Shown: piece by piece, positions 1 to 64,000 of the stretch
Position numbering within the stretch: position 1 is the first letter of the stretch
Layout of the letters: every line of letters begins with the position of its first letter
Source of the DNA: Candidatus Nomurabacteria bacterium
GTDB lineage: Bacteria; Patescibacteriota; Minisyncoccia; Phycocordibacterales; UBA918
Direction of reading: 5' to 3'
Length of the DNA: 64,000 bases
NCBI GenBank assembly: GCA_023898565.1
Contig: CP060228.1
Span: 776,930 to 840,929 of the forward strand
Program-made: the position numbers and the translations under genes
Notes under the pieces: generated by a model
Seen by the model: the letters and a program-made list of their open reading frames with translations, nothing else
Told to the model about the DNA's origin: nothing
The model's database searches: none

Positions 1-3000
1 ACGCAGAGGATGATTTTGCTTTGCAGACATATTTCCCGAAAGGAGTCGGTGAAGTGAAGAGCCTGGAGGTGTTTAACCAAAACAAAGAACGTGATGCAGT
101 AATTCCTGAATACCATCCCTACGTCTACCACTGTGAAGCCGGCTGGGAGTATGCTGGTGAGTTTGCTCCAGGAACACTACAAGACCTTTCCAAGCAACTT
201 TCAGTTGAATTGCCTACTATGCCAAGTGCACCAGGAGACGCTTCAAGCACTTCTTCGTCCACCAGTGATGCTGTGAGTGAGATACCAACCGAAGCAGTAG
301 CCACTAGCTCTTCTTTTGATGAAGTTGTTGATGCTGAGGCGACAGACTTGTCGACTTCATCAGTGCTCGATATTCTGCCAGAACCAACACCTGCGCCACT
401 TTTCCAAATGTCACTCCTTGCAGGTACAAATACATCAGAAGTGGCAACATCAACTGAGTTACGTGCCTCTTCGGCTGAGGATGATTTTCTTACCGCGGGG
501 TATGCGTGTCGCGAGTCTGGACTCGTGCGTCAGTGTGATGAGCTTGATGGAGGTAACACGTCTTGCCGTGTGAATCGAGTAAAGGTAGCCGACCATGAAA
601 CAATCCAGTACGCACCAGGTTGGGACGCCGTCGCCACAAATGATGGAGTGATGCCAAAGCCAAACATGCTTCGACGCCTGGCTCAGTTCGTTGGTTTTGG
701 CCCGGATCGTAAAGATGTGCCTGATGAGTTTGAGGTTCGTCAGCACTCGGCCGACACCTATCATATCCGCCCGGGCGAAACAATGTACTTCAAGATGGAG
801 CTTGCATTCCCAGCCTTCTCAGAAGGTGAGTATTGGATTGAAGCGGTCGGCGATAGTGAGTATGGGTTGCTTGACCCGTTTTGGTCGTCTGATTGGAGCT
901 ACCGTATGCCGATTACGATCGATAATACAAACGGAACCACTGATCTCACTGAATACCAGGTATTCCTAGAACTCGATAATTCACTGACTGACTTCTGGAC
1001 AAACGTTCAGTCAGACGGTAGTGACATTCGCTTCGCGCAGCAACTTTCTGTCAATAACTTTAGTAATGCTGGCACAGCCAAGAACAACTGGTTTGATACT
1101 TCTTTCGGTGGACGTGTGCCGGTAACTATTCCGCCACTGACAGTCACTAGTGATCAACAAAATTTCCCGGTTTATGTAGACCTTTCACTTTTTGATGCTG
1201 GTTTCTGGAGTGCGGTGAAGACGGATGGTGGAGATATTCGTGTAACGACCAGTGATGGAACAGAGCTGCCGATTGATGTAGTTGAAATTGACACCACAGC
1301 AGAAACGGGTGAACTGCACTTCTTGGCAGATACTCTCGCTGCTAATGCTGCAAATACATTCTATGTGTATTACGACAAGCCAAGCGCCAGTGGGTATGCA
1401 GCTTCTGATCCGTTTGGATCAGAAGCAGTGTGGTCTGGTGCTGGGTACCAAGCGGTGTACCACTTTAGCGACGATCCAACCACAATTGGAAATACACTGA
1501 CCGACGAAACGGGTAATGGAAATAATTTGATTGTCACTACTTCTGCGCAAGCAACCACTACTGGTCAGATGGGTACAGCCTATGACTTCAATGGTTCGGC
1601 TGGGTATTTGTCAGCATCATCATGGACTTTTGATGGTGGTGATCCGCTTGTTACAACCGGTCTCTATAAAATGTCGTCTTCAGATAACTCTGCTATTTGG
1701 CAGTGGGGTACCGGTGCGCAGCCAGATGATATTGAGTTTCGCCCTTGGTATACGGGTGCAGACACAAATGGTTCAGGGCTTCACTATTTTGGAGCTACTG
1801 GCGGCGCGACATATTCGTTTGCTCGTGCTACGTCTTCATGGCATGCATTCGGGACAATCGGTACCACTTCTGCCTCAGACAATAACTTGGTGTACGAAGA
1901 TGGAGTGTTGGTTGAAACAGTTGCTCAAACAGTCGGTAATCCAACCAACACTGATGGTAATGGCTTTAGTGTTGGACGCACAGGCACGAATGGTTGGTGG
2001 GATGGATTGCTTGATGAGCTTCGTATTGCTACAACCACTCGTACTGAGGATCGAGTAAAATGGGAGACGGTCAACCTTTCTGAGCCGACTCACTTCTACG
2101 CCGTGAGCAGCTCTCAAGTGCCAGACAATGCTGCGAATCTCAACTGGTACAGTACTAGCTGGGAGCGGCGTGCGAAGTTCACAATTCCACAGGGGAAGGT
2201 TGAATCAAACCTGACTGATTTTCCTGTCTACGTTGATTTGGCAATGTTTGGCCCCGACTTCTTTGCTGCGGTACAAAATGATGGTGCTGATATCCGCGTT
2301 ACAACTGGCGATGGTGTTACTGAACTGCCGATTGAGTTGGTAGCAATCGACACTGGAGCGAAGACCGGTGAATTGTACTTTAAGACTGATTTATACCGCA
2401 ACGCAGCAAATGATTTTTATGTGTATTACCAAAACGAAGACGCCATTGCCTACGCTCGCACTAATACCTATGGATCAAATAATGTTTGGACCAATGGCTA
2501 CTTGGCGGTGTATCACTTAGAGGAGGATATGGCTGGCGTTAGCAATCTTAATGTCTATCAGGATTCAACTGCCAATCAGTATCATGGAGATGACTACAAC
2601 ACTTCAAATGACAAAACTGGTCTCTTTGGTAAGGGGCAGGAATTTGGTGATGATCAAAATGACTACTTGAGTCTTCCAAATACTGTCTTGGATGGCGTGG
2701 GAGATCTTACCACTTCATGGTGGATGTCTACGGTAAATGGTGGCGCGCAAGGTATCGTGTCTGGCGCAATGGACAATACGGGTGCCGGTGCCAATGAGTA
2801 TATTGTATGGTTTAACTCAAGCACAAATTTTCAGATTTATTATCAAAATGCAGCCGAGTCGTTTGGACTCTCTGATACAATCACAAACATTGATACTGGT
2901 AACTGGAACTACTTCGTGTCTACTGCAGAAGACGCTATCGATGAGGTTAATTTCTATGTAAATGGTGTTGGCGACACCGAAAACCCTGATCCTCAACCAA

Positions 3001-6000
3001 TTGCTCCACTTACGATTGCTAATGGAGGCTTGGTGGTAGGGCAGGAACAAGATGCACTCGGCGGCGGCTTCCAAACTACCCAAAACTTCGAAGGTCAGCT
3101 CGATGAACTGCGCTTTGCAGACGTGGTACGCGATGCTGATTGGGTAGCAACCGAATATGCCAACATGGGTGATGTGACTACCTTCATTGCCACTACTACG
3201 GCTGAAGAACTGAACATTACAGATTTTGTTGAACTTGATTTCTGGTTGCAGCACTTTGACAGTACTGCTGACGAGGCTGATATCTGGCTGCAGGTAGCAG
3301 ATCTTCCGGCGGGAGAAGAAACCGTTATCTACATGTATTACGGTGCGACCGGCGCGTCCTCAGCGAGCGATGAATTGGCTACCTTCTCTTACAGCACATC
3401 GACTGATTTGTACTATGTGGTTGATAATTCCGGCGCAACCAGTATTTCGGTACAGAGTTTGATTGATAATAATCAAGTATCAATTGATGGCGGCGCACCA
3501 GTTATCTTACACCAAGGTGAGCGAACCACCTTCGGTACCTTCACTGCTGCTTCAGTCATTAGTGCCCTTGGTCCAATTTCAGGGACGGTGACTGGATCTG
3601 GTAATGACGGCGGCGACACAATCGTGCCAGTTTCATTTGCCTCTACAACTATGGTAGTTCCAACCAATCGTGCCAACGAAAGTTGGTATCTATATTCGCC
3701 ATTTGCTTCTACCACAGTGCGTTCATACATAGCCAATAGTGGCACTGCAAACCAAACGATCAATATCGCGACCAGTAGCGCGGCTACCATCACGACTAAT
3801 CCTGGTACAAATCAGGGTGTGGTCTTTGAGTCAACGAGTCCAGTGCTGCTCACACAACGTAGTAATACGCCGGGTGACGGAGTGGTGGCATATCCGCCAA
3901 CCTTGCGTGACTTGTACGGTGTCTACTCAAACACTATTTACATTTCAACAGTCACTGACAATCCAAATCCACTGGTAACTTGTTCAGGTGGTGGTAGCGG
4001 AACTGTGTCTGGTATTACGAGAGGTGAGGCGCAATCTGAAACTGTTTGTAGCAATGGATCAGAAGGTGCGGGTAATGCGGTGCGATACCGCAGTCAAACA
4101 TATCCAATTGTTGCTATCCAACAGGCTGACTCCGATGGTAATGAAAGTACAGTGTTCTGGCCACAGCATGAATTTGGTACTCGTTATTACATGACAAATG
4201 ATTCAGCATACGCAGCAATTGTGTGTTCACCACGCTTTGGCGACGTGAACCTTGAAGTGCACGATACTGTTGGCGGTTTAGTTGAAAGCGCTACATGTTC
4301 CCCGGCCGGTAATAATCCAGGAAAAGCTTACTTCACTAATGGTACTGGTAATGGGGACTCGATAAACTTCACAGCAGGTCACGAAATTATTTCCACTAAC
4401 GGTAAACCATTCTACGTAATTTACGAAGATGTGGCGGTTGATCAGGACGAAAAGAATATTTTAGGCTCTGTGCAAGGGCGCAAATTTGATGGTGCTGCCG
4501 ATCGTGCTATAACGTTCGGCGCTGAAGAACCAGCCACTACAATTACATATGACGATAATCACGAGCAGCTTTCATATGCTTGGTACGAGAATACAACAAG
4601 CCAAACACCAACAGTGCGTTGGCCAATTGGTCCGACTGAAGATGCTGAAGAAGGTGTTGCGATTAGTGGTTCTGGTGCGGTTGATGAAGGTGATGTTCTC
4701 CGTCTGCGTCTCAATCTAGCAGTCAGTAGTGCAACCACTACAGCGCAGTCTTCAGCTTTCTCACTACAGTATGCAGCGGCGGCTGGCGTAGGTCAGTGTT
4801 CAGCGGCAGCCGGCTGGACAGATATTGGCGGTGTTGGCAGTACGACCGCGCTCTTTAGTGGGCATGATAACGCAGTGCTTGAAGATGGCACGACCTTGGC
4901 CTCAACCACACTCAGTCAAACAACCGTAGCTGGAACCTACGAAGAAAGAAATTACTCAGATTTCAATCCGTATGAAATCGGTGTTGGTGAAGTGGCAGAA
5001 TGGGATTGGGCTCTTGAAGTGGGTGCTGTCGATATTAATACCACCTACTGTTTCCGTATGATTCGTGCGACAGGAGAAGAGCTTACGACCTACACAGCAT
5101 ACCCAGAGCTTATTACTGTTGGTCCACCAAACGTGCCAACCAATTTAACCTACTTTGATAACGAGCACACAACAGACCTCACTCCTGTACTTGAATTTGT
5201 GGCGGTTGATTTAGCTGGTGATGATATTCAGTATCAGGTGCAAGTAGACGATGATCCTGCGTTCGCGAGTATTGATATTGATCGAAACTCAACTGATCAT
5301 TTTCTTAATTTTGAAAACGTTACCAATCCTCCTGACAAGGCGCCGTTTACTTCAGGCGATTTGATTCGCTTCACATCACCGACAGGGTTAGCTTCGAGTA
5401 CGACGTACTGGTGGCGTGTGCGTGCATCAGACCCAGATGGCTCAGCCACTACGAGTGACTGGTCTACCCCAACGAGCTTCACTACCAACCAAAATCTAGA
5501 GACGAGTGAGTGGTTCCAAACAACTGGCGCGCAGTTCGACACCAACTCTCTCAGCAGCCTTACTACTGCGGCTGGTTCGGTGAGTGTAAGCGGTATTTTG
5601 GGAACTATGGTAGGTACATCAGTAGATTTTGATGATGCAGTGGTTGGAAACGCCTGGGCTGAGGTGGACTGGAATGATACTGAAACATCAGGCGAAATTC
5701 GTGTACAAGTTGAGTATAAAAACGGTGGATCATGGCAACTTATTCCGGATTCGTTAATTCCTTCAAACTCAACCGGTATCAGTACTGCGCCGATTAATTT
5801 ACGAGAGCTTGATACTGATACATATAATGAGCTCCGCCTAGTAGCTACGTTTGACGGTAGTACATTGTCGCTACAGGACTGGACCATTCGCTGGGGCTTG
5901 CGCGTGGAGACGCCGGTTCTGGGTGATTTGTTCGATAATCAAAAAACAGTTGATACCTTGCCAATCTTTGATTTTATCTCTTCAGATCCACAAGGTGATG

Positions 6001-9000
6001 ATCTAGAATACGAAATTTCATTTAGTACGGACAAAACATTTGTCACCGGCAGTAGCACGTATAACTCTGGATCAGATGCCGGTTTTGCCAACCTTTCTAA
6101 TGGTGGTGACACCACTCCGTTTACTTCCGGTGATACGGTCACATACACCACACAGCCTGGCTCACCATTTACAAATGGTGTGACGTATTGGTGGCGTGCG
6201 CGTGCCAAGGACCCGAACGGTGATGATAGCTGGTCTCCGTGGTCACAACCGGATTCGTTCACCGTAGACACGGGCCTTTCGGTTTCGACGTGGTTCCAGA
6301 CCACGCGAGGTCAATTTGAAGAAGGTGAACTAACAGGAACCATCGCAACCACATCTGGTTCTGTGGTAGTAAATGATCTGGTGGGAGAGTACGGCAAGAC
6401 TACGGTGACTAACGGAACGTGGACCACGGTCAATCTCCAATCTGAATACAATACGCCAGTGGTGGTTGCGTCAGGACGCTATACGCCGCTCGGTGATACG
6501 CAGCGCTCAATTCGCGTTCGCAACAAAACAACTACTTCGTTTGAAGTCTTGGCCGACAATTTTGATTCGTCTGTGGGTGGTACCACGGTGGTGGATTACC
6601 TGGTAATGGAAGCTGGAGTATGGAATATCGATGATGGTGGTACTGGTACGCAAGTAATTGCCGGTACGTATGAAGATGTGTCAGATGTACAGGCAAATAC
6701 GTATGCTGCGGCTGGATACGGTGCTGATGTCACATTCTCACCAGCCTTCAGCAGTCCACCAGCAGTGATTGCGACGGTTTCTAGTGATAATGATTCAACC
6801 TGGGTGACCGCTCATTTAAATGATGGAAACACTCGAAATAATCCGCCGACTGCGTCTGCCATGGGCTTGTATCTTGGTCGTGGTTTTGAAAGTGCGGTAC
6901 ACGATCCTGAAGATATCGACTATATTGCATTCGAGACCGGCCATGGAGTCAATAATGGTGCCGAATTCGATGCTGATTTTAGTACTGACAATCACGACGA
7001 GCCTCCGGTGTCTGCTGAAGCATTTACCTCGGCTTTTTCTAGCGCGCCACAAGTGGTAATCGTGATGCAGGCAGCTGAACAGGGCGGCAATGGTGGATAC
7101 GCTGGTCTCTACGCAGCGACACCGCCAACTACTTCTAACTACTATCCATTTATCGATGAGGATGGTACCGGTGCCGACCGCAATCACACCACAGAGCCAG
7201 TTTTAACCTTGGCTTTTGAAGATGTTTCTGGTGTTTTGAAGCGCTACGCTGGCCCGGGCCTCTCAGGTACGATTGCTGGAGAAAACATTATCTTTAGTGA
7301 TGGTGCCGGACCGAAGTACGATAATTTCTCCTGGAATGACTCCACTCCTGGTGGTAGTGATATTTTGTATCAGATTGAATATGAAGTATCTCCAGGAGTG
7401 TATGCGCTAGTGCCAAACACTGCTATTCCAGGCAATAGCGCCGGAACCTCAACCAGTCCAATTGATCTCACCAGTGTTGATATTAATACGTATCCAGTGA
7501 TTCGACCGTTTGCAACACTTACCTGTTCGGGTGGCACCTGTCCACAAATTAACGACTGGCAGCTCGAGTGGAGCGAGGGGGTTAACATGTCTGGTACTCT
7601 TAAAGAGTATGACCGACTTACGGGGGTCGCTACTGGTACAATTCGTGTTGCGGTAGATGGCAGTATTATTCCAAGTACAGGCACCGTGTCTGGTGGTATC
7701 TGGTCAGTGGCCAACGTGACTGCTTTTGCGGGAGAAATAGTAACCGTGTGGGTCGATGGTGCAACTGAATCAGAAGAAGCAGTAGCCGCTTTTGTCTACG
7801 ATGGAACCGGCGACATCACTGGTGTTGAGCTGTTCGAGCAGCATCTCTCTATTTCGGCAGATGAAGAAGCAGTAGTGACAAACGCCTTGCTTGGACAGAA
7901 TGATAATCTTGCACTTGGTGACGAAGACATTTTCTATAACGTAGATGGTTCAAACAATCTGGTGGTTTGTAGTGCTGGTTCATGTTCTGATGCAAATATA
8001 TACGTAGGCCCAGGCAATACATATACACCAGCTTCTGCTGGCGGGGTGTCTGTGTCAACTCATGATGTTATTAACGATGGTTTCTTGGAGCTTGATACCA
8101 ATACCATCAACGTTTCAGGTTCTTGGACGAACAATGCCACTACATCGGTAGATACCTCGACCATAAATCTCACCGCAGCTACAGGCACCGAGTCTGTATA
8201 CAGCGGCGAGAATCCAATGCAGTTTTACAACCTTTCATTTGGTAGCGGTGCCGGAGAGGCCCTCTTTACACTTGCTGCCGGCCTTGATCTCGCGGGTAGT
8301 TTGACTGTGGCAAGTGGTACGCTCGATCGTAGCGATTATGCAATCTCAATTGCAGGTAATCTCACTACAGGAACAGGCGGATTTTGGCAGGGTACAGGCA
8401 CTACCACATTTGACGGCGCCGGTGCTAAGACCTGGCGTGATGACAATCTGCTCACGCAAAAAGTGGGTGATGTGCTTATTGATGGCGCATCAACCAATGT
8501 GACCGCTCTTACAAATGTTGCGGCGTACGACATCACTATTGGTGCCAATGACCGTTTGAATGGCACATCCGGAAAGGTGATTTATGTGGCAGGGGACTGG
8601 ATTAATAATGGTACCTTTACTGCTCAGTCAAGCCGAGTAGAAATCATTGAAGACGATCGCACGTACCCACCGGCGGTGCCTGGTTCTCAGAATTGGTATA
8701 GCGATAGCGCTTTTGATAAGCGTATTATGATCGCGGTTAATCCAGCTGAAGTATCTGCTGATTTGGTAAACTTCCCGCTGTATGTTGATCTCTCAACACT
8801 CGGCACTAATTTTTGGTCAGCTGTCGCAAGTAACGGTCGTGATATTCGCGTTACGAGTGGAGACGGCCAGACCGAGTTGCCACACGATCTTGTGTCGATT
8901 AACACGACTGCAAAAACAGGGGAGTTACACTTCTTGGCGGATGCGGTAGACAGTGCGACCACTACGTATTTCTTCGTGTACTTTGACAATCCAGCCGCTT

Positions 9001-12000
9001 CAGCATATTACCCAACTGATACGTATGGCAGTCAGGCTGTCTGGGCGGAGTATGAAGCGGTGTATCACTTTAGTGACTCTTCGGTTGCGGTGGATAGCTA
9101 CGCCCTTGATGCAACAGCCAATGAGCGTCACCTCTTGATTGAAGGGGCTGCGCTTGCAACATCGACCGGTCGTCTTGGGCAAGGTATCAACCTTATCGGG
9201 TCTACTGGTATCTTGCGTAACGCCGGCTTTACTTGGACAGCGGGCAATCCGCTCGTGACCTCTGGTTGGTACAAGATGCCTGCGTCTAGTAATGAATCAT
9301 TGTGGCAATGGGGTACTGGCGCATCACCAGACAACCTCGAGTTCAGGCCGTGGTACAACACAACGGGTGGTCTACACTACTTTGGTGTGACCAGTGGTGC
9401 GACGTATACACTTACTCCGCGTGATACGGTAAATTGGCTGCACTTTACTACTGTTGGTGCAACCACTACTGGACAGGATAATCTTGTGTACCAAAATGCT
9501 ATTGAAGTTGAGCGTGTGACACAGACGGTAGCAAATCCATATAATGACGCTGCGACCGGACTACAGGTTGGTCGCAACGGTACAGGTGGTTCATTACAGG
9601 CTCAAATTGATGAGTTCCGTATTACTACCAGCCCTCGTAGTGCGGGTTGGGTGCAAGCTGAATACAGTAACCAAAAGACACCTAAAATCTTTTATGCGAC
9701 TACTTCCGTACAAACATACACGCCTGATTTAGTGCTCGATGAAGCAACACACAATATCAAGATGGGTGGTTCAACCTTCTATGATTTGACGATTGATGAT
9801 GCTACCACGTCAGCAGCCTTTATCGATACTGCAGTAACCGTGTCGCGGAACTTCGTTGTAGTAAACGGTGATGTGACACTACCAACGACCCGATTAACCG
9901 TTGGGGGTTCTTTCACAAATACCGGCTACTTCCAGCATAACAATGCAGAAGTACGTTTCACTTCAAACTCACCAGCTTCTATCACGCTAAATGGGACGGA
10001 GTTTTACAATAGTTTCTACAATGTTACTTTCTCTGGAAACGGTACATTCACTTTCCTTGATACAAATGCTACCACCACCAACGACATGAGTATTACGAAA
10101 GGAACCGTTGTGTTCCCAAGCGGCAAGCTTACGATTGGCGGTCACTTGTCGGTAACCGGGACTGGTATTTTCAACGCCAACAACGGTACGGTTGAGTTTA
10201 TTTCTGAAGATAATGAATCAATTACTACTCGGGGATCATCTTTCAATAACGTAGTCTTCGGTGTTAATGAGGGTGGTGATGGTTGGTACAGTGCTGATTG
10301 GAGTGAGCGTGCTGCTATTCGAGTAGCCTCAACCTCTGTGGCTGGTTATATTGCAAATTTCCCAGTGTATGTCGATCTTTCAATGTTGGGTGCGAGTTTC
10401 TGGGGAGGTGTTGCGACCGACGGGCGTGATATTCGCGTTACCAGCGCTGATGGCAAAACAGAGCTGCCGGTTGAAATCGCTGAAATAAGCTATGGTGCAC
10501 AGACGGGTGAATTACACTTCTTAGCGCCAGCCCTCTCACCAATTAGCGATACCACGTTCTACATTTACTTTGATAATACTGACGCGACCGAGCCTGACGC
10601 GGCGAGTCAATATGGCTCTGAAGCTGTCTGGGCGGAGTATGAAGCGGTGTATCACTTTAATGGCGATCCAGTCGAGGGTGTAGCTGACGTTTCTGGCAAC
10701 GGCAGAGACCTTGCTCCGACGGTAGGTACTCCATCAACCACAGCAGGTGTGCTGGGTACTGCGCTTGATACGACAAGTAGTAACGTCATGCTTGAGGACG
10801 CCGATTGGACGTGGACAGCGGGTGAAGATTTGGTGTCATCCGGATTGTACTTCATGACTGGCTTTGACACCGGTGCGCTTTGGGAGTTTGGCTCATCGTG
10901 TGCCACTGACGATTGTCTAGCATTCATGCCGTGGTATGACAATGCGACTCGCGGGTATCATCGTTTTGGTGAGACGAGTGGAAATGATTACAACTTTACT
11001 CGCGACAACTCAAAGTGGCATCACTTTACAACCAATGGACGAGCAACAAATGGTGAGGCAGTTCGTATCTTTGAAGACGGTATTCTTCGCGGCAGCTACT
11101 TGCAGACGGGCACCGGTGAAAACCCAAGTCAGACTGGACTCCAAATTGGTCGATACGTCACTAATACCTACATGGATATCGACATTGATGAGCTTCGCTT
11201 TGCAACTACGACACGCAGCCAGCAATGGATTGTTACCGAGTACAACAACTTAACTGATGTTGACACTTTTTACAGCACATCCACTGAGTCCTATCTAGAT
11301 GTTGTTTCTTCATTCACACTGAACGAAGCGCTAACTGACGTACATGGTGACGTGACCATTTACTACGCAGATCTGGTTGCTCCAACCAATAACTTCACCA
11401 TCGGTGGTTCAGCGCTAAATGTCGGTGGTTCGTATAACCCAAACAATGCGACTACCACGTTTGATAGTACTGACGCTGGCGAAACAGTAGCCTTTGGTGA
11501 TGGTGCGTTTTATAACTTAAGCTTCAACGGCGCTGGAGGAGGCTGGACGATTGCAACGACTACAGTGCTCAATAACGCTTCCTTGGTAACTGGCGCTGAC
11601 TTCACGCTGGCACCAAACACCACCATGTCTGTGGCTGGAACGTTCCAAAACTCTTTCAATTCTGCGGCCACAACGTGGACTGGCAGTACGCTGGTGCTTA
11701 CTGGCGGTGACTACACTGTTACTGACCGTCTCGATTCGGGTGACACCTACGCAAAACTTGTTGTGTCTGGTGATTCTGATTTGGTGATGTGGAATTCTAG
11801 TGCAAGTACCTCAACGGTACTTGATACCTCATCGTTGTATATGCCAGCGTTTGCAGGTACGCCGGGATTGCTACGTATTTATGGTGCGTACGAACGTACA
11901 GCTGGTACTGAGCACTGGAGTTACGATACTGACTTTGACGGCACTGATCTCACTGGCGGTGGTGAGCGGCCGGCGACTGTTGAGATTGGTCGTGGTAGCA

Positions 12001-15000
12001 GCATTTACCTAGCAACCAGCACCACACTTTCTGTGCAAGGTGCAGCAGGGGCGACCACTACAGTGAGCGCAATTTCAGGTATTTATTCACTTAATGTAAA
12101 TGCCGGAACTGCTGATATTGCCTACGCTTCATTCCAAAACGTTGGTCCGAAAGGTCTGTATCTAACCAACGGCACAGTACTCAGCAGCCTTACTGCCACT
12201 GAATTTTCAATAGCGGGAGGACGGAGCGGTATCACGGTCGATGCTGCAACGGTGAATGCACAACCGTCAACTGAGTACACCAATGTCACATTTGGTACTT
12301 CAAGCGCCAATAGTGTGTATGAGCCAGCTTGGACTGATCAGGTCGTGATTACTCTGCAGTCAAGTGTTATTCCAGGAGATTTATCAAACTATCCAGTGTA
12401 CGTTGATCTTTCAACCCTCGGCAGTTCATTCTGGAGCGGGGTGCAGAGTGATGGTCGCGATATTCGTGTAACGACAGATAATGGTACGAAGTTACCGATT
12501 GATCTCGTGGAGATTGACGCATCTGCGCAAACGGGTGAACTGCATTTCTTGGCTTCAAGTATTTCGTCAAATAACGATACTTCATTCTATATTCACTTTG
12601 GCAATCCGGCTGCCACTGCGTATGCTGCAGATGACACGTACGGTGCTAATGCAGTATGGACTGACTATGAAGCGGTGTACCACTTTAATGAGGATCCGAC
12701 AGTGCAGATTACAGATATGACAGGCAACGGTCGGAACTTGTATGCAACGGTTGGTACCCCGGCTACTACCACTGGTCTTATTGGTACAGCACTTGATACG
12801 ACGGCTAGCAATGTTCGGCTTGAGAATGTTGGCTGGACCTGGCAAGCGGGAGATGACCTAGTGTCGTCTGGTCTGTACTTCATGAGTGGTAATGATACGG
12901 GCGCGCTGTGGCAGTTTGGTACTGGTAACGGAGCTGATAACGGTACGTATCTATCGTTCATGCCTTGGTACAACACTGCAACACGTGGCTACAACCGCTT
13001 TGGTGTGACCAGTGGTAGTGATTATGACTTTGCTCGTAATAGCACCATTTGGCACCACTTTACTACCAACGGTCGAGCGACGGCTGGTGAAAGTATTGAT
13101 ATTTATGAAGATAATTTACTGCAGGATTCGGTTACACAGCTTGGCTCTAGTGAAAATCCAACGAACACAGGCTTGCGAATTGGCGCGTATCAGTCAACTA
13201 CCTACATGGATATTGATGTTGATGAGCTCCGTTTCTCAACCGACCCTCGGTCAATTGATTGGATTGATGTGGAGTACCGCAACTTCACTGACCCGACCAG
13301 CTTGTACGCTACCAGTACTGCTTTGACTGATTCATTTAACGTGTCGGTCATTGGTGTGCCAACCACCTTCTGGCTATTTTCTGCTGGGACTGGTAACCGC
13401 TACGGTGAAGCATTTGATAACGACGATGGAGACCCGGGTTCAATCCAGTGGGATGATAGTAACTTCTCAATTACCATTTCTGGTGTGGTGTACAACGACG
13501 ATGGAACTACTCCGGCAACAGCACCGCTTTGTAATGCTTCAACTGAGGTGGTCACTGTGGTGCTTGATGGAGTTGATACATACACTGCAGCCTGTGATCC
13601 GCGTGACGGTAGTTTTGAAGTCACTGGCATTGTCTACACCGGCGAGCCAGAAATTGTCACGTACATCAGTAGTTCTGCCGCAACGCCACAAACAAACGTT
13701 GCGATTTACGACGAAACTACCGGTACCGGCACAGTGTCTGGTGGAGTCATGACTGTCGCACGACCAAATGTGATTGATGGTTCGGTGTTAGTCTTGATTG
13801 CTGGTAAAGACGATGACCCAACTATAATGGCAGCAGGAGGCTGGACACAGATAGATGTGCTCGGAAATACAACGGGTGACCAAATTGACACAGGCGCCTG
13901 GTACCGTGTGGTCGCTGACGCTGGCACTGAAGCAGCCACGTATGATTTTCCAGCAGACAATGGTGAAGGCTACAGCTACTGGATGGGAACGCTCATCAAT
14001 GTTGATACTAGTACTCCGATTGATGTTGCTAGCACTTGGTCAAAACTGCAAAATCAGTACGATCCGGCGGCACCAAGTATTACTACAGTGACAGACGGTG
14101 CGTTGGTACTGGGTGCGTGGTACACCTATCGAGACACTGAAATGATTACTCCAGTGTATGGCTGGTCTGACCGAGGGAAGAATATCGTTGGTCCAGAAAC
14201 AAACAACCTTAGTGTTTCTTCTAAGTCAATGCTCACTCAAGGTGCAACCGGTGCAGCGACGACAAGTGGCATTATTTCCAGTCGAGAAACGCACGTGGCG
14301 CAATTTGCCTTCAGGCCAGCCAGCGCACCAACTGCAACGAGTTCAATCGTAGCTGCGGCTGTTACTAAGACTCCGCTTGGTAACACTGGCTTGCCGTACG
14401 ACACAATTACGCTTCGGGATCAGACAAGTGCGTATGGTACAGCTGCTGCTGCTGCAAATATCGTTGTTACACGCCCAGAGATTGAAAATGGTGATGTGAT
14501 GGTATTGATAGTAGGAAAGGAAGATGACTTCAACATCACTCCACCAGCAGGTTGGGTCTTGGGTGACGAACGTATTGAAGCGACGGGAAATGATATGTAT
14601 ACGGCAATTTGGTATCGAGTGGTTGGAAACGCTGGGGCAGAACCAAGTACGTATGATTTTGTAAACAACGATACTACAACTGAAGAGTATTCATACTGGA
14701 TTGGTTCGTTCTCTGGTGTTGACACGAATAATGTCTTCGACGTTACGCCGGCATGGTCTAATTTGCAGAATGACTCTTCTCCAGCCGCGCCGGCTGTCAC
14801 TACTGCTTCTGATGGCGCCTATGTACTGGCCACGTGGTATGTAATCGACGATGGCGCAATGGACATGCCTGGGTCACCGTGGATCACACTGGCGCAAGAC
14901 GTGGTAACAAACAACCGCCTTCTTGCGGTAGCTGGTCGCTACATGGCAACAAATGGCAACACCGGAGCAGCGGTTATGACTGGTGGTAGCACTGATGATG

Positions 15001-18000
15001 TAAACGTTGGTCAGTTTGCATTGCGTCCGGCAGCGCTGTCAGTTGCAGACACCGTTGCTGATATGGATTTGTATCAGAACCGCGTGATTGTGCGCCACGA
15101 AGACATTAGCCCGCTTTCAATTGCTGATATGGCAATCTTTGATAACGATGACGCATTTGATCTACCATTTACCGCAACAATTGGAGCAACTGATTTGCTC
15201 ACGGTGCTTCCGGGAAGTGGACTGTTTGTGTGGTCAAACCGTACGTTTGCACCGGCGGGTGAAGTGATTCTGGCTGGTAGTGGTGCAACTGCAGCAGATG
15301 GGTCGCTCACTATTGGTGCCGGAGCAACGCTGCAAGCAAACGCAGCAGACGGTGTCACTATTGGTGGTTCACTACATCTTGCTTCTGGAGCAGTTTTCCA
15401 AGGAGCGACAAGTTTAATTGACTTCACGGCTACCAACGGCGGACAGACCATCACTTCAGCTGCTAGTTCCACTATTACGCTGCACGATGTTTCATTTACT
15501 GGCGTAGGCGGTGCATGGGCGGTGCAGACACCGCTAGTGTCTGAGACTGATATCCTTGTCTCCACGGGTACTGTTTCTGGCGTGGCAAACATTACTGTGA
15601 ATGACGGCTCGTTCTACGGCGACGGTACTGTTTCTCTGACTGGCGGTACAGCATTGCTCAAGAAAACTAATACTCTTGGGGGAGCTCGCGCGTGGACATT
15701 TAATAATCTTACGCTTGGTAGTGGTGGCGTGGCAGGCGTGACTACTCCGGCTTCATCAGCTACGACGACAGTACGAGGTGTACTCACGATTGCTTCAGCG
15801 CACTTCCTTGACGCGCTTGGTTCAACGTTTGATTTGCAAGGAAGCGGCAATGTGCTCGTTGAGAGTGGTACGCTGCTTGAGGGAACCAGTACCTTCCGCT
15901 ATAGCGGTCTGACACCAAATATTCTCCGCACTCCGTATTACAACCTTAAGATTGATACTGACAGTGGCCTCAGTGTTACCGCAAACGCACCAACGGTTGG
16001 TCTGCAGATTTTGGGCAACTTGACGGTGGGTGCAAGCGGCACATCAACGCTAAACGTGAACACCAATGACCCAGCTTTGGCTGTAACCAACAACGTTTAT
16101 ATTGGTACTAAAGGAACAGTCCTCGGTAGCAACTCCGCACTCTTTAGCGTTGCTGGCAGTTGGGACAATGATGGTGTCTTTACTGCAAATGGCGGATCGG
16201 TAGAGTTTGTGAAGACTGGCGGATCGGCAACTATCGCGGCAGGGAATTCGAGTTTTGGTACCGTCAGTATTGCAGGCACCGCGTCATACACTATGAGCGA
16301 GAGTGCTACTACAACCGGAAATCTAACGCTCAGCACCGGTTCATTCACATTGGCCGGCGGCTCAACGCTCGCGGTTGGTGGTATTTTCTCCAGCCAAATG
16401 AGTGATGCAGCTACCACATGGGCGGGCACAACGCTCAGTCTCTATGGCGGTCAGTCATACAACATCAATGCTAAGAATCGTTCTGAAACCTTTGACACAG
16501 TCGTTGTGTCAGGCAGTACACATCCTCGCGTATGGAACGCAACATCATCAGCTGTTGTTACTACCAGCGGTAGCTCACTTTACTCACGAAATCATTTGGG
16601 CGTGATTGGCGATCTATATATTTTTGGCGACTATGTAAATAGCAGCTTCGCTGATTACTGGAGTTATGCTGAAGATTTCGATGGAGCAGTGCTTGGCTCA
16701 CCTCGTACTGCCAATGTTTTGGTTGAAGACAATGGTTCTGTTTTATACACTGGCGGATCGCTTACTGTTGAGGGCGATGCAAGCGCATCAACCACTATTG
16801 CTTCACAGACCGGTGGTACCTATGACTTTACTATTGGCGGCTCCACTGATGTGTTGCTTGACCACTACGTAGTACGAGACACTACGAGCGCAGGTTTGGT
16901 GTTTACTGGTGTGCCAAGTGTGACAGATATTTCAAATGGCGATTTTGAAGTTGCGATTGCTGATGGAACAGCGATGACAGTGGGTGGAACAGTCATTAGT
17001 GCCAATCAGGCGATGAACTTTACCGGCATCCGTTTTGCTACAACTACAGCCATCAATGCATACAACGTAACTGCAACTGGTACGAGCGCAAGTGCATGGC
17101 GCTTTGTGAATGTAATTGGAAACCTTGATGGTGAAGCGAAGGATATAGATCCGGCAGGAGACCCAGGCTATGTTGTGTGGGAAGATTCAGCCGCGATTAT
17201 CAATATCTCAGGTACGGTCTACAGTGATGAAGGTGCCACGCCGATGGGCATCACTGTCTGTGACGGAATCACGAAGAGTATTGAACTAAGTATCGCTGGA
17301 CTCACATTCGCGTCTACCACTTGTGGAATTGGTACAGGTGCGTACACCTTCACTGGTATCAGCTATGGTCTTAGCGATACGCTTACGGTGTACATCAATG
17401 GTGAGGCTGAAAAGGCAGTGACTGTCACACAGGATCCTGTGTCATCTATCAGCGGTCTTGATTTGTATCAAAATCGCGTGATCGTGCGTCATCAGAGTGG
17501 CGCGCCACTTACTATTGCTGACATGGCGGCGTGGGATAGTGATGACGATCCTGATGTGCTCTTTGATGCAGAAACAACTGGCACTGATACGCTTGTATTA
17601 CCAGCTGACACCAAGCTAATCGTGTGGACTGGTCGTACGTTTGCGCCAAATGGTGACGTGACCGTTTCGGGCGGTGGCGCGGGCGCTTCATTTGATGGCA
17701 CGCTTGAGCTCCAGACTGGCGCAACGTTTACCGCTGCAAATGGTGAAACGCATACCATCGGTGGTAGCTTGATTGCGGGTGCTGGTGCACTCTTTACTCC
17801 AGCGCAGTCATCAATCGTGTTCACTACCGATGATGCCGGTCGGACTATCGATACAAATAACGCTGGTTTTTACAACCTTTCACTTACTGGAAGCGGCGAC
17901 TGGACAGTGACCGACACAACCCTTACGGTCGCTAATGATTATCTGCAAAATGCTGGAGCGGTAACACTGCCGACAGCTACCACAACGATTGGTGGTGCAA

Positions 18001-21000
18001 TGACTGTTTCTGGCGGTACGTTTGATGCCAATGGAGGACTCCTCTATTTCACTGCTGCCGACGCCGGCAACAATGTTTCATTTGGGGGATCAGATGTGGC
18101 AACAGTCCGCTTCAATGGCGCAGGTGGTTCGTGGATCATGAGTGATACTAATGCTACCGCCACTGACTCATTCACCGTTAGCGCAGGTACTGTAACACTG
18201 CCGACAGGTAATTTGGTAGTCGGTTCAGATTTTGTGGTAACCGGGGCAGTAAATCACTCAAATGGCACCGTTGTCTTGACCGCGTCTGATGCCGGCAATC
18301 TCATTACGCTTTCAGGTAGTAGCTTGTACAGCTTGGACCTTACTGGTACGGGGGACTACACCATGACAGACGCTAGCGCCGCTGCGCTCGGTAGTGTCAT
18401 TGTGACTAATGGTGAGTTGATTGCGCCGTCAGCAACCCTTTCGATCGGCGGCTCATTTGATGCAACTGGCGGCGTGTTTACGCACAGTTCAGGCACCGTT
18501 CTCTTCAACTCAGCTGATACTGGAGAATTTGTCGATCCGGGTGCAAATGATTTCTACAATGTCATCTTTGGTAGCGCTGCTGGTGGTTGGACGCTCTTTA
18601 GTGCAACAACGACTCGAAATTTTGCTCTCTCTAGTGCAAACAGCTTCACGCTAGCTTCTGGTGAAAGTCTGACGGTCGAAGGAGTGTTTTCAAACGCAGT
18701 TGGTGGCACGGCTACGACATGGGCAAATACACAGCTCATTCTAAACAGCGGTACTGAGTATGAAATCGGTGCCAAGACCGTGGCGACAGAGTTGTATGAA
18801 AACCTTCAGATTGGAGCAAACACAGACGTAAGCATGTGGAATTCAAGTGCCGTCGCAGTCACTGTTTCTCCGACTGGTTCTCTCTATTCACAAGATCATG
18901 CAGCGGTTAACGGTAGCTTGTACATTTACGGTGATTACCATGTGGCAACTACCACTGAGTACTGGAGCTACGCGACTGACTTTGATGGTGCTGCGCTTGG
19001 CGGTTCGCCGCGAGCGGCAACTGTTGCAATCTCCAGTGGTTCAACAGTGCACGTTGACGGCGGAGTCCTTCGTTTGCTTGGAAATGCTGCCGGAACTACG
19101 ACCGTGTCCAATCAAGGATCAGGTACGTTTGATTTCAAGGTAAAGAACGGCACCTTCAATGCAAGCTCTTATTCGTTCCGCAATCTGTCGGCGCTCGGCT
19201 TACAGTTTACTGGTAACGCGAGTGTACCGTCGCTCAGTTATGGAGACTTTGAGCAAGCGGCTGACAGTACGGTGTTGATTAGCTTGGCATCTACAACACT
19301 AAACGCCAATGCCTCTTTGCTCGTCACAAATACTCGCTTTGCTACTGGTGGCTTTGTAAGCGGTGCAAACGTTTCACTCGACGCCACAACTACCAATAGC
19401 TGGCGCTTCACTGGCGCCACTGGCAATCTCTGGGGTGAGGCGTTCGATGTTGACGGCTCTGATGATTGTAGTTCGGTGCGTTGGGACGACAGCCAGTGTT
19501 TGCTCACTGAGCAATCAGCCTACCGCTGGCGTAATGATGATGGTGGAGAAGGAGCGCCGGCCGGTACTTGGTTTGATTCCAGCTGGACAGATCGAAAGCG
19601 CATCCGAGTCGTAAATGATGACGCCAGCTCGTATGCCGACGTTGCTGTGAAGGTTCCGGTTGATTTTGAGGCTAATATGCAGACAAGCTTTGATGACCTT
19701 CGCTTCACTGATGCGAGCGGTACAACGACACTTTCGTACTGGATTGAAACATACAATACAGGTAGTGATGCGCTCGTGTGGGTAAAGGTACCTAGCTTAG
19801 CTGCTGCAGCCGTAACTGAAATCTATATGTATTACGGTAATGGTGCCGCATCATCACTGAGCGACCCAAGCAACGTGTTTACTGTAGCCGAAGACTTCGA
19901 AGACAATAATATTACTGAGTATTCTGGTGACATTACAAAGTTTGCTACTGCCGGTACCTATGCCTACGGTGGTGGTTATGGTCTTGATGCGTCACCAAAT
20001 CAGAGCGCAAAAGCAACTGACGGCATTGCTCGAACTGACCTCACCGTTGCACAAGGACAAATCATTCGCTACATGCAATACGTCGACACGACCGCGGGTA
20101 GTGGTGATGAAGTGTGTACACTCTTTGCGGTGCAGAGCCCGGTCACCGCAAATCAAAACTACGCCGTGTGTCTGGAGCAGTTTGGTACTGATCGTGTATC
20201 TTTGGTTAAAAATGCAGAAAACACAGACTCTACTGGTACTCTGCTTTCTTCAAAGAACATGACACTGAGCACGGGTTGGTATGAAGTGATGATTGATTGG
20301 CAGACCAATAACGATATCGACGTGTCTGTTTTCAACAGCTCGGGCGCCCTGCAGGCTACCACTTCAGCTACAGATAGTACGTACTCTTCTGGAGGTATCG
20401 GCTTCACGTTCTGGTTCCAGCACGGTGGCTGGGATAGCTACGTGTCATGGCCGCGCACTGCAACGCAGCCAACTGTGTACGTGGGTGCTGAACAGCAGCA
20501 AGGGGGTGCAACCTGGGCAGCGCCACAAGATACGTCAGTTGGCGGCTTTAACTTCGGTGAAACAGCACGCTTGCGCGTTGGTATCAATAACACGGGGCTA
20601 CCAATTGAAAGTCAACAATTCCGTCTAGAATTTGCGCCAAAACTAACTGCACCTAGTTGTGAAGCGGTATCTGGGGGATCATTTACTGCAGTACCAGTAG
20701 CTGCAAGTTGCGGTAGCTCGGCGGTGTGTATGGCTGCTTCCGCCAGTACCACCAACGCTGATCCAACCACTGATCATTTGGTGATTGACGCAGGCAACTT
20801 CCTGCCTGGTGAAATGGTGGTTGAGACAAGTAATCAATCAACTCCATTTGACGTTGACCAAAACCGTTACACCGAGCTTGAGTACGCAATTGCCCTCACA
20901 ATAAACGCAACGAGTGATTCGTACTGCTTCCGTGTTACCGACGGCGGCTCAGCGCTTGACTCATACGCCATCATGCCAGAACTTACCCTGGCGTTTGACC

Positions 21001-21773
21001 CACAGCTTGGCAGTATCAATCTTAATGACGGAGCAGATATCGTGCTTACTCCGGGAACGACGACTACTATCATGGCGTCTACTACGGTCACTGACTACAA
21101 CGGATATGGCGATTTGTTTGCGGCCACGACAACCTTCTACAAGAGCACTGTCTCAGCTGCTTGTACACCAGACAATAACAATTGTTACGTAGCTAGCGGT
21201 GCAGCTTGTTCGTTTACGAACTGTTCTGGCGCTACCTGTACGCTCACCTGTAGCGCGGATTTTGAATTCCATGCTGATGCGACCGATAATGACGGTGGGC
21301 AATTCTGGTATGCTTTTATGGAGGTCTCTGATCAGGGTGGTGCAACTGACTTTGACACATCACTTGGTGTGGACGTACTGACTATTCGTGCGCTCGAGGT
21401 TTTGAATAGCATCAACTATGGTTCAATTGGTATTAACGAAAATACTGGTACCTATAACCCGACAGTGACTATTGAAAACTTTGGAAACGAAGCGATTGAC
21501 GTGCAAGTAGCGGGAACCAGTATGACTGATGGTGCCGCTTCTACCATTCCTGCCTCACAGCAACGCTTCGCTACTTCAACGTTTGATTACGATGTGTGTA
21601 CTGAGTGTCAGACGCTTTCAGAATTGGGCACCAATCTAGAAGTTGATCTCTCAAAACCAACCACGACAACACCAGCAACTACGGATGAGATTTATTGGGG
21701 CATTGAAGTGCCGTTTGGTATCGCAAGTAACCCGCACAACGGCGTAAACACCTTCACGGCGATTTCAGATTAA
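1..21773 (+). CDS. Giant secreted/surface protein (>7,250 aa), 5'-truncated at the window edge. It contains repeated DUF2341-like and LamG units, FN3 domains, CarboxypepD_reg-like domains, beta-helix-like repeats and a conserved C-terminal domain
   Basis: The open frame runs 21.7 kb without a stop and continues upstream of nt 1. The motif 'NFPVYVDLS...DG.DIRVT..DG.TELP.E...ID....TGELHF' recurs, and LamG-type 'LDELRFATTTRS' follows each copy. 'YWWRVRA.DP.G' indicates FN3 domains. G/T/S-rich repeats resemble a parallel beta-helix. Coding status is near certain; the domain names are recalled from memory and not verified by search. Confidence 0.9.
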   Translation, partial: AEDDFALQTYFPKGVGEVKSLEVFNQNKERDAVIPEYHPYVYHCEAGWEYAGEFAPGTLQDLSKQLSVELPTMPSAPGDASSTSSSTSDAVSEIPTEAVATSSSFDEVVDAEATDLSTSSVLDILPEPTPAPLFQMSLLAGTNTSEVATSTELRASSAEDDFLTAGYACRESGLVRQCDELDGGNTSCRVNRVKVADHETIQYAPGWDAVATNDGVMPKPNMLRRLAQFVGFGPDRKDVPDEFEVRQHSADTYHIRPGETMYFKMELAFPAFSEGEYWIEAVGDSEYGLLDPFWSSDWSYRMPITIDNTNGTTDLTEYQVFLELDNSLTDFWTNVQSDGSDIRFAQQLSVNNFSNAGTAKNNWFDTSFGGRVPVTIPPLTVTSDQQNFPVYVDLSLFDAGFWSAVKTDGGDIRVTTSDGTELPIDVVEIDTTAETGELHFLADTLAANAANTFYVYYDKPSASGYAASDPFGSEAVWSGAGYQAVYHFSDDPTTIGNTLTDETGNGNNLIVTTSAQATTTGQMGTAYDFNGSAGYLSASSWTFDGGDPLVTTGLYKMSSSDNSAIWQWGTGAQPDDIEFRPWYTGADTNGSGLHYFGATGGATYSFARATSSWHAFGTIGTTSASDNNLVYEDGVLVETVAQTVGNPTNTDGNGFSVGRTGTNGWWDGLLDELRIATTTRTEDRVKWETVNLSEPTHFYAVSSSQVPDNAANLNWYSTSWERRAKFTIPQGKVESNLTDFPVYVDLAMFGPDFFAAVQNDGADIRVTTGDGVTELPIELVAIDTGAKTGELYFKTDLYRNAANDFYVYYQNEDAIAYARTNTYGSNNVWTNGYLAVYHLEEDMAGVSNLNVYQDSTANQYHGDDYNTSNDKTGLFGKGQEFGDDQNDYLSLPNTVLDGVGDLTTSWWMSTVNGGAQGIVSGAMDNTGAGANEYIVWFNSSTNFQIYYQNAAESFGLSDTITNIDTGNWNYFVSTAEDAIDEVNFYVNGVGDTENPDPQPIAPLTIANGGLVVGQEQDALGGGFQTTQNFEGQLDELRFADVVRDADWVATEYANMGDVTTFIATTTAEELNITDFVELDFWLQHFDSTADEADIWLQVADLPAGEETVIYMYYGATGASSASDELATFSYSTSTDLYYVVDNSGATSISVQSLIDNNQVSIDGGAPVILHQGERTTFGTFTAASVISALGPISGTVTGSGNDGGDTIVPVSFASTTMVVPTNRANESWYLYSPFASTTVRSYIANSGTANQTINIATSSAATITTNPGTNQGVVFESTSPVLLTQRSNTPGDGVVAYPPTLRDLYGVYSNTIYISTVTDNPNPLVTCSGGGSGTVSGITRGEAQSETVCSNGSEGAGNAVRYRSQTYPIVAIQQADSDGNESTVFWPQHEFGTRYYMTNDSAYAAIVCSPRFGDVNLEVHDTVGGLVESATCSPAGNNPGKAYFTNGTGNGDSINFTAGHEIISTNGKPFYVIYEDVAVDQDEKNILGSVQGRKFDGAADRAITFGAEEPATTITYDDNHEQLSYAWYENTTSQTPTVRWPIGPTEDAEEGVAISGSGAVDEGDVLRLRLNLAVSSATTTAQSSAFSLQYAAAAGVGQCSAAAGWTDIGGVGSTTALFSGHDNAVLEDGTTLASTTLSQTTVAGTYEERNYSDFNPYEIGVGEVAEWDWALEVGAVDINTTYCFRMIRATGEELTTYTAYPELITVGPPNVPTNLTYFDNEHTTDLTPVLEFVAVDLAGDDIQYQVQVDDDPAFASIDIDRNSTDHFLNFENVTNPPDKAPFTSGDLIRFTSPTGLASSTTYWWRVRASDPDGSATTSDWSTPTSFTTNQNLETSEWFQTTGAQFDTNSLSSLTTAAGSVSVSGILGTMVGTSVDFDDAVVGNAWAEVDWNDTETSGEIRVQVEYKNGGSWQLIPDSLIPSNSTGISTAPINLRELDTDTYNELRLVATFDGSTLSLQDWTIRWGLRVETPVLGDLFDNQKTVDTLPIFDFISSDPQGDDLEYEISFSTDKTFVTGSSTYNSGSDAGFANLSNGGDTTPFTSGDTVTYTTQPGSPFTNGVTYWWRARAKDPNGDDSWSPWSQPDSFTVDTGLSVSTWFQTTRGQFEEGELTGTIATTSGSVVVNDLVGEYGKTTVTNGTWTTVNLQSEYNTPVVVASGRYTPLGDTQRSIRVRNKTTTSFEVLADNFDSSVGGTTVVDYLVMEAGVWNIDDGGTGTQVIAGTYEDVSDVQANTYAAAGYGADVTFSPAFSSPPAVIATVSSDNDSTWVTAHLNDGNTRNNPPTASAMGLYLGRGFESAVHDPEDIDYIAFETGHGVNNGAEFDADFSTDNHDEPPVSAEAFTSAFSSAPQVVIVMQAAEQGGNGGYAGLYAATPPTTSNYYPFIDEDGTGADRNHTTEPVLTLAFEDVSGVLKRYAGPGLSGTIAGENIIFSDGAGPKYDNFSWNDSTPGGSDILYQIEYEVSPGVYALVPNTAIPGNSAGTSTSPIDLTSVDINTYPVIRPFATLTCSGGTCPQINDWQLEWSEGVNMSGTLKEYDRLTGVATGTIRVAVDGSIIPSTGTVSGGIWSVANVTAFAGEIVTVWVDGATESEEAVAAFVYDGTGDITGVELFEQHLSISADEEAVVTNALLGQNDNLALGDEDIFYNVDGSNNLVVCSAGSCSDANIYVGPGNTYTPASAGGVSVSTHDVINDGFLELDTNTINVSGSWTNNATTSVDTSTINLTAATGTESVYSGENPMQFYNLSFGSGAGEALFTLAAGLDLAGSLTVASGTLDRSDYAISIAGNLTTGTGGFWQGTGTTTFDGAGAKTWRDDNLLTQKVGDVLIDGASTNVTALTNVAAYDITIGANDRLNGTSGKVIYVAGDWINNGTFTAQSSRVEIIEDDRTYPPAVPGSQNWYSDSAFDKRIMIAVNPAEVSADLVNFPLYVDLSTLGTNFWSAVASNGRDIRVTSGDGQTELPHDLVSINTTAKTGELHFLADAVDSATTTYFFVYFDNPAASAYYPTDTYGSQAVWAEYEAVYHFSDSSVAVDSYALDATANERHLLIEGAALATSTGRLGQGINLIGSTGILRNAGFTWTAGNPLVTSGWYKMPASSNESLWQWGTGASPDNLEFRPWYNTTGGLHYFGVTSGATYTLTPRDTVNWLHFTTVGATTTGQDNLVYQNAIEVERVTQTVANPYNDAATGLQVGRNGTGGSLQAQIDEFRITTSPRSAGWVQAEYSNQKTPKIFYATTSVQTYTPDLVLDEATHNIKMGGSTFYDLTIDDATTSAAFIDTAVTVSRNFVVVNGDVTLPTTRLTVGGSFTNTGYFQHNNAEVRFTSNSPASITLNGTEFYNSFYNVTFSGNGTFTFLDTNATTTNDMSITKGTVVFPSGKLTIGGHLSVTGTGIFNANNGTVEFISEDNESITTRGSSFNNVVFGVNEGGDGWYSADWSERAAIRVASTSVAGYIANFPVYVDLSMLGASFWGGVATDGRDIRVTSADGKTELPVEIAEISYGAQTGELHFLAPALSPISDTTFYIYFDNTDATEPDAASQYGSEAVWAEYEAVYHFNGDPVEGVADVSGNGRDLAPTVGTPSTTAGVLGTALDTTSSNVMLEDADWTWTAGEDLVSSGLYFMTGFDTGALWEFGSSCATDDCLAFMPWYDNATRGYHRFGETSGNDYNFTRDNSKWHHFTTNGRATNGEAVRIFEDGILRGSYLQTGTGENPSQTGLQIGRYVTNTYMDIDIDELRFATTTRSQQWIVTEYNNLTDVDTFYSTSTESYLDVVSSFTLNEALTDVHGDVTIYYADLVAPTNNFTIGGSALNVGGSYNPNNATTTFDSTDAGETVAFGDGAFYNLSFNGAGGGWTIATTTVLNNASLVTGADFTLAPNTTMSVAGTFQNSFNSAATTWTGSTLVLTGGDYTVTDRLDSGDTYAKLVVSGDSDLVMWNSSASTSTVLDTSSLYMPAFAGTPGLLRIYGAYERTAGTEHWSYDTDFDGTDLTGGGERPATVEIGRGSSIYLATSTTLSVQGAAGATTTVSAISGIYSLNVNAGTADIAYASFQNVGPKGLYLTNGTVLSSLTATEFSIAGGRSGITVDAATVNAQPSTEYTNVTFGTSSANSVYEPAWTDQVVITLQSSVIPGDLSNYPVYVDLSTLGSSFWSGVQSDGRDIRVTTDNGTKLPIDLVEIDASAQTGELHFLASSISSNNDTSFYIHFGNPAATAYAADDTYGANAVWTDYEAVYHFNEDPTVQITDMTGNGRNLYATVGTPATTTGLIGTALDTTASNVRLENVGWTWQAGDDLVSSGLYFMSGNDTGALWQFGTGNGADNGTYLSFMPWYNTATRGYNRFGVTSGSDYDFARNSTIWHHFTTNGRATAGESIDIYEDNLLQDSVTQLGSSENPTNTGLRIGAYQSTTYMDIDVDELRFSTDPRSIDWIDVEYRNFTDPTSLYATSTALTDSFNVSVIGVPTTFWLFSAGTGNRYGEAFDNDDGDPGSIQWDDSNFSITISGVVYNDDGTTPATAPLCNASTEVVTVVLDGVDTYTAACDPRDGSFEVTGIVYTGEPEIVTYISSSAATPQTNVAIYDETTGTGTVSGGVMTVARPNVIDGSVLVLIAGKDDDPTIMAAGGWTQIDVLGNTTGDQIDTGAWYRVVADAGTEAATYDFPADNGEGYSYWMGTLINVDTSTPIDVASTWSKLQNQYDPAAPSITTVTDGALVLGAWYTYRDTEMITPVYGWSDRGKNIVGPETNNLSVSSKSMLTQGATGAATTSGIISSRETHVAQFAFRPASAPTATSSIVAAAVTKTPLGNTGLPYDTITLRDQTSAYGTAAAAANIVVTRPEIENGDVMVLIVGKEDDFNITPPAGWVLGDERIEATGNDMYTAIWYRVVGNAGAEPSTYDFVNNDTTTEEYSYWIGSFSGVDTNNVFDVTPAWSNLQNDSSPAAPAVTTASDGAYVLATWYVIDDGAMDMPGSPWITLAQDVVTNNRLLAVAGRYMATNGNTGAAVMTGGSTDDVNVGQFALRPAALSVADTVADMDLYQNRVIVRHEDISPLSIADMAIFDNDDAFDLPFTATIGATDLLTVLPGSGLFVWSNRTFAPAGEVILAGSGATAADGSLTIGAGATLQANAADGVTIGGSLHLASGAVFQGATSLIDFTATNGGQTITSAASSTITLHDVSFTGVGGAWAVQTPLVSETDILVSTGTVSGVANITVNDGSFYGDGTVSLTGGTALLKKTNTLGGARAWTFNNLTLGSGGVAGVTTPASSATTTVRGVLTIASAHFLDALGSTFDLQGSGNVLVESGTLLEGTSTFRYSGLTPNILRTPYYNLKIDTDSGLSVTANAPTVGLQILGNLTVGASGTSTLNVNTNDPALAVTNNVYIGTKGTVLGSNSALFSVAGSWDNDGVFTANGGSVEFVKTGGSATIAAGNSSFGTVSIAGTASYTMSESATTTGNLTLSTGSFTLAGGSTLAVGGIFSSQMSDAATTWAGTTLSLYGGQSYNINAKNRSETFDTVVVSGSTHPRVWNATSSAVVTTSGSSLYSRNHLGVIGDLYIFGDYVNSSFADYWSYAEDFDGAVLGSPRTANVLVEDNGSVLYTGGSLTVEGDASASTTIASQTGGTYDFTIGGSTDVLLDHYVVRDTTSAGLVFTGVPSVTDISNGDFEVAIADGTAMTVGGTVISANQAMNFTGIRFATTTAINAYNVTATGTSASAWRFVNVIGNLDGEAKDIDPAGDPGYVVWEDSAAIINISGTVYSDEGATPMGITVCDGITKSIELSIAGLTFASTTCGIGTGAYTFTGISYGLSDTLTVYINGEAEKAVTVTQDPVSSISGLDLYQNRVIVRHQSGAPLTIADMAAWDSDDDPDVLFDAETTGTDTLVLPADTKLIVWTGRTFAPNGDVTVSGGGAGASFDGTLELQTGATFTAANGETHTIGGSLIAGAGALFTPAQSSIVFTTDDAGRTIDTNNAGFYNLSLTGSGDWTVTDTTLTVANDYLQNAGAVTLPTATTTIGGAMTVSGGTFDANGGLLYFTAADAGNNVSFGGSDVATVRFNGAGGSWIMSDTNATATDSFTVSAGTVTLPTGNLVVGSDFVVTGAVNHSNGTVVLTASDAGNLITLSGSSLYSLDLTGTGDYTMTDASAAALGSVIVTNGELIAPSATLSIGGSFDATGGVFTHSSGTVLFNSADTGEFVDPGANDFYNVIFGSAAGGWTLFSATTTRNFALSSANSFTLASGESLTVEGVFSNAVGGTATTWANTQLILNSGTEYEIGAKTVATELYENLQIGANTDVSMWNSSAVAVTVSPTGSLYSQDHAAVNGSLYIYGDYHVATTTEYWSYATDFDGAALGGSPRAATVAISSGSTVHVDGGVLRLLGNAAGTTTVSNQGSGTFDFKVKNGTFNASSYSFRNLSALGLQFTGNASVPSLSYGDFEQAADSTVLISLASTTLNANASLLVTNTRFATGGFVSGANVSLDATTTNSWRFTGATGNLWGEAFDVDGSDDCSSVRWDDSQCLLTEQSAYRWRNDDGGEGAPAGTWFDSSWTDRKRIRVVNDDASSYADVAVKVPVDFEANMQTSFDDLRFTDASGTTTLSYWIETYNTGSDALVWVKVPSLAAAAVTEIYMYYGNGAASSLSDPSNVFTVAEDFEDNNITEYSGDITKFATAGTYAYGGGYGLDASPNQSAKATDGIARTDLTVAQGQIIRYMQYVDTTAGSGDEVCTLFAVQSPVTANQNYAVCLEQFGTDRVSLVKNAENTDSTGTLLSSKNMTLSTGWYEVMIDWQTNNDIDVSVFNSSGALQATTSATDSTYSSGGIGFTFWFQHGGWDSYVSWPRTATQPTVYVGAEQQQGGATWAAPQDTSVGGFNFGETARLRVGINNTGLPIESQQFRLEFAPKLTAPSCEAVSGGSFTAVPVAASCGSSAVCMAASASTTNADPTTDHLVIDAGNFLPGEMVVETSNQSTPFDVDQNRYTELEYAIALTINATSDSYCFRVTDGGSALDSYAIMPELTLAFDPQLGSINLNDGADIVLTPGTTTTIMASTTVTDYNGYGDLFAATTTFYKSTVSAACTPDNNNCYVASGAACSFTNCSGATCTLTCSADFEFHADATDNDGGQFWYAFMEVSDQGGATDFDTSLGVDVLTIRALEVLNSINYGSIGINENTGTYNPTVTIENFGNEAIDVQVAGTSMTDGAASTIPASQQRFATSTFDYDVCTECQTLSELGTNLEVDLSKPTTTTPATTDEIYWGIEVPFGIASNPHNGVNTFTAISD
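8770..13290 (+). repeat. Three tandem intragenic repeat units of about 1.6 to 2.0 kb (DUF2341-like plus LamG-like) inside the giant gene, with near-identical DNA stretches
   Basis: Units begin at about 8770, 10357 and 12390 (NFPLYVDLSTLG / NFPVYVDLSMLG / NYPVYVDLSTLG). The DNA around 9030 and 10615 is nearly identical ('gctgtctgggcggagtatgaagcggtgtatcacttta'). Confidence 0.8.
15062..17850 (+). repeat. Dispersed intragenic duplicate of about 400 nt ('DLYQNRVIVRH...RTFAP.G.V') at about 15062-15460 and about 17458-17850
   Basis: The peptide blocks DMDLYQNRVIVRHEDISPLSIADMA and GLDLYQNRVIVRHQSGAPLTIADMA are colinear for about 130 aa. Confidence 0.7.
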
Positions 21774-21777
21774 TCTT

Positions 21778-23349
21778 ATGGCTGTGAATTTCCAAAAAGA
21801 AAAGGTAATGCATGATAGACTACTACGTATGAAACGAGCTCTTTCGGTCGTACTTTTCACAGCACTGCTTGCTACGTTCTTGCCTGTAGGCGTGTACGCT
21901 GCAGATCAGTCAGCTCCAAATATTTCTGGTGTGGAAGTAACTGATGTAACCGAAACCAGTGTCACGGTTACCTGGGAGACCGACGAAAATGCTGACTCAG
22001 CAGTAAACTATGGCCTCCAACCCGACTACGGTATCGTTCGTGTGCCGGTGGCTGATCGCACGACTCACTCTATTACGCTTGATAACCTTGAGCCTGGTCG
22101 TGTGTATTACTTCAGAGTAGTCTCAGCTGATGACAGTGGCAATCAAGGCATTTCAGCGGATTACCGCGTACAGACTTCGGGCACACCACAGACCGGTGAT
22201 GGTCAGTCGTCCTCAGATGGGCAGGGAACAGCTGCCGGTGATGGAAGTAGTTCGCAAACAGAGACGACCACCACCTCACAGACGCAGAGTCAGACAACCC
22301 AAGAAATTATTGAGCAAATTAACGAAATCACTAACCCCGAGCAGTTACAGGAAATTCTTAACGAAACCGTGAAGGCAATTGAGGGTATTACGGAGGATCT
22401 CACTATTGTGGGTCCGCCAACGGTAATCCCAGAAACAACCACTGCCATAGTAAAATGGACAACAGACCGTGAAGCAACGTCAAAAGTGCTCTTTTCAGCA
22501 ACTCGTGGCTTTGACGGAGTAAATTATGCGTATGCCCAAGAGTCAACCGCTGGCGATACTACCGAACATGAAGTACAGCTCATCGGTCTCACTGCTTTCA
22601 CTGATTATAGTTTCAAAGTGGTCTCTACTGATACGTTCGGTATTACTGGTGAAAGTCGTAATTACACCTTCCAGACCAAAGCAACAATGCCTGAGATTCG
22701 AAACTTGCGCGTGGTCAAGGTGGAAGAAAACTCAGCTACGCTGGCCTGGGACACAAATGTTCCAACCAAGGCGTTGGTTGAATATCAAGACCAAACCACT
22801 GGTGAACAACAGTCTGTCGGCCGTCCAACGCTAGCAACAACGCACCAGATGCGTTTGTCAGACCTTACGCTGGGTACTAGATACGTAGCCTTTGTGACTG
22901 CGGAAAACTCTGGTGGTGATCGCGTACGTAGTCAGCCAATTCAGTTCATTACCGTCCGAGACATTGCACCACCGATTATTACCAACGTGACTAATGAATC
23001 AACGTTATTCCCCGGGGGTGAGTCACGCATTCAGACGATTGTTGAATGGGATACCGACGAGCCAGCGTCGTGTCTTATGACATACCAGGAAGGTGTGGCT
23101 GGCGGTACTGATGCATATACGATTGAGAAAGAGCAAGTTGAGTATAAGACAAGCCATGTTGAAGTAGTAGTAGATTTTGCCCCGGCTACGGTGTATCAGT
23201 TTTACCTTGATTGTGTTGACGAAGCGGGGAATGACATTCGGTCAGAAAACTTTGTGCTGTTTACGCCAATTCAAGAAAAGAACATCATTGACTTGATTCT
23301 CGAAAACTTTGAATCAACCTTTGGATGGGTCAAAAATATCGGTGGCTAG
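21778..23349 (+). CDS. Secreted protein with four fibronectin type III (purple-acid-phosphatase N-terminal-like) domains. An alternative start at 21808 is possible
   Basis: The signal peptide is 'ALSVVLFTALLATFLPVGVYA'. FN3 blocks such as 'VTVTWETDENADSAVNYG...YYFRVVSADDSGN' repeat. Confidence 0.75.
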   Translation: MAVNFQKEKVMHDRLLRMKRALSVVLFTALLATFLPVGVYAADQSAPNISGVEVTDVTETSVTVTWETDENADSAVNYGLQPDYGIVRVPVADRTTHSITLDNLEPGRVYYFRVVSADDSGNQGISADYRVQTSGTPQTGDGQSSSDGQGTAAGDGSSSQTETTTTSQTQSQTTQEIIEQINEITNPEQLQEILNETVKAIEGITEDLTIVGPPTVIPETTTAIVKWTTDREATSKVLFSATRGFDGVNYAYAQESTAGDTTEHEVQLIGLTAFTDYSFKVVSTDTFGITGESRNYTFQTKATMPEIRNLRVVKVEENSATLAWDTNVPTKALVEYQDQTTGEQQSVGRPTLATTHQMRLSDLTLGTRYVAFVTAENSGGDRVRSQPIQFITVRDIAPPIITNVTNESTLFPGGESRIQTIVEWDTDEPASCLMTYQEGVAGGTDAYTIEKEQVEYKTSHVEVVVDFAPATVYQFYLDCVDEAGNDIRSENFVLFTPIQEKNIIDLILENFESTFGWVKNIGG

Positions 23350-23350
23350 A

Positions 23351-23382
23351 AAGAGTTGGGGATACCCCAACTCTTTCTTTTG
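23351..23382 (+). terminator. Rho-independent terminator after the FN3 gene
   Basis: A perfect hairpin AAAGAGTTGGGG-ATA-CCCCAACTCTTT is followed by CTTTTG. Confidence 0.7.
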
Positions 23383-23405
23383 CCGAAGAGTGCCATAATA
23401 GTGCT

Positions 23406-24728
23406 ATGGCAAAACCGCTCATTGTAGCTCGGGATCTTTCGATTATTTACAATCAGGGTAAATCGAATGAATTTAAAGCCCTGCAAGGGGTGAATACTGA
23501 CATCTACGAAGGTGAGTACATTATTTTGTTCGGTCCGTCAGGCTGTGGAAAATCTACACTCATGTACTCCATTCAAGGTTCTTTACCGCCAGGTGAGGGA
23601 ACGCTTCTTATCAAGGGTGATGACGTGTATGCGTATCCGCCTGCAGAGCGCGTGTATTTTCAGCGCCACGTGATGGGTATTATTTTTCAGCAATTCAACC
23701 TCATCATGTCACTATCAGTGCTTGATAACGTGGCTCTGCCAATGATTTTTTGCGATGCCGATAAAGCAACGAGAGAACGACGTGCCCAGGCTCTGCTTGA
23801 TCGTTTTGGGGTAGGACATGTTTCCCATAAGCTGCCCATGATGCTCTCTGGAGGACAGCAGCAGCGTGTGTCAGTAGCGCGGTCAATGGTTAACGACCCT
23901 AAAATTCTTTTGGCTGACGAGCCAACGGGAAACCTCGACTCGGTTTCTACGCAACAGGTGATGGATAAAATTGACGAAATTAACACGTTTGATCGCCGAA
24001 CGATTATCATGGTGTCACATAATGCGGCGCATCTTAGTTATGCGCACCGTGTGTACTATCTAAAAGATGGTTGGATTTTACGCGAGGTCGTCAATCCGCA
24101 ACGAAAGCAAATCAAGCCTGTAAATGAGGGAGAGACAATTGTAACTGAGCTTGAGCAGCTTGCCCGTTTGTATCCGTACGATTCGGTGGAGACATGGCGC
24201 GTTAAAAGTATGGTTAATTTTTTAACCCAACAATATACATTTGATCAGCTTGGCAAGCTTGAGCGTGCAATCAATTTCTTCATCCAAGGCAAAATTGACC
24301 GGGACGCTTTCATAAAGGCTCTCATGATGCCGCTTGAGCGAGGAGGAGTCGAGATTTCGGAAAAAGAAGCACGTCACATGGCTGGCGTGGTGGCAAAGAT
24401 GATGGATCAGGCAGCCGACGTGCGAAGGTTTAGAGCGAGAAAAGAAAATGACAACGTGTTCTTTAGTCAGCATAAGCTTGCAGAGCGTCTAAAGGAACAT
24501 TTATTGCACCAGTATCATATTAAGCTTACCAAAGAACAAGATACCAACATGACCGAGCTCATTGCTGACCGTGTGACGGGCGTAATCGAGGAACCTGCTA
24601 TGAACGAACGAATGTTGCAAGGTATTCGAGCTGGCGGACTCGGCCTGTCTGAGCGTGAAGCCGATGATCTTACTCGATACTTTGAAAAAGTCATCGCTCA
24701 AGGCGTTGATGTAGACTATAAGAAATAA
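23406..24728 (+). CDS. ABC transporter ATP-binding protein (MacB/LolD/FtsE-like) with a C-terminal extension of about 215 aa and unknown function
   Basis: It has Walker A 'GPSGCGKST', signature 'LSGGQQQRVSVARSM' and Walker B 'LLADEPTGNLD'. The start at 23406 is preferred because the upstream ATG at 23325 lies before the terminator hairpin. Confidence 0.85.
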   Translation: MAKPLIVARDLSIIYNQGKSNEFKALQGVNTDIYEGEYIILFGPSGCGKSTLMYSIQGSLPPGEGTLLIKGDDVYAYPPAERVYFQRHVMGIIFQQFNLIMSLSVLDNVALPMIFCDADKATRERRAQALLDRFGVGHVSHKLPMMLSGGQQQRVSVARSMVNDPKILLADEPTGNLDSVSTQQVMDKIDEINTFDRRTIIMVSHNAAHLSYAHRVYYLKDGWILREVVNPQRKQIKPVNEGETIVTELEQLARLYPYDSVETWRVKSMVNFLTQQYTFDQLGKLERAINFFIQGKIDRDAFIKALMMPLERGGVEISEKEARHMAGVVAKMMDQAADVRRFRARKENDNVFFSQHKLAERLKEHLLHQYHIKLTKEQDTNMTELIADRVTGVIEEPAMNERMLQGIRAGGLGLSEREADDLTRYFEKVIAQGVDVDYKK

Positions 24729-24730
24729 TT

Positions 24731-25945
24731 ATGCGTGTACAAGATCTTGCATCACTCTCCACTCGAATGTTTAAAACGAACCCAATGCGTACGTGGTTGA
24801 CGATTCTTGGTATGGGAGTAGGGACCGGAGCCGTGGTAGTTTTGGTGGGACTCGGTTTCGGTTTGCAGCAAATTATTTTGGAGCAAATTGTGTTCGGTGA
24901 AACGCTGCTTTCGCTCGGTGTTTCCTCTACCGGAGCACAAGGCCTACGTCTTACGCCAGAAACAGTAACGAGCTTTGAAAATATGACTGAAGTGCTTGAC
25001 GCTGCGCCGCTGGCACGTTTTCCGGCACTTATTACCTTTAAGGGTCTTACCGGCAACGTTTTCGTGCAAGGAGTCGAACCACCATATTTGCGCTACGCTG
25101 GTGTGACCGCACAAGCTGGCACGGTGTTTACTGATGAAGATGCTGGAGACGCTAATTCAATCATGATTTCACCAGCAACCCTTAAGTTGTTTGGTGTGGC
25201 TGATGACGAGATGGATAGTTTTATTGGCCAAAAAGTTTCTATTCGTCTTCTGGTGCCTGCAAATGATGGAACGGACAACGTAAACGAAATTCTGATTGAT
25301 AAAGAGTACACCGTGAGAGGCATCACCAAAGAGGAGGCTGTTTTGAACGTCATGATGATGTTGCCAGAATTGCGTAATCACGTCGGTATTGAAGAGTACG
25401 AGCGCATACAGGTGCGTGTGGATACGAATGAAAATCTGCCAATCGTAGAAGAACGCTTGATTGAAGAGGGGTATAGAGTGTCAGCTCTCTCCAAGACAGT
25501 GGAGCAGGCGTCAAAAATCTTCCAGGGTATCCAGGTGGTACTTGCCACGTTCGGAGGTATTGCCCTCGTTGTGTCTGCTATTGGTATGTTCAACACGATG
25601 ACCGTTACTTTGCTCGAGCGTACTAAAGAAATTGGAATCATGCGTACTATCGGTGCCTCGCCTAATGATGTGAAATATCTCTTCGTGTCGGAGTCTATTG
25701 TGGTAGGTTTTCTCGGCGGTCTTAGCGGTATTTTGATGGGGGTCGTTCTGGGGGTGACGGTGAATGTTTTCCTCAATATTGTGGCTGGACAATTTGGTGG
25801 CCAGTCGGTAAGGCTGTTCTCATTCCCACTGGACTTTTTGAGCTTTATTGCACTTTTTTCTGCGGCTGTAGGATACTTGACCGGTATTTTCCCAGCCAGC
25901 CGTGCATCAAAACTAAACCCGCTTGATGCAATCAGATATGAGTAG
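24731..25945 (+). CDS. ABC transporter permease of the FtsX/MacB family (N-terminal TM, large extracytoplasmic domain, C-terminal FtsX 3-TM bundle)
   Basis: The C-terminal motif is 'ERTKEIGIMRTIGASPNDVKYLF...'. It lies 2 nt downstream of the ATPase stop. Confidence 0.85.
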   Translation: MRVQDLASLSTRMFKTNPMRTWLTILGMGVGTGAVVVLVGLGFGLQQIILEQIVFGETLLSLGVSSTGAQGLRLTPETVTSFENMTEVLDAAPLARFPALITFKGLTGNVFVQGVEPPYLRYAGVTAQAGTVFTDEDAGDANSIMISPATLKLFGVADDEMDSFIGQKVSIRLLVPANDGTDNVNEILIDKEYTVRGITKEEAVLNVMMMLPELRNHVGIEEYERIQVRVDTNENLPIVEERLIEEGYRVSALSKTVEQASKIFQGIQVVLATFGGIALVVSAIGMFNTMTVTLLERTKEIGIMRTIGASPNDVKYLFVSESIVVGFLGGLSGILMGVVLGVTVNVFLNIVAGQFGGQSVRLFSFPLDFLSFIALFSAAVGYLTGIFPASRASKLNPLDAIRYE

Positions 25946-26057
25946 TGGATAGGCGCAGCGTTATCCACAGAAAGTTCATTTCTCTGTGTATAACTCGTCA
26001 TCGAGGGAAGAAGTTATCGTTACAATGTTAGTAAAAGTAATTTAGAAATTTATTGTT

Positions 26058-27941
26058 ATGTCGTACAACCGAGAAGAGCTTCCGCGCTACGTGCGCACAG
26101 CAGGGAAGATAACGATCGTTACCGCCTTAGCTGGTTTATTAGTGTTTATGGTCGCATTTATGTTTGATGTGGGGACACAGGAATTCAATCGTGTGTCTGC
26201 ACAGACAGCTACTACGACTCTAACCGTGCTTAATACGCCGCCGCAATTTACCTTAAATGCACATGAGCAGACAGAGTCGTCAACCTCAACCCCGACCAAC
26301 TCTGGTGATCAGATTGTCTGGAACGCAATTGGAGAGGATAGTAACGGTGCACCGTATTTCTTGCTCATTTGCAGCACTAATGCGTCACCAACTGCCAATC
26401 AGGCAGCTGATGCTGGAAGTCTGGGAACAGCGCCGCCTGACTGTGGTGTAGGTGCGACGCAGTGGGCCGTTTCCACTAGTACGACAAGTGGGGCAGTAGC
26501 AACAGCTGCAACAACCACGACTGAAGCTGCGCCATTCGCAGAAATTCAAGAGTGGTACGCGTGGGTATGTGACGACGACCCATTCAATCCGCGATGTAAC
26601 AATATTCCAGTCCAGGGTTACAGCGCAACAAATTCATCTCCGTTCAACGTAAATAGTCGTCCTGTACTCACCGATTTCGGTAACGATGGACCAGCTGATC
26701 CTGGAGCTACTCTCGTATTCCACTCAACATCATCCGACCCGGATGTGGTTGGTGGGGAAGATGCAATCTATCTTGTGGTTTGTAGCTCAAACACTGACTA
26801 CAATGCCACACTCAACACTTGTCCAAACGATTTTATCGCTTCAACTACCATTACTATTTTGAGTGATGCTTCGGCAACCTACACATTGCCAGCAATCATT
26901 CGAGATGATACATACGCTGCCTATGGGTACATTGTGGATGAACACGGCCACGAAGCTACTGCTAACCCGCTTAACCAGGACTTTGATGTAAACAACGTTG
27001 CTCCGGTGGTATTGAGTGGAGACATTGATCTCAACGGTGGTTCTGATATCACGCTCACTATTCCAGCTGGTGAAACACCAAGTACGACACTTGATTTCAC
27101 CATTAGAGATGCTAATAGCTGTTTAACGGCAGCTTCAACTACTGATGAAATCGCTAGCTTCACCGTATCGATTTTCCGGTCTGGTGTCGGAACAACAACC
27201 TGTGATGGAAGCGCTGGTTCATATGATCCAAACAACTGTTATCCAAGCGGTGTGCCAACTGCAACCTGGAACCTTTCTTGTACTGCTACCACCACCTGTG
27301 CAAGTCCACTTCAGGACTACATGGATTACACGTGTGAATTCCCGCTCTGGTTTATTGCAGATCCTACCGACTCTGGTCCTGAAACACCAGCTGCACTTGC
27401 TGCACAAAATTGGTCAGCCGGTGTGTCTGGGACCGACGATGATGGTTTGACGGGTCCAATGTCAACGACCTCAAATCCTGTTGAATTAAATAGCTTTACT
27501 GCCATTGATATTGAAAGTGCCCAGATTGCCTATGGATCAATTGAGCCAGGAAGTGATTCTGGTACACTGTCTGCAACTTCATCGGCGCTCAATGTGGGAA
27601 ATACAGGCCTTGACCAGGAAGTCCGTGGAGATTCAATGTGTGGCACCTATAGTCCATCTACACCATGTAGCAATTCAGCTACTTCTACAATTCCTGACGA
27701 TCAGCAGAAGTTCGCCTCTACCTCGTTGTCATACGCAAGTGGGTTGGCTTTCGCGCTGTCTTCTACCACAAACCAGGAAGTAGAACTTAACATTCCAAAA
27801 ACAACAGGTACTTCAAGTGCCTCTTGGGAACAAGATTATACTTACTGGGGTATCGCAGTTCCGGTAGCGATTACTCTTGCCGGTAACTACCAAGGCCTTA
27901 ACACCTTTACTGCAGTGACTGCAGAAGCAATCGACTGGTAA
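26058..27941 (+). CDS. Secreted surface protein (627 aa) whose C-terminal domain of about 150 aa is homologous to the C-terminus of the giant protein (WxL-like?)
   Basis: It has an N-terminal signal/anchor. Its C-terminus 'DYTYWGIAVPVAITLAGNYQGLNTFTAVTAEAIDW' matches 'DEIYWGIEVPFGIASNPHNGVNTFTAISD' at the end of the giant ORF. Confidence 0.7.
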   Translation: MSYNREELPRYVRTAGKITIVTALAGLLVFMVAFMFDVGTQEFNRVSAQTATTTLTVLNTPPQFTLNAHEQTESSTSTPTNSGDQIVWNAIGEDSNGAPYFLLICSTNASPTANQAADAGSLGTAPPDCGVGATQWAVSTSTTSGAVATAATTTTEAAPFAEIQEWYAWVCDDDPFNPRCNNIPVQGYSATNSSPFNVNSRPVLTDFGNDGPADPGATLVFHSTSSDPDVVGGEDAIYLVVCSSNTDYNATLNTCPNDFIASTTITILSDASATYTLPAIIRDDTYAAYGYIVDEHGHEATANPLNQDFDVNNVAPVVLSGDIDLNGGSDITLTIPAGETPSTTLDFTIRDANSCLTAASTTDEIASFTVSIFRSGVGTTTCDGSAGSYDPNNCYPSGVPTATWNLSCTATTTCASPLQDYMDYTCEFPLWFIADPTDSGPETPAALAAQNWSAGVSGTDDDGLTGPMSTTSNPVELNSFTAIDIESAQIAYGSIEPGSDSGTLSATSSALNVGNTGLDQEVRGDSMCGTYSPSTPCSNSATSTIPDDQQKFASTSLSYASGLAFALSSTTNQEVELNIPKTTGTSSASWEQDYTYWGIAVPVAITLAGNYQGLNTFTAVTAEAIDW

Positions 27942-27964
27942 CGCATATCTCCAATTAGCACAAA

Positions 27965-28005
27965 AGCAACAGCCACTGTTATCCAGCAGTGGCTGTTGCT
28001 TTTTA
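27965..28005 (+). terminator. Rho-independent terminator
   Basis: The 13-bp perfect stem GCAACAGCCACTG / CAGTGGCTGTTGC has loop TTATCCAG and is followed by TTTTT. Confidence 0.8.
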
Positions 28006-28037
28006 GGTACTTTTTATCGATAATATGTAGCATACAC

Positions 28038-28994
28038 ATGAATAGGGTTGTGCAAAATTTCGTGATGCTTGTTCTTTTTTTACCTGTGCTTTTTTTTAGC
28101 ATGGGTGCGCAGCATGTATTTGCTGGCTTTGGTATCACACCGCCGTATGTGCGAAATACAAGCCTAACTCGCAATTCAACGTACGAGCAGCAGATTCTTC
28201 TCGTTCGCAGTGACACGAATGTCGGGCAGATAGCTGAAATTTCTGTTGATGCTCCAGAAATTGAAAGTTGGATACAAATCGTTGAAGGTGAAGAAATTCA
28301 CATGCCCAAGGGTGCTCAAAAAGTGCCAATGACAGTGCGAGTTACAGTACCGTCTGACGCTGAATTTAAGGATTACGAGGGTGCCATTCGCATCCGTACA
28401 CTACCTGAAGATGGGAAGGTGTCACCGGGAGCTGTCAGTATTTCCCTCGGCGCACTGGTAGATATTAGTCTCTCTGTTATTGATAAACAAATCAAAGATT
28501 TTCGTGTTCGCAAAATTTCAGCGGCAGATTTAAACGAAGGACACAAAGTAGCCTGGCTCTATTTTCCGGGAAAAATTGATTTTGACATGATGATTGAGAA
28601 TACCGGTAACGTGGACATTGCACCGTCGAAAATTGAATTTAGAATTTTTGATAGAGCAGGTAAGGTGTTACTTGAAGAAACAAAAAACATCGGAAAGCTT
28701 GTAAAGGTTGCGCCGTATGGAACAGAGACAATTACCGCAGAGCTCCCGACTAGGCTTCCAGCCGGTAGTTATGTCGCTAGATACAGAATCTTCAATGGTG
28801 AGGACATTAAGCAGGAAGGAGACATTAGCTTAAATATCCTTGCGTACGGCACATTGCAGACAGCAGGTTTTGGTTTCATTGGTCTTTCTTTTGCTCACAA
28901 GATTTCAGTACTTCTTCCAATCTTCGCACTTGTTATTGCCGGTATTTACGCGTGGCAGTCACGACAAAAGGATAAAGTTCGTCGTCGCAGGTAA
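28038..28994 (+). CDS. CscA-like (DUF916/DUF3324-like) cell-surface protein with a signal peptide and a C-terminal TM anchor plus basic tail
   Basis: The signal peptide is followed by 'FGITPPYV...' and a 'DYEGAIRIRT' motif reminiscent of DUF916. The C-terminus is 'LLPIFALVIAGIYAWQSRQKDKVRRRR'. It is paralogous to the genes at 44196 and 45187. The family assignment is from memory. Confidence 0.55.
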   Translation: MNRVVQNFVMLVLFLPVLFFSMGAQHVFAGFGITPPYVRNTSLTRNSTYEQQILLVRSDTNVGQIAEISVDAPEIESWIQIVEGEEIHMPKGAQKVPMTVRVTVPSDAEFKDYEGAIRIRTLPEDGKVSPGAVSISLGALVDISLSVIDKQIKDFRVRKISAADLNEGHKVAWLYFPGKIDFDMMIENTGNVDIAPSKIEFRIFDRAGKVLLEETKNIGKLVKVAPYGTETITAELPTRLPAGSYVARYRIFNGEDIKQEGDISLNILAYGTLQTAGFGFIGLSFAHKISVLLPIFALVIAGIYAWQSRQKDKVRRRR

Positions 28995-28996
28995 GT

Positions 28997-30103
28997 ATGA
29001 AGTACCTCTTCTTTTTCTTCACCCTAAACATTCTTGTGGTGCCAACTTTTCTGCTGGCAGCAACACTCGATTACGCAACTACTACGCTAAGTGTAAGTAT
29101 TTGTGGAAACTCTATTGTGGATTCGGGCGAACAGTGCGATGTGCCTGGAGAGACTGGAGTGTACAGTCAAACAATTGCAGGTAGGCAGTGTACAGCTTCC
29201 TGCAATTTTGGTCCGTACTGTGGTGACGGTATTCTCCAGACCGTACACGGAGAAGAGTGTGATGATGGTAATAATGATAACGGTGATTTTTGCTCCGCGC
29301 TTTGTAAAATTGAGCCAGCAGGTTCTGGCGGCGGCGGTTCGTCTGGCGGCGGTTCGTCTGGCGGCGGCGGAAGCTCAAAAAGTGTTGGTGATACTTTAAT
29401 CAGCATCATCGGAAGAGCGTATCCCTCTCGTACAATAAACTTTCTTCTTGATACAGAGACCGTAGGCACGGTTCGTTCAGGCAGTGACGGACGTTTTGAA
29501 TTTACAACCGAGGCAGATCCAGGCACAGCTACGTTAGGCATCTGGGCTAATGACGATAGTGGTAACCGCTCAATCACTCTTAACAACACGTTTGATGTAA
29601 CGCAAGGCGCAATTACAAACATCAATGGTGTCATTCTGCCGCCAACCATTTCTGTGCCCAGCCAGAATGTTGATCCGGGTGCTGCGGTAACAGTGTCGGG
29701 ACAAAGTGTGCCAGGGTCAACCGTAGAACTGCATGTTGACAATAGTTCACTTATTGAAAAAGCAACGGCGGGTAGCGACGGTAAGTGGAGTATTCTTTTT
29801 GACACCTCTAAGATTTCAATAGCCGAACACACGCTGCGTGCTCGTACTATTACTGATACACCCCCACTTACTACCAATAGTAGCTTTAGTGCCTCACTGC
29901 AGCTGTTTGTTGGTGTTGAAGGTCGCGCGACCACGCCATCTGATCTTAATCGTGATGGGTTCATAAACTTGATTGACTTTTCTATTCTGATTTTCTGGTG
30001 GCAGACTGACGGCGGTGACTCAAATCCACCAGCAGATATCAATGGTAATGGGCGAGTGAGTCTGGAAGACTTTTCTATTTTACTTTTCAACTGGAGTGGC
30101 TAA
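28997..30103 (+). CDS. Secreted protein with two Myxococcus-type cysteine-rich repeats, a Gly/Ser linker, Ig-like domains and a C-terminal dockerin-like domain
   Basis: The cysteine-rich repeats read 'CGDGILQTVHGEECDDGNNDNGDFCSALC'. The linker is GSGGGGSSGGGSSGGGGSS. The dockerin-like Ca-binding repeats are 'DLNRDGFINLIDFSIL' and 'DINGNGRVSLEDFSILLFNW'. Confidence 0.7.
   Translation: MKYLFFFFTLNILVVPTFLLAATLDYATTTLSVSICGNSIVDSGEQCDVPGETGVYSQTIAGRQCTASCNFGPYCGDGILQTVHGEECDDGNNDNGDFCSALCKIEPAGSGGGGSSGGGSSGGGGSSKSVGDTLISIIGRAYPSRTINFLLDTETVGTVRSGSDGRFEFTTEADPGTATLGIWANDDSGNRSITLNNTFDVTQGAITNINGVILPPTISVPSQNVDPGAAVTVSGQSVPGSTVELHVDNSSLIEKATAGSDGKWSILFDTSKISIAEHTLRARTITDTPPLTTNSSFSASLQLFVGVEGRATTPSDLNRDGFINLIDFSILIFWWQTDGGDSNPPADINGNGRVSLEDFSILLFNWSG
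29321..29377 (+). repeat. Tandem nucleotide repeat (ggcggcggttcgtct x2 plus variants) encoding the Gly/Ser linker
   Basis: It is directly visible as 'ggcggcggcggttcgtctggcggcggttcgtctggcggcggcgg'. Confidence 0.8.
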
Positions 30104-30430
30104 CACCTGCCTTGCGGCAGGTTTTGCCGTTTTTATAAACTCATGAATGAATGTGTGAAATTATGCATTTCAGAAATAAAATTTTGTGAATAAACTAATT
30201 TTTAAAAAAACTCTTGCGGTAAAATTAAGTTGTACTTGCAAAGGAGGTAATCAATTAGCATTACTGCTTGTATCACATACGAGGGCACTTCAGCCGAGTG
30301 TTACTTTGTAGGTATGCTTACAGTGTATTTTGTTGTAGTCGGAGTGGAGACCGTACTACACGCATGGGTTTTTGCCCATCTGTTTTTACACCACAAAAAC
30401 AGGCTGTGAGTCTAATACAACGTAGAGTAT
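30104..30430 (+). promoter_or_regulatory. AT-rich upstream region of 327 nt (putative promoter plus long 5' leader) with an orphan strong Shine-Dalgarno sequence (AAGGAGGT at 30241-30248) that is not followed by a start codon
   Basis: It is very AT-rich (tttttaaaaaaa, taaaat). The SD-like element lies about 180 nt upstream of the ATG at 30431. The -10-like TAGAGT sits 3 nt before the ATG. Confidence 0.35.
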
Positions 30431-31588
30431 ATGCACAGAGCGTCCAACGCGTTCACTGTGCTCCAAGCTACCGCAGCTATCGTAGCTACAGCAATCATTT
30501 TTTGGTCGCTTGGCTTACCAACATTCCGCTTTGCGGAAGCTGCAAATGTCACGACGTTTAGCAACACCCTTTCTAGCTCTGCTCCAGCAGCAGCCGCTGA
30601 CCATACCATTGCGTTCACTACTCCAACCGGAGTGGCCAACGGAGAAACAATCACGGTTGATTTCTCAGATGGACCGTTTGTGGTTGGTTCAGTCGACTTC
30701 ACTGATATTGATGTAGCCACATCATCTGGTGAGTTCTCACTGGCAGCTGATTGTTCAGGCTCAGAAATGGCTAGCGCTGCTTTTTCAGGCACAACTCTCA
30801 CCATCACTATGTGTGCTGGTGACGGCAGCTTGATCGCAGCAAATGGAACCACAACGATTGAGATTGGTACTAATGCTACAAACCAAACTCTTGGTGATCA
30901 GCAACTAACCAATCCAGCAGCTGGTTCATACGAAATCAACCTTACTGCAGGTTCTGTTGATACAGGCGCAACACGTGTTGCAATTGTTGAAACAGTTACT
31001 GTTACCGCTTCAGTTGACACCCAGTTTACATTTACAGTAACTGGCGTTGCTGGAGGTCAAACAGTTAACGGTGAAACCACTGGCGGTACAACGACAGCAA
31101 CTACCATTCCATTTGGTCAGCTGGAAATTGATACCGCGAGTACTGCAGCACAGGATTTGGTTGTTGTGACCAACGCACGTAATGGTTTTGTTGTAACGGT
31201 AGAGGCAGATCAACAGCTTACATCGTCTAATGGTGCTGATATCGACAGCTTCCGCAACGGTAACGGAGATACTACTCCAACCGCCTGGGAAGCACCGTCA
31301 CAGACGCTTGGCGATGAAGATACATACGGTCACTGGGGTATTACATCTGATGACGACACATTGACATCAGGTCTCACCAATCCGTTCAATGTTGGTTCTG
31401 GCGGCGATCGATTCGCAGCCGTACTGACTACGCCAACAGAAGTATTTCGTCACACTGGGCCATCAAATGGTACAACACAGGGTGAAGGAACCACTCGAGT
31501 TGGTTACAAGGTCGAGGTTTCCTCACTACAGGAAGCTGCCGACGACTACACTGCTACACTGACATATGTAGCAACGCCGGTTTTCTAG
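30431..31588 (+). CDS. Secreted surface protein (385 aa), T/G/S-rich, with a C-terminal WxL-like motif 'DDYTATLTYVATPVF'. It has its own promoter region and a strong terminator, so it may be an abundant surface component
   Basis: The signal peptide reads 'AIVATAIIFWSLGLPTFRFAEA'. The C-terminus is colinear with the end of the 2,063-aa protein ('GDYTADLQYIVIPVF'). Confidence 0.65.
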   Translation: MHRASNAFTVLQATAAIVATAIIFWSLGLPTFRFAEAANVTTFSNTLSSSAPAAAADHTIAFTTPTGVANGETITVDFSDGPFVVGSVDFTDIDVATSSGEFSLAADCSGSEMASAAFSGTTLTITMCAGDGSLIAANGTTTIEIGTNATNQTLGDQQLTNPAAGSYEINLTAGSVDTGATRVAIVETVTVTASVDTQFTFTVTGVAGGQTVNGETTGGTTTATTIPFGQLEIDTASTAAQDLVVVTNARNGFVVTVEADQQLTSSNGADIDSFRNGNGDTTPTAWEAPSQTLGDEDTYGHWGITSDDDTLTSGLTNPFNVGSGGDRFAAVLTTPTEVFRHTGPSNGTTQGEGTTRVGYKVEVSSLQEAADDYTATLTYVATPVF

Positions 31589-31620
31589 TAAAATTGGCTT
31601 CAAGCTTGGAGTTAACAAAC

Positions 31621-31657
31621 AAAAAACCCTATCTCCCACCACGAGAAGGGTTTTTTG
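31621..31657 (+). terminator. Rho-independent (potentially bidirectional) terminator
   Basis: AAAAAACCCT pairs perfectly with AGGGTTTTTT around a 16-nt loop. An A-tract lies upstream and a T-tract downstream. Confidence 0.8.
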
Positions 31658-31707
31658 CTTGTGTACAGAGCGGATTATTTGTAAATGAGGTTGCTATACT
31701 GTGTGTA

Positions 31708-32778
31708 ATGAAACGAGGTACGTATTTGTTTTTTCTCGCCAGTTTTTTCTGGATGTTGTCATCAACTAACGTTTACGCGGCTTCACTATATATTGACCCG
31801 GGCACTCCAACATTACATAGCGGCGACTCGGCGACACTCGCGGTGAGACTTGATGTAGATGAAATGGCAGAGGAGTGCGTTAATGCCGTGAGTGCAGTGA
31901 TTAGCTACCCAACCAATATTGAACCAGTAGACGTTTCGATTGGCGAATCAATTTTTTCGATGTGGGTAGAACAGCCTACTATCAATCGAACGGAGCGAAC
32001 AATAACTTTCGCTGGCGGCATTCCAAATGGATATTGCGGCCGAGTAATTGGAGACCCGCGACTCAGTAATATTCTCATGAAGTTAGTTGTAATGGTGCCG
32101 GGTTTTTCAATTGGTGGTGCTGCTGATAGTAATATCGCTGAAATTTACTTTACAGACGAGAGTCTTGCGTATCTCAATGATGGACAAGGTACTGCTGTGC
32201 CGGTTGAAAGCTATCCATCAAGAATTTCAATTATCAGAAAGCCAGGTGCAGAATTACAGAACGCGTGGCAAAAAGAAGTTGATGCAGACAGGGTTTTGCC
32301 TGAAGAATTTAGCATCTCACTACAGCGTGACGAAAAGGCTTTTTCTGGAAAGTACTATATCGTCTTCAACACCTCAGACAAGCAAACTGGTATTGATCAT
32401 TATGAGGTTATTGAGGAGCCTATGAGTCAATTTGGTGCATTTCAATGGGGAAGAGCAGATGCGCCATGGATTACAGCGCGGAGTCCGTACGTACTAAAAG
32501 ACCAAAGTCTAAACAGTATTGTTAGGGTTAAGGCGGTGGACAAAGCAGGTAATGAGCGTATTGCAAATCTTCTGCCGGACGAAAGTATGCGTACGATGTC
32601 ATACTCACAAATTATAACGATTGCCGTTGTAGGAGCTTCACTCGTGTTAATGTTGCTGCTTCTTGTTGGTGGCCTGCTCTATGTTAAACGTAAGCGTCAA
32701 AAGCGAGTGAGTGAGAATGAGTTAGCTGCTACTCCAGATCAAAATGATGAGCGTAACAAGGATGAGTATGATGTATAA
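31708..32778 (+). CDS. Membrane-anchored protein with a cohesin-like domain (signal peptide, cohesin-like beta-sandwich, C-terminal TM and charged tail)
   Basis: The cohesin-like block is 'SLYIDPGTPTLHSGDSATLAVRLDVDE...VSAVISYP...'. The C-terminal TM is 'IAVVGASLVLMLLLLVGGLLYVKRKRQKR'. Confidence 0.55.
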   Translation: MKRGTYLFFLASFFWMLSSTNVYAASLYIDPGTPTLHSGDSATLAVRLDVDEMAEECVNAVSAVISYPTNIEPVDVSIGESIFSMWVEQPTINRTERTITFAGGIPNGYCGRVIGDPRLSNILMKLVVMVPGFSIGGAADSNIAEIYFTDESLAYLNDGQGTAVPVESYPSRISIIRKPGAELQNAWQKEVDADRVLPEEFSISLQRDEKAFSGKYYIVFNTSDKQTGIDHYEVIEEPMSQFGAFQWGRADAPWITARSPYVLKDQSLNSIVRVKAVDKAGNERIANLLPDESMRTMSYSQIITIAVVGASLVLMLLLLVGGLLYVKRKRQKRVSENELAATPDQNDERNKDEYDV

Positions 32779-34537
32779 AACAAATCTTATAGTCAGTTTT
32801 GCAAAAAAAGCTGCTCTTCTTCTTGGGCTTGTTTTGGCATATTTCGTATGCTTCAGTGCAACGTCCTATGCTGCAACATTGAGCCTCTCGCCAAACACCG
32901 GTGTATACCCAGTAAACAGCACTTTTTCAGTAAGTGTGAGTGTTGCGCCTGATGGAAAATCAATTAATGCCGCTGAAGGGACGCTATCGTTCAATCCGCG
33001 CGAGCTCTCAGTCGTCTCTGTGAACCGTAGCAGCTCGATTTTTAATCTATGGGTGACGGAGCCAACGTTTTCAAACAGTGCAGGAACAATATCCTTTAGC
33101 GGTGGTTCACCGGCTGGTTACTCCGGTCGAAGTGGAACCATTATGACCATTACATTTCGAGCGGTAACTGCTGGCTCACCCCGGGTAAGTTTTAAGAACG
33201 GTTCGGTGCTGGCCAACGACGGTAAAGGTACAAACATCCTAACCGCAATGAATGGTGGCAGTTATACAATTCAAGCAGCCGTTTCAACACCAGTTCCGGA
33301 AGTAATTGAATATGTGGCGCCTGCCAATACACCAGCAGCTCCGAAGGTGACTTCTAGTTCTCATTCGGATAGCACAGGCTGGTATACAAACACCAAAGCA
33401 GAGCTTGCTTGGCTCGTGCCGGAGGGAGTGACTGCGGTACGGACACTGCTCGACGCAAACCCGAGTTCAATCCCAACTAAAGTGTACGAAGAAGCCGTCT
33501 CACACATAACCGTAGATGACTTAGATGAAGGTGTGCAGTACTTCCATGTGCAGTTTAAGAACAGTGAAGGCTGGGGTAAGGTCGCACATTACCGCTTAGC
33601 AGTTGACACCGAAAAGCCTACTCGCATTGATATTTCGTTGGCGGCAGAGGCTGATTTGGCAAATCCTGTTCAGGTACTTAAAATAGACGTAAATGATGAA
33701 ACATCAGGAATTGAGAAATTTAAGATTAAGCTTGACGCAGACGACCCATTTGAAGTAACTGATTCAGTTGCCTCTGGCAGTGTGCGTTTGCCATCGTTGG
33801 AGCCGGGGTACCACACAGCAATTGTGGAGGCCTTTGATCAGGCTGGAAATAGCATCGTGGGCACGTTCTCATTTACTATCGCAGCGTTTGATCGCCCAAT
33901 TTTTACTGAATATCCAAGTGAAGTTAGCGAACAAGTTATTCCTGTTATAAAGGGTCAGACCAGACCGAATGCAGTAGTGGAGGTTTTTGTTACGAAGCTG
34001 GGGAGTGAGCCGCTATCCTATGAGGTGACTGCAAACGACAGAGGGGAGTTTACCTTTATTCCAGAAGGAAGATTTAGTCTTGGTGTGTATGAGCTTACGG
34101 CACGCGCCACAGACACTTTTGGGGCACAAAGTGAACTCTCAGATGTGGTGCGAATCGCTGTTCAACAGCCGGGCTTTGTTCGGATTGGTTCATTACTGGT
34201 AAGTGCTTTGTCAGTTTTGATACCGCTACTTGTCTTAATTGCCGTGCTGTTGCTTGGTGTGTGGTACTCGTTTATCTACGCACGCCGTTTCCGAAAAGCT
34301 GTTCGCGTAGAATCCATCGAAGCATTGCAAATCTTGAGGCGCGAGTTTGCTGACCTGCAAACTACCTTGATGCAGCAGTCACGTGTTATGGCCGAGTCGC
34401 GTCGAACAAAAAAACTAACAATCGCTGAAGAGTCAATGGTTGAGCTTTTTGCCGCAGCACTTCGCAATTCACAACAGAAAGTAGAGAGGGAAATTGTTGA
34501 TATCGCGGACCTTACAAATAAGTCAGATAAGAAATAA
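32768..34537 (+). CDS. Membrane-anchored protein with an N-terminal cohesin-like domain, Ig/FN3-like domains, a C-terminal TM and a cytoplasmic tail of about 100 aa
   Basis: The cohesin-like block is 'TLSLSPNTGVYPVNSTFSVSVSVAPDGKSINAAEGTLSFNPRELSVVSV'. The TM is 'LIPLLVLIAVLLLGVWY'. Its start overlaps the previous stop (ATGTATAA). Confidence 0.55.
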   Translation: MMYKTNLIVSFAKKAALLLGLVLAYFVCFSATSYAATLSLSPNTGVYPVNSTFSVSVSVAPDGKSINAAEGTLSFNPRELSVVSVNRSSSIFNLWVTEPTFSNSAGTISFSGGSPAGYSGRSGTIMTITFRAVTAGSPRVSFKNGSVLANDGKGTNILTAMNGGSYTIQAAVSTPVPEVIEYVAPANTPAAPKVTSSSHSDSTGWYTNTKAELAWLVPEGVTAVRTLLDANPSSIPTKVYEEAVSHITVDDLDEGVQYFHVQFKNSEGWGKVAHYRLAVDTEKPTRIDISLAAEADLANPVQVLKIDVNDETSGIEKFKIKLDADDPFEVTDSVASGSVRLPSLEPGYHTAIVEAFDQAGNSIVGTFSFTIAAFDRPIFTEYPSEVSEQVIPVIKGQTRPNAVVEVFVTKLGSEPLSYEVTANDRGEFTFIPEGRFSLGVYELTARATDTFGAQSELSDVVRIAVQQPGFVRIGSLLVSALSVLIPLLVLIAVLLLGVWYSFIYARRFRKAVRVESIEALQILRREFADLQTTLMQQSRVMAESRRTKKLTIAEESMVELFAAALRNSQQKVEREIVDIADLTNKSDKK

Positions 34538-35226
34538 TGAATATGAAAACAGCAATCAAAAATTGGTTTACCGTAAAGACTGTAGGTGCATGTTTGCTTG
34601 GAGTCTTGGTAATTTACTTTGCAACCACCGCGATCGTCGACGTTCGCCTTAGTGCTTATGAGCAGACGTCGCGGTTACAAATTGCAGATCAACAGACTGT
34701 TTTGCTTGCTATTGCAGAAGCTACTGGTAGAAACGGGGTAGACGTTGCAGGTGAGTCAATTATTCATGACTGTGCTGTAAACGAAAGGACGGAGTTTGAC
34801 AGTTTGCTCAGCCGCTTAAATGTTGGATTATCTCAAACTGAACTGATAACTTTAGAACGTCTATTCGGTCGTTGTGGTTCATTTTTTTCTGACCGAAAGT
34901 CTTTGATGTCCTCACGACTTACTCGAGAAATTGAAATATACGAAACGTACGTTACACAACTAAGTATTCTTTTAGGGGACAATCTAAGTGGAGCCTTTTT
35001 AGTTCAAAAATGGAAGGCGCTTGCGGCTGAGGAGGAGCGACAAAGCGAACTTTTTGGGAGACTGGTTGGCGCACAAGACAAAATAATCGCAACGTTGCTT
35101 TCTGGTAAGAGTGCAAATTCAGATGAAATCCAGGAAATTTTACAAGAAGCAAAAGAAATTCAAGAAACACTCCTGGTAGCAAATAAGCAAGCCTCAACCC
35201 TCCGTGCTGAGCTGGTGCCGCTCTAA
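34537..35226 (+). CDS. N-terminally TM-anchored hypothetical protein (229 aa), predicted helical/coiled
   Basis: The ATG overlaps the previous TAA (TAATG). The TM is 'VGACLLGVLVIYFATTAIV'. No recognisable domain was found. Confidence 0.5.
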   Translation: MNMKTAIKNWFTVKTVGACLLGVLVIYFATTAIVDVRLSAYEQTSRLQIADQQTVLLAIAEATGRNGVDVAGESIIHDCAVNERTEFDSLLSRLNVGLSQTELITLERLFGRCGSFFSDRKSLMSSRLTREIEIYETYVTQLSILLGDNLSGAFLVQKWKALAAEEERQSELFGRLVGAQDKIIATLLSGKSANSDEIQEILQEAKEIQETLLVANKQASTLRAELVPL

Positions 35227-35234
35227 ACTGGAGT

Positions 35235-35978
35235 ATGAACGCATTTATTCAGAAGTATCTTCTGCAGAGAAAAAGAAAAAGTACGAGAACGGTACGCTTC
35301 TTGTTCTCTGCAGTTTTCACCGCTGCGATGTTGCTTGGTGCAGCAGCAATCACGAGTACTTCTGATGTTTCGTATATTCGGCTCGCTACTTCTGCTGCCA
35401 CGGTTGAGTCAGGCCAACGTTTTTCAATTGATGTATACGCCTATGCTCACGTGCCTGTAAACGCCGTTGATATAACTCTTCACTTTGATCCAGATGCTGT
35501 CACCGTCCTTTCGGTTGACCGAGGTCAATCTGTGTTAACTATTTGGACTGAAGAGCCGGTGATTAAAAACGGCACAGTATCATTAAGCGGCGGTACGTTT
35601 AGGCGCGGGTTTGTTAAAGAGCACAAGATTGCAACTCTCGACATGGTGGCTAAAGAGACTGGTCAGAGCACGTTTAGCGTCTCAGACGTCATGCTTTTGG
35701 CGGGTGACGGCGCCGGTAGCCCTGTTTCAACAACTGAGACGGATAGCTCGTCAGTAAGCTTGTATGTGTATGACGAGAATACTTCTCCAGAAAACATAGG
35801 CGTAGACGTTAAAATTAAAGTGGTTTCCGACATTGATGGTGATGGAAAGGTTACATTGACTGACATAAGCGCATTTATGGCCGCTTGGCATAATAAAAAC
35901 ACACTTTATGACTTCAATAACGATGGCAAAATGTCCTTCCGAGACTTTTCGATCATACTGGCAAATTTCTTTTTCTAG
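35235..35978 (+). CDS. Protein combining a cohesin-like domain and a C-terminal dockerin-like domain
   Basis: The cohesin-like block is 'RFSIDVYAYAHVPVNAVDITLHFDPDAVTVLSV'. The dockerin repeats are 'DIDGDGKVTLTDISAFMAAW' and 'DFNNDGKMSFRDFSIILANF'. Confidence 0.6.
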   Translation: MNAFIQKYLLQRKRKSTRTVRFLFSAVFTAAMLLGAAAITSTSDVSYIRLATSAATVESGQRFSIDVYAYAHVPVNAVDITLHFDPDAVTVLSVDRGQSVLTIWTEEPVIKNGTVSLSGGTFRRGFVKEHKIATLDMVAKETGQSTFSVSDVMLLAGDGAGSPVSTTETDSSSVSLYVYDENTSPENIGVDVKIKVVSDIDGDGKVTLTDISAFMAAWHNKNTLYDFNNDGKMSFRDFSIILANFFF

Positions 35979-36001
35979 TGTGTAAGTCAAAATATGTTGA
36001 T

Positions 36002-36029
36002 AGCAGGACTCACAATTGTGAGTCCTGCT
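36002..36029 (+). terminator. Strong 12-bp hairpin (AGCAGGACTCAC-AATT-GTGAGTCCTGCT) with a weak T-tract, likely a terminator
   Basis: The perfect palindrome lies immediately after the stop at 35978. Confidence 0.5.
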
Positions 36030-36095
36030 TGGTATCATATGTATGTGGTATAGCCGCCACATCGGTACAACGTAGAGCGTGTTCTCAATACAAGA

Positions 36096-37949
36096 ATGAG
36101 CTCAAACCGAACTTTTTTTAATGGAGGAAGAAGCCACCAATCGTGGTTGTATTTTGCTGTATTTAGAAGTAATTTCTCACTCTTTTTAGTATTGTGTCTA
36201 TTCGGTTCGTTTTTACTGCAACCATTTCATAAAGTATTAGCAAATGAAGAGCTAGCTGCTGAAGTGGAAACCGTGGTGGTTCCAGTTGCGGACGATGTGA
36301 AGGTTCAAGAACGTTCTGATAACGAACAGCCTGAAGCGATGGGAGAAGCATCACAGAGCACTAGTGCTGTGTCAGACGAAGATGCAACAACTCCAAATAC
36401 ACACACCTTGTCTGTGGTAGATGACGTGAGCGATGACGCTGATGATGGTAGCCAAGCTGAAGAGCAGGAAAATCAATCAGGCGCTGAAGATTTGGCGGTA
36501 GATAGTGTATCAGGAACTGGTTCCGCTACAACAACAGATGACAGTCCTGTCGTACCAGAGACTGTCATTCCGCAAAACAACGCTTCTACAAGCATTCTAC
36601 AAGCGACTACGTCTGTGCTGGCAAGTGCAACAAGCACGGCCAGCCAAGCGGCTGAAACAAGCACAGAAGGTTCGGTTGATGGCGCTGACGACACAACGAC
36701 CGTTTCTACAGAAACAGACCCTGCTGATGTTTCAGATGACGAGGTTTCAGATTCTGGGGCAGAAGCTCCCTCTGAAGATGATGAGGCGGAACTTATCGTA
36801 GTGAATCACACAGATGATTCAACTGTGGAAAACGACCTGCCTGTAGACACCATTGAACCTGGCCTCACTTTGGATGGGCAGTATCTCGTTACCGATGATA
36901 ATTATTATCAGTTCAGCAGACAGTCTTGCGTCGCTGTTGGTAATGGAACCTATCACTGCAGTATTAGTTCTGAATTACCAGTTGATCAGCAGTCAACGGT
37001 GTACAGTGCGCGTGACGTCGATGGTGACATGGAGATTTTTTTGAAAACAAAACGTGGAGACATTGAACAGTTAACGAACAACGAACTCGATGACGCCTCG
37101 CCTCAACTAGACGCAGAGTCAATGCAGATTGTATGGCAGCGGTTCATTGATGGTCGGTATCAAATTATTTTGTATGACTTAAGAAGTCGTGAAGAGAGAC
37201 AGTTGACGTTTTCTCGTACCAACAACATGGAGCCAAAAGTTTCTAGTGAGGGCATTGTGTGGCAGGCGTGGGATGGTCATGACTGGGAGATTATGTATTT
37301 TGATGGATTTTACACGGATCAGCTCACCGATAACGCTGCACAAGATGTTGCGCCTGCAATTGAAGACGGTTATGTGTTGTGGAGTGTTCTAGGGAAAGAT
37401 CAACAAGAGGCTATGGTGTATTCTTTAGAGAGCGGTGAGAGTATGGCGATTGCAGGACATGAAGGGGGAGTAATTGAAAACCCTCGTTTTGTGCTGGTTT
37501 ATGACACAAAATTCGATAACGGTGACGTAGTGACGCAAGGATTTGACCCTGCTACTGGGCTTTCGGCTCCAATTGCTGCTAAGCCGGCCGAGGACCCAGT
37601 CGATATACCGGAGGCAGACCCGACCGGAGAGATTAGGGCTTTGATTCAGAACAAATCTGCTCAAAAGGAAAAGGACGTAATGCATACCACTCCCCAAACT
37701 GATTCACCAGATGGTGACTTAAATCTTGCAACCAGCACAGCGACTTCTACAGACATCTTAAATATTAAACAGATCCAATCTGACGCGGCTTCAGAGCCTA
37801 TGGCACCTGCAACTACATCACCAGCCGTTGACTTTGAGCTGACCGAATATGACTTAGTAATCGTTCCGACTACTACGCCAAGCACGATAAAAGTAGACAG
37901 TGTCGCCAATGTGGTCGTCTCGACAACCTCATCAAGTACACAACCATAG
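36096..37949 (+). CDS. Secreted or anchored protein with a long acidic D/E/S/T-rich region and PD40/TolB-like beta-propeller repeats
   Basis: The signal/anchor is 'FSLFLVLCLFGSFLL'. A low-complexity acidic stretch spans about 36300-36850. The repeats are 'DVDGDMEIFL', 'IDGRYQIILYD', 'WDGHDWEIMYFD' and 'EDGYVLWSV'. Confidence 0.6.
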   Translation: MSSNRTFFNGGRSHQSWLYFAVFRSNFSLFLVLCLFGSFLLQPFHKVLANEELAAEVETVVVPVADDVKVQERSDNEQPEAMGEASQSTSAVSDEDATTPNTHTLSVVDDVSDDADDGSQAEEQENQSGAEDLAVDSVSGTGSATTTDDSPVVPETVIPQNNASTSILQATTSVLASATSTASQAAETSTEGSVDGADDTTTVSTETDPADVSDDEVSDSGAEAPSEDDEAELIVVNHTDDSTVENDLPVDTIEPGLTLDGQYLVTDDNYYQFSRQSCVAVGNGTYHCSISSELPVDQQSTVYSARDVDGDMEIFLKTKRGDIEQLTNNELDDASPQLDAESMQIVWQRFIDGRYQIILYDLRSREERQLTFSRTNNMEPKVSSEGIVWQAWDGHDWEIMYFDGFYTDQLTDNAAQDVAPAIEDGYVLWSVLGKDQQEAMVYSLESGESMAIAGHEGGVIENPRFVLVYDTKFDNGDVVTQGFDPATGLSAPIAAKPAEDPVDIPEADPTGEIRALIQNKSAQKEKDVMHTTPQTDSPDGDLNLATSTATSTDILNIKQIQSDAASEPMAPATTSPAVDFELTEYDLVIVPTTTPSTIKVDSVANVVVSTTSSSTQP

Positions 37950-37991
37950 CATGGTTTTTGCTTAATTTATCTTGTAAAATATAGATAATTT

Positions 37992-40900
37992 ATGTTGTGG
38001 AGGAAACGCTTTTGGAGTCGGTGTATTGTTCCTGTGGCTGGATTGCTGCTGGCCTTAGTGTGGGTAGAAGCAATTCGCTTCGCTGTTCCACTTGACCGGC
38101 TGATTTCGGTATTTACCCTCGTCCAGGCGGCAGAGGTTACTATCGACAGTGCCGTAAGCACTACCCCCACTGAGCATCATATTTTGGGATCACAGACAGT
38201 TTTTGTGAGTGATCAGGTTGGCTATAAGTTTTATACTAACAGCAATGGTACTTGTGTGTACAACAAAACAAGCAATGGTGGCACGAGCTGGGGCACAGAA
38301 GTTACCTTCGATAGCCAGACCGACTGTTGGGGAGTAGTGGTTTGGTACGATCAGTGGACTGCCGGCGACACTGGGAATTACATCCATATCATCAGCGCAG
38401 ATAGCAGCAGCGACGTTGTTTGGTACAACCGTCTAGACACCACATCTGATACGCTGTTGCTCGGCTCAACTCCAGTAAATGTCTCATCAAACTCTGGTCA
38501 AACCGGCACACTTGCAACGGCTGCTAACAACCCAAGTATCACAAAGGCTACTAATGGCGTACTGTACATTGCCATTGCAGACAACACTGATAGTTATGTC
38601 GTTGAATGTTCTGCGAGTTGTGGCTCAGCAACCAGTTGGACAGAAACTGGCACAAACCCCATGGACCTGCAGCCAGACAAGTCACTCATCTTGCCGCTTG
38701 CAGACGGAGATATAATTCTCATTCAACGAGATCGGTCCGCAGATGATATGCGCAGCAAAATTTGGGATGATAGCGCCGGTACCTGGTCGGGCACTTGGAC
38801 GATAATCGATGCGAACGCTATTGAAAACAGCACCTACGATCCTTCTTTTGCCGCTATGGCAGATCCTGATTCGGGAGATATTTTTTTAGTGTATATAGAC
38901 AACGGGACAACGGGCGCGATTGGTGGAGGCAATGACAACATCAGAACGGCCAAATATTCAGGGGGTTCGTGGACCAATACTGCCAACGTGGTTACCAATA
39001 GCGCAATGGGTCTGACAAAACTCTCAATGGCGATGGATGGAAATAATTCTGAGATTTATGTTGCCTTTTCTGCGCGAGTCACTCCAGGCACGGCAAACAC
39101 AGCAAATATCTATTGGGCAACATCGACCGCTGCCATGAGTTCATGGGGGTCTGTGCAAGGCCCAGTCAACAGCACACCAGACGATATGTACGGAGTTGAT
39201 CTCAACAACTACAACAAGGAGCGCATTTATGTTTCATGGTATCAGCCAGCAATCGATGACATCTTAGGTGACACAATCGCGAACATTTCACCGATTACCG
39301 TTGTTAGTTCATTTGGTACTCAGAGTAGTGAAGTCAGGGCAAGTAGTACGGATACGTATATTGGTGGAGGCTTTGCAATCGTTGAAAATTCAGCTAGTCG
39401 AAATGTTACCGACATCATTATTTCGGAGAACGGCAGTGTTGATGCTGCAAATGCTCTAGACAACATTAAGCTCTACTACGACCTCGACACCAGCGCGCCG
39501 TACGATTGTGCGAGTGAATCATACAGCGGTACTGAAAGTCAGTTTGGTAGTACGGACACCAATGGCTTTTCCGGAGCAGATGGCGTTTCTGCTTTTACTG
39601 GCTCGGTCGGTATTTCTCCGACGACGGCAATGTGTGTGTATGTTGTCATGGACGTGCTTAAAGTAGCGGTAGACGGCAGTACACTGGATGTTGAGATTTC
39701 CAATCCAGCCACTGACGTGCTTGTGAGTGGAAGCGTGACGGCCGTGCCTCCGACTGCTCAGCAAATCGGCGGCACTACAAATATTGTTGACTCAGACTTA
39801 ACACAAACTCATTATCATTGGCGTAATGACGATAATATTGAACTGCTGGCAACTTCTCGAACGGGTGGTGCAGAGGACATTCCGCTGACAGCGCTGCAAA
39901 AAGAAACACCAGTACGTCTGCGTTTTGGGGTCTCCAACGAAGGGTCAACCACGACACTTCCAACAACATTGCGACTCGAATATGCAACCAATCCCTCAGT
40001 CTGCTCAGCTGCAACGGGGTGGACAGATATTGATGTGGTGGATGATGCTTGGAACTTGTATGATTCGACATACGTGGTAAACGGTACGGATACTACAGAT
40101 ATAAGCGTCGCCTCGGGAGGCGTAGACAATGAAAATAGTGTTTTCCTAACTCCAAACGGCGGACAGCTCGACACTTCCTCTGAAACAGGTTCGCTTGCTT
40201 TCTTGCCAACAAATTGGACGGAGGTTGAATATGCAATTGTTGCCTCAAGCTCTGCACAAGAGGGTGATGGCTACTGTTTTAGACTAACCAATGCAGGTGA
40301 ACCATTACCGCAATACAATACCTATCCATCGGCCGTCATTGCGGCAGATGTGCGCGTGCGTGCTACAAGTACCCAGATAGCTGCAGCCGACATACCAGCG
40401 GATAACGTGTACTTGGGTGGCGCATTTACTATTACGGAAAACAGCTCGGCGAGAACGGTGTCTGGAATCACAATCACTGAAAATGGCACTGTTGATGCTT
40501 CTGCTGGTCTGGCGAATATTCGTTTGTATTATGATCTCGACACCAGCGCGCCGTACGATTGTGCGAGTGAATCATACAGCGGTACTGAATTTCAGTATGG
40601 GGCAACCTCAAGCGCATTTAGTGCGGCAAATGGCACGTCCACTTTTAGTGATGCTGTTGGTATTACCACCACGCAAACGATGTGTGTGTACGTTGTGGCG
40701 GATGTTACAGAAACCGCTCAAAATGGAGAGAATATAAACATTTTACTTGCTTCACCCGCAACCGACATTGTGGTGTCAGGCGGGGGCACGGTCTCTCCAT
40801 CAACGCCGCTTGATATAAATGGCTCAACAACATTGGCGGGAGCAATCGTCACACAAACTGGATATCATTGGCGCTATGATGACGGTGACGAAACCTCCAG

Positions 40901-43900
40901 TGGTGCCACGTCGGCAACAGGGGGGGCAGAAAACACGGCGCTGGCTGATCTTGAGAACGGTAGCGCAATCAGGTTGCGTATGCAAATTTCTAATGAGGGA
41001 TCGACGACCTCTGTGCCTCGTCAATATGGGCTGGAATACGGAGTTAAAAGCACCACTTGTGATGCGATTAGTGTTTGGACGGACGTGGATGGCGGTGGGC
41101 TCATTTGGGCAATGAGTGATTCAAGCAATTTGACGCACGGCGCTGACACTACAGATGTTTCTGTTGGTTCAGGAGGTGTCAGTAACCCCGGTGGTAAAAC
41201 ATTTTTAACACCAAATGGAGGGGTGCGTGATATCTCATCATTTTCAGCTACTACCACACTTACGAATAGCCAATTTACAGAATTTGAGTACAGCATCACA
41301 ACGACAGAGGACACGCCATACGAGACTGATTTCTGTTTTCGTTTAACGCAAAATGGATCACCGCTATTGGCTTACACTCAGTACGCAGAACTCAATATTG
41401 AACCAAAGCGCGATTTTAAGATACAGCAGGGAGAATCAATTGTAAGTGGAACCGGTCTCACACTAACTGCGGGAGTCGACTACGAAGCACCAAGTTCTGC
41501 TTCTACTGCTTTTGTTCGGATTACAAATTCACACATGACTGGCGCAGGGCGCGATGCAGCAGGCGGTGCACAAAATGCAGACGACTACGGTGCGTACATC
41601 TCAAATCCAGCAAATCTTACAACGAGTTTTACCATCTCACGCGATACTGACTCAATCAATAATACCTATGTCGCTTGGGAAATTATCGAGTATGTCGGCG
41701 CGGCCGGCGGAGACAATGAAATTATTGTGAGAGACCAAAGCACGCTGAGTCTCGGTACTACCGCAAATACTGCCACTGGTTCCGCGGTGCCAACGGTCGC
41801 TGACGATGCGGATGTTGTGGTGTTCATTACTGGGCAGATGCATCATACCGGTAATCGAACTGAGACGTATTCCCACCAGTTCACATCAACGTGGAGCGCA
41901 GGTTCTGGTGAGCCAACGTTTGAGCGCGGAGATAATGGTGGTAATGCGGCAGAAGTGAGCTATGCGGTAGTAGAGTTTACTGGCCTCAATTGGAAAGTGC
42001 AGCGCACTGAGCACAATTACGCTGCCGCCGGAGTGACAGAAACTGAACCAATTACTGCAGTAAATAGTCTTGGACGAACATTTATACATGCACAAAAGCG
42101 ATACACAGCAGTTAGCGGCATTGGTAATGTGGGGCACGAAGTCTGGCTCTCGAGTATTGGAGCGGTTTCGTTTGAGGTCAACAATCTGGCAACAATCACA
42201 GGGGTGACACACACCTCCGTTGCCTGGATTATTGAAAATACTCAAACCGGAACTGGTGCCATGTCTGTGCAGCGTAGTTCTGGTAATACTACGGGTGGAA
42301 CGGAGCCTGTTCTTATTTCACTACCTATTTCTACGAGTCTCAACTCTGTAAATAATGCTTCTATCTTTGTCACGACAGACGTTAATCAAACGGGAGACAC
42401 GATGCCCCGACCAATTGCCGGTGCCTTCATCACATCAACTTCTACCTACCAGCTTTGGCGCAGTGAAGCCTCTGGCGGTGGTGTTTTGAGCTATCGTACG
42501 GAGATTGTGCAATGGCCGGCAGCTGACCTCGCCATTCGGCAAAACTATTACCGTCTGTATGCGGATAATGATGACCTTACCCCCTCCGATCCGTGGCCAA
42601 TTGGTGCGTACGACTTGGGTGAAAATGCTCCCATTACTGCTGTCGATGAGCCGCCGGCGGATGGTGGACATATTCGAGTACGTATGACGTTGCAAATTGC
42701 AAACGCAACACTGCCAAGTGGGTTCTTGACTACGAAACTACAATACGGTGAGCTAGAAACGACTTGTTCTGCTGTTTCTGTCTGGAGCGATGTGGGGGCA
42801 GCTGGAAGTGGTGCTATCTGGAGAGGATACGATGCTGCAGGAATAGTTGATGGCGCTTCTTTGTCTGGTAATCCACCGACTGGTGGTGATTTGCTTATCT
42901 CAGTGGCTGATCGAGCGGGTCGCTACACTGAAAGTAACCCTAGCTCTGCAAACCAGTATGCAACTTTGCGAACTGAGGATATTGAATATGATTGGCACAT
43001 TGAACACAACGGGGCTCCACAGCGTACAACGTATTGTTTTCGCATGGTTAAGGCGGATGATACTGAACTAGACGGATATTTTTATTACCCACAAATTCGC
43101 ACTGAAGGGTATAGTCCTGCAACGCAGAATTGGCGTTGGTATGATGACGAGACAAACGAAACCCCTTCGCTCGCACTTGCTGCCGAAAATGTTACGCCAA
43201 CCGGTCTGCCTGACCAGAATGAAATAAAACTTCGCATCAGCTTGACTGAGCTTAAGAATCTGTCGCAACTAAATGCCCGCTTCAAGTTGCAATATTCTGA
43301 GTCGCCAAACTTTGGCATTGCGTATGACTTGTCTGCGACCACATCGTGTACAGCCAGCTCCTTGTGGTGTTACGCTGACGGTGCAGGGGTCGATACTGCA
43401 CTCATCACTACAAGCGTGCTTAGTGACAGTGACGGCTGTGTCGCAGGGGTTGGTGATGGTTGTGGTACACATAACGAAGCAGGATACGCAGTAAATGGTT
43501 TTACCCATTATGGCAACAGAACGATTGAAAATGAGTTTACGATTAAATATAGCAGCGCCACGCGCAACTTCGGTAAAGTGTATTACTTTAGGTTATACGA
43601 CGTCACCAACGATGAGCCTGTCGCAGTGAATAATGGCTACACGATTCCCTCAATCGGAGTTGATCCAACATCACTCACGTTATCGGTTAACGGTGTCAAC
43701 AGCGGAACGTCTATCGCAGGAATCACAACTGACGTGACGACTACCGCAACGGGCGTGGATTTCGGCTCTTTGCCAGTCGGGAGCTCAGTAGCTGCGGCAC
43801 AGGATATTGATGTGAGCACCAATGCGACGGAAGGGTATCAACTACTTGTATTCAATACACAAGGATTATTAAATTCATACGGTGATGCAATCAATCCAAT

Positions 43901-44183
43901 AGCAAGTACTAATGCGGCCCCGCAGGGTTGGACAGCGGCTTGTGATGGTTCGACGGGTTGCTTTGGTTATCACACTACTGACGCCACTTTATGGGGAGGC
44001 TCAACCAGGTTTGCTCCGATAGACTCCTACGCACCATTAAGTACAAGTCCAGAAGAGATTATGTATAACTCAGCCTCGAGTAGCGAAAGTCACTCAATTA
44101 TTTATCGTGTGAGCGTTACTCCCGATCAACCAGCGGGCGACTATACGGCTGATTTGCAGTACATTGTGATTCCAGTCTTTTAA
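37992..44183 (+). CDS. Large surface protein (2,063 aa) with an N-terminal BNR/Asp-box beta-propeller, four copies of the 'WRxDDG...YCFR' domain, an internal tandem duplication of about 1 kb and a C-terminal WxL-like domain
   Basis: The N-terminus has a signal/TM. BNR motifs are 'SNGGTSWG' and 'SGGSWTN'. The WR...CFR repeats are 'YHWRNDDN...GYCFRLT', 'YHWRYDDGDE...DFCFRLT', '...TYCFRMV' and 'WRWYDDE...YYFRLY'. The C-terminus is 'GDYTADLQYIVIPVF'. Confidence 0.85.
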   Translation: MLWRKRFWSRCIVPVAGLLLALVWVEAIRFAVPLDRLISVFTLVQAAEVTIDSAVSTTPTEHHILGSQTVFVSDQVGYKFYTNSNGTCVYNKTSNGGTSWGTEVTFDSQTDCWGVVVWYDQWTAGDTGNYIHIISADSSSDVVWYNRLDTTSDTLLLGSTPVNVSSNSGQTGTLATAANNPSITKATNGVLYIAIADNTDSYVVECSASCGSATSWTETGTNPMDLQPDKSLILPLADGDIILIQRDRSADDMRSKIWDDSAGTWSGTWTIIDANAIENSTYDPSFAAMADPDSGDIFLVYIDNGTTGAIGGGNDNIRTAKYSGGSWTNTANVVTNSAMGLTKLSMAMDGNNSEIYVAFSARVTPGTANTANIYWATSTAAMSSWGSVQGPVNSTPDDMYGVDLNNYNKERIYVSWYQPAIDDILGDTIANISPITVVSSFGTQSSEVRASSTDTYIGGGFAIVENSASRNVTDIIISENGSVDAANALDNIKLYYDLDTSAPYDCASESYSGTESQFGSTDTNGFSGADGVSAFTGSVGISPTTAMCVYVVMDVLKVAVDGSTLDVEISNPATDVLVSGSVTAVPPTAQQIGGTTNIVDSDLTQTHYHWRNDDNIELLATSRTGGAEDIPLTALQKETPVRLRFGVSNEGSTTTLPTTLRLEYATNPSVCSAATGWTDIDVVDDAWNLYDSTYVVNGTDTTDISVASGGVDNENSVFLTPNGGQLDTSSETGSLAFLPTNWTEVEYAIVASSSAQEGDGYCFRLTNAGEPLPQYNTYPSAVIAADVRVRATSTQIAAADIPADNVYLGGAFTITENSSARTVSGITITENGTVDASAGLANIRLYYDLDTSAPYDCASESYSGTEFQYGATSSAFSAANGTSTFSDAVGITTTQTMCVYVVADVTETAQNGENINILLASPATDIVVSGGGTVSPSTPLDINGSTTLAGAIVTQTGYHWRYDDGDETSSGATSATGGAENTALADLENGSAIRLRMQISNEGSTTSVPRQYGLEYGVKSTTCDAISVWTDVDGGGLIWAMSDSSNLTHGADTTDVSVGSGGVSNPGGKTFLTPNGGVRDISSFSATTTLTNSQFTEFEYSITTTEDTPYETDFCFRLTQNGSPLLAYTQYAELNIEPKRDFKIQQGESIVSGTGLTLTAGVDYEAPSSASTAFVRITNSHMTGAGRDAAGGAQNADDYGAYISNPANLTTSFTISRDTDSINNTYVAWEIIEYVGAAGGDNEIIVRDQSTLSLGTTANTATGSAVPTVADDADVVVFITGQMHHTGNRTETYSHQFTSTWSAGSGEPTFERGDNGGNAAEVSYAVVEFTGLNWKVQRTEHNYAAAGVTETEPITAVNSLGRTFIHAQKRYTAVSGIGNVGHEVWLSSIGAVSFEVNNLATITGVTHTSVAWIIENTQTGTGAMSVQRSSGNTTGGTEPVLISLPISTSLNSVNNASIFVTTDVNQTGDTMPRPIAGAFITSTSTYQLWRSEASGGGVLSYRTEIVQWPAADLAIRQNYYRLYADNDDLTPSDPWPIGAYDLGENAPITAVDEPPADGGHIRVRMTLQIANATLPSGFLTTKLQYGELETTCSAVSVWSDVGAAGSGAIWRGYDAAGIVDGASLSGNPPTGGDLLISVADRAGRYTESNPSSANQYATLRTEDIEYDWHIEHNGAPQRTTYCFRMVKADDTELDGYFYYPQIRTEGYSPATQNWRWYDDETNETPSLALAAENVTPTGLPDQNEIKLRISLTELKNLSQLNARFKLQYSESPNFGIAYDLSATTSCTASSLWCYADGAGVDTALITTSVLSDSDGCVAGVGDGCGTHNEAGYAVNGFTHYGNRTIENEFTIKYSSATRNFGKVYYFRLYDVTNDEPVAVNNGYTIPSIGVDPTSLTLSVNGVNSGTSIAGITTDVTTTATGVDFGSLPVGSSVAAAQDIDVSTNATEGYQLLVFNTQGLLNSYGDAINPIASTNAAPQGWTAACDGSTGCFGYHTTDATLWGGSTRFAPIDSYAPLSTSPEEIMYNSASSSESHSIIYRVSVTPDQPAGDYTADLQYIVIPVF
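39363..41400 (+). repeat. Intragenic tandem duplication (2 units of about 1.05 kb) in the 2,063-aa gene, including a 54-bp identical stretch at 39483-39536 and 40536-40589
   Basis: 'ctcgacaccagcgcgccgtacgattgtgcgagtgaatcatacagcggtactgaa' occurs twice. The flanking peptides 'GGFAIVENSASRNVTDIIISENGSVDAANALDNIKLYYDLDTSAPYDCASESYSGTE' and 'GGAFTITENSSARTVSGITITENGTVDASAGLANIRLYYDLDTSAPYDCASESYSGTE' are colinear. Confidence 0.85.
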
Positions 44184-44195
44184 TGAATAAATGGT

Positions 44196-45212
44196 ATGAT
44201 TAAGACTAAGATGAAAAGAGGGTTCACTCAATTTCTAAATGCCATTACGATTGCGTTGGTCATATTTCCTTTAGCATCACAAGCATCTGATGTGACTGTT
44301 CGTCCATTTCTTATAGACCGAACGCTTTTACCTCGAGACACAGCAACGGAAACAATCACTATTAAAAGCGATTACGATATTCGAAAAGCTGTTCTTTTTG
44401 CAACGGTCAATGAGATTACTCTAGACTCTGAGGGGGAAATTAAAGAGTTTGTTTCTCCAGTAATGACCGATCGAACCAACACTATTACTAGTTGGATCGA
44501 GGTGTCCCGTGGTCGAATTGAAGTCCCGCCGGGTGAGACTGTTGAAGTTCCACTGACCGTACGAGTACATCCACAAGCTCAGCCAGGTGAGTACACGGCA
44601 TTTATTGGGTTGGTTGAAGCGGCAAATCGAGACAAGGCGGAAGCCATTGCTCTGGCTGGTGAAGCGAAGGGTGTATTACTTAAAGTGACAGTGAGTGATC
44701 AGCGTAAGGAAACAATGAGCATTACCAGCTTTATGATTAATCGATTCGTGACTGGTGAAGCTCGGAAGAAAATTGAGATTAGTGTTGAAAATAAGGGTGA
44801 TATCACCTCTGCACCAGCCGGAGAAATTATATTTTACGATTCTCGGGGGAGAGAAGTTGATTCTGTTACGGTAAAGGGAGAAGCTATCAATCCTGGTGAA
44901 ATGGGCACGCTTACTAGTGTTGTTCCTCTTTCTGAAAAATTGGGTCGCTTCAAGGCGAATGTGACCTTGCATTATGGTGACACACAGCAAGCCTCATTGT
45001 TTGATACCACATACTTTTATCTTGTGCCGATGTATCCACTGTTAATGCTGTTTGGCATTGTACTACTCATTTCAATTGCGATTGCTTTGATGTTTAGACG
45101 CGCATTCTTTAGTCACGAATCACCTGATGATTACCATGAAGTAACCATGTATGTTCGTGACGGACACGAACCTAACCCGCAAGATCATGACATCGACCTT
45201 AAACAAAACTAG
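44196..45212 (+). CDS. CscA-like (DUF916/DUF3324-like) cell-surface protein with a C-terminal TM anchor
   Basis: The signal peptide is followed by 'DVTVRPFLIDRT...'. The motif 'QPGEYTAFIGLVEA' is present. The C-terminal TM is 'LLMLFGIVLLISIAIALMFRR'. Confidence 0.55.
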   Translation: MIKTKMKRGFTQFLNAITIALVIFPLASQASDVTVRPFLIDRTLLPRDTATETITIKSDYDIRKAVLFATVNEITLDSEGEIKEFVSPVMTDRTNTITSWIEVSRGRIEVPPGETVEVPLTVRVHPQAQPGEYTAFIGLVEAANRDKAEAIALAGEAKGVLLKVTVSDQRKETMSITSFMINRFVTGEARKKIEISVENKGDITSAPAGEIIFYDSRGREVDSVTVKGEAINPGEMGTLTSVVPLSEKLGRFKANVTLHYGDTQQASLFDTTYFYLVPMYPLLMLFGIVLLISIAIALMFRRAFFSHESPDDYHEVTMYVRDGHEPNPQDHDIDLKQN

Positions 45213-46881
45213 TTCACTGCTAGCCTCGCTGCTATTCTTTTGTGGCATCACGTTTTTTCCTTTTGCGTCAGAAGCGGCGGATGGCTCAGTTACCTTAAGT
45301 GTGTCTCCAACACTCTATGAGATGAGTGCAGATCCAATGCAGGTCTGGACCAGCAATGTGCGAGTCATAAATCCAAATGGTTTTGATTTAGATGTATATG
45401 CACGGGTGGTAAATTTTGAAGCGCAAGATGAAACCGGTCGAGCTAGCTTCTTACCGGTTCTGGACGCGGCAACGACTGAAAACACTCTGGCAGAATGGGT
45501 CCATTTAGATCAGGATTCGTACACTATTCCAGCGGGCCAAACGGTTGAGATTCCGTTTCAAATCTCAATTCCAAAAAGTGCTCCACCCGGAGGTCACTTC
45601 GGAGCGATAATGATTGGAACTCGACCCCTTAGCAATGCGAGTGGTCAAAGCTCAGTAGAAACGTCACAAGTAGTAACGTCGCTCATTTTTTTGCGAGTTA
45701 CTGGTGACGTGGTTGAGAATGGCAGCATTCGTGAGTTCCGTAGCAGTAAGCGCCTCGCTGAAAAACCAGAAATGTCTTTTGAACTACGCTTTGAGAATAC
45801 CGGTAACGTGCACGTATTGCCGCAGGGTGAAATACGCATATTTAATATGTGGGGCCATGAGCGAGGTGTTATACCAGTAAATCGACAAACCATGTTTGGT
45901 AATGTGCTTCCAAATAGTGTTCGAAAGTATAGCTTTAGCTGGTCTGGTGAGTGGTCCTTGGCTGACATTGGAAGATACACTGCCGTTGCCACTTTGGCCT
46001 ACGGTGAAGATGGTCGAAAATTTACTGATGCAGAAACCGCTTTCTGGGTATTGCCTTGGAAAGCTGTTGGCTCTGTGTTGTTGCTTATCTGCAGTTTCTT
46101 CTATTTCTTGACCTGGGCAATTAAACTATACGTTAGAAAAATGCTTAAACTAGCAGGAGTCACTTCCGTAATGTCAGAGCAGCCTGCAGAAATGCACCAG
46201 CAGACAAAGGCGCGCAAACAGGTCGCAGAAGCTGGCAATACTGATACTCGGCATATTCTAACTAACGGGAAGGCGAAGAGGCTTTCTATCGTCGCACCGT
46301 TTGAGGAAGGCATGCTTGACCTTAGAAGTCGTTTCAAAAATTCGGTGACGTGGCGCGAGTACACAAAACAGGCATGGTTTTTTATTACTGCGTACAAAAC
46401 ATTCTTTATTGCTGCTGTGCTGTTTGCTGTCTTTGTTTCACTCGCTTTCTGGTTTTTGGATTCAGTCAAAGAGGAGAGAGGGTTTAATATCACTATCGAT
46501 GGGATTGATCAAAACATCACACTTTCGTCAGAGCAAATGCAATATGAAAACATGCGTAAGGAGTCGCCTGCAACAACTCAAGTAAAAATGAAAGGTACAC
46601 CATCAATAACCGTGATCAATCGTAGTGGTGTGGCAGGATTAGCGGCTGAGTGGAGACTGCGACTGGAACAAGAAGGATATGCGGTGGGGGAACTGAGAAA
46701 TGATCTTGATGCTGCGGAAAGCAAGACGGTCATTGTGTATGAGAGTAGCTATACAGATGAAGCATTAGTCTTGAGTGAACTTCTCCATGGAGCACTGCTT
46801 TCAGCAAACACAAACAGTGATGCAAAGGCAGAACCGTTAATTATTTATATCGGCAATGATTTGCAAAATGCGGTAGAATAA
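45187..46881 (+). CDS. CscA-like (DUF916-like) surface domain fused through two TM helices to a C-terminal LytR_C-like domain
   Basis: The DUF916-like motif is 'PPGGHFGAIMIGTRP'. The TMs are 'VLLLICSFFYFLTWAI' and 'FFIAAVLFAVFVSLAFWFL'. The C-terminal block 'ITVINRSGVAGLAAEWRLRLEQEGYAVGELRN...TVIVY' resembles LytR_C. The start at 45187 (MTSTLNK) overlaps the upstream gene by 26 nt. Confidence 0.55.
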   Translation: MTSTLNKTSSLLASLLFFCGITFFPFASEAADGSVTLSVSPTLYEMSADPMQVWTSNVRVINPNGFDLDVYARVVNFEAQDETGRASFLPVLDAATTENTLAEWVHLDQDSYTIPAGQTVEIPFQISIPKSAPPGGHFGAIMIGTRPLSNASGQSSVETSQVVTSLIFLRVTGDVVENGSIREFRSSKRLAEKPEMSFELRFENTGNVHVLPQGEIRIFNMWGHERGVIPVNRQTMFGNVLPNSVRKYSFSWSGEWSLADIGRYTAVATLAYGEDGRKFTDAETAFWVLPWKAVGSVLLLICSFFYFLTWAIKLYVRKMLKLAGVTSVMSEQPAEMHQQTKARKQVAEAGNTDTRHILTNGKAKRLSIVAPFEEGMLDLRSRFKNSVTWREYTKQAWFFITAYKTFFIAAVLFAVFVSLAFWFLDSVKEERGFNITIDGIDQNITLSSEQMQYENMRKESPATTQVKMKGTPSITVINRSGVAGLAAEWRLRLEQEGYAVGELRNDLDAAESKTVIVYESSYTDEALVLSELLHGALLSANTNSDAKAEPLIIYIGNDLQNAVE

Positions 46882-46910
46882 GAAGAATTATTAGTGTAAG
46901 TAAAACTACT

Positions 46911-47390
46911 ATGAGTCAAAAAACAATCATTCTCATCGTGACACTCTTTGTGCTCATTATCATTGGGATGTTTAGTTATGCACATCTAAAGAAAGTAGAA
47001 CTTGAAGCGGTGCCGACGCCAAGCGAGGAAGAACAAGCTCCTTCTGTCCCGTATCCAAACATTACACGTATTGATGCGAAACACTATTTTATTGATGGCG
47101 TTCATACACTCGTGGGTGAAATTGAAATGCCAACGCCGTGTGATTTAGTGGAATCTTCTGCACTTGTTATGGAGTCGTATCCTGAACAGGTTATGGTTGA
47201 TTTTACCGTGATAAACAATGCGGACATATGTACGCAGGTTATTACTGCACAGCGCTTTAAAGTAGCTTTTCAAGCCTCGGAAAACGCTTCAATAAAAGCA
47301 GTTTTTATGGGTAGAGAAGTTACTCTCAACCTTATTCCAGCTGCCGCAGGCGAAACACCTGACGAATTTGAATTATTCATTAAGGGGTAA
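46911..47390 (+). CDS. N-terminally anchored hypothetical extracytoplasmic protein (159 aa)
   Basis: The TM is 'IILIVTLFVLIIIGMF'. No known motif was found. It is immediately followed by the next gene (TAAATG). Confidence 0.55.
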   Translation: MSQKTIILIVTLFVLIIIGMFSYAHLKKVELEAVPTPSEEEQAPSVPYPNITRIDAKHYFIDGVHTLVGEIEMPTPCDLVESSALVMESYPEQVMVDFTVINNADICTQVITAQRFKVAFQASENASIKAVFMGREVTLNLIPAAAGETPDEFELFIKG

Positions 47391-47954
47391 ATGGTGACCA
47401 AAGAACGAGAACGAGCAGTTACGCTTGGAGCGATGTTAGTCGTCCTGGTTATTGCGTTGACATACACTGCCTATACTGTCTTAAAGGTGAAACAGGCGGA
47501 AAGAGCAGACAATCCAGCAGCACACGCCTTTAGCAACAAGGAGGGTCAAACTCCATACACAGACCTACAGGGAAATGCTGTGACTCTAGATACGTATGTC
47601 GGTGATGTTATTGTTGCCAATTCGTGGGCGAGCTGGAGTCCAAAATCAGCAACAGAGTTGCCACGCCTAGTCTCGATTGCAGATGAATTCAGAGAAGAAG
47701 GAATTGTCATCATTGCTGTTAATAGAGCAGAGCCTAGATCCACGGCAGAAAGATTTTTACGATCAATTGGCGTCTCGGGTGACGTAAAGCTTGTTCTGGA
47801 TCCAGATGATCGATATTACGAATCAATTGAAGGCTATGCTATGCCGGAAACCTTAATATACGACCGACAAGGTCAGGTAGTTTTTCACCAGCATGGCAGC
47901 ATTTCCACTGAAGTGTTACGTGCAAATATTAGAAGGGCGATTGAAGCTGAGTAG
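47391..47954 (+). CDS. Membrane-anchored thioredoxin-fold (TlpA/ResA-like) protein with a degenerate active site (CxxC replaced by SPKS)
   Basis: 'VIVANSWASWSPKSATELPRL' aligns to the canonical 'WASWCGPC' redoxin motif with both cysteines lost. It has an N-terminal TM. Confidence 0.6.
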   Translation: MVTKERERAVTLGAMLVVLVIALTYTAYTVLKVKQAERADNPAAHAFSNKEGQTPYTDLQGNAVTLDTYVGDVIVANSWASWSPKSATELPRLVSIADEFREEGIVIIAVNRAEPRSTAERFLRSIGVSGDVKLVLDPDDRYYESIEGYAMPETLIYDRQGQVVFHQHGSISTEVLRANIRRAIEAE

Positions 47955-48030
47955 CTTTACACTAACTAAAAAGTTTGTCATGATATAAAAGGGCAAGAGG
48001 CCAACCTGCGATTACTCTCAATATACTGAG

Positions 48031-48062
48031 AACTCCTTCTGTCGAGAAGGAGTTTGTAATCG
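48031..48062 (+). terminator. Rho-independent terminator
   Basis: The 10-bp stem AACTCCTTCT / AGAAGGAGTT has loop GTCGAG and is followed by TTGTAAT. Confidence 0.7.
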
Positions 48063-48075
48063 CAACAAGCAATCT

Positions 48076-48225
48076 ATGTTTCGAGCAGTTGGCTTTTTGA
48101 TAGTACTTTGGGGATTATCACAGTTCTTTTCCTCAGCTTTTGCAGCGGCGGATGACGCAGCTCGTGAATCATTCAAACTCATTGAACGAGCAGCAGTTGT
48201 CACACAAGCAAAAATTGGAGATTAG
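48076..48225 (+). CDS. Putative small secreted peptide (49 aa) that is below the 60-aa ORF-track cut-off
   Basis: It encodes MFRAVGFLIVLWGLSQFFSSAFAAADDAARESFKLIERAAVVTQAKIGD, which has a signal-peptide-like N-terminus with AFA|A. Terminator hairpins flank it on both sides (48031-48062 and 48235-48262). Confidence 0.35.
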   Translation: MFRAVGFLIVLWGLSQFFSSAFAAADDAARESFKLIERAAVVTQAKIGD

Positions 48226-48234
48226 CAAACATCT

Positions 48235-48262
48235 GGCTTCTGCTTTCCGCAGGAGCCTTTTT
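48235..48262 (+). terminator. Rho-independent terminator
   Basis: The stem GGCTTCTGC / GCAGGAGCC (one G.U pair) has loop TTTCC and is followed by TTTTT. Confidence 0.65.
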
Positions 48263-48297
48263 GCATGAGGCAGAGATGCTGTATACTAATATACAAC

Positions 48298-49353
48298 ATG
48301 CAATTAGCTCGGGTCGTTCAATACGTTTTTTTCTTTGCCCTTCTGTTGTTAGCGGGCTATATGGTGTGGCAAATTATCTCACCTTTTATTTCTGCACTTG
48401 CGCTCTCGGCAGTGATTGTCACTATTTGTCATCCACTATATCTCCGCATAAAACGAAGATTGCCTCGCCAGAACAAAACACTTGCTGCCTTTATTACGAC
48501 TATGGTTGTACTGGTCGTCGTAATCATTCCAGTAGTACTACTTTCGTCATTGGTAGTTAGAGAAATTGTGGGTTTTTATCAAGACTTAGATACTGGCAGT
48601 TTATCAATTCAGCCAAGTATTGCAGCGCTTGAGACAAAAATTCATACCTTTGCACCAGATTTTAGAATTGACTTAACCGAGCAGATAAAGGTTACTGCCC
48701 AGTGGCTTACAGGCAATCTTGGTGCCATTTTCAAAGGAACGGTATCAACGATATTTGTCTTCTTCATTTCACTGATTGGTTCTTTTTACTTTTTTAGAGA
48801 TGGTAAGGAATTTTTGGAAGTGCTTATCAAAGCGAGCCCTCTTCCTGACAAAGAAGATCGGATTATTTTTGATAGACTTGCGGTTGCTGTGCGCTCAGTA
48901 GCGACAGGAACAGTGCTTGTGGCGATTATTCAAGGGTCGCTTGTGGCAATAGGATTTGCGTTATTCGGCATTGAACGAGCTATTTTATGGGGGTCATTAG
49001 CGTCTGTAGGAGCACTTATGCCTGGCGTTGGTACCACAATTGTCACAGCTCCGGCAATTGTGTACCTCTTTTTTACTGGAGACATGTTAAGCGCAACCGG
49101 TCTTCTGGTGTGGTCAATGCTTATTGTCGGTTTGGTGGACAACTTAATCGGTCCATATCTTATAAGCCGGGGTAATAATCTACACCCATTCATCGTACTG
49201 ATTTCAGTACTTGGCGGTATCGCTTTATTTGGACCAATTGGTTTTATTATTGGACCTGTAGTGGTGACCTTCTTCTTGGTCCTGCTTGAGATTTATCATC
49301 AATACATCATCAAGGAGCAGCCAATAGAGACAATCAATGAACTCGAGCTATGA
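48298..49353 (+). CDS. AI-2E family transporter (PerM/UPF0118-like membrane protein)
   Basis: It is a multi-TM protein of about 350 aa with the family-typical C-terminal half 'GTVLVAIIQGSLVAIGFALFGIERAILWG...'. The start at 48298 is preferred because TTGCAT-15nt-TATACT lies just upstream. Confidence 0.7.
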   Translation: MQLARVVQYVFFFALLLLAGYMVWQIISPFISALALSAVIVTICHPLYLRIKRRLPRQNKTLAAFITTMVVLVVVIIPVVLLSSLVVREIVGFYQDLDTGSLSIQPSIAALETKIHTFAPDFRIDLTEQIKVTAQWLTGNLGAIFKGTVSTIFVFFISLIGSFYFFRDGKEFLEVLIKASPLPDKEDRIIFDRLAVAVRSVATGTVLVAIIQGSLVAIGFALFGIERAILWGSLASVGALMPGVGTTIVTAPAIVYLFFTGDMLSATGLLVWSMLIVGLVDNLIGPYLISRGNNLHPFIVLISVLGGIALFGPIGFIIGPVVVTFFLVLLEIYHQYIIKEQPIETINELEL

Positions 49354-49769
49354 TTTCACGCGACCAAATTGAAACGCTTTTAAAGATTAATGGAGTCTCA
49401 TCTTCCTCTCCAGATGAGCACATTAGATCGGTGTTACTCAGTGCTCGTTACACGAAGGATGAAGTCGACACCGCTATAATGGTGCTGCGAGAAGATGTAA
49501 AGACCAAACAAACGAGAGTAGACGGACTGCACAAAGTCTTTCGCACCAATGAAGCACTTGCCCCTGCTGAAGTTTCGGCACTGCTGGGAATCGACGTATC
49601 CATTGCTGACACAATTGAACAGCGTCAGAAAGCAAGACAACTTTCGACTTTACAGATTATGATTGTTTGGCTTATGTCGGTGGCTGTCGCAGTCTCTGGA
49701 ATCATGTTTTATATGTATATGCAAAAAGTTGGCGTTTTTCACCCAAGCGTATACGCTAGTAACAAATGA
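49350..49769 (+). CDS. Hypothetical protein with a C-terminal TM helix (139 aa)
   Basis: It forms ATGA overlaps with both neighbours. The C-terminal TM is 'IMIVWLMSVAVAVSGIMFYMY'. Confidence 0.55.
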   Translation: MISRDQIETLLKINGVSSSSPDEHIRSVLLSARYTKDEVDTAIMVLREDVKTKQTRVDGLHKVFRTNEALAPAEVSALLGIDVSIADTIEQRQKARQLSTLQIMIVWLMSVAVAVSGIMFYMYMQKVGVFHPSVYASNK

Positions 49770-50893
49770 CCAATTATACCTTCTTCTCGCTTGTTGCTGG
49801 CGGAGTTTTGCTATTTGAAATTGTATCACTGCAATTTTCTTTTAGTATGACGGCCCATTCATACGGCATTACAGCTTTACGAGCCGAGTTTGCGCTCCCG
49901 GCCAGAGTACAGCGTGCGCTTCCAGCTTTATTTACTACGGCGAAGAGTAGTGTTCCAGACACCGTCATGTTTACAGGAGATGTGCTTCTGGCGAGAAACG
50001 TAGAATATCTAATGAACCAGAAAGGCTCAGATTATCCTTTTCGAGGTATTGATTTTTCTCAGTTTGAAACTAACTCGTACTTGGTGGGCAATTTTGAGTC
50101 CGCTATACCAAATGTTCACCTGCCGACCGAAGCTGGGCAAATGCGTTTTTCAGTAAACCCAGCACATGTACCTGCTGCTAAGCAAGCTGGCTTTACTCAC
50201 TTTTCTTTAGCTAATAATCACACTCTCGACTACGGCTCGTCTGGATATCAAAACACTTGGCAAACTTTAATTAATAATGAAATAAAGCCGGTAGGGGATC
50301 CGCGTGGCTTATCGCAACAGTCTGTGACTATTTTGGATACTGAATCACAAAAAGTGGCCCTTGTAGCCGTGGAATTGCTTCAGAGCGTACCGTCAGAGGC
50401 AGAAGTGCGCGCGTTAATGCAGTATGCAAACAGTGTTTCTGATATGCAGATTTTGTACGTTCATTGGGGCGATGAGTACATCTTGACAAACAATAAAACA
50501 CAACGTTTTTTTGCTGAGCTGTTTATTGCAAACGGGATTGATTTGATTGTCGGACATCACCCTCATGTGGTGCAAAATGTTGAAAGAATTGATGGAATTC
50601 TTGTGTTCTATTCATTAGGAAATTTTATTTTTGACCAATACGACACAAGCGACACACAAGAAAGCCTCGTGCTTAAACTAAACCTAGGCAGAACAGCAAC
50701 CATTGATTTACTGCCTGTTACTAGCGAAAACCAGTTATCGCAACCAGAGCTTATGACACCAAAAAATCATGCAAAATTCCTTGCCTCACTTGCAAATCGG
50801 AGTGATTCGAGTCTTCACTCATTTATTGAGGCGGGCAGGTTGCCATTGCATAGTCTGGTTGCAAGTTCAACAAAAATGGCTATGATAAACTAA
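49766..50893 (+). CDS. CapA/PgsA-family metallophosphoesterase (poly-gamma-glutamate synthesis CapA-like)
   Basis: It carries 'MFTGDVLLARNVE', 'YVHWGDEY' and 'DLIVGHHPHVVQ'. Confidence 0.75.
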   Translation: MTNYTFFSLVAGGVLLFEIVSLQFSFSMTAHSYGITALRAEFALPARVQRALPALFTTAKSSVPDTVMFTGDVLLARNVEYLMNQKGSDYPFRGIDFSQFETNSYLVGNFESAIPNVHLPTEAGQMRFSVNPAHVPAAKQAGFTHFSLANNHTLDYGSSGYQNTWQTLINNEIKPVGDPRGLSQQSVTILDTESQKVALVAVELLQSVPSEAEVRALMQYANSVSDMQILYVHWGDEYILTNNKTQRFFAELFIANGIDLIVGHHPHVVQNVERIDGILVFYSLGNFIFDQYDTSDTQESLVLKLNLGRTATIDLLPVTSENQLSQPELMTPKNHAKFLASLANRSDSSLHSFIEAGRLPLHSLVASSTKMAMIN

Positions 50894-50906
50894 TAATTTC
50901 TTGAGT

Positions 50907-51458
50907 ATGTTTAATAAATTTGAATTAATCGGGGCTGGTATTAGCGTGTTTGCAATGGGGTTAGCTCTCTACTTGATACAAGTACAGACCACTCTGCTTC
51001 GTCCGCTTGAGACCGATGTAGCAGCTCAGGTAATTTCAGCAACAGATCAGGGTGTTGTTGTGGTTGCAAATGACGGTGACAGAACGGCTGCTCGCACCGC
51101 GGCATACACAGCCGCAGCAGATAATCAGGGTAATATTTATCGTATGGTAATTGATGACATTAAATTTGGCACAGGGGAAGAAGTAAAAGAAGGTGATGTT
51201 GTGGCGGTGCACTATGTTGGCACACTACAAAATGGTCAGGAGTTTGATAATTCCCGAAAGCGCGGTGAACCATTTGAGTTCAAAGTAGGTGGAGGGATGG
51301 TTATTGAGGGTTGGGACAAGGGATTACTCGGCATGAAAGTTGGTGGTCAGCGAGTGCTGGTTATTCCACCAGAGATGGCCTATGGCGATCAAGGCATTGG
51401 CCCTATCCCGGGAGGATCTACACTGGTGTTCTCTATCGAGCTGATGGACATCAAGTAA
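50907..51458 (+). CDS. FKBP-type peptidyl-prolyl cis-trans isomerase with an N-terminal TM anchor
   Basis: It carries 'GDVVAVHYVGTLQNGQEFDNS...FEFKVGGGMVIEGWDKGLLGMKVGGQRVLVIPPEMAYG'. Confidence 0.85.
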   Translation: MFNKFELIGAGISVFAMGLALYLIQVQTTLLRPLETDVAAQVISATDQGVVVVANDGDRTAARTAAYTAAADNQGNIYRMVIDDIKFGTGEEVKEGDVVAVHYVGTLQNGQEFDNSRKRGEPFEFKVGGGMVIEGWDKGLLGMKVGGQRVLVIPPEMAYGDQGIGPIPGGSTLVFSIELMDIK

Positions 51459-51471
51459 CCAGGACGACTCT

Positions 51472-51504
51472 AAATGCCAGCAGTCGCTGGCATTTATTTA
51501 TTTC
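51472..51504 (+). terminator. Rho-independent terminator
   Basis: AAATGCCAGC-AGTC-GCTGGCATTT is followed by ATTTATTTC. Confidence 0.7.
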
Positions 51505-51507
51505 ATT

Positions 51508-52710
51508 ATGAGCGACAGACCAGTAACATTTGAAATTGAAAAACGGATTCCCGGCACCTTAGGGAGAGCTGGTGTGATTCATACTCCACATGGCGACATA
51601 CAGACGCCGGCGTTTGTCGTCGTGGGTACAAAAGGTACCGTAAAAAGCCTCAAACCAGAAGATTTGCGTGACTATGTTGGCAACCAAGTAACGCTAGCAA
51701 ATACCTATCATCTTTTCTTGCAGCCAGGCGACGATATTGTTAAAGAGGGTGGGGGACTAAACAAATTTGCCAACTGGGAAACGCCAACCATGACCGACAG
51801 TGGTGGCTTTCAGGTATTTTCACTTGGTGCCGCGTTTGGTAAAGGGGTGACCAAGTTTGCTAAAGGAGAAGCGCAAGAAACAGTTGAAAAGGCTGGACTC
51901 AATGTCTACTCAAAGAAATTTGCCGAAGAACACGGAAAACTCTGTGTGATTGACGAGGAGGGAGTGACCTTCACTTCGCATCTCGATGGCTCTATGCACC
52001 GCTTTACGGCTGAACGCTCAATTGATATTCAGCACAACATCGGCGCAGATATCATTGTGGCCTTTGACGAATGCACGAGTCCGACTGCCGATAAAGAATA
52101 CCAGCGTGAAGCTATGGAGCGCACACACCGCTGGGCGAAGCGCAGTATAATGGCGCATAAACAGAACTACGAAGCGTTAAAAAAGCAAGGCTTGTATGGT
52201 GTGGTGCAGGGCGGACGTTTTCTTGATTTGCGCGAAGAAAGCGCCAGAGTCTTGGCGGCAATGGATTTTGACGGCTTTGGCATTGGCGGCTCATTCACTA
52301 AAGAAGACCTAGGCGATGCGCTTCGCGTAGTTAATGAAATTTTGCCAGAAGATAAGCCGCGGCACCTGCTTGGTATTGGTGAGCCAGAAGATATCACCGA
52401 GGGGGTAAAGCTTGGTTGCGATACGTTTGACTGTGTAGCGCCAACCCGTATTGCACGCACCGGCACTATCTACGAGCGCACTAGTGAAGGTCATAAGCGC
52501 ACCAATCTCCTTAATAGCAAGTACAAACGTGATTTCGGTAAGCCAGATGAATCGTGTGACTGCTATGTGTGCCAGCACTACACCAAGGCCTACCTGGCAC
52601 ACCTCTTTAGGAGCCAGGAAATGCTTGGTGCCCATCTTGCCTCACTGCACAATCTTTACTACATCGTCAATTTCACCAAGCGTTTACGCGAGCAGATTCT
52701 TACCCTCTAG
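51508..52710 (+). CDS. tgt: Queuine tRNA-ribosyltransferase
   Basis: It has 'DSGGFQVFSL' and 'VAFDECTSP', and the zinc site 'CDCYVCQHYTKAYLAHLF'. Confidence 0.9.
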   Translation: MSDRPVTFEIEKRIPGTLGRAGVIHTPHGDIQTPAFVVVGTKGTVKSLKPEDLRDYVGNQVTLANTYHLFLQPGDDIVKEGGGLNKFANWETPTMTDSGGFQVFSLGAAFGKGVTKFAKGEAQETVEKAGLNVYSKKFAEEHGKLCVIDEEGVTFTSHLDGSMHRFTAERSIDIQHNIGADIIVAFDECTSPTADKEYQREAMERTHRWAKRSIMAHKQNYEALKKQGLYGVVQGGRFLDLREESARVLAAMDFDGFGIGGSFTKEDLGDALRVVNEILPEDKPRHLLGIGEPEDITEGVKLGCDTFDCVAPTRIARTGTIYERTSEGHKRTNLLNSKYKRDFGKPDESCDCYVCQHYTKAYLAHLFRSQEMLGAHLASLHNLYYIVNFTKRLREQILTL

Positions 52711-52807
52711 TAACGCTACGCAGTAGCAGAATAGGTCAAGGCAGGTATTGCTTTTTTACGATTCTCTGTCATTATGCACCCAGACTAGTACTCGAAGGAG
52801 GTGCATC

Positions 52808-53452
52808 ATGCACCAAGACCTCAAGCGGGTACGGAAAATCATCCGGGCCCACAAATACCGCTCGCAGCTTAATGCGAGAATCATTTCCATCTTTGCTGAA
52901 GGTTCGCACGAGCATCAGGAACTCATGGGTGCACTAGATGATGTTGCCGCCACACACGACAAAGGACGTCGCGATGACGGTCAGTTTCTGAAGTCGCACG
53001 AGTACGCCATGCTGGCGATTGCACTTGTGTATTGCAGGATTCGCGACCTAGCAACGCTTCTGGCGATTGTCTACCACGATATGTACGAAGACTACCCAGA
53101 CATCTGGCCTCTTTCTAAGATTGAAAGGAAGCGTGGTGCAGAGGTGGCGCAACTTGTAGACAGTGTCAGCAAACCCCCGAAGGAGGATTACGCTACCGAG
53201 GAAGATCATGATGAAGCGGTCTTCGCAAAAGTGCGTGCTGGAGGAATCAAAGCGATGCAAATCAAATGCATTGATCGTCTGCACAATCTCTTGACTTTGG
53301 TTGGTGAAGTTAAGAAGAAAACGCGGAAGATTTTACAGACCGTACAACACGTGATGCCAATTGCGTGCGAGATCAGCTTTCTGATTCCGGAACTCGTCGC
53401 TGCGCTTGGCGAGCAATCCGTCTACCTCACAAGCAAAGTGCCAGCTCATTGA
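52808..53452 (+). CDS. HD-domain protein resembling the RelA/SpoT N-terminal (p)ppGpp hydrolase domain (small alarmone hydrolase-like)
   Basis: It carries 'LLAIVYHDMYEDYPD', '...VAQLVDSVSK' and 'IKCIDRLHNLLTL'. The RBS AAGGAGG lies 7 nt upstream of the ATG at 52808. Confidence 0.6.
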   Translation: MHQDLKRVRKIIRAHKYRSQLNARIISIFAEGSHEHQELMGALDDVAATHDKGRRDDGQFLKSHEYAMLAIALVYCRIRDLATLLAIVYHDMYEDYPDIWPLSKIERKRGAEVAQLVDSVSKPPKEDYATEEDHDEAVFAKVRAGGIKAMQIKCIDRLHNLLTLVGEVKKKTRKILQTVQHVMPIACEISFLIPELVAALGEQSVYLTSKVPAH

Positions 53453-53455
53453 GGT

Positions 53456-53485
53456 GCCGAGGAACTATGTTCCTCGGCTTTTTTT
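53456..53485 (+). terminator. Rho-independent terminator
   Basis: GCCGAGGAAC-TATG-TTCCTCGGC is followed by TTTTTTT. Confidence 0.85.
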
Positions 53486-53529
53486 ATCCAATTACTTTAA
53501 AATCCTGAAAAACCCAGTATAGTACTACA

Positions 53530-55557
53530 GTGGAATTTCAAATCTCAACGAGCAAGCAGCCGGCAGGGGATCAGCCAAAGGCAATTGAAGCATTGGTAAA
53601 CGGAGTAAAGGCTGGGCACCAACACCAGACGCTTTTGGGTGTGACCGGCTCAGGGAAAACATTTACCGCTGCAAATGTTATCCAGCAAATCCAGAAGCCA
53701 ACGCTCGTAATCGCGCACAACAAAACCTTGGCTGCACAGCTCGCTCAGGAGTATCGAGACTTCTTTCCTAATAATGCTGTGCATTATTTTGTGTCATACT
53801 ACGACTACTATCAGCCAGAGGCCTACATGCCCACTTCTGACACGTATATTGAGAAGGAGGCGCAAATCAATGAGGAAATCGACCGTTTACGTCACGCTTC
53901 TACCCAAGCTCTCCTGACTCGTAAGGATGTGATTATCGTCGCTTCGGTGTCGTGCATTTACGGTCTTGGTTCGCCGGCTGAGTATGAGCGCGTCCATCGT
54001 AAAATCGAACGTGGCTACGAGACAAACCGCACTGAAATGCTCCGGATTTTAGTCGATATGTACTTTGAGCGCACCAACGCCGACCTGACACCAGGTCACT
54101 TCCGCGCGGTAGGAAATACTATCGAAATCATGCCCACGAACGAGCGAACCATTTATCGCTTAGCATTTTCAGGTAATAGCGTGTCACACATTACTAAGAT
54201 TGATGGGGTAACGCGGGAAATTATTGAAGAACCAGACGTCTTTTATCTGTTTCCAGCCAAGCACTTTGTTACTCCGGAAGATGAACGAAAAGTGGCTATT
54301 AATGACATTAAGCTTGAGCTAGATGCGCAGCTAAAGCAATTTAAAAAAAACGGCAAACTACTCGAAACCGAGCGCCTCAAGCGCCGTACCGACCATGATT
54401 TGGCGCTCATTCGCGAGATTGGGTATTGTAACGGGATTGAGAACTACTCACGACATTTTGATCGCCGCAAGCCAGGTGAGGCCCCGTACACGCTGCTTTC
54501 ATATTTCCCGCACAAAGAGGATGGAACGCCCGATTTCCTGACCATTATCGACGAGTCTCACGTCACCATTCCGCAGCTCAACGGTATGTTTGCCGGCGAT
54601 CAGTCACGAAAAAAGACGCTCGTCGAGCACGGATTTCGCTTGCCAAGCGCGGTTGATAACCGACCGTTGCGTTTTGAGGAGTTTGAGGAGCGCGTAGGGC
54701 AACAGATTTACACTACCGCGACACCAGGCAAGTTTGAACTGGCAGCCCTCGAAAAGGAAGGGCTAAAACCGGTAGAGCAGATTATTCGTCCAACTGGTCT
54801 TGTAGACCCTGAGATTGATGTGCGCGGTGTGGTAGAGGAGGGTGAGTATCCGGGGCAAGTAAAAGACTTTATTGCTGAAGCTGAGAAAGTGATAAAGGGC
54901 GGTGCACGCGTACTAGTGACAACCCTTACTAAGAAAATGGCGGAAGATCTCTCTGAGTTTCTTTCTGAAAAAAATCTAAAAACCAAGTATATTCACAGTG
55001 ATGTTGAAACCATTGAACGCATTGAGATTCTAACTGACTTTAGAAAGGGTGTGTTCGACTGTTTAGTGGGCGTAAACCTGCTCCGCGAAGGTCTCGATTT
55101 GCCTGAAGTAGAGCTGGTGGCCATTCTCGATGCCGACAAAGAAGGCTTCCTACGCAGCGAAACCGCCCTTATTCAGACGATTGGTCGCGCTGCCCGTAAC
55201 GTAAATGGACGAGTGATTGTCTACGCTGACGAGATAACCAAATCACTCAACTATGCGCTGACTGAAACTTCTAGACGCCGTGAGCTCCAGCTGGCATACA
55301 ACAAAGAGCACGGTATTACACCAAAGACCATCATGAAGGAAATTAAGTCCATCGCCGACCAAATGCGCACCAGTCATGATGAAACTGTAGATACACTGCT
55401 TAAGGTAGATGTTGAGCTTTATAAAAAGAATCCTAAGAAAGTCCTCAAAGACAAGCGCCGGCAGATGGAAGAAGCTGTGGCTATCCTGGATTTTGAAACT
55501 GCCGCAATCATTCGTGATGAAATTAAATATCTAGAAGAATTGGCAGCCAAGAAATAG
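53530..55557 (+). CDS. uvrB: Excinuclease ABC subunit B
   Basis: It has 'GVTGSGKTFT', helicase motifs and a C-terminal UVR domain 'ILDFETAAIIRDEIKYL'. The GTG start lies 6 nt after a TATAGT box. Confidence 0.95.
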   Translation: MEFQISTSKQPAGDQPKAIEALVNGVKAGHQHQTLLGVTGSGKTFTAANVIQQIQKPTLVIAHNKTLAAQLAQEYRDFFPNNAVHYFVSYYDYYQPEAYMPTSDTYIEKEAQINEEIDRLRHASTQALLTRKDVIIVASVSCIYGLGSPAEYERVHRKIERGYETNRTEMLRILVDMYFERTNADLTPGHFRAVGNTIEIMPTNERTIYRLAFSGNSVSHITKIDGVTREIIEEPDVFYLFPAKHFVTPEDERKVAINDIKLELDAQLKQFKKNGKLLETERLKRRTDHDLALIREIGYCNGIENYSRHFDRRKPGEAPYTLLSYFPHKEDGTPDFLTIIDESHVTIPQLNGMFAGDQSRKKTLVEHGFRLPSAVDNRPLRFEEFEERVGQQIYTTATPGKFELAALEKEGLKPVEQIIRPTGLVDPEIDVRGVVEEGEYPGQVKDFIAEAEKVIKGGARVLVTTLTKKMAEDLSEFLSEKNLKTKYIHSDVETIERIEILTDFRKGVFDCLVGVNLLREGLDLPEVELVAILDADKEGFLRSETALIQTIGRAARNVNGRVIVYADEITKSLNYALTETSRRRELQLAYNKEHGITPKTIMKEIKSIADQMRTSHDETVDTLLKVDVELYKKNPKKVLKDKRRQMEEAVAILDFETAAIIRDEIKYLEELAAKK

Positions 55558-55606
55558 CTGTGAGTTACTCTAAATACTAACGTCTCTAAGGTGCTAATAT
55601 TTAGAT

Positions 55607-56413
55607 ATGTCGGTACTAACTCACAAAAATATTCTTATCGTTGGAAGCGAACATGTGTACGTCACAAAACTTTCAGAAGTACTTGTCGCAGAGGACGCTA
55701 AGCTTCATCACACTAGCTGTGCTGATTTTAGTGCCAGTTTAATTGAAGAATTACATATTGAGCTCATTCTAGTAAACGACTTAATCGTAGACCCAGCTTG
55801 CAATGAAGCGCTGCATATGATTCGTGACTTTTTCACTGAAAAGGCCATTCCTGTGTTCGTACTAATTAATGACGATTCAGAGCGAATCCAGGAGGTGCTC
55901 GCCCTTGGCGCTGCTGATTACATTACTCCGCAAGAAGACCACGAATCTGTGGTAGCAAAAATGAAAGCGGTGTTTGGGCAAGGCGACGCGTTTTCTGGCA
56001 GTACCGCAATCGACATCTCAACCGTTGATGCAGAAGTGACTGCTACTGGCATTCGCGTGTTTGTGGTTGAAGACGATCCTCTTTTACGCAATCTCTTGTC
56101 GCTTAAGATGGATAAATCAAAGTTTCCATATGAATTCAGCAAGGACGGCATGAACGTGCTGCCAGCGATGCGTCAGTTTAAGCCAGATATTGTTGTACTA
56201 GATCTCATGCTTCCAGGCAGAAGTGGCTTTGATGTCTTAGCTGAAATAAAGGGAGATGAAAAACTAAAATCAGTACCAGTTGTTATCTTTTCAAATAAAG
56301 ACACTCAGGAGGATAAGCAAAAGGCTCAAGAGATGGGAGCTCGAGGTTTTTATGTAAAAGCAATGACTGATCTCTCTGAACTTATTGAATTAATCGAGTC
56401 TTTAGTTAAGTAA
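55607..56413 (+). CDS. Response regulator with a degenerate N-terminal pseudo-receiver, a canonical C-terminal receiver domain and no output domain
   Basis: The C-terminal half reads 'VFVVEDDPLLRNLLS...IVVLDLMLPGRSGFDVL...VPVVIFSNK'. The N-terminal half lacks the acidic pocket (IVGSEH). Confidence 0.75.
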   Translation: MSVLTHKNILIVGSEHVYVTKLSEVLVAEDAKLHHTSCADFSASLIEELHIELILVNDLIVDPACNEALHMIRDFFTEKAIPVFVLINDDSERIQEVLALGAADYITPQEDHESVVAKMKAVFGQGDAFSGSTAIDISTVDAEVTATGIRVFVVEDDPLLRNLLSLKMDKSKFPYEFSKDGMNVLPAMRQFKPDIVVLDLMLPGRSGFDVLAEIKGDEKLKSVPVVIFSNKDTQEDKQKAQEMGARGFYVKAMTDLSELIELIESLVK

Positions 56414-56457
56414 CATGCAACGCACGAGCCTGACGCGAGCTCGTGTATACTTTACAT

Positions 56458-58767
56458 ATGGCGGATTCTGAACGAAAGCGCAGTGTAGCATCTAAGAAAA
56501 AAAATGCCACCAAGCAAGCGGCTGTGAAAGCTGTTCCTAAACGAGCTCCCCGAAAGCGCGCTGCTAGAAAAGTTGCACCGAAATCTGCTCCTAAGAAAAG
56601 CGAATCCAAGCAACCTAAGAAACCAGCCGAAAATGACATACATCTTCCCCAAAATATGAGCGTCCGCTCAATCGAAAAGAGCTTGGTCTATCAGAGGGAA
56701 TTCGATTACTTCTACCGCAATGCGATGTATAAAATCGCGTATGCAAGCGGCCTTTGTTTTTTGTTGGTTGGCATTTCATATTTGAGTTTAGGACACATTG
56801 CTGACACGAAACTGCAGAGAGCGACAGTGATTGAGAGTACTGCAGACAACATTCTTGGCGCTGCTGATAGTCTTGTCGACAATTCTGCCTCAACATTTAG
56901 ACTTATTTCTGATATACCAGCAAACATCACCGCACCGACTCAAGTTGCTTTTGAAGTCACAAATGCAGCGGATGTAAAAGTAGTGGTGGCGCCAAAAGAC
57001 AAATTTAATGGTTACTCCACTGAGCTTAAGAAAATTAGTGACAGCAAATACTCGGTAACGTTCAGTGGTCCAGATAAAATTTCTGCTGGCTATTACACGC
57101 TGCTTTTCTTTATTAAGACCCCCTCAGGAGAGCGATACCAGAAGCGTAGTGATCTTTTCTTCATGGGCAATCAAGATGTTGAAGCTTGGTACAATAAGCC
57201 AGTGGAGGCAGTCACAGAGTCAGGAATCATTTCCGAAGAGTCTCATGCTGAGCCTGTTGATGAAATTTCAGTAAAGCAAGAAGTCACTCCTGAAGTTATC
57301 AACAAAGATGAAATTGAGCCTCCTGAGGATGCACCTTCTGCGGAAAACACTGACACTGCTGCGACAACAGACGAGGAGGCGCTAACCCTACAATTATTGA
57401 CTCCTCCCGCTGACATACTTACCGGCACTACCGTTCTTTCTTTACGGACATCTGCAACACCCCCATTTGTGGAACTGTACGCACGATCGACATCAGCGAC
57501 CACGCCAACATTTGTCACTTTAGGAGTGGAGCGACTTGATCGATGGGTTTTTCAGTTTGACAGTAGCAATCTTCCGAACGGAAGCTACGCTTTTTTTGTC
57601 AAAACAAAGGTTGACGGAAAATCAGTAGTTTCACCATCACTCACACTTCGCGTTGCAAATACAGTCAACACGACATCCAACACCGTATCACTTCCAAGCA
57701 CTGAAGATCGGCCAGTAATTACAACAGCGGATTTCCTTCCATCATCAAAAGCAGCTTCATTACCAGAAGTTGCGCACGAAACAGATTTGATTATTAAAGA
57801 AAACGAAGAAAGCATCAACGAACTGCTCAAACGCTACGCCACAGCGAAGCAAGCCGGCGATGACTCATTGGTGCAGGCGGCACGCAATGCTTTATCTGAA
57901 GAACAGGAACGCATTGCCATCAAAACCACAACCAATCTTCGCACCAGGGATATTTCAGACAGCATCGACACGGAGCTGCAAGAACGGCTTATCGATTTGC
58001 AAGATCGCATCGATACTTTTGAATCACTTCGGAAAGAGCAATCTGGCGGTAATAGTTCGAAGGATAGCGATAACGACGGCATTTCAGACGTTGATGAGGT
58101 GAACTTGTATAAAACTGACCCATCATCACCTGACACCGACGGAGATGGTTTTGCCGACGGTATAGAAATTGTGCGTGGCTACAATCCTATTGACCCTGCC
58201 GTCGAAGCCGTTATTTCTTTTGAGTCGCCAAAGGAGTCAGTTGGCCTTGTTCGAGATGATGTTCTCAGTGTGACAGTAACTCCAGTGGAAGTGATTGCCG
58301 CAAATACCACCTCAGGTACGCTAAACGCAGAAATTCGCGGCACTGCACTACCAAATAGTTATGTGACTATTTATATCTTTAGTTCTCCAACAGTTGTTAC
58401 TGTGCGCACTGATGCTGATGGTTCATTTGTTTATTCTTTTGATAAAGAGCTCGAAGATGGTACTCATGACGTATATGTAGCCATCACGGACAATGCGGGA
58501 GAAATTCTTGCACAGAGCAGTCCATTTTCTTTTGTGAAAGAGGCACAAGCTATCACACCGATTGCTGCCGCTGGGGCAGAATCGGTTTCTCCATCTCCAC
58601 TTGCTGTGACAGAGTCTAAGCAAAGTGGCTATAATGCAGCACTAGGGATTGGTGTACTCGCATTCGGATTAATTCTCTTCATGCTTGGCATCAGCCTCCG
58701 AAAGCGTAACGAGGAAATTATTGTACCTGAAGATACTGTACTGAATGACGACACTGAAAATATATGA
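56458..58767 (+). CDS. Bitopic or double-TM membrane protein with a Lys/Ala/Pro-rich cytoplasmic N-tail, a large extracytoplasmic region including thrombospondin-type-3-like Ca-binding repeats, and a C-terminal TM
   Basis: The N-tail reads 'KKKNATKQAAVKAVPKRAPRKRAARKVAPKSAPKK'. The Ca-binding repeats are 'DSDNDGISDVDEVNLYKTDPSSPDTDGDGFADGIE'. The TMs lie at about aa 95 and at the C-terminus. Confidence 0.65.
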   Translation: MADSERKRSVASKKKNATKQAAVKAVPKRAPRKRAARKVAPKSAPKKSESKQPKKPAENDIHLPQNMSVRSIEKSLVYQREFDYFYRNAMYKIAYASGLCFLLVGISYLSLGHIADTKLQRATVIESTADNILGAADSLVDNSASTFRLISDIPANITAPTQVAFEVTNAADVKVVVAPKDKFNGYSTELKKISDSKYSVTFSGPDKISAGYYTLLFFIKTPSGERYQKRSDLFFMGNQDVEAWYNKPVEAVTESGIISEESHAEPVDEISVKQEVTPEVINKDEIEPPEDAPSAENTDTAATTDEEALTLQLLTPPADILTGTTVLSLRTSATPPFVELYARSTSATTPTFVTLGVERLDRWVFQFDSSNLPNGSYAFFVKTKVDGKSVVSPSLTLRVANTVNTTSNTVSLPSTEDRPVITTADFLPSSKAASLPEVAHETDLIIKENEESINELLKRYATAKQAGDDSLVQAARNALSEEQERIAIKTTTNLRTRDISDSIDTELQERLIDLQDRIDTFESLRKEQSGGNSSKDSDNDGISDVDEVNLYKTDPSSPDTDGDGFADGIEIVRGYNPIDPAVEAVISFESPKESVGLVRDDVLSVTVTPVEVIAANTTSGTLNAEIRGTALPNSYVTIYIFSSPTVVTVRTDADGSFVYSFDKELEDGTHDVYVAITDNAGEILAQSSPFSFVKEAQAITPIAAAGAESVSPSPLAVTESKQSGYNAALGIGVLAFGLILFMLGISLRKRNEEIIVPEDTVLNDDTENI

Positions 58768-60104
58768 TTTCACGTGTACTCACAGCACTAGAAAACGGTT
58801 TACGCACGATGCGCTTGAATACTCGGTTCATGCTCGTTGGAGTGCTTGTATTTGTATTTCCTCTAGCATTTATTTGGATCACCGAGAGCTTTTTTAGCGC
58901 CTCATACGAGAATATTCACACTGTGCAAAAACAGCGAGTAGGAATGGCACACGACACAGTCACCGCACTTCTCCTGAATGCCGAATCAGACAGGCAGCTC
59001 CTAACATCCGTCATAAAAAAGGTGAAAACCGATAACGAGGACGTTTCAAAGTTTAGAGTATATCTACAGACGCCAAACGGCCTCCTGGTGGTAGCTGCGG
59101 CTGATGATGCACTGATTGGGAATTATGATCCTACTGCCGAAGAGATCAAAAAGCTTGGTTTCTCAAATGTGTTAGACTTCCAGCTCTTAGAATTTCTGAT
59201 TGATGGCAATAGGGTTTGGCAAGCCTATAAATGGGTGCCCGTTGCAAGTAACGATTACTATATTTTTACGGAACTCGACCTATCTCGCGTGGACCGCACC
59301 ATGTCATATCGTCGTCAGCAGTCGTACTTCGGACTGACTGGCATCTTTATTTTTTTGCTGGCGCTGGCATATTGGCTACGTAAGCAAGTTGACTGGAAGG
59401 CTAAACACGAGCATTTGTCTGAACTCATGCACGAGCGTGACCTTTTTTCTAACATGATTGCCCATGAATTTAGGTCTCCACTAACAGCTATCAAGGGCTA
59501 CGCAAGTTTTCTTGAGGAATCACAAAACCTACCTCCTGACGAACGTCGTTTTGCAGGGAATATCCATAAATCTGCTCAAGGACTTATCGCACTTGTGAGC
59601 GATTTCCTCGAGGTAGCTCGCCTACAGTCTGGTACTTTGAAGCTAAACCTAGAGACGGTGGACGTGCGCACGCTCGTAGCAAACACCCTTGAAAACATGC
59701 AATCACTAGCGCAAGAAAAGGGGTTGGCACTCGAATTCGAGGAGCCGAGCGCCCCACTCGAACTTCATACTGATCCGGCCCGCTTATCGCAAGTGCTGAC
59801 CAACATCATTTCAAATGCTATTAAGTACACCAATCACGGCTCTGTTAAACTCCGGTGTGATTCAGACTACAACACAGTGAGCATTAGAGTTATGGACACG
59901 GGAATGGGCATTAGCGCCGAAGATCAAAAAAAGCTTTTTACTCCATTCATGCGCGTCGGGGGCGTTGATAATGCAAAGATTACCGGCACCGGTCTCGGCA
60001 TGTACATCACGAAACAGTTGGTAGGGATTTTACACGGCACCATTGGAATTGAATCAATTAAAGGTGTCGGCAGTCACGTGGTGATTACCATTAAAACAAA
60101 GTAA
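58764..60104 (+). CDS. Sensor histidine kinase (2 TM, HisKA plus HATPase_c)
   Basis: The H-box is 'HEFRSPLTAIKGYASFL'. N/G boxes are present ('ISNAIKYTNHGSV', 'GTGLGMYITKQLV'). Confidence 0.85.
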   Translation: MISRVLTALENGLRTMRLNTRFMLVGVLVFVFPLAFIWITESFFSASYENIHTVQKQRVGMAHDTVTALLLNAESDRQLLTSVIKKVKTDNEDVSKFRVYLQTPNGLLVVAAADDALIGNYDPTAEEIKKLGFSNVLDFQLLEFLIDGNRVWQAYKWVPVASNDYYIFTELDLSRVDRTMSYRRQQSYFGLTGIFIFLLALAYWLRKQVDWKAKHEHLSELMHERDLFSNMIAHEFRSPLTAIKGYASFLEESQNLPPDERRFAGNIHKSAQGLIALVSDFLEVARLQSGTLKLNLETVDVRTLVANTLENMQSLAQEKGLALEFEEPSAPLELHTDPARLSQVLTNIISNAIKYTNHGSVKLRCDSDYNTVSIRVMDTGMGISAEDQKKLFTPFMRVGGVDNAKITGTGLGMYITKQLVGILHGTIGIESIKGVGSHVVITIKTK

Positions 60105-60170
60105 CGCACTATTTTGCTGCACTGCTCAAAAGTGTGTCGTGCGCTCATTCGCTCGACTACTTGCAAGTAA

Positions 60171-60198
60171 TTGCACCTAGGCCGCTTATTTGTATAAT
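60171..60198 (+). promoter_or_regulatory. Sigma70-type promoter for uvrA (TTGCAC-16nt-TATAAT). A downstream inverted repeat TTCAC-N6-GTGAA (60211-60226) lies at or after the predicted TSS
   Basis: It was read directly from the sequence. The -10 is a perfect TATAAT. Confidence 0.55.
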
Positions 60199-60237
60199 GA
60201 CTATACGACCTTCACCATCATGTGAAGGTATGCTCAT

Positions 60238-62889
60238 ATGGCAGAAAACAACAAGAAAAAAACAACTAAAACAAAGTGGGAAGATGATACAGGAGTAGGC
60301 GGTGGCAAGCTCTCAATTCGCGGTGCGCGCACACACAATCTAAAAAATATCGATGTCGAGATGCCTCGCGGCAAGATGATTGCGATTACTGGTCCATCAG
60401 GCTCAGGAAAGTCATCTTTAGCGTTTGACACCATCTTCGCCGAAGGACAACGGCGTTATGTCGAGTCACTTTCGCCGTATGCGCGTCAGTTCCTCAACAA
60501 AATGCAAAAGCCTGACGTCGACGAAATCTCTGGTCTTTCACCAGCCATTTCTATCGATCAAAAATCTGCCTCACGAAACCCACGTTCAACAGTTGCTACC
60601 ATCACTGAAATTTACGACTACCTCCGTATCGTCTACGCGCGTATTGGTCAGCCGTACTGTCTTGATGTTGACACGCCAATTCAGAAGCTGTCTCAAGACG
60701 AAATCCTCAATATCGTCCTTAAATCAATCGAGGAAAAAGAAGTAAAAGCTGCTACTAAAAAGCAGTCGGAAAAGGTGATGGGGATTGAGGTCTCAAAGGG
60801 TCGCGTGGCAATTTTTGCTCCGATGGTAGTGGGGCGTAAAGGCGAATACTATCAACTCCTCTATGATTTGCTCGGCAAGGGATTCGAGACAGTAAAGATC
60901 GACGGCCAAATTAAGCAGCTACGTGAACGCATTGAGCTGACGAAGACAAAGCGACATGATATCGATGTTCTTATTGATGAGATTTATGTCAGCGAATTTA
61001 CTGACGATCCGAAAGGATCACGTGAGCGATTGTCTGAAGCGGTGGAAATTGCACTGCATGAAGCTAATGGTCTGGTGAAAATCGAAAGCCCCGATGGCGG
61101 AGAGCGCACACTCTCAGCAAAATTTATTTGTCCAGTCGACGGGTCATCATTTCCAGAAGTAGAACCACGTCTCTTTTCATTTAACTCACCGTACGGAGCC
61201 TGCCCAGAGTGTAATGGCCTGGGTGTAGTGGGAATTTTTCAAAACGACGAGTGTCCAGTCTGTAAGGGTGCGCGTTTGCGCAAAGAAGCGCTGCGTGTCT
61301 ACCTCGGTGGCGATGGTAAAAAGAACTTAGGTACGAATATTGTTGGTTTTACCAATATGACGGTAGCAGAAGCAGCCGATTTTGTGTCAAACCTCAAGCT
61401 CTCAAAGAAAGATGAAGAAATTGCCTGGCCAGCGCTTCGTGAAGTAATCGAACGGCTCGACTTTATGAAGGATGTAGGAATTGAGTATCTCACGCTTGAT
61501 CGTCGAGCCAACACACTTTCTGGTGGCGAAGCACAGCGTATTCGCTTAGCTTCTCAGCTCGGCTCAGGACTCGTAGGAGCGCTCTACGTGCTCGATGAGC
61601 CAACGATTGGTCTTCATCAGCGCGATAATGACAAGCTGATTAAAACCCTGCAGGAGTTGCGCGACCTCGGAAATACCATTGTGGTTGTTGAACACGATGA
61701 AGATACCATTTACGCTGCTGACTATTTGGTAGACATTGGTCCTGGAGCCGGTGTTCATGGCGGTAATGTAATTGTAGCTGACTATCTGGAGAAGCTCCTT
61801 AGTGATAAGAAAAATGAGTCCGGCTCAATCACACTCGACTACTTGCGTGGCGACCGAAAAATTGAAATTCCAGAACGTCGTACGAGTGAAAAAGGAAAGA
61901 TTCAAATTAAGGGTGGCAAAGCCTTTAATATTAAAAACTTAAATGTCGATATTCCACTCGGCCGCCTCATCTGTGTCACTGGGGTTTCTGGCTCTGGTAA
62001 ATCTACCTTCATGTACGAGATCGTAGACCGCAATCTTAAGGCACGCCTTGAGAAACGTCACCGCACGGCAAAAATTTACAACTGCAAAACTTTCACGGGT
62101 ACCGAATACCTCGGACGTTCAGTGCTGATTGATCAATCTCCGATTGGGCGTACACCACGCTCAAACCCCGCTACCTACACCGGTGCGTTTACGCACATTC
62201 GCGACTTATTTGCGGCCACGAGCGAAGCGCGAGCGCGTGGCTGGAAGCCAGGCCGCTTCAGCTTCAACGTGAAGGGCGGACGCTGTGAGGCGTGTCAGGG
62301 TAATGGCGTGATCGCGGTTGAAATGCATTTCTTGCCGACGGTGTTTGTGACCTGTGACGTCTGTGACGGCAAGCGTTTCACCAAAGAGACGCTTGAAGTC
62401 TACTACAAGAAGAAAAATATCCACGAAGTGCTCCACATGACCATCGAGGAAGCACATGATTTCTTCATTGATGTCCCGGCAATTCAGGAGCGCTTGAAGT
62501 CACTCCTTGATGTGGGACTCAGCTACCTCGAGCTCGGCCAGAGCGCTACTACACTTTCTGGTGGCGAAGCACAGCGCGTAAAGATTGCGTCTGAACTCTA
62601 CCGACCACACACCCAGAAGACGATTTATCTTCTCGATGAGCCGACCATTGGTCTTCATTACGAAGATGTGCGCAAGCTGATTGAAATCTTGCAGCAGCTC
62701 GTCGACCGTGGTAATACCGTAATGGTAATTGAGCACAACCTTGATCTCGTCAAAAGTGCTGATTACATCATTGATATTGGCCCTGAAGGCGGAGCAGGCG
62801 GCGGTCAGATTGTTGCCAAAGGCACCCCTGAGGAAGTCGCCGAGGTAGAAAAGTCACACACCGGACGATACTTAAAGAAAATATTGTAA
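60238..62889 (+). CDS. uvrA: Excinuclease ABC subunit A
   Basis: It has two ABC modules ('[12 protein letters not shown]' and '[13 protein letters not shown]'), zinc-finger cysteines and the signature 'LSGGEAQR' twice. Confidence 0.95.
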
Positions 62890-62893
62890 TTGT

Positions 62894-62919
62894 AAAAGCG
62901 GCCAAAGGGCCGCTTTTGG
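62894..62919. terminator. Bidirectional Rho-independent terminator between convergent uvrA and the minus-strand small gene
   Basis: AAAAGCGGCC-AAAG-GGCCGCTTTT has symmetric A and T tracts. Confidence 0.8.
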
Positions 62920-63231
62920 TTATGCCACATCAAGGAGTGGCGAAAGCAAAGGGGAGCCATGTTTCCGCTCGAGTGCAGCTGTAATGCGTCCAAATGCTTG
63001 CATTGCGCCATGCTCGTGGAAAAGCTCGTCCCAACGTGGATCAGTTGCTGACTTTGGCGTATCACCGTACACCCAGATGAAAAATTCTCGCCAAAATACT
63101 TCGTCTACTGATGAAGTGGTTTGGCGAACCAACTCGCAATTGTTTGACTTGCGAATAAAGCGCAGCAGCCGCTTGCGCGTAGCGCGATACATGGGATCAG
63201 ACCGCTTATGAACAGCAACTTTTACAGTCAT
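62920..63231 (-). CDS. Hypothetical protein (103 aa), the only minus-strand gene in the window
   Basis: A GGAGGT Shine-Dalgarno sequence lies 6 nt upstream of the ATG (rc of 63232-63250). It is convergent with uvrA and shares the terminator. No recognisable domain was found. Confidence 0.5.
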   Translation of the reverse strand: MTVKVAVHKRSDPMYRATRKRLLRFIRKSNNCELVRQTTSSVDEVFWREFFIWVYGDTPKSATDPRWDELFHEHGAMQAFGRITAALERKHGSPLLSPLLDVA

Positions 63232-63305
63232 TGCGCACCTCCATATGACAACTAGAACACTCTAAAAACTAACTATACCACCAGTAACGAAACTAATCTG
63301 CGCAT

Positions 63306-63333
63306 TTGTGCACAATTCTAAAATTGCTATAGT
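63306..63333 (+). promoter_or_regulatory. Putative promoter of uvrC (TTGTGC-16nt-TATAGT) with the -10 box 7 nt before the ATG, suggesting a leaderless mRNA. A 10-bp palindrome TTGTGCACAA overlaps the -35
   Basis: It was read directly from the sequence. Confidence 0.45.
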
Positions 63334-63340
63334 TAGCAGC

Positions 63341-64000
63341 ATGAAAAAAGCGGATTTGGCCAAGAAAAAGCTACCTGATGCACCTGGTGTGTATTTTTTT
63401 CTTGGATCAAAAAAGAAAATCCTTTATATCGGAAAGGCAACTTCACTCAAGAACCGCGTCCGCAGCTATTTCTCAGACGACCTCATCGAGAAGCGCTCCG
63501 AGCTTATCGACAAGATGGTAAAGGAAGCTGTGACTGTCGAATGGACCGAAACCGACAGCGTGCTTGAAGCGCTTATCCTTGAAACCAATCTCATTCGCAG
63601 TCACAAGCCTCATTTCAACACTCGCAGCAAAGACGACAAAAGTTACAACCATCTGGTAATCACTAATGAGGAATTTCCACGAGTACTAGTAGTACGTGGT
63701 AAAGACCTGACCGAAAAGTTTAGTAACGACGACATTAAGTATGAGTTCGGTCCATTTCCGAGTGGCTCACTATTCCGCGAGGCGCTTAAAATTATCCGTA
63801 AACTCTTTCAGTTTTATGACACCAGAGTGCCAGTCGGTAGCGAGAAAACAAAAATGGCTCGTGGAAAAATAGATTTTAATCGCCAAATTGGACTCTATCC
63901 AGGCCAACAATCAAAGGCAGAATACGCTAAGACCATTCGCCACATCAAGCTTTTTTTTGAAGGCAAAAAGCAGCAAATCATCAAAGAACTGGAGAAGGAA
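63341..64000 (+). CDS. uvrC: Excinuclease ABC subunit C, N-terminal GIY-YIG part (3'-truncated by the window end)
   Basis: The GIY-YIG block is 'GVYFFLGSKKKILYIGKATSLKNRVRSYF'. The frame is open to nt 64000. Confidence 0.85.
   Translation, partial: MKKADLAKKKLPDAPGVYFFLGSKKKILYIGKATSLKNRVRSYFSDDLIEKRSELIDKMVKEAVTVEWTETDSVLEALILETNLIRSHKPHFNTRSKDDKSYNHLVITNEEFPRVLVVRGKDLTEKFSNDDIKYEFGPFPSGSLFREALKIIRKLFQFYDTRVPVGSEKTKMARGKIDFNRQIGLYPGQQSKAEYAKTIRHIKLFFEGKKQQIIKELEKE

Follow-up and report, generated by a model that had tools for sequence, protein, structure and literature searches.

The locus raises the question of what is encoded by a reading frame that runs uninterrupted through the first 21,773 nt of the window (the whole 64-kb stretch of DNA analysed), whether that frame represents one real gene, and what its product might do on the surface of the cell. 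The prevailing view is that Patescibacteria live attached to other cells; to our knowledge, their contact molecules are known for only a few Saccharibacteria. All features described below lie on the + strand; aa positions are those of the partial product encoded in the window.

Starting at nt 3, frame 3 stays open up to a stop codon at 21771–21773 and, on translation, comprises 7,256 sense codons and one terminal stop (3..21773, cut off at its 5′ end by the edge of the window). In the remaining five frames across nt 3–21773, the longest ORFs reach only 172–196 aa and, at a GC content of ~48%, we estimate the probability of a chance frame of this length to be near e^-330. The frame is already open at window base 1, so the gene extends upstream, as the earlier note had proposed. 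An exact-match scan of JGI metagenomes for the missing 5′ end returned nothing, and a protein scan returned only 44%-identity orthologues. A scan for promoters and terminators performed no better than scans of shuffled sequences.

Two observations could be taken to indicate an assembly artefact, with collapsed or chimeric repeats, or a decaying pseudogene: every short-read contig breaks inside the giant gene, and homologues in long-read, low-coverage assemblies fall into many ORFs. The remaining evidence stands against this explanation. Six independently assembled metagenome contigs from other samples align to 11778–33349 with 99.7–99.9% identity and 0 gaps, and one of the six carries an uninterrupted 5,353-codon partial gene. 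Strain SNPs within the giant gene comprise 50 synonymous and 12 nonsynonymous changes, an excess indicating purifying selection on the giant protein. No internal DNA repeat exceeds 127 nt (61–71% identity, with short stretches no more than 83% identical), and no tandem repeats or long direct repeats were found in the giant gene; because the repeats are short and diverged and tandem repeats are absent, repeat collapse is unlikely and the gene is a single real one, in agreement with the earlier note. Intact orthologues of 7,000–7,700 aa are, moreover, collinear with it. We consider an artefact or pseudogene exceedingly improbable, and already largely refuted. Nucleotides 3–21773 make up the 3′ ~93% of a single intact gene, ~7,800 codons in length, from a bacterium of the Paceibacteria (Patescibacteria/CPR). 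Signals of phase variation are likewise absent, no tandem or long direct repeats having been found.

Judged by sequence comparison, the giant protein belongs to a family conserved in Paceibacteria, whose members are collinear giants reaching 7,696 aa. In particular, it is collinear over its whole length with a 7,440-aa orthologue (P0134), with 33–75% identity per 200-aa chunk and with the chunks mapping monotonically onto the orthologue, save for cross-hits among paralogous cassettes. Across orthologues, domain order is conserved at ~50% identity and cassette number varies. The term "mosaic", applied to the protein earlier, is misleading, since its domain order is collinear with that of the 7,440-aa orthologue throughout. 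Among named organisms, Ca. Kaiserbacteria, Nomurabacteria, and Paceibacterota are the nearest relatives, and their closed genomes measure 0.99–1.05 Mb, in keeping with the earlier assignment to a reduced-genome bacterium; from these genome sizes, we estimate that the giant gene takes up ~2% of a ~1-Mb genome.

The N-proximal region present in the window (aa 1–290, 3..872) is conserved among orthologues and contains invariant Cys, Trp, and Gly residues. Orthologues have ~520–585 extra residues ahead of aa 1, beginning with a signal peptide, and the family N-terminus, as defined in relatives, consists of a signal peptide followed by a conserved "TVHIFP..EGW" domain. Orthologues of 7,036–7,696 aa start with signal peptides of the Sec type rather than class III, and the only models found by HMM search in N-terminal orthologue fragments were PF10102 and PF13385. 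Because the orthologues begin with a cleavable-looking signal peptide, the giant product is predicted to be exported by Sec.

The partial product is a very acidic 765-kDa protein (pI 4.05), rich in T/G/A/S, containing 36 Cys residues mostly in close pairs, with no TM segment and no hydrophobic window with KD>1.6. Its most recurrent element is a cassette comprising DUF2341 followed by LamG. The earlier note had counted at least five clear copies; self-BLAST and an internal HMM yield exactly five full cassettes, with mutual identities of 24–61%. DUF2341 (PF10102) is recognised by Pfam in six stretches, with scores of 88.7 and 88.0 bits against a gathering cut-off of 23.4, and in two more by the internal HMM. 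Specifically, a solo DUF2341-like unit (aa 291–350, 873..1052; internal cassette HMM, E 7e-11) precedes cassette 1 (aa 359–708, 1077..2126) and cassette 2 (aa 711–1071, 2133..3215), which are followed by a solo DUF2341 (best Pfam stretch aa 1077–1129, 3231..3422); cassettes 3, 4, and 5 lie at aa 2894–3242 (8682..9728), aa 3425–3766 (10275..11300), and aa 4101–4443 (12303..13331), respectively; and a further DUF2341 is located near the C-terminus (aa 6563–6637, 19689..19913; Pfam, 78.7 bits). The LamG part is best defined in cassette 2, where aa 883–1052 match Laminin_G_3 (PF13385; 49 bits, cut-off 27.6) and Pentaxin (PF00354; 39.7–42.7 bits, cut-off 25). In cassette 1, LamG scores 22 bits, below the cut-off, and in cassettes 3–5 it is assigned through 24–47% identity to cassettes 1 and 2. 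Cassette 5 is 61% identical to cassette 4 and is missing from the 7,440-aa orthologue. A PDB sequence search with single sequences and with N- and C-terminal profiles revealed only a pentraxin similarity, in cassette 2, and an NCBIfam search returned only noise. The sole phage match pairs a cassette with a phage "capsid protein" at 25% identity, and none was obtained with the C-terminal module; a phage origin is unlikely.

A beta-rich region (aa 1141–1715, 3423..5147) is followed by two FN3-like Ig domains (Ig_Rha78A_N; aa 1718–1867 and 1977–2128, with a spacer domain between them; 5154..6386). The FN3 domains reported earlier hold up in this FN3-like form (two stretches, 45 bits, cut-off 27.4), but canonical fn3 (PF00041) has no match at E<=0.1. 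The carboxypeptidase-regulatory-like domains reported alongside them do not: CarboxypepD_reg (PF13620) matches nothing in the giant protein at E<=0.1, nor does it match any of 30 orthologous fragments, and the candidate stretch is modelled with a pLDDT of only ~55. Two parts of the protein have counterparts in a 2,063-aa neighbour: aa 1510–1734 resemble aa 1509–1731 of that protein, and Ig-like units at aa 6828–7022 (20484..21068) recur within it. Self-comparison also identifies a tandem pair of a ~220-aa domain (aa 4562–4778 and 4798–5015, 13686..15047) with no Pfam, NCBIfam, or PDB match. In all, no domain is assigned to aa 1–290, 1141–1715, 2130–2890, 4562–5015, and 6640–6990.

An AF2 model reveals a right-handed parallel beta-helix at 17454..19502, with pLDDT >90 for aa 5818–6238 and lower values to ~aa 6500; tracts at aa 3243–3424 (G/T/S-rich, 9729..10274), aa 3767–4100 (11301..12302), and aa 5016–5668 (15048..17006) are beta-helix-like by similarity to the modelled tract. 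The beta-helix proposed from the sequence is present as a modelled fold; neither the protein nor 30 orthologous fragments have a match to Beta_helix (PF13229) or a related HMM.

Another candidate is a surface-tethered array that degrades polysaccharide or cell wall; its beta-helices would have lyase or glycosidase activity, its ConA-like domains would be glucanases or CBMs, and the cell would use it to feed on or attack its host. No enzyme or toxin domain was detected in the giant protein; approximately half of it has no match in Pfam, NCBIfam, or PDB-sequence searches, and a cryptic enzyme could hide in that half. We regard such an array as improbable. Still further down the scale, and very hard to credit, is a filament of the FhaB/CdiA kind that bears an effector and delivers toxin on contact. 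Such a filament would be a long beta-helix-bearing exoprotein, as here, and FhaB-type domains have been reported in other giant Patescibacteria proteins (PMC11809585); however, the C-terminus is a conserved Ig-like module rather than a variable toxin, neither a pretoxin motif nor an immunity gene was seen, Pfam finds no TPS or haemagglutinin domain, no TpsB partner was found, and the relatives are monoderm-type. The beta-helix adhesin and toxin passengers of autotransporter or two-partner secretion systems (VacA p55, Hap, EtpA, Fap2, pertactin, and Ag43) also differ: here a C-terminal beta-barrel, a TPS domain, and an outer membrane are all absent, and no such domain was found by Pfam among the window proteins; the helices of the giant protein are interspersed with lectin cassettes, and identity to those passengers is only 8–14%. 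RTX/LapA-type T1SS adhesins differ in that no RTX repeats match in the giant protein and the adjacent transporter is of the MacB/LolCDE/FtsEX type.

At the C-terminus, a conserved module comprising two Ig-like beta-sandwiches and a Cys-rich insert (aa 6990–7256, 20970..21770) is modelled with a pLDDT of 95.5, and the sandwiches resemble adhesin extender domains. The shared C-terminal domain described in the earlier note is real but larger, ~260 aa rather than roughly 150 aa. Its sharing with three other proteins of the locus is also confirmed in part: the full module is present only in the product of 26058–27941 (E 1e-64), whereas the 2,063-aa protein shares only the upstream Ig-like unit and the product of 30431–31588 shares nothing significant. 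A profile of the module scores 490 bits over aa 6925–7256 of the giant protein and retrieves 2,570 cluster representatives; the module sits at the extreme C-terminus in all listed relatives, which span ~300 to ~7,700 aa, and 28 of the best 150 relatives are proteins of at least 5,000 aa. Other routes of attachment were sought in the giant protein: it has no C-terminal LPXTG for sortase (the sole LPxT[GAN] match is internal, at aa 5054, and the protein ends ...NTFTAISD), and no HMM or motif match to dockerin (PF00404) in its 7,256 aa.

Four nt past the giant stop begins a gene for an FN3-repeat protein with an N-terminal hydrophobic segment, whose position is kept in relatives (21778..23349). 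It is followed by a MacB/LolCDE/FtsEX-type (type VII) ABC transporter (23325..25945), with an ATPase at 23325–24728 and a permease at 24731–25945 that comprises MacB_PCD and FtsX, both subunits being 71–88% identical across species; by a 627-aa protein (26058..27941) that is TM-anchored at its N-terminus and ends in the C-terminal module seen in the giant protein; and by a 332-aa protein (27996..28994) that begins with a signal peptide, has its TM anchor at the C-terminus, and is kept beside module proteins, its distant relatives ending in SH3b instead. The order giant, FN3 protein, ABC ATPase, MacB permease, module paralogue is present in 18 species-level genomes in addition to the window. 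Dojka-, Shapiro-, and Magasanikbacteria also retain a core made up of the giant, the module paralogue, and the anchored protein; the distant loci have no ABC transporter, indicating that the transporter is not obligatory for module proteins. Cohesin/dockerin genes flank the locus on both sides, dockerin and cohesin domains being found only in the neighbour proteins, and a cohesin protein lies directly upstream of the giant gene in three relatives. A TadE/G-like match on 26058–27941, considered as a sign of pili, was rejected: it is below the cut-off (E 0.0037) and covers only the hydrophobic N-terminal segment.

From these elements, we propose that the product is a secreted surface fibre or adhesin acting on a host cell or particle, a candidate role that we consider probable. 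The giant protein would form a long extracellular fibre in which right-handed beta-helices act as rigid rods and, together with Ig/FN3-like spacers, support at least five outward-facing DUF2341+LamG cassettes; these cassettes, having a ConA-like lectin fold, may bind glycans or proteins on the host cell or particle. The fibre could be retained on the producer surface through its C-terminal two-Ig module, which is common to the membrane-anchored paralogue three genes downstream. The module probably docks into an envelope complex that may include the FN3 protein, the MacB-type ABC transporter, the TM-/SH3b-anchored protein, and the neighbouring cohesin/dockerin proteins.

Conservation of the locus bears on a different function, in which the protein would be a housekeeping element (a wall-spanning scaffold, an S-layer-like coat, or a sheath fibre) that organises the envelope of an ultrasmall cell and does not bind a host. 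The conserved order, ~50% identity, and purifying selection suit a housekeeping structure of the envelope at least as well as they suit a host-specific adhesin. Specifically, the architecture is collinear across species, synteny is strict beside very conserved genes (MacB permease, 76–88% identity), selection is purifying at the strain level, the partners are anchored via TM, SH3b, or LytR_C cell-wall-associated domains, and cohesin/dockerin scaffold genes lie on either side. However, several lectin-fold cassettes together with adhesin-type beta-helices are typical of binding proteins, cassette number differs between orthologues, and a single ~7,800-aa fibre would be an odd building block for a lattice. 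We rate the housekeeping function as unlikely, though the strongest of the alternatives, and retain the surface fibre or adhesin as the preferred interpretation.

Somewhat more doubtful still, the module could be a lineage-specific surface-display tag, its carriers being captured or positioned on the Patescibacteria envelope by co-conserved partners; the giant fibre would be the chief cargo and would physically tether the cell to its host. The partners could be the N-anchored module paralogue and the TM-/SH3b-anchored protein and, in Paceibacteria, also the FN3 protein and the type VII (MacB-like) mechanotransducing ABC transporter. If so, the tag would constitute an undescribed sorting and anchoring system, analogous to WxL/Csc clusters or to the C-terminal domains of T9SS. 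As in the WxL/Csc clusters of Firmicutes, large and small secreted proteins share a C-terminal domain beside a membrane- or wall-anchored protein, and two parallel sets of this kind are present within the window. The likeness is one of analogy only, and WxL/Csc identity was rejected for these domains and their anchored neighbours: the C-termini of the four candidate proteins have no match to WxL (PF13731) even at E<=10, and 1/10 anchor-family members has a match to WxLIP_PGBD, below threshold (E 9.6e-4).

A giant gene that many Paceibacteria retain in intact and collinear form, with purifying selection acting on it, is a prime candidate for an attachment or envelope fibre of this uncultured class. 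The advance is incremental, because giant DUF2341/beta-helix proteins have already been reported in the phylum and many full-length homologues are in public databases. Of the 149 NCBI Patescibacteria proteins >4,000 aa surveyed in the study of Patescibacterium danicum, 82 have FhaB and/or DUF2341, and these giants were proposed to be adhesins; that study found no full-length homologues of the P. danicum giants and proposed rapid domain reshuffling (PMC11809585). The protein described here resembles those giants in phylum, size class, DUF2341, beta-helix (FhaB-like) tracts, and presumed role in adhesion or host interaction, and differs in being collinear across species, in its defined C-terminal module and conserved operon with a MacB-type ABC transporter, and in having no FhaB or haemagglutinin Pfam match. 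The family, the module, and the operon are defined here, with dozens of full-length relatives already in public data, and provide handles for annotating thousands of fragmentary metagenome "hypothetical proteins".

Outside the phylum, large DUF2341 proteins at archaeal type IV pilus loci have been proposed to be PilY1-like tip adhesins (Makarova et al. 2016, PMC4858521). They are likewise large secreted DUF2341 proteins with a proposed adhesive role, but the giant protein is ~10 times larger, its orthologues have Sec-type rather than class III signal peptides, and the 64-kb window contains no pilin, PilB/PilT, or prepilin peptidase genes. Apilactobacillus kunkeei Giant1–5 are extracellular proteins of 3,000–8,000 aa (PMC12863079). 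They belong to an unrelated lineage, and the likeness is in size and location: in both cases a host-associated monoderm devotes several percent of its small genome to extracellular proteins of very large size.

The giant gene (nt 3–21773 of the window) is a single frame of 7,256 sense codons with one stop only, at 21771–21773 (single-frame translation), and is 5′-truncated, because the frame is already open at window base 1. The longest ORF in the other frames over this stretch is 196 aa, and GC is even (47–50%). Nineteen public contigs contain the exact sequence of the downstream FN3-repeat protein; their six longest, from six samples, match window 11778–33349 with 99.7–99.9% identity and zero gaps. 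Of the 72 variable sites among these six assemblies, 62 fall in the giant gene, comprising 50 synonymous and 12 nonsynonymous SNPs, the pattern left by purifying selection on a translated gene. DNA repeats inside the gene are at most 127 nt long and at most 83% identical, and tandem repeats are absent from it; repeat collapse is therefore unlikely. The open frame, the gapless independent assemblies, and the synonymous excess confirm the claim of the earlier note that this is one real gene running upstream. An assembly artefact is thus unlikely, although all FN3-bearing contigs terminate within the giant gene, the longest carrying an uninterrupted partial ORF of 5,353 codons. SNPs are about 7-fold denser within the giant gene (62 sites over 10 kb, most of them synonymous, with the peak at 12–16 kb) than downstream (10 sites in 11.5 kb), which may be why short-read contigs all break there; older alleles or recombination may underlie the difference.

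The 7,256-aa product (765 kDa, pI 4.05; aa n is encoded by nt 3n to 3n+2) contains five DUF2341+LamG cassettes, delimited by self-BLAST and by an HMM built from the copies: aa 359–708, 711–1071, 2894–3242, 3425–3766, and 4101–4443, in line with the previously proposed number of at least five. Solo DUF2341 units are located at aa 291–350, 1077–1129, and 6563–6637. Pfam supports the cassette domains (DUF2341, 88.7 bits against a cut-off of 23.4; Laminin_G_3, 49 bits; Pentaxin, 39.7–42.7 bits); a search of PDB sequences returned pentraxin similarity only, and an NCBIfam search added nothing. The cassette copies are 24–61% identical at the protein level (self-BLAST) and are, judging from this comparison, old paralogues. 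FN3, CarboxypepD_reg, and Beta_helix domains had also been proposed, but HMMs for canonical fn3, CarboxypepD_reg, and Beta_helix have no match in the giant protein or in 30 orthologous fragments; instead, the FN3-like Ig_Rha78A_N matches two domains (45 bits). An AlphaFold2 model of aa 5669–6520 (mean pLDDT 82; >90 for aa 5818–6238) is a regular solenoid with strands of 3–4 residues. The 36 Cys residues lie mostly in close pairs, and the 7,256 aa contain no hydrophobic span, C-terminal LPXTG, or dockerin motif. Domain assignments cover about half of the length. No catalytic or toxin domain is detectable in the giant protein, and toxin delivery is an unlikely function; the beta-helices may hold a cryptic enzymatic role. 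At aa 4562–5015 (window 13686–15047) a ~220-aa domain occurs twice in tandem (motifs GWT.., W-Y-R-V-V, and Y-D-F), and searches of Pfam, NCBIfam, and PDB sequences gave no match to it. Of the orthologues, P0134 and P0136 have the pair, and P0128, P0155, and P0159 lack it.

N-terminal homologue fragments (43–52% identical) begin with signal peptides (..VFA|Q, VYA|E, VNA|Q) and carry 520–585 residues before the position aligning to window residue 1, so the complete protein should comprise ~7,780–7,840 aa. A profile search with the C-terminal module (two Ig-like sandwiches, aa 6990–7256) retrieved 2,570 cluster representatives, 930 of them at E ≤ 1e-30, with the module always at the extreme C-terminus; 28 of the best 150 matches reach 5,000 aa or more (largest: 7,696, 7,622, 7,456, and 7,440 aa). 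Full-length members open with a signal peptide and a conserved "TVHIFP..EGW" domain. Over its whole length the giant protein aligns collinearly with the 7,440-aa member (33–75% identity) and has one cassette more, so "mosaic", as the protein had been described, is the wrong word; it belongs to an orthologous family that is conserved and keeps its domain order. The named relatives include Ca. Kaiserbacteria, Nomurabacteria, Parcubacteria, and Paceibacterota, with Giovannoni-, Dojka-, Shapiro-, and Magasanikbacteria at a greater distance; closed genomes of relatives (0.99–1.05 Mb) come from activated sludge. In four long-read or low-coverage assemblies of relatives (L007, L008, L010, L012) the orthologue is split into 3 to >20 ORFs, most likely through indel errors; one case is the closed genome CP064968.1, with pieces of 5,626, 994, and 467 aa. 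Public annotations of the family are therefore systematically fragmented.

Downstream, on the + strand, follow an FN3-repeat protein (21778–23349, starting 4 nt from the giant stop), an overlapping ABC ATPase (23325–24728), a MacB_PCD+FtsX permease (24731–25945, 2 nt further on), a 627-aa protein anchored by an N-terminal TM segment (26058–27941), and, next to it, a 332-aa protein that has a signal peptide and is anchored by a C-terminal TM segment (27996–28994). The giant's C-terminal domain had been assigned to three other proteins, which holds in full for the 627-aa protein alone (profile E 1e-64): the 2,063-aa protein has the upstream Ig-like unit only, and the product of 30431–31588 has a different C-terminal domain, common with the 2,063-aa protein. 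The order giant, FN3, ATPase, permease, module paralogue is kept in 18 species-level genomes, across which the ABC transporter is 71–88% identical. By NCBIfam, the ATPase and permease group with MacB/LolCDE/FtsEX (type VII), with no equivalog threshold reached. The pair (23325–25945) is far more conserved between species than the giant protein (~50%), and past its ABC domain the ATPase runs on for ~200 unassigned C-terminal residues. The loci of Dojka-, Shapiro-, and Magasanikbacteria and of isolate DTUPAT2 have no ABC transporter: there the module paralogue comes immediately after the long ORF, and next the anchored protein, which in these organisms ends in SH3b.

The evidence shows a multi-domain, acidic protein, predicted to be Sec-exported and disulfide-containing, that comprises lectin-fold cassettes, adhesin-type beta-helix rods, and Ig-like spacers and is encoded in a conserved envelope operon. 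The earlier adhesin-like interpretation is partly supported: the single giant cassette-bearing gene stands, the domain sharing stands in full for one protein of three, and the mosaic architecture and the CarboxypepD_reg and Beta_helix matches fall. The most economical mechanism would be a long surface fibre displaying several binding cassettes, retained on the cell through the conserved C-terminal module and membrane- or wall-anchored partners. Type VII ABC transporters (MacB, LolCDE, FtsEX) act on extracytoplasmic complexes, and the operon's transporter may do likewise. The strong conservation is nearly as compatible with a housekeeping envelope structure as with a host adhesin. The possible part of the C-terminal module and its partner genes in surface display is the one lead worth following.

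Giant DUF2341 proteins are already known in Patescibacteria, and the window protein is a further example. The Patescibacterium danicum paper lists 149 proteins >4,000 aa among 2.1 million NCBI Patescibacteria proteins, 82 of the 149 with FhaB and/or DUF2341 domains, and proposes adhesion (PMC11809585). DUF2341 proteins of archaeal type IV pilus loci are proposed tip adhesins (PMC4858521), but the window has no pilus genes. A limited literature search found no description of the collinearity, C-terminal module, or operon of the giant family.

Directly upstream of the giant gene in three relatives is a cohesin protein preceded by HSP20 (L007 726–2150; L008 903–2378; L039 1326–5501), itself preceded in L039 by a dockerin protein. 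Cohesin and dockerin proteins of the window itself lie at 28997–35978, including a cohesin-like protein with a C-terminal TM anchor (31594–32778) and one protein with both cohesin and dockerin (35235–35978). These flanks look like a cellulosome-style assembly network, with no glycoside hydrolases in view. Two parallel gene sets span 26058–31588 and 37992–46881: the giant gene with 26058–27941 (carrying its module) and the TM-anchored 27996–28994; and the 2,063-aa surface protein (37992–44183) with 30431–31588 and anchored paralogues 44196–45212 and 45151–46881, the latter carrying LytR_C. The domain shared in the second set is a ~190-aa C-terminal one ending ..YTA.L.Y...PVF, different from the giant's module. 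The logic resembles that of Firmicutes WxL/Csc clusters, although without HMM support. Just upstream of the 2,063-aa protein, a 617-aa protein (36096–37949) has weak beta-propeller/TolB-like repeat matches (NCBIfam E 5e-8 to 1e-4, far under cut-offs). Housekeeping genes occupy 47391–62889 (thiol peroxidase-like, AI-2E transporter, PGA_cap protein, FKBP, tRNA-guanine transglycosylase, UvrB, UvrA, and a histidine kinase/response regulator pair), and every large ORF of the window is on the + strand.

What the first reader, a model, noticed from the sequence alone, without database searches (positions are those of the whole stretch)
19500..43640. Unassigned repeat domain 'W-R-x-D-D-G ... Y-C-F-R' present six times across two proteins
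Domains of about 150-180 aa start with 'Y/W-R-W-x-x-D-D' and end with 'x-Y-C-F-R-[LMV]-x-x-x-G-x-x-L-x-x-Y-x-x-Y-P'. They occur at about 4570-5110 and 20500-20990 in the giant gene. There are four more copies in the 2,063-aa gene, at about 39810-40340, 40870-41400, 42510-43090 and 43130-43640. All copies share an internal 'RLRF/RLRV' strand and a conserved Cys and Trp. I cannot place this pattern in a named family. It may be a lineage-specific ligand-binding beta-sandwich.
Basis: seen in the sequence. Interest (0 to 1): 0.6.

Follow-up and report, generated by a model that had tools for sequence, protein, structure and literature searches.

The report
Unnamed beta-sandwich module of Patescibacterial surface proteins
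The six repeats are real copies of a widespread but still unnamed 180-residue extracellular beta-sandwich domain that builds the shafts of giant cell-surface proteins in ultrasmall (Patescibacteria) bacteria, so this is a new family of a familiar kind and not a new mechanism.

Summary
Exactly six copies of a ~180-aa domain occur, two in the giant ORF and four in the 2,063-aa ORF. A profile built only from non-window homologues finds all six (E 3e-11 to 2e-59) and nothing else in any frame.

Pfam, NCBIfam and PDB sequences do not cover the domain. AlphaFold2 gives a very confident nine-strand beta-sandwich (pLDDT 96.4). It has no significant Foldseek neighbour in the PDB.

The family is large: 4,445 50%-identity clusters, with up to 21 head-to-tail copies per protein. 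Members are mostly Patescibacteria, but some are labelled Chloroflexota or Nitrospirota, so it is not strictly lineage-specific.

- A Cys pair is present or absent together in 426 of 438 instances, which implies an extracellular disulfide.
- The second giant-gene copy is split. Its first strand (YRWRNDDG) lies 315 aa upstream of the body, with a DUF2341 module in between. Homologues carry other domains (BNR propeller, DUF2341+LamG) at the same loop.

The 2,063-aa gene sits in an operon conserved in 70 or more of 78 Patescibacterial genomes, and its layout resembles Firmicute WxL clusters.

Best reading: a stalk/scaffold module of surface adhesins. A ligand-binding role is untested.

The parts
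4563..5123 (+). Repeat-domain copy gA (giant ORF aa 1521-1707, c3-like type)
   Evidence: HMM i-E 2e-32 with the non-window profile. 35% identical to copy c3 (BLASTP E 3e-27).
19503..19556 (+). Detached first strand of copy gB (..TEQSAYRWRNDDGGEGA, giant aa 6501-6518)
   Evidence: Found by regex. Splicing it to the body raises the HMM score by 15-28 bits and restores a full-length alignment.
19557..20501 (+). 315-aa insertion inside copy gB: DUF2341 followed by a segment of about 180 aa with no Pfam hit, which looks ConA/LamG-like by eye only
   Evidence: Pfam DUF2341 E 6e-22 on window:19554-20456. Homologues P0188 and P0205 carry DUF2341+Laminin_G_3 at the same site.
20502..20990 (+). Body of copy gB (giant aa 6834-6996, strands 2-9)
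   Evidence: HMM i-E 3e-11 (non-window profile) and 4e-35. The alignment starts at profile position 13-19, so the body lacks its own strand 1.
39330..39785 (+). 'X' domain preceding c1 (aa 447-598, no Pfam hit), first half of a duplicated X+repeat unit
   Evidence: aa 447-778 aligns to aa 788-1131 at 45-52% identity.
39804..40349 (+). Repeat-domain copy c1 (2,063-aa ORF aa 605-786)
   Evidence: HMM i-E 2e-25. AF2 model m82bd97581782 has pLDDT 96.4 and is a nine-strand beta-sandwich.
40353..40835 (+). Second 'X' domain (aa 788-948)
40854..41408 (+). Repeat-domain copy c2 (aa 955-1139)
   Evidence: HMM i-E 2e-23. 45% identical to c1.
42540..43112 (+). Repeat-domain copy c3 (aa 1517-1707)
   Evidence: HMM i-E 2e-40.
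43122..43664 (+). Repeat-domain copy c4 (aa 1711-1891). Variant with four Cys (SC..WC..C..GCGTHNE) and YYFR.
   Evidence: HMM i-E 2e-59. The AF2 two-domain model has pLDDT 89.7 and the same strand order as c1.
43668..44180 (+). C-terminal ~172-aa beta-sandwich domain of the 2,063-aa protein (putative anchoring or partner-binding domain)
   Evidence: At the protein's C-terminal end in every hit inspected (103 of 211 collected proteins carry it, 26 rows printed). Also present in ORF 30431-31588 (E 4e-32). No Pfam or PDB hit.
30431..31588 (+). Small 385-aa secreted protein that shares the C-terminal domain of the 2,063-aa protein ('small partner')
   Evidence: hmmsearch E 4e-32. BLASTP 33% over 189 aa, E 6e-14.
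44196..45212 (+). 338-aa protein: signal peptide, about 270 aa predicted ectodomain, C-terminal TM helix. Conserved immediate neighbour.
   Evidence: Present downstream in 72 of 78 related loci. Paralogue of the next gene (hhalign 100%, E 8e-45).
45151..46881 (+). 576-aa paralogue with an additional LytR_C domain. Gives sub-threshold WxLIP_PGBD (DUF916) matches.
   Evidence: Present in 70 of 78 loci. LytR_C E 2e-10. WxLIP_PGBD E 1e-3 here and 1.5e-4 to 0.24 in 3 of 4 orthologues tested, always over profile positions 17-119 of 121, and all below the 27.3-bit cutoff.

Best explanation
The six repeats are copies of an uncatalogued extracellular domain of about 180 residues.

**Fold.** It folds as a nine-strand beta-sandwich with a 64-residue excursion between strands 4 and 6. 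In about half of family members a disulfide links that excursion to strand 8 (the Cys of YCFR).

**Most likely role (inferred).** It is a rigid stalk/scaffold module of cell-surface proteins. Strung head to tail, it projects functional domains away from the cell. Its strand1-strand2 loop is a permissive site where whole foreign domains are grafted (DUF2341, DUF2341+LamG, BNR propellers and others). The second giant-gene copy is such a graft.

**Context of the 2,063-aa protein (inferred).** An N-terminal signal/anchor is followed by a weakly BNR-like region, two X+repeat units, a segment of about 375 aa with no family assignment, two more repeats, and a conserved C-terminal domain. That C-terminal domain probably holds the protein on the cell surface together with two adjacent membrane-anchored paralogues (signal peptide + ectodomain + TM helix). 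This layout is analogous to Firmicute WxL clusters.

**Shown versus inferred.** Shown here: homology of the copies, family size, absence from libraries, a confident beta-sandwich model, Cys covariation, the split architecture and its recurrence, and operon conservation. Inferred: the disulfide itself, surface location, the stalk function and the anchoring mechanism.
For: - **The copies are real and homologous.**
- **Family size and tandem arrays.** 4,445 clusters at E<=1e-3 and 644 at E<=1e-30. Proteins carry 10-21 back-to-back copies with linkers of 1-3 residues, for example P0063 with 13 copies. This is the signature of stalk domains in fibrillar adhesins, as that term is used in PMC10952558.
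- **Fold.** AF2 pLDDT 96.4 and pTM 0.92 for c1. The c4 model has the same strand order.
- **Disulfide.** Among 438 domain instances, Cys is at both positions in 216, at neither in 210 and at one only in 12. The Cys count is even in 430 of 438.
- **Secretion.** The 2,063-aa protein and many homologues have N-terminal hydrophobic leaders. Some homologues have type IV pilin-like leaders (P0063 N_methyl 21.1 bits; P0064 and P0099 by eye).
- **Split copy.** The motif lies 315 aa upstream of a body that lacks strand 1, and splicing adds 15-28 bits. The same split occurs in P0089, P0101, P0147, P0188, P0205 and P0208, with inserts of about 155-380 aa (motif-to-body offsets 171-391). These inserts are BNR_2, DUF2341+Laminin_G_3 or unassigned.
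- **Context.** The gene order 617-aa / 2,063-aa / 338-aa / 576-aa is conserved in 48-72 of 78 Patescibacterial loci. Large and small proteins share C-terminal domains in two pairs. Three paralogous proteins with signal peptide, ectodomain and TM helix give recurrent sub-threshold DUF916 matches.
Against: - No experiment or solved structure exists for any family member.
- Foldseek gives only weak generic beta-sandwich matches (best E 7e-3, TMq <=0.42), so the fold class is assigned by eye from the secondary structure.
- In the window itself the copies are not in long arrays. There are two isolated copies in the giant protein, and X+repeat units plus one tandem pair in the other protein.
- The near-invariant Arg, Glu and Arg (in RLR, TExE and YCFR) could form a binding site instead of a structural network.
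- The Cys covariation counts related sequences, not independent events.
- The WxL analogy rests on architecture and sub-threshold hits only. Pfam WxL is not detected in the C-terminal domain.
Confidence: 0.6

Rival explanations
1. The domain is itself a ligand-binding (for example carbohydrate-binding, CBM-like) module. The conserved Trp residues and the Arg/Glu/Arg cluster would form the binding site, and multiple copies would provide avidity for host-cell surface glycans.
For: The weak top Foldseek neighbours include accessory beta-sandwich domains of glycoside hydrolases (GH66, GH123, lacto-N-biosidase) and cohesin. There are near-invariant polar residues (R 0.99, E 0.92, R 0.97) and conserved aromatics. 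The proteins also carry lectin-type domains (LamG, BNR) and sit in a locus with cohesin/dockerin genes.
Against: None of the structural matches is significant (0 hits at E<=1e-3). Arrays of 10-21 near-contiguous copies are more typical of stalks. The separate binding-type domains are grafted into this domain, which suggests the domain is the carrier and not the binder. No Pfam CBM family recurs among the 48 members scanned.
Confidence: 0.25
2. It is a highly divergent member of an already named beta-sandwich family (GEVED, cohesin, CARDB/NEW3-like, Ig-like/MG) that profile-to-sequence searches simply miss.
For: GEVED (PF20009) appears in 4 of 48 members at E 0.07-3. Cohesin and complement MG domains are the top, non-significant Foldseek hits. 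The motifs TE-E-Y and RLR superficially recall GEVED-type motifs; this last point is my own reading.
Against: The GEVED matches fall in different registers in different members (domain residues 110-177 versus 16-56) and reach only 9-12 bits against a 24.4-bit cutoff. GEVED is 78 profile positions long, against about 180 here. Pfam Cohesin hits the true cohesin genes of the window but none of these domains. TM-scores are <=0.42.
Confidence: 0.12
3. The resemblance is due to compositional bias (a Thr/Ser/Ala/Gly-rich giant protein) and short chance motifs, and there is no real domain.
For: Both proteins are compositionally biased and highly repetitive.
Against: An independent profile gives E 3e-11 to 2e-59 for all six copies and nothing else in six frames. 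There are thousands of homologues. The AF2 model has pLDDT 96.
Confidence: 0.01

Closest known systems
Stalk domains of bacterial fibrillar adhesins (Ig-like, Big, CnaB, GEVED and similar; the concept as used in PMC10952558)
   Same: It is an extracellular beta-sandwich of 100-200 aa that is repeated head to tail (up to 21 copies), is combined by domain shuffling with lectin or propeller 'tip' domains, and is found in giant surface proteins with a terminal anchoring region.
   Different: There is no sequence or significant structural match to any catalogued stalk family. The domain has a 64-residue excursion and a covarying disulfide. It is mainly Patescibacterial.
Split or nested beta-sandwich domains of Gram-positive pilus adhesins, where a vWFA domain is inserted into an Ig-like/CnaB-type domain (for example RrgA and GBS104; from my own knowledge)
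   Same: A beta-sandwich acts as a carrier, with a whole foreign domain inserted in one loop. Here the strand1-strand2 loop carries DUF2341, DUF2341+LamG, a BNR propeller and others.
   Different: The fold family is different and the inserts are different. There is no evidence of isopeptide bonds or sortase signals. The nesting is inferred from sequence only.
WxL gene clusters of Firmicutes (small WxL protein, large WxL protein, WxLIP = DUF916-DUF3324-TM; PMC9772566, PMC10599100)
   Same: The cluster logic matches. A large multidomain secreted protein and a small secreted protein share a C-terminal domain of about 175 aa. They lie next to proteins with a signal peptide, a ~270-aa ectodomain and a TM helix, which give recurrent WxLIP_PGBD-like matches.
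   Different: Pfam WxL is not detected and the dual Trp-x-Leu motifs are absent from the C-terminal domain. All DUF916 hits are below the gathering score. No LPxTG protein was identified. The phylum is different. This concerns the context of the repeat domain, not the repeat domain itself.
Cohesin (PF00963) and complement/alpha-2-macroglobulin MG domains
   Same: These are the best, non-significant Foldseek neighbours of the c1 model, and they are beta-sandwiches of similar size.
   Different: E >=7e-3, TMq 0.28-0.42 and rmsd 8-12 A. There is no Pfam Cohesin hit on any copy, although the model detects the genuine cohesins encoded nearby.

Membership tests
Any Pfam-A or NCBIfam family | A profile HMM hit at or above the curated gathering score over the repeat region | tested here: not met
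   There is no hit over the repeats in the two window proteins, in 10 multi-copy homologues or in 48 isolated domains even at E<=10.
GEVED domain (PF20009) | A hit of at least 24.4 bits, in a consistent register that includes the GEVED motif | tested here: not met
   4 of 48 members hit, at 9-12 bits. The registers are inconsistent (110-177 versus 16-56).
Cohesin | A Pfam Cohesin match, or a significant structural superposition on solved cohesins | tested here: not met
   Foldseek gives E 7e-3 to 2e-2 and TMq 0.27-0.35. There is no Pfam hit.
Any solved structure (PDB) | A sequence-profile hit at E<1e-3, or a Foldseek hit at E<1e-3 | tested here: not met
Fibrillar-adhesin stalk domain (functional class) | Tandem head-to-tail repetition within secreted proteins | tested here: met
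   Homologues carry 10-21 contiguous copies (P0063, P0064, P0065, P0067). In the window there is only one tandem pair (c3-c4).
Fibrillar-adhesin stalk domain (functional class) | A beta-sandwich fold with N and C termini at opposite ends | tested here: inconclusive
   The beta-sandwich is shown.
Fibrillar-adhesin stalk domain (functional class) | Extracellular location | tested here: inconclusive
   Hydrophobic or pilin-like N-terminal leaders and paired-Cys covariation support it. There is no localisation data.
WxL cluster (context of the 2,063-aa gene) | [quoted passage not shown] | tested here: not met
   No Pfam family hits the C-terminal domain in 10 orthologues at E<=10.
WxL cluster (context of the 2,063-aa gene) | A large and a small secreted protein that share the C-terminal domain | tested here: met
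   The 2,063-aa protein pairs with ORF 30431-31588 (E 4e-32 and 6e-14). The giant ORF pairs with ORF 26058-27941 (E 5e-21).
WxL cluster (context of the 2,063-aa gene) | An adjacent DUF916-DUF3324-TM protein (WxLIP) | tested here: inconclusive
   The architecture of signal peptide, ~270-aa ectodomain and TM helix is read from the sequences. WxLIP_PGBD hits reach E 1.5e-4 to 0.24 over the full profile in 4 of 5 members of the 576-aa family and 1 of 4 of the 338-aa family, all below the 27.3-bit cutoff. DUF3324 is not detected.
Nested (split) domain architecture for copy gB | Strand 1 and strands 2-9 separated by an autonomous inserted domain, and still forming one fold | tested here: inconclusive
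   The sequence evidence is strong: a gain of 15-28 bits on splicing, and recurrence in at least 6 homologues with different inserts.

The most novel reading that the evidence does not exclude
The repeat is the signature 'display scaffold' of a previously unrecognised surface-protein system of Paceibacteria/Parcubacteria that resembles the WxL system. In this reading, giant proteins are built from this domain, with binding domains grafted into its strand1-strand2 loop. They are held on the cell by a conserved C-terminal domain that docks onto DUF916-like membrane proteins encoded next door. The system would mediate attachment of these ultrasmall episymbionts to their hosts.
Probability: 0.25. 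Interest if true: 0.65.

Novelty: new member of a known kind. Interest (0 to 1): 0.42.

Why it matters
Patescibacteria make up a large share of bacterial diversity and are thought to live attached to other microbes. The proteins that mediate attachment are mostly 'hypothetical'.

This domain is one of the recurrent building blocks of their giant surface proteins. It has at least 4,445 sequence clusters and is not in Pfam. Defining it would help in three ways:
- It would improve annotation of thousands of giant ORFs.
- It would mark the grafted or adjacent domains (DUF2341/LamG, BNR propellers) as the likely host-binding parts.
- It would flag a conserved operon with a possible anchoring mechanism that can be tested in the few cultivable lineages.

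It is a useful family definition. It is not a mechanistic surprise.

Tried and rejected
- **Named families.** Pfam and NCBIfam scans of whole proteins, of homologues and of 48 isolated domains gave no family.
- **GEVED.** It looked tempting because of the TE-E-Y and RLR motifs. The hits are weak and fall in inconsistent registers, so I rejected it.
- **PDB sequence-profile searches.** Searches with A1, A4, A5 and A6 gave nothing credible. The 6nyr and 9vy3 hits are repeat or composition noise.
- **Foldseek, two-domain model.** It only found tandem sandwiches (integrin alpha legs, Fabs) at TM ~0.2, which is uninformative.
- **Foldseek, single domain.** Neither the PDB nor BFVD gave a significant hit.
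- **The search for related loci.** It only worked with the narrow c4+C-terminal alignment A5. The genome survey therefore covers the C-terminal module and not the whole family.
- **Weak extra HMM hit.** The hit at giant aa 6305-6412 (E 0.03-0.14) was judged spurious, because it lies in another repeat type.
- **Literature.** Searches for this domain in Patescibacteria papers found only general remarks on giant DUF2341/FhaB proteins (PMC11809585).


Full report
**Setting**

The window carries a giant ORF that is open at its 5' end (nt 21-21773, at least 7,250 aa) and a 2,063-aa ORF (nt 37992-44183), both on the + strand. They sit among genes for secreted or surface proteins (fn3, Big, cohesin/dockerin) and a MacB-type ABC transporter. 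The giant protein contains several DUF2341 and Laminin_G_3 modules. The closest relatives of the 2,063-aa gene's C-terminal part are all in Patescibacteria MAGs (Nomurabacteria, Kaiserbacteria, Paceibacteria and others) at 43-58% identity. The exact protein occurs in two ENA metagenome assemblies with no Pfam annotation on record.

**Checking the observation**

Those scans used a profile that includes the window copies. I therefore rebuilt the profile from non-window homologues only. It still finds all six copies, at i-E 2e-25, 2e-23, 2e-40 and 2e-59 in the 2,063-aa protein and 2e-32 and 3e-11 in the giant protein, and nothing else. Pairwise identities are 21-45%.

Copies c1 and c2 belong to a duplicated two-domain unit. 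Residues 447-778 align to 788-1131 at 45-52% identity, so an unassigned 'X' domain of about 155 aa precedes each of these two repeats.

**Is it a known family?**

- Pfam-A and NCBIfam give no hit over the repeats in the window proteins, in ten multi-copy homologues or in 48 isolated domain sequences scanned at E<=10.
- The only recurrent weak Pfam name, GEVED (PF20009, a stalk domain of CshA-type fibrillar adhesins; PMC10952558), hits 4 of 48 members at 9-12 bits and in inconsistent registers. I reject it.
- Profile searches of PDB sequences find nothing credible.

**Family size and distribution**

An exhaustive profile search of 1.84 billion cluster representatives returns 4,445 proteins at E<=1e-3, 2,631 at E<=1e-10 and 644 at E<=1e-30. 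Individual proteins contain up to 21 copies. Several are near-pure head-to-tail arrays of 10-13 copies with linkers of 1-3 residues. Every name on record is 'hypothetical protein'. Organism labels include Patescibacteria/Parcubacteria, and also Chloroflexota (P0063, 13 copies) and Nitrospirota (P0119). P0063, P0064 and P0099 begin with type IV pilin-like leaders; Pfam N_methyl is borderline for P0063, and the other two were read by eye. Orthologues of the 2,063-aa protein keep the same four-copy layout, for example P0078 with copies at 602-786, 954-1137, 1510-1705 and 1707-1889.

**Structure**

With a 48-sequence alignment, AlphaFold2 models c1 at mean pLDDT 96.4 and pTM 0.92. The model has nine strands (residues 2-10, 30-33, 39-46, 56-64, 85-87, 129-133, 139-149, 158-165 and 178-181) and a long, mostly irregular excursion between strands 4 and 6. 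A second model, covering c4 plus the C-terminal domain, has pLDDT 89.7 and shows the same strand order for c4, followed by a second beta-sandwich.

**Family-wide features**

In 438 full-length instances the most conserved positions are:

| Position | Conservation |
|---|---|
| Second Arg of RLR | 0.99 |
| Leu of LxY | 0.92 |
| Glu of TExE | 0.92 |
| Y-x-F-R of YCFR | 0.93 / 0.93 / 0.97 |
| Final Pro | 0.87 |

The Cys after strand 4 and the Cys of YCFR are present together in 216 instances, absent together in 210, and unpaired in only 12. The number of Cys per domain is even in 430 of 438. The sequences are related, so this is not a formal probability. Even so, the pattern is what a structural disulfide in a secreted domain would give. 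Copy c4 belongs to a subtype with a different four-Cys pattern (SC...WC...C...GCGTHNE) and YYFR.

**The split copy**

The body of the second giant-gene copy aligns to the profile only from position 13-19 onward. The family's hallmark first strand, YRWRNDDGGEGA, lies 315 residues upstream at nt 19521. The intervening segment contains DUF2341 (E 6e-22) followed by a stretch of about 180 aa with no Pfam hit.

Splicing the distal strand to the body raises the score by 15 bits with the independent profile and by 28 bits with a profile of 432 non-window instances. It also restores a full-length alignment. The native 30 upstream residues do not align as strand 1.

The same arrangement recurs in P0089, P0101, P0147, P0188, P0205 and P0208...YRWRNDDGGE, then an insert of about 155-380 aa, then ATW/ATFAAAEDT... 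(motif-to-body offsets 171-391). The inserts differ. They are BNR_2 propeller repeats, 'WRIEKR' repeats, DUF2341+Laminin_G_3, and unassigned sandwiches. P0168 shows a second insertion site after strand 3.

I conclude that the strand1-strand2 loop is a recurrent graft site and that the copy is nested and not truncated. This is inferred from sequence.

**Genomic context**

The last ~172 residues of the 2,063-aa protein form a separate domain. In every hit inspected it lies at the extreme C terminus (103 of the 211 collected proteins carry it). It also ends the small 385-aa ORF 30431-31588 (E 4e-32; 33% identity). The giant protein's C-terminal ~270 residues are likewise shared with the 627-aa ORF 26058-27941 (E 5e-21).

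In 78 related loci the 2,063-aa homologue is followed by homologues of ORF 44196-45212 in 72 loci and of ORF 45151-46881 in 70. It is preceded by homologues of the 617-aa ORF in 48 loci and of the cohesin/dockerin ORF in 40; these upstream counts are limited by the flank length fetched.

The two downstream proteins are paralogues (hhalign 100%, E 8e-45). ORF 27996-28994 is a third member of the same family. All three read as a signal peptide, an ectodomain of about 270 aa and a C-terminal TM helix. Members of this family give repeated, full-length but sub-threshold matches to WxLIP_PGBD/DUF916.

A large protein, a small protein sharing its C-terminal domain, and a DUF916-like membrane protein together form the defining layout of Firmicute WxL clusters (PMC9772566, PMC10599100). 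However, Pfam WxL is not detected in the C-terminal domain, and no PDB relative exists for it. I therefore treat this as an analogy and a lead. It is not membership.

**Interpretation**

The evidence best fits an extracellular stalk/scaffold module that is usually disulfide-braced. It is a new sequence family of the well-known class of beta-sandwich building blocks of surface adhesins, and it has a permissive loop for domain grafting. But it has no positive support, and the architecture suggests that the binding functions reside in the grafted or neighbouring domains.

The finding is real and worth a family definition. It is an incremental addition and not a surprising one.

Noticed in passing
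window 43668-44180 and 30431-31588; also 20960-21770 and 26058-27941: There are two 'large + small' protein pairs that share C-terminal domains. The 2,063-aa protein pairs with the 385-aa ORF (33% over 189 aa, E 6e-14). The giant ORF pairs with the 627-aa ORF (32% over 306 aa, E 5e-21). Neither C-terminal domain has a Pfam hit. [quoted passage not shown]
   Followed up: partly
window 27996-28994, 44196-45212, 45151-46881: Three paralogous proteins each have a signal peptide, an ectodomain of about 270 aa and a TM helix (hhalign 95-100%). They give recurrent sub-threshold WxLIP_PGBD (DUF916) matches. Two of them follow the 2,063-aa gene in 70-72 of 78 Patescibacterial loci. ORFs 44196-45212 and 45151-46881 overlap by 62 nt, so the true start of the second may lie further downstream.
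   Followed up: partly
window 39330-39785 and 40353-40835: An unassigned 'X' domain of about 155 aa (no Pfam hit) is duplicated together with the repeat domain as a two-domain unit (aa 447-778 versus 788-1131, 45-52% identity).
   Followed up: partly
window 28997-30103, 32744-34537, 35235-35978: Cohesin and dockerin type I modules (plus Big_6, Big_13 and DUF4215) occur in secreted proteins of this Patescibacterial locus. The cohesin+dockerin ORF 35235-35978 is conserved upstream of the 2,063-aa gene in 40 of 78 loci. This suggests cohesin-dockerin assembly of surface complexes.
   Followed up: no
window 21-21773: The giant ORF is open at its 5' end. It is a mosaic of many other internal repeats, including DUF2341+LamG modules at about aa 400-700, 2900-3260, 3410-3790 and 4090-4440, and long repeats at 3800-4100, 5390-5700 and 6150-6470, at 34-62% identity.
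   Followed up: partly
homologues P0063, P0064, P0099 (not in the window): Proteins made almost entirely of 5-13 tandem copies of this domain begin with type IV pilin-like leaders (..KG|VTLLE..). This suggests 'modular pilins' that carry the domain on pili in Chloroflexota and Patescibacteria.
   Followed up: partly
homologues P0008, P0010, P0024, P0026, P0030 (alignment A3): [quoted passage not shown] GG ... S-x-S-F ... GE ... S-x-N-F-x-L-x-SG' region directly before a c4-type repeat. The nature of this N-terminal region is unknown.
   Followed up: no
window 37992-39330: The N-terminal ~430 aa of the 2,063-aa protein gives only a weak BNR_4 hit (E 0.015). It shows sialidase-like 'S-x-D/N-G-G-x-x-W' motifs, so it may be a beta-propeller head domain.
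   Followed up: no

What the first reader, a model, noticed from the sequence alone, without database searches (positions are those of the whole stretch)
21300..44183. Four proteins share a conserved C-terminal domain that may be a WxL-like cell-wall binding module
Four proteins end in colinear domains of about 150 aa: the giant protein (about 21300-21770), the 627-aa protein (about 27480-27938), the 385-aa protein (about 31000-31585) and the 2,063-aa protein (about 43640-44180). They form two subtypes, '...YWGI.VP....G.NTFTA...' and '...[HL]WG......DYTA.L.Y...PVF'. Each has a proximal aromatic-Trp motif and a distal 'Y-x-[AG]-x-L-x-[YW]-x-x-x-P' motif near the extreme C-terminus. This resembles the two WxL motifs of Gram-positive WxL surface proteins, with Tyr replacing Trp in the distal motif. 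A shared C-terminal module on otherwise unrelated surface proteins suggests a common anchoring or sorting mechanism.
Basis: partly seen in the sequence, partly recalled or inferred. Interest (0 to 1): 0.8.

Follow-up and report, generated by a model that had tools for sequence, protein, structure and literature searches.

The report
Pilin-like tails on giant CPR adhesins
Four surface proteins of an ultra-small (CPR) bacterium end in two different kinds of pilin-like domain, each always encoded beside a membrane-anchored chaperone related to the partner of Gram-positive WxL proteins, so the tails are probably handles for chaperone-assisted mounting on the cell surface rather than true WxL cell-wall binders.

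Summary
The four C-termini form two real homologous pairs: giant protein/627-aa protein (32% identity over 306 aa, E 5e-21) and 385-aa/2,063-aa protein (33% over 189 aa, E 2.6e-14). No significant similarity joins the pairs.

Type B (385-aa, 2,063-aa) is a distant branch of the CPR Pam-pilin C-terminal domain (NCBIfam NF058581, below cut-off). Type A (giant, 627-aa) is an unannotated ~300-aa two-domain Ig-like module.

None of the four, nor 24 relatives, matches Pfam WxL. Profile-profile comparison with 67 genuine WxL proteins is non-significant.

The WxL idea is not empty, however. Three neighbouring genes encode signal peptide + beta domains + C-terminal TM-helix proteins homologous to DUF916, the WxL-interacting protein (hhalign 97.5%, E 8e-12). 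The triads "large protein + (small protein) + chaperone" are strictly syntenic: 38/38 loci for type B and 6/6 for type A.

The most likely mechanism is beta-strand complementation by membrane-anchored chaperones, as in Pam pili, which mounts giant adhesins on fibres or on the cell surface. I class it as a new variant of a known kind, of moderate interest.

The parts
20799..21368 (+). Giant protein (ORF 21..21773, >7,250 aa, cut at the window start): type-A module, first (N-proximal) Ig-like domain
   Evidence: Type-A NTD HMM, domain E 2.9e-39, residues 6933-7120 of the frame starting at nt 3. BLASTP to the 627-aa protein E 4.9e-21.
21369..21770 (+). Giant protein: type-A C-terminal domain (…YWGIEVPFG…NGVNTFTAISD*)
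   Evidence: Type-A CTD HMM E 1.3e-39; translation. The upstream part of the protein carries DUF2341, Laminin_G_3 and pentaxin-like domains.
26058..27941 (+). 627-aa secreted protein. N-terminal hydrophobic segment (residues 14-41); type-A module = nt 26763-27479 (first domain) + 27480-27938 (C-terminal domain)
   Evidence: HMM hits 2.5e-91 and 1.6e-62. AF2 model of the last 307 aa has pLDDT 94.4 and shows two beta-sandwich domains. No Pfam or NCBIfam family.
27996..28994 (+). c332: DUF916-type chaperone-like protein (signal peptide, beta domains, C-terminal TM helix, basic tail), cognate to type A
   Evidence: Homologous to c576 (E 8e-7) and c338. Chaperone HMM E 1e-52. An orthologue follows the small type-A protein in 5/5 other loci.
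30431..31588 (+). 385-aa Pam-like pilin: signal peptide, nine-strand N-terminal sandwich (nt 30533-30985), conserved linker 'VTVTASVD…QFTFTVT' and type-B C-terminal domain (nt 30986-31585)
   Evidence: NCBIfam NF058581 E 0.0025, covering model positions 2-148 of 148. 19/24 relatives hit it, best 3.7e-11. AF2 pLDDT 94.4. Linker and CTD are more conserved than the NTD.
37992..44183 (+). 2,063-aa surface protein; type-B C-terminal domain at nt 43668-44180
   Evidence: Type-B HMM E 7e-40. NF058581 E 8.7e-6. Orthologues of ~2,050 aa precede the two chaperones in 38/38 loci.
44196..45212 (+). c338: DUF916-type chaperone-like protein with a C-terminal TM helix, cognate to type B
   Evidence: BLASTP to c576 E 5.7e-17; TM at residues 272-307. 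Chaperone HMM E 3e-76.
45151..46881 (+). c576: DUF916-type chaperone-like domain pair, two TM helices and a C-terminal LytR_C domain
   Evidence: Pfam PF06030 WxLIP_PGBD E 9.6e-4 and PF13399 E 2.3e-10. About 20% of orthologues carry precomputed PF06030. Family profile against Firmicutes DUF916: hhalign 97.5%, E 7.9e-12.
28997..30103 (+). 368-aa dockerin/Big_6/Cys-rich repeat protein that co-travels with type-A clusters
   Evidence: Pfam. Homologues sit at the same position in L074, L156 and L158.
31594..32778 (+). 394-aa cohesin-like protein with a C-terminal TM helix that co-travels with type-A clusters
   Evidence: BLASTP to the cohesin proteins p597 and p247. Homologue in L074, E 3e-25.

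Best explanation
The four C-termini are two distinct families of pilin-type, Ig-like assembly modules. Each is served by its own membrane-anchored chaperone of the DUF916 (WxLIP / PamC-PamD-like) family.

Type B (385-aa pilin and 2,063-aa protein) is a divergent Paceibacteria branch of the Pam-pilin C-terminal domain. Type A (giant protein and 627-aa protein) is an unannotated two-domain module.

Proposed mechanism:
1. The proteins are exported by Sec.
2. The C-terminal sandwich is incomplete or unstable on its own and is capped by a beta-strand from the chaperone (c332 for type A; c338 and c576 for type B).
3. The module then either stays docked on the membrane-anchored chaperone, or the chaperone strand is exchanged for a donor strand of a small subunit (the 385-aa pilin; stand-alone type-A proteins in other genomes).
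4. The large adhesins therefore end up at the distal end of a short fibre or tethered at the cell surface.

Shown: the two homologous pairs, the Pam-CTD relationship of type B, the DUF916 homology of the three neighbours, and the strict synteny. Inferred: strand complementation, polymerisation and tip position.
For: Type B as Pam-CTD:
- NF058581 hits with full model coverage: p2063 E 8.7e-6, p385 E 0.0025.
- 19/24 relatives hit it, best 3.7e-11; one relative hits PamT.
- The L073 pilin scores 36.4 bits and the L073 2,256-aa protein's C-terminus scores 31.1 bits.

Architecture of p385 matches PamA/PamB as described in bioRxiv 10.64898/2026.03.03.709456:
- Signal peptide, nine-strand N-terminal sandwich, linker, C-terminal domain (AF2 pLDDT 94.4).
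- Linker and CTD are more conserved than the NTD (0.63/0.62 against 0.49).
- The linker 'VTVTASVD' aligns with the CfaB donor strand in dsc-CfaE 2hb0 (E 0.007).

Chaperones:
- c332, c338 and c576 are mutually homologous. Each has a signal peptide and a C-terminal TM helix, as described for PamC/PamD.
- Their family profile matches Firmicutes DUF916 at 97.5% probability, E 7.9e-12.
- Supporting hits: Pfam PF06030 and reciprocal HMM hits of 1e-6 to 1e-10.
- AF2 work on WxLIP predicts that a DUF916 strand fills a gap in the WxL sandwich (PMC10599100).

Synteny:
- 38/38 metagenome loci >=12 kb have a ~2,050-aa type-B protein followed by two chaperones.
- Large type-A protein, small type-A protein, then chaperone in 5/5 further loci plus the window.

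Distribution: 2,123 representative proteins carry the type-B domain. It ends at the last residue in 148 of the 150 listed, and occurs on proteins of 183-2,611 aa.
Against: - All NF058581 scores are below NCBI's curated cut-off of 55 bits.
- No multimer model or solved Pam/WxL structure was available, so the open groove and strand insertion are not demonstrated for these proteins.
- In the 38 type-B triads no small pilin lies within 10 kb, so polymerisation may not be part of that module's function.
- The ~2,050-aa protein is conserved in length, unlike typical variable tip adhesins.
- No PamR or PamT equivalent was recognised in the window.
Confidence: 0.55

Rival explanations
1. The C-terminal domains are WxL-type, non-covalent peptidoglycan-binding anchors. 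The DUF916-type proteins stabilise them on the wall, as proposed for Firmicutes WxL clusters. This is not fully exclusive of the best explanation: WxL domains may themselves work by strand complementation.
For: - Same cluster logic as WxL clusters (large + small + DUF916/TM protein), with demonstrated DUF916 homology (PMC9772566, PMC10599100).
- The domain is always at the extreme C-terminus.
- There are weak, colinear local matches of the type-B profile to both WxL motif regions. 6/67 real sequences score above 5 bits against 10/670 shuffled; the top score is 11 bits.
- c576 carries a LytR_C domain, usually a cell-envelope-associated module.
Against: - No PF13731 hit at E<=1 in 4 + 24 proteins, against 1e-65 to 4e-70 for true WxL proteins.
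- hhalign probabilities of 0.06-3.2%, while the small-versus-large WxL control gives 99.4%.
- A WxL HMM finds nothing in the window or in 436 CPR relatives.
- The defining Trp residues and the D-x-R-GTxAG context are absent.
- The nearest characterised relative is a pilus subunit.
Confidence: 0.2
2. The modules are ordinary Ig-like spacer domains duplicated among paralogous surface proteins, with no shared sorting or anchoring role.
For: Fold searches return only generic Ig-like, MSCRAMM or integrin domains. Types A and B are not detectably related to each other.
Against: - The position is strictly at the extreme C-terminus in 148/150 family representatives.
- The modules also exist as stand-alone small proteins.
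- Synteny with a dedicated chaperone-like gene is invariant: 38/38 and 6/6.
Confidence: 0.07
3. The C-termini are recognition signals for a dedicated export or attachment machine encoded nearby (the MacB-type ABC transporter at 23325-25945, or a sortase).
For: An ABC ATPase/MacB permease pair sits between the giant gene and the 627-aa gene, and in the same order in L158. A sortase lies beside the L073 cluster.
Against: - All complete proteins have N-terminal Sec-type hydrophobic segments.
- The modules are 150-300-aa folded domains, not short signals.
- There is no LPXTG-like motif in any cluster protein.
- The ABC pair is absent from the type-A clusters L074 and L155-L157.
Confidence: 0.05

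Closest known systems
Pam pili of CPR bacteria (PamA/PamB pilins, PamC/PamD membrane-anchored chaperones; Ca. Mycosynbacter amalyticus; bioRxiv 10.64898/2026.03.03.709456; NCBIfam NF058581/NF058579)
   Same: - Type-B C-terminal domain matches the Pam pilin C model over its full length.
- p385 has the same plan: signal peptide, nine-strand sandwich, conserved linker, C-terminal Ig-like domain.
- Neighbouring two-domain proteins have a C-terminal TM helix.
- The host is a CPR bacterium.
   Different: - Scores are below the curated cut-off.
- The host is a Paceibacteria-type (Kaiserbacteria/Nomurabacteria) organism, not Saccharimonadia or Microgenomatia.
- The same domain is fused to ~2,000-aa proteins, which the preprint does not describe.
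- A second, unrelated-looking module (type A) uses a paralogous chaperone.
- No PamR or PamT was recognised, and there is no ATP-synthase neighbourhood.
WxL / csc clusters of Lactobacillales and Bacillales (small WxL + large WxL + WxLIP = DUF916-DUF3324-TM; PMC9772566, PMC10599100, PMC1534035)
   Same: - DUF916-domain homology of the membrane-anchored partner (97.5%).
- Triad logic of large protein with the module at its C-terminus, small protein and partner.
- Predicted strand insertion from the partner into the client domain.
   Different: - The client domains are not detectable WxL domains by HMM, profile or motif.
- The second (DUF3324) domain and the NQIDKxxxYFDLK motif are not recognisable (alignment).
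- There is no LPXTG protein.
- One partner is fused to LytR_C.
Classical chaperone-usher pili, especially two-domain tip adhesins (FimH, PapG, CfaE) and class 5 CFA/I fimbriae
   Same: - Adhesin part N-terminal, pilin-type Ig domain C-terminal.
- The p385 linker resembles the CfaB donor strand.
- CfaE and SafD appear among the fold hits.
   Different: - There is no outer membrane and no usher.
- The chaperones are membrane-anchored.
- The similarity is at generic Ig-fold level only.
MSCRAMM N2-N3 (DEv-IgG) adhesin domains of staphylococci
   Same: They are the top Foldseek hits for the p385 model (E 2e-7, two tandem Ig-like domains).
   Different: TM-scores are ~0.2, identity is 8-12%, and there is no LPXTG/sortase anchoring. 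The resemblance is that of tandem Ig-like sandwiches.

Membership tests
WxL domain (Pfam PF13731) | Significant match to the PF13731 profile | tested here: not met
   No hit at E<=1 for the four window proteins or for 24 type-B relatives. A WxL HMM built here finds nothing in the window. Control: 16/17 Firmicutes WxL proteins hit, best 3.9e-70.
WxL domain (Pfam PF13731) | Two Trp-x-Leu motifs on adjacent strands (~68 or ~106 residues apart), with Asp W1-8, Arg W1-6 and a GTxAG turn (PMC9772566) | tested here: not met
   In the best (non-significant) alignment, motif 1 falls on N-G-F-V-V-T-V and motif 2 on L-T-Y-V-A-T-P. There is no Trp and no D-x-R-GTxAG. Type A has neither motif.
WxL domain (Pfam PF13731) | Profile-profile similarity to genuine WxL alignments | tested here: not met
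   hhalign probability 0.06-3.2%. Control, small versus large WxL: 99.4%.
WxL domain (Pfam PF13731) | Domain at the extreme C-terminus of Sec-exported proteins | tested here: met
   The domain ends at the last residue in 148/150 family representatives.
WxL domain (Pfam PF13731) | Gene cluster with a small protein, a large protein and a DUF916-DUF3324-TM protein | tested here: met
   Architecture and DUF916 homology are met. The client domains themselves are not WxL.
WxL domain (Pfam PF13731) | Fold equivalent to WxL AlphaFold models; peptidoglycan binding | not testable with these tools
   The afdb50 library was unavailable. There is no WxL structure in the PDB searches. Binding needs an experiment.
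Pam pilin C-terminal domain (NCBIfam NF058581) | Score at or above the curated cut-off (55 bits) | tested here: not met
   p385 17.9 bits and p2063 25.9 bits. Relatives reach 31-36 bits, and the best E-value is 3.7e-11. Type A gives no hit.
Pam pilin C-terminal domain (NCBIfam NF058581) | Statistically significant, full-length alignment to the model | tested here: met
   Met for type B only: E 8.7e-6 (model positions 3-148 of 148) and 0.0025 (2-148 of 148), and 19/24 relatives.
Pam pilus system | Pilin plan: signal peptide, nine-strand N-terminal sandwich, conserved linker strand, C-terminal Ig-like domain | tested here: met
   p385 AF2 model has nine strands in residues 1-150, then the linker, then the CTD. 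Conservation is highest in the linker and CTD. p2063 has only the linker-like strand plus the CTD.
Pam pilus system | Operon-encoded two-domain chaperones with a C-terminal TM helix | tested here: met
   c332, c338 and c576. Direct homology to PamC/PamD could not be tested because no sequences or models were available.
Pam pilus system | PamT tip pilin and PamR (two FnIII domains + C-terminal TM) terminator | tested here: inconclusive
   No NF058579 hit in the window, though one relative hits it. The FN3 protein at 21778-23349 has its TM segment at the N-terminus.
Pam pilus system | Donor-strand exchange in an assembled filament | not testable with these tools
WxLIP (DUF916/PF06030 + DUF3324/PF11797 + TM) - for the three neighbouring proteins | DUF916 (PGBD) domain | tested here: met
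   hhalign 97.5%, E 7.9e-12 over 119 columns. PF06030 E 9.6e-4 for c576, below the 27.3-bit cut-off. PF06030 is precomputed for ~20% of orthologues.
WxLIP (DUF916/PF06030 + DUF3324/PF11797 + TM) - for the three neighbouring proteins | DUF3324 (HBD) second domain and the NQIDKxxxYFDLK motif | tested here: not met
   The second-domain profile against Firmicutes WxLIP gives probability 2.2%. The motif position reads 'SVSP…TLYEMSADP' in c576.
WxLIP (DUF916/PF06030 + DUF3324/PF11797 + TM) - for the three neighbouring proteins | Signal peptide and C-terminal transmembrane helix | tested here: met
   Hydropathy scan.

The most novel reading that the evidence does not exclude
The CPR Pam-type pilus and adhesin systems and the Firmicutes WxL/WxLIP (csc) clusters may be one ancient monoderm 'membrane-anchored chaperone + strand-complemented Ig domain' machinery. 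Under this reading, WxL domains, Pam C-terminal domains and the type-A module are divergent versions of the same client domain. WxL proteins would then be displayed, or even polymerised, by donor-strand complementation rather than simply sticking to peptidoglycan. The giant adhesins of Parcubacteria would be mounted in the same way.
Probability: 0.3. Interest if true: 0.8.

Novelty: new variant of a known kind. Interest (0 to 1): 0.55.

Why it matters
CPR bacteria live attached to host cells. How their giant surface proteins are held and presented is largely unknown.

This locus indicates that two families of C-terminal pilin-like modules, each with a dedicated DUF916-type membrane chaperone, are the handles by which proteins of >2,000 and >7,000 aa are deployed. 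The type-B triad is a conserved core feature of many Paceibacteria (38/38 loci).

It also gives a concrete, testable bridge between the newly described Pam pili and the long-puzzling WxL clusters of lactobacilli, enterococci and Listeria. The mechanism of those clusters (wall binding or strand complementation) is still unsettled.

All these proteins are currently 'hypothetical protein' in public records.

Tried and rejected
- **Pfam/NCBIfam on the four C-termini.** Only weak NF058581 hits for type B; nothing for type A.
- **Structural comparison with WxL models.** The afdb50 library is not installed.
- **PDB sequence-profile searches.** Only noise, apart from a marginal CfaE/CfaB match.
- **Enriching the type-B profile.** Adding 143 representatives from the 1.84-billion-protein search did not raise the hhalign score against WxL or type A.
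- **HMM of type B against WxL, with shuffled and reversed controls.** A slight, non-significant excess.
- **The search for related loci with the type-B alignment.** I used the chaperone alignment instead.
- **Rejected ideas.** T9SS-like or ABC-export signal, sortase/LPXTG anchoring (no motif), and a single four-member domain family.
- **Literature.** I found no paper linking DUF916/WxL to CPR.

Full report
**Source and layout.** Every gene in the region is on the + strand. Exact-sequence look-ups place the window on a 951,832-bp contig. It is labelled Candidatus Kaiserbacteria / Candidatus Nomurabacteria bacterium, that is, a Parcubacteria-type CPR organism. The proteins looked up (the 627-aa, 385-aa and 2,063-aa proteins and the 338-aa neighbour) are deposited as 'hypothetical protein'. 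The four proteins are:
- a giant ORF open to the window start (21..21773, >7,250 aa)
- a 627-aa protein (26058-27941)
- a 385-aa protein (30431-31588)
- a 2,063-aa protein (37992-44183)

**Checking the observation.** Two homologous pairs are real.
- The giant's last 300 aa against the 627-aa protein: 32% identity over 306 aa, E 4.9e-21.
- The 385-aa protein against the 2,063-aa C-terminus: 33% over 189 aa, E 2.6e-14.

Nothing links the pairs.
- There is no BLASTP hit between them.
- Family profiles built from 24 and 19 homologues align only over the last hairpin, with hhalign probability 1%.
- Domain-trimmed or enriched profiles reach 5-8%.

- The Trp of 'YWGI' in type A sits 27-33 residues from the end, in the penultimate strand. 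The Trp of 'HWG/LWG' in type B sits 63-83 residues from the end, in another strand.
- The distal Y-x-A-x-L-x-Y-x-x-x-P motif exists only in type B.
- The type-A unit is about 300 aa and has two domains. It also occurs as free-standing secreted proteins of ~305-320 aa.

An HMM scan of all six frames of the window finds each module only in its two known carriers.

**What type B is.**
- NCBIfam NF058581 ('CPR_Pam_pilin_C, Pam pilus system pilin subunit') matches the 2,063-aa C-terminus (E 8.7e-6) and the 385-aa protein (E 0.0025). Both matches cover the whole model and both lie below the 55-bit cut-off.
- Of 24 family members, 19 hit the model (best 3.7e-11) and one hits the PamT model. More distant relatives reach 31-36 bits.
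- The only paper using the term 'Pam pilus' is a 2026 preprint (bioRxiv 10.64898/2026.03.03.709456). It gives cryo-EM structures of PamA and PamB from Ca. Mycosynbacter amalyticus. Their plan is a signal peptide, a nine-strand N-terminal sandwich, a single linker strand and a truncated Ig-like C-terminal domain. That domain accepts the neighbour's linker by donor-strand exchange. PamC and PamD are chaperone-like proteins with a C-terminal TM helix.
- The AF2 model of the mature 385-aa protein (pLDDT 94.4) has exactly nine strands in residues 1-150. Next come an extended conserved segment 'VTVTASVD', a strand 'QFTFTVT' and a C-terminal sandwich.
- The linker and C-terminal domain are more conserved than the N-terminal domain, as the preprint reports for Pam pilins.
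- A PDB profile search finds only donor-strand-complemented CfaE (E 0.007), where the linker aligns with the CfaB donor strand 'NITVTASVDP'. This is suggestive but weak.
- An exhaustive HMMER search finds 2,123 representative proteins with the type-B domain. It ends at the last residue in 148 of the 150 listed. Most carriers are 340-400 aa, but some are 570-2,611 aa.

**The neighbours are the key.**
- Three genes, c332 (27996-28994), c338 (44196-45212) and c576 (45151-46881), are mutually homologous. Each has an N-terminal signal segment and a TM helix after ~290 residues.
- c576 gives a near-full-length but sub-threshold hit to Pfam PF06030 (WxLIP_PGBD = DUF916; E 9.6e-4) and also carries a C-terminal LytR_C domain.
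- About one fifth of its orthologues carry a precomputed PF06030 assignment, and NCBI names one of them 'DUF916 domain-containing protein'.

To test this properly I fetched 68 Firmicutes loci, using a DNA pattern for the WxLIP motif NQIDKxxxYFDLK. From them I harvested 65 DUF916 proteins and 67 WxL proteins. Pfam confirmed 16 of 17 sampled WxL proteins. The CPR chaperone profile matches the Firmicutes DUF916 profile with 97.5% probability, E 7.9e-12, over 119 columns. Reciprocal HMM searches give 1e-6 to 1e-10. The second (DUF3324) domain is not recognisably conserved.

**Synteny.**
- Type B: around c576 orthologues, all 38 metagenome loci of >=12 kb contain a ~2,050-aa protein ending in the type-B domain, followed by exactly two chaperone genes.
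- Type A: five further loci (L074, L155-L158) all show large type-A protein, small type-A protein, then c332-type chaperone. A dockerin protein and a cohesin-like/TM protein usually follow, as in the window.
- A distant type-B locus (L073) has a 2,256-aa DUF2341/Laminin_G protein with a Pam-like C-terminus, then chaperone, pilin, chaperone.

**Testing the WxL interpretation.**
- PF13731 does not hit any of the four proteins or the 24 relatives at E<=1.
- hhalign against the genuine WxL alignments gives 0.06-3.2% probability. The small-versus-large WxL control gives 99.4%.
- With a permissive alignment the type-B domain aligns colinearly with WxL:
  - IPFG with FG
  - TNAxNGFxVTV with TDxRGTxxGWxLxV
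  - AGDYTATLTYVATP with YTTTLTWTLxDxP
- HMM scores against real WxL sequences slightly exceed the shuffled controls (6/67 against 10/670 above 5 bits). This is below significance.
- A fold comparison with WxL models could not be run.
- The WxL literature states that every cluster has a small WxL, a large WxL with the domain at its C-terminus, and a DUF916-DUF3324-TM protein. AF2 predicts that a DUF916 hairpin strand fills a gap in the WxL sandwich (PMC9772566, PMC10599100).
- The system is therefore WxL-like in its partner protein and its logic, but the domains are not members of the WxL family by any test available here.

**Mechanism (inference).** After Sec export, each C-terminal module is probably capped by a strand from its cognate membrane-anchored chaperone. 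It is then either retained there or passed on by strand exchange to small subunits (p385, or the stand-alone type-A proteins). This would place the giant adhesins at the far end of a fibre or at the cell surface. My confidence is about 0.55. The main rival is true WxL-style wall binding (0.2), and the two are not mutually exclusive.

**Novelty.**
- Type B is a divergent member of a family first described in 2026.
- I found no description, in the papers I searched, of its fusion to conserved ~2,000-aa proteins, of type A, of paralogous chaperones serving the two modules, or of a DUF916 link between CPR Pam-like systems and WxL clusters.

Noticed in passing
window 45151-46881: c576 fuses the DUF916-type chaperone-like region, through two TM helices, to a C-terminal LytR_C domain (PF13399, E 2.3e-10). 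More than 100 Paceibacteria orthologues share this architecture. It may tie the chaperone to the cell wall.
   Followed up: partly
window 28997-30103, 31594-32778, 32744-34537, 35235-35978: A set of cohesin and dockerin proteins: a dockerin/Big_6/Cys-rich protein, two cohesin proteins with C-terminal TM helices, and one cohesin+dockerin protein. The set co-travels with type-A clusters in L074, L155, L156 and L158. This suggests a second, cohesin-dockerin-based surface tether in a CPR bacterium.
   Followed up: partly
window 21778-25945; L158:5029-9268: An FN3-repeat protein with an N-terminal TM segment and a MacB-type ABC ATPase/permease pair lie between the giant gene and the 627-aa gene. 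The order is the same in L158.
   Followed up: no
window 47391-47954: A ResA/DsbE-like extracytoplasmic thiol-disulfide oxidoreductase lies just downstream of the chaperones. This fits the conserved Cys pairs in the type-A module.
   Followed up: no
window 30986-31030 (p385 linker): The conserved 'VTVTASVD' segment aligns with the CfaB donor strand 'NITVTASVDP' of CFA/I fimbriae in PDB 2hb0 (profile E 0.007).
   Followed up: partly
window 26058-26215: The N-terminus of the 627-aa protein gives a weak TadE/G-like hit (PF13400, E 0.0037, residues 16-52).
   Followed up: no
window 37992-44183: The 2,063-aa protein contains two near-identical internal repeats around 'LYYDLDTSAPYDCASESYSGTE' and has no Pfam domain at all. 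Its orthologues keep a nearly constant length (~2,050 aa) in more than 25 metagenome loci.
   Followed up: partly
P0416 (2,611 aa): This protein has four stretches matching NCBIfam 'TafC family fimbrial protein' (E 1.6e-23) and ends in the type-B domain.
   Followed up: no
L073:13049-13714 (- strand): A sortase gene lies beside a distant type-B cluster. No LPXTG-like motif was found in the window's cluster proteins.
   Followed up: partly
window 36096-37949: A 617-aa protein has a long acidic, low-complexity N-terminal half and TolB-like beta-propeller repeats. It sits between the cohesin genes and the 2,063-aa gene.
   Followed up: no
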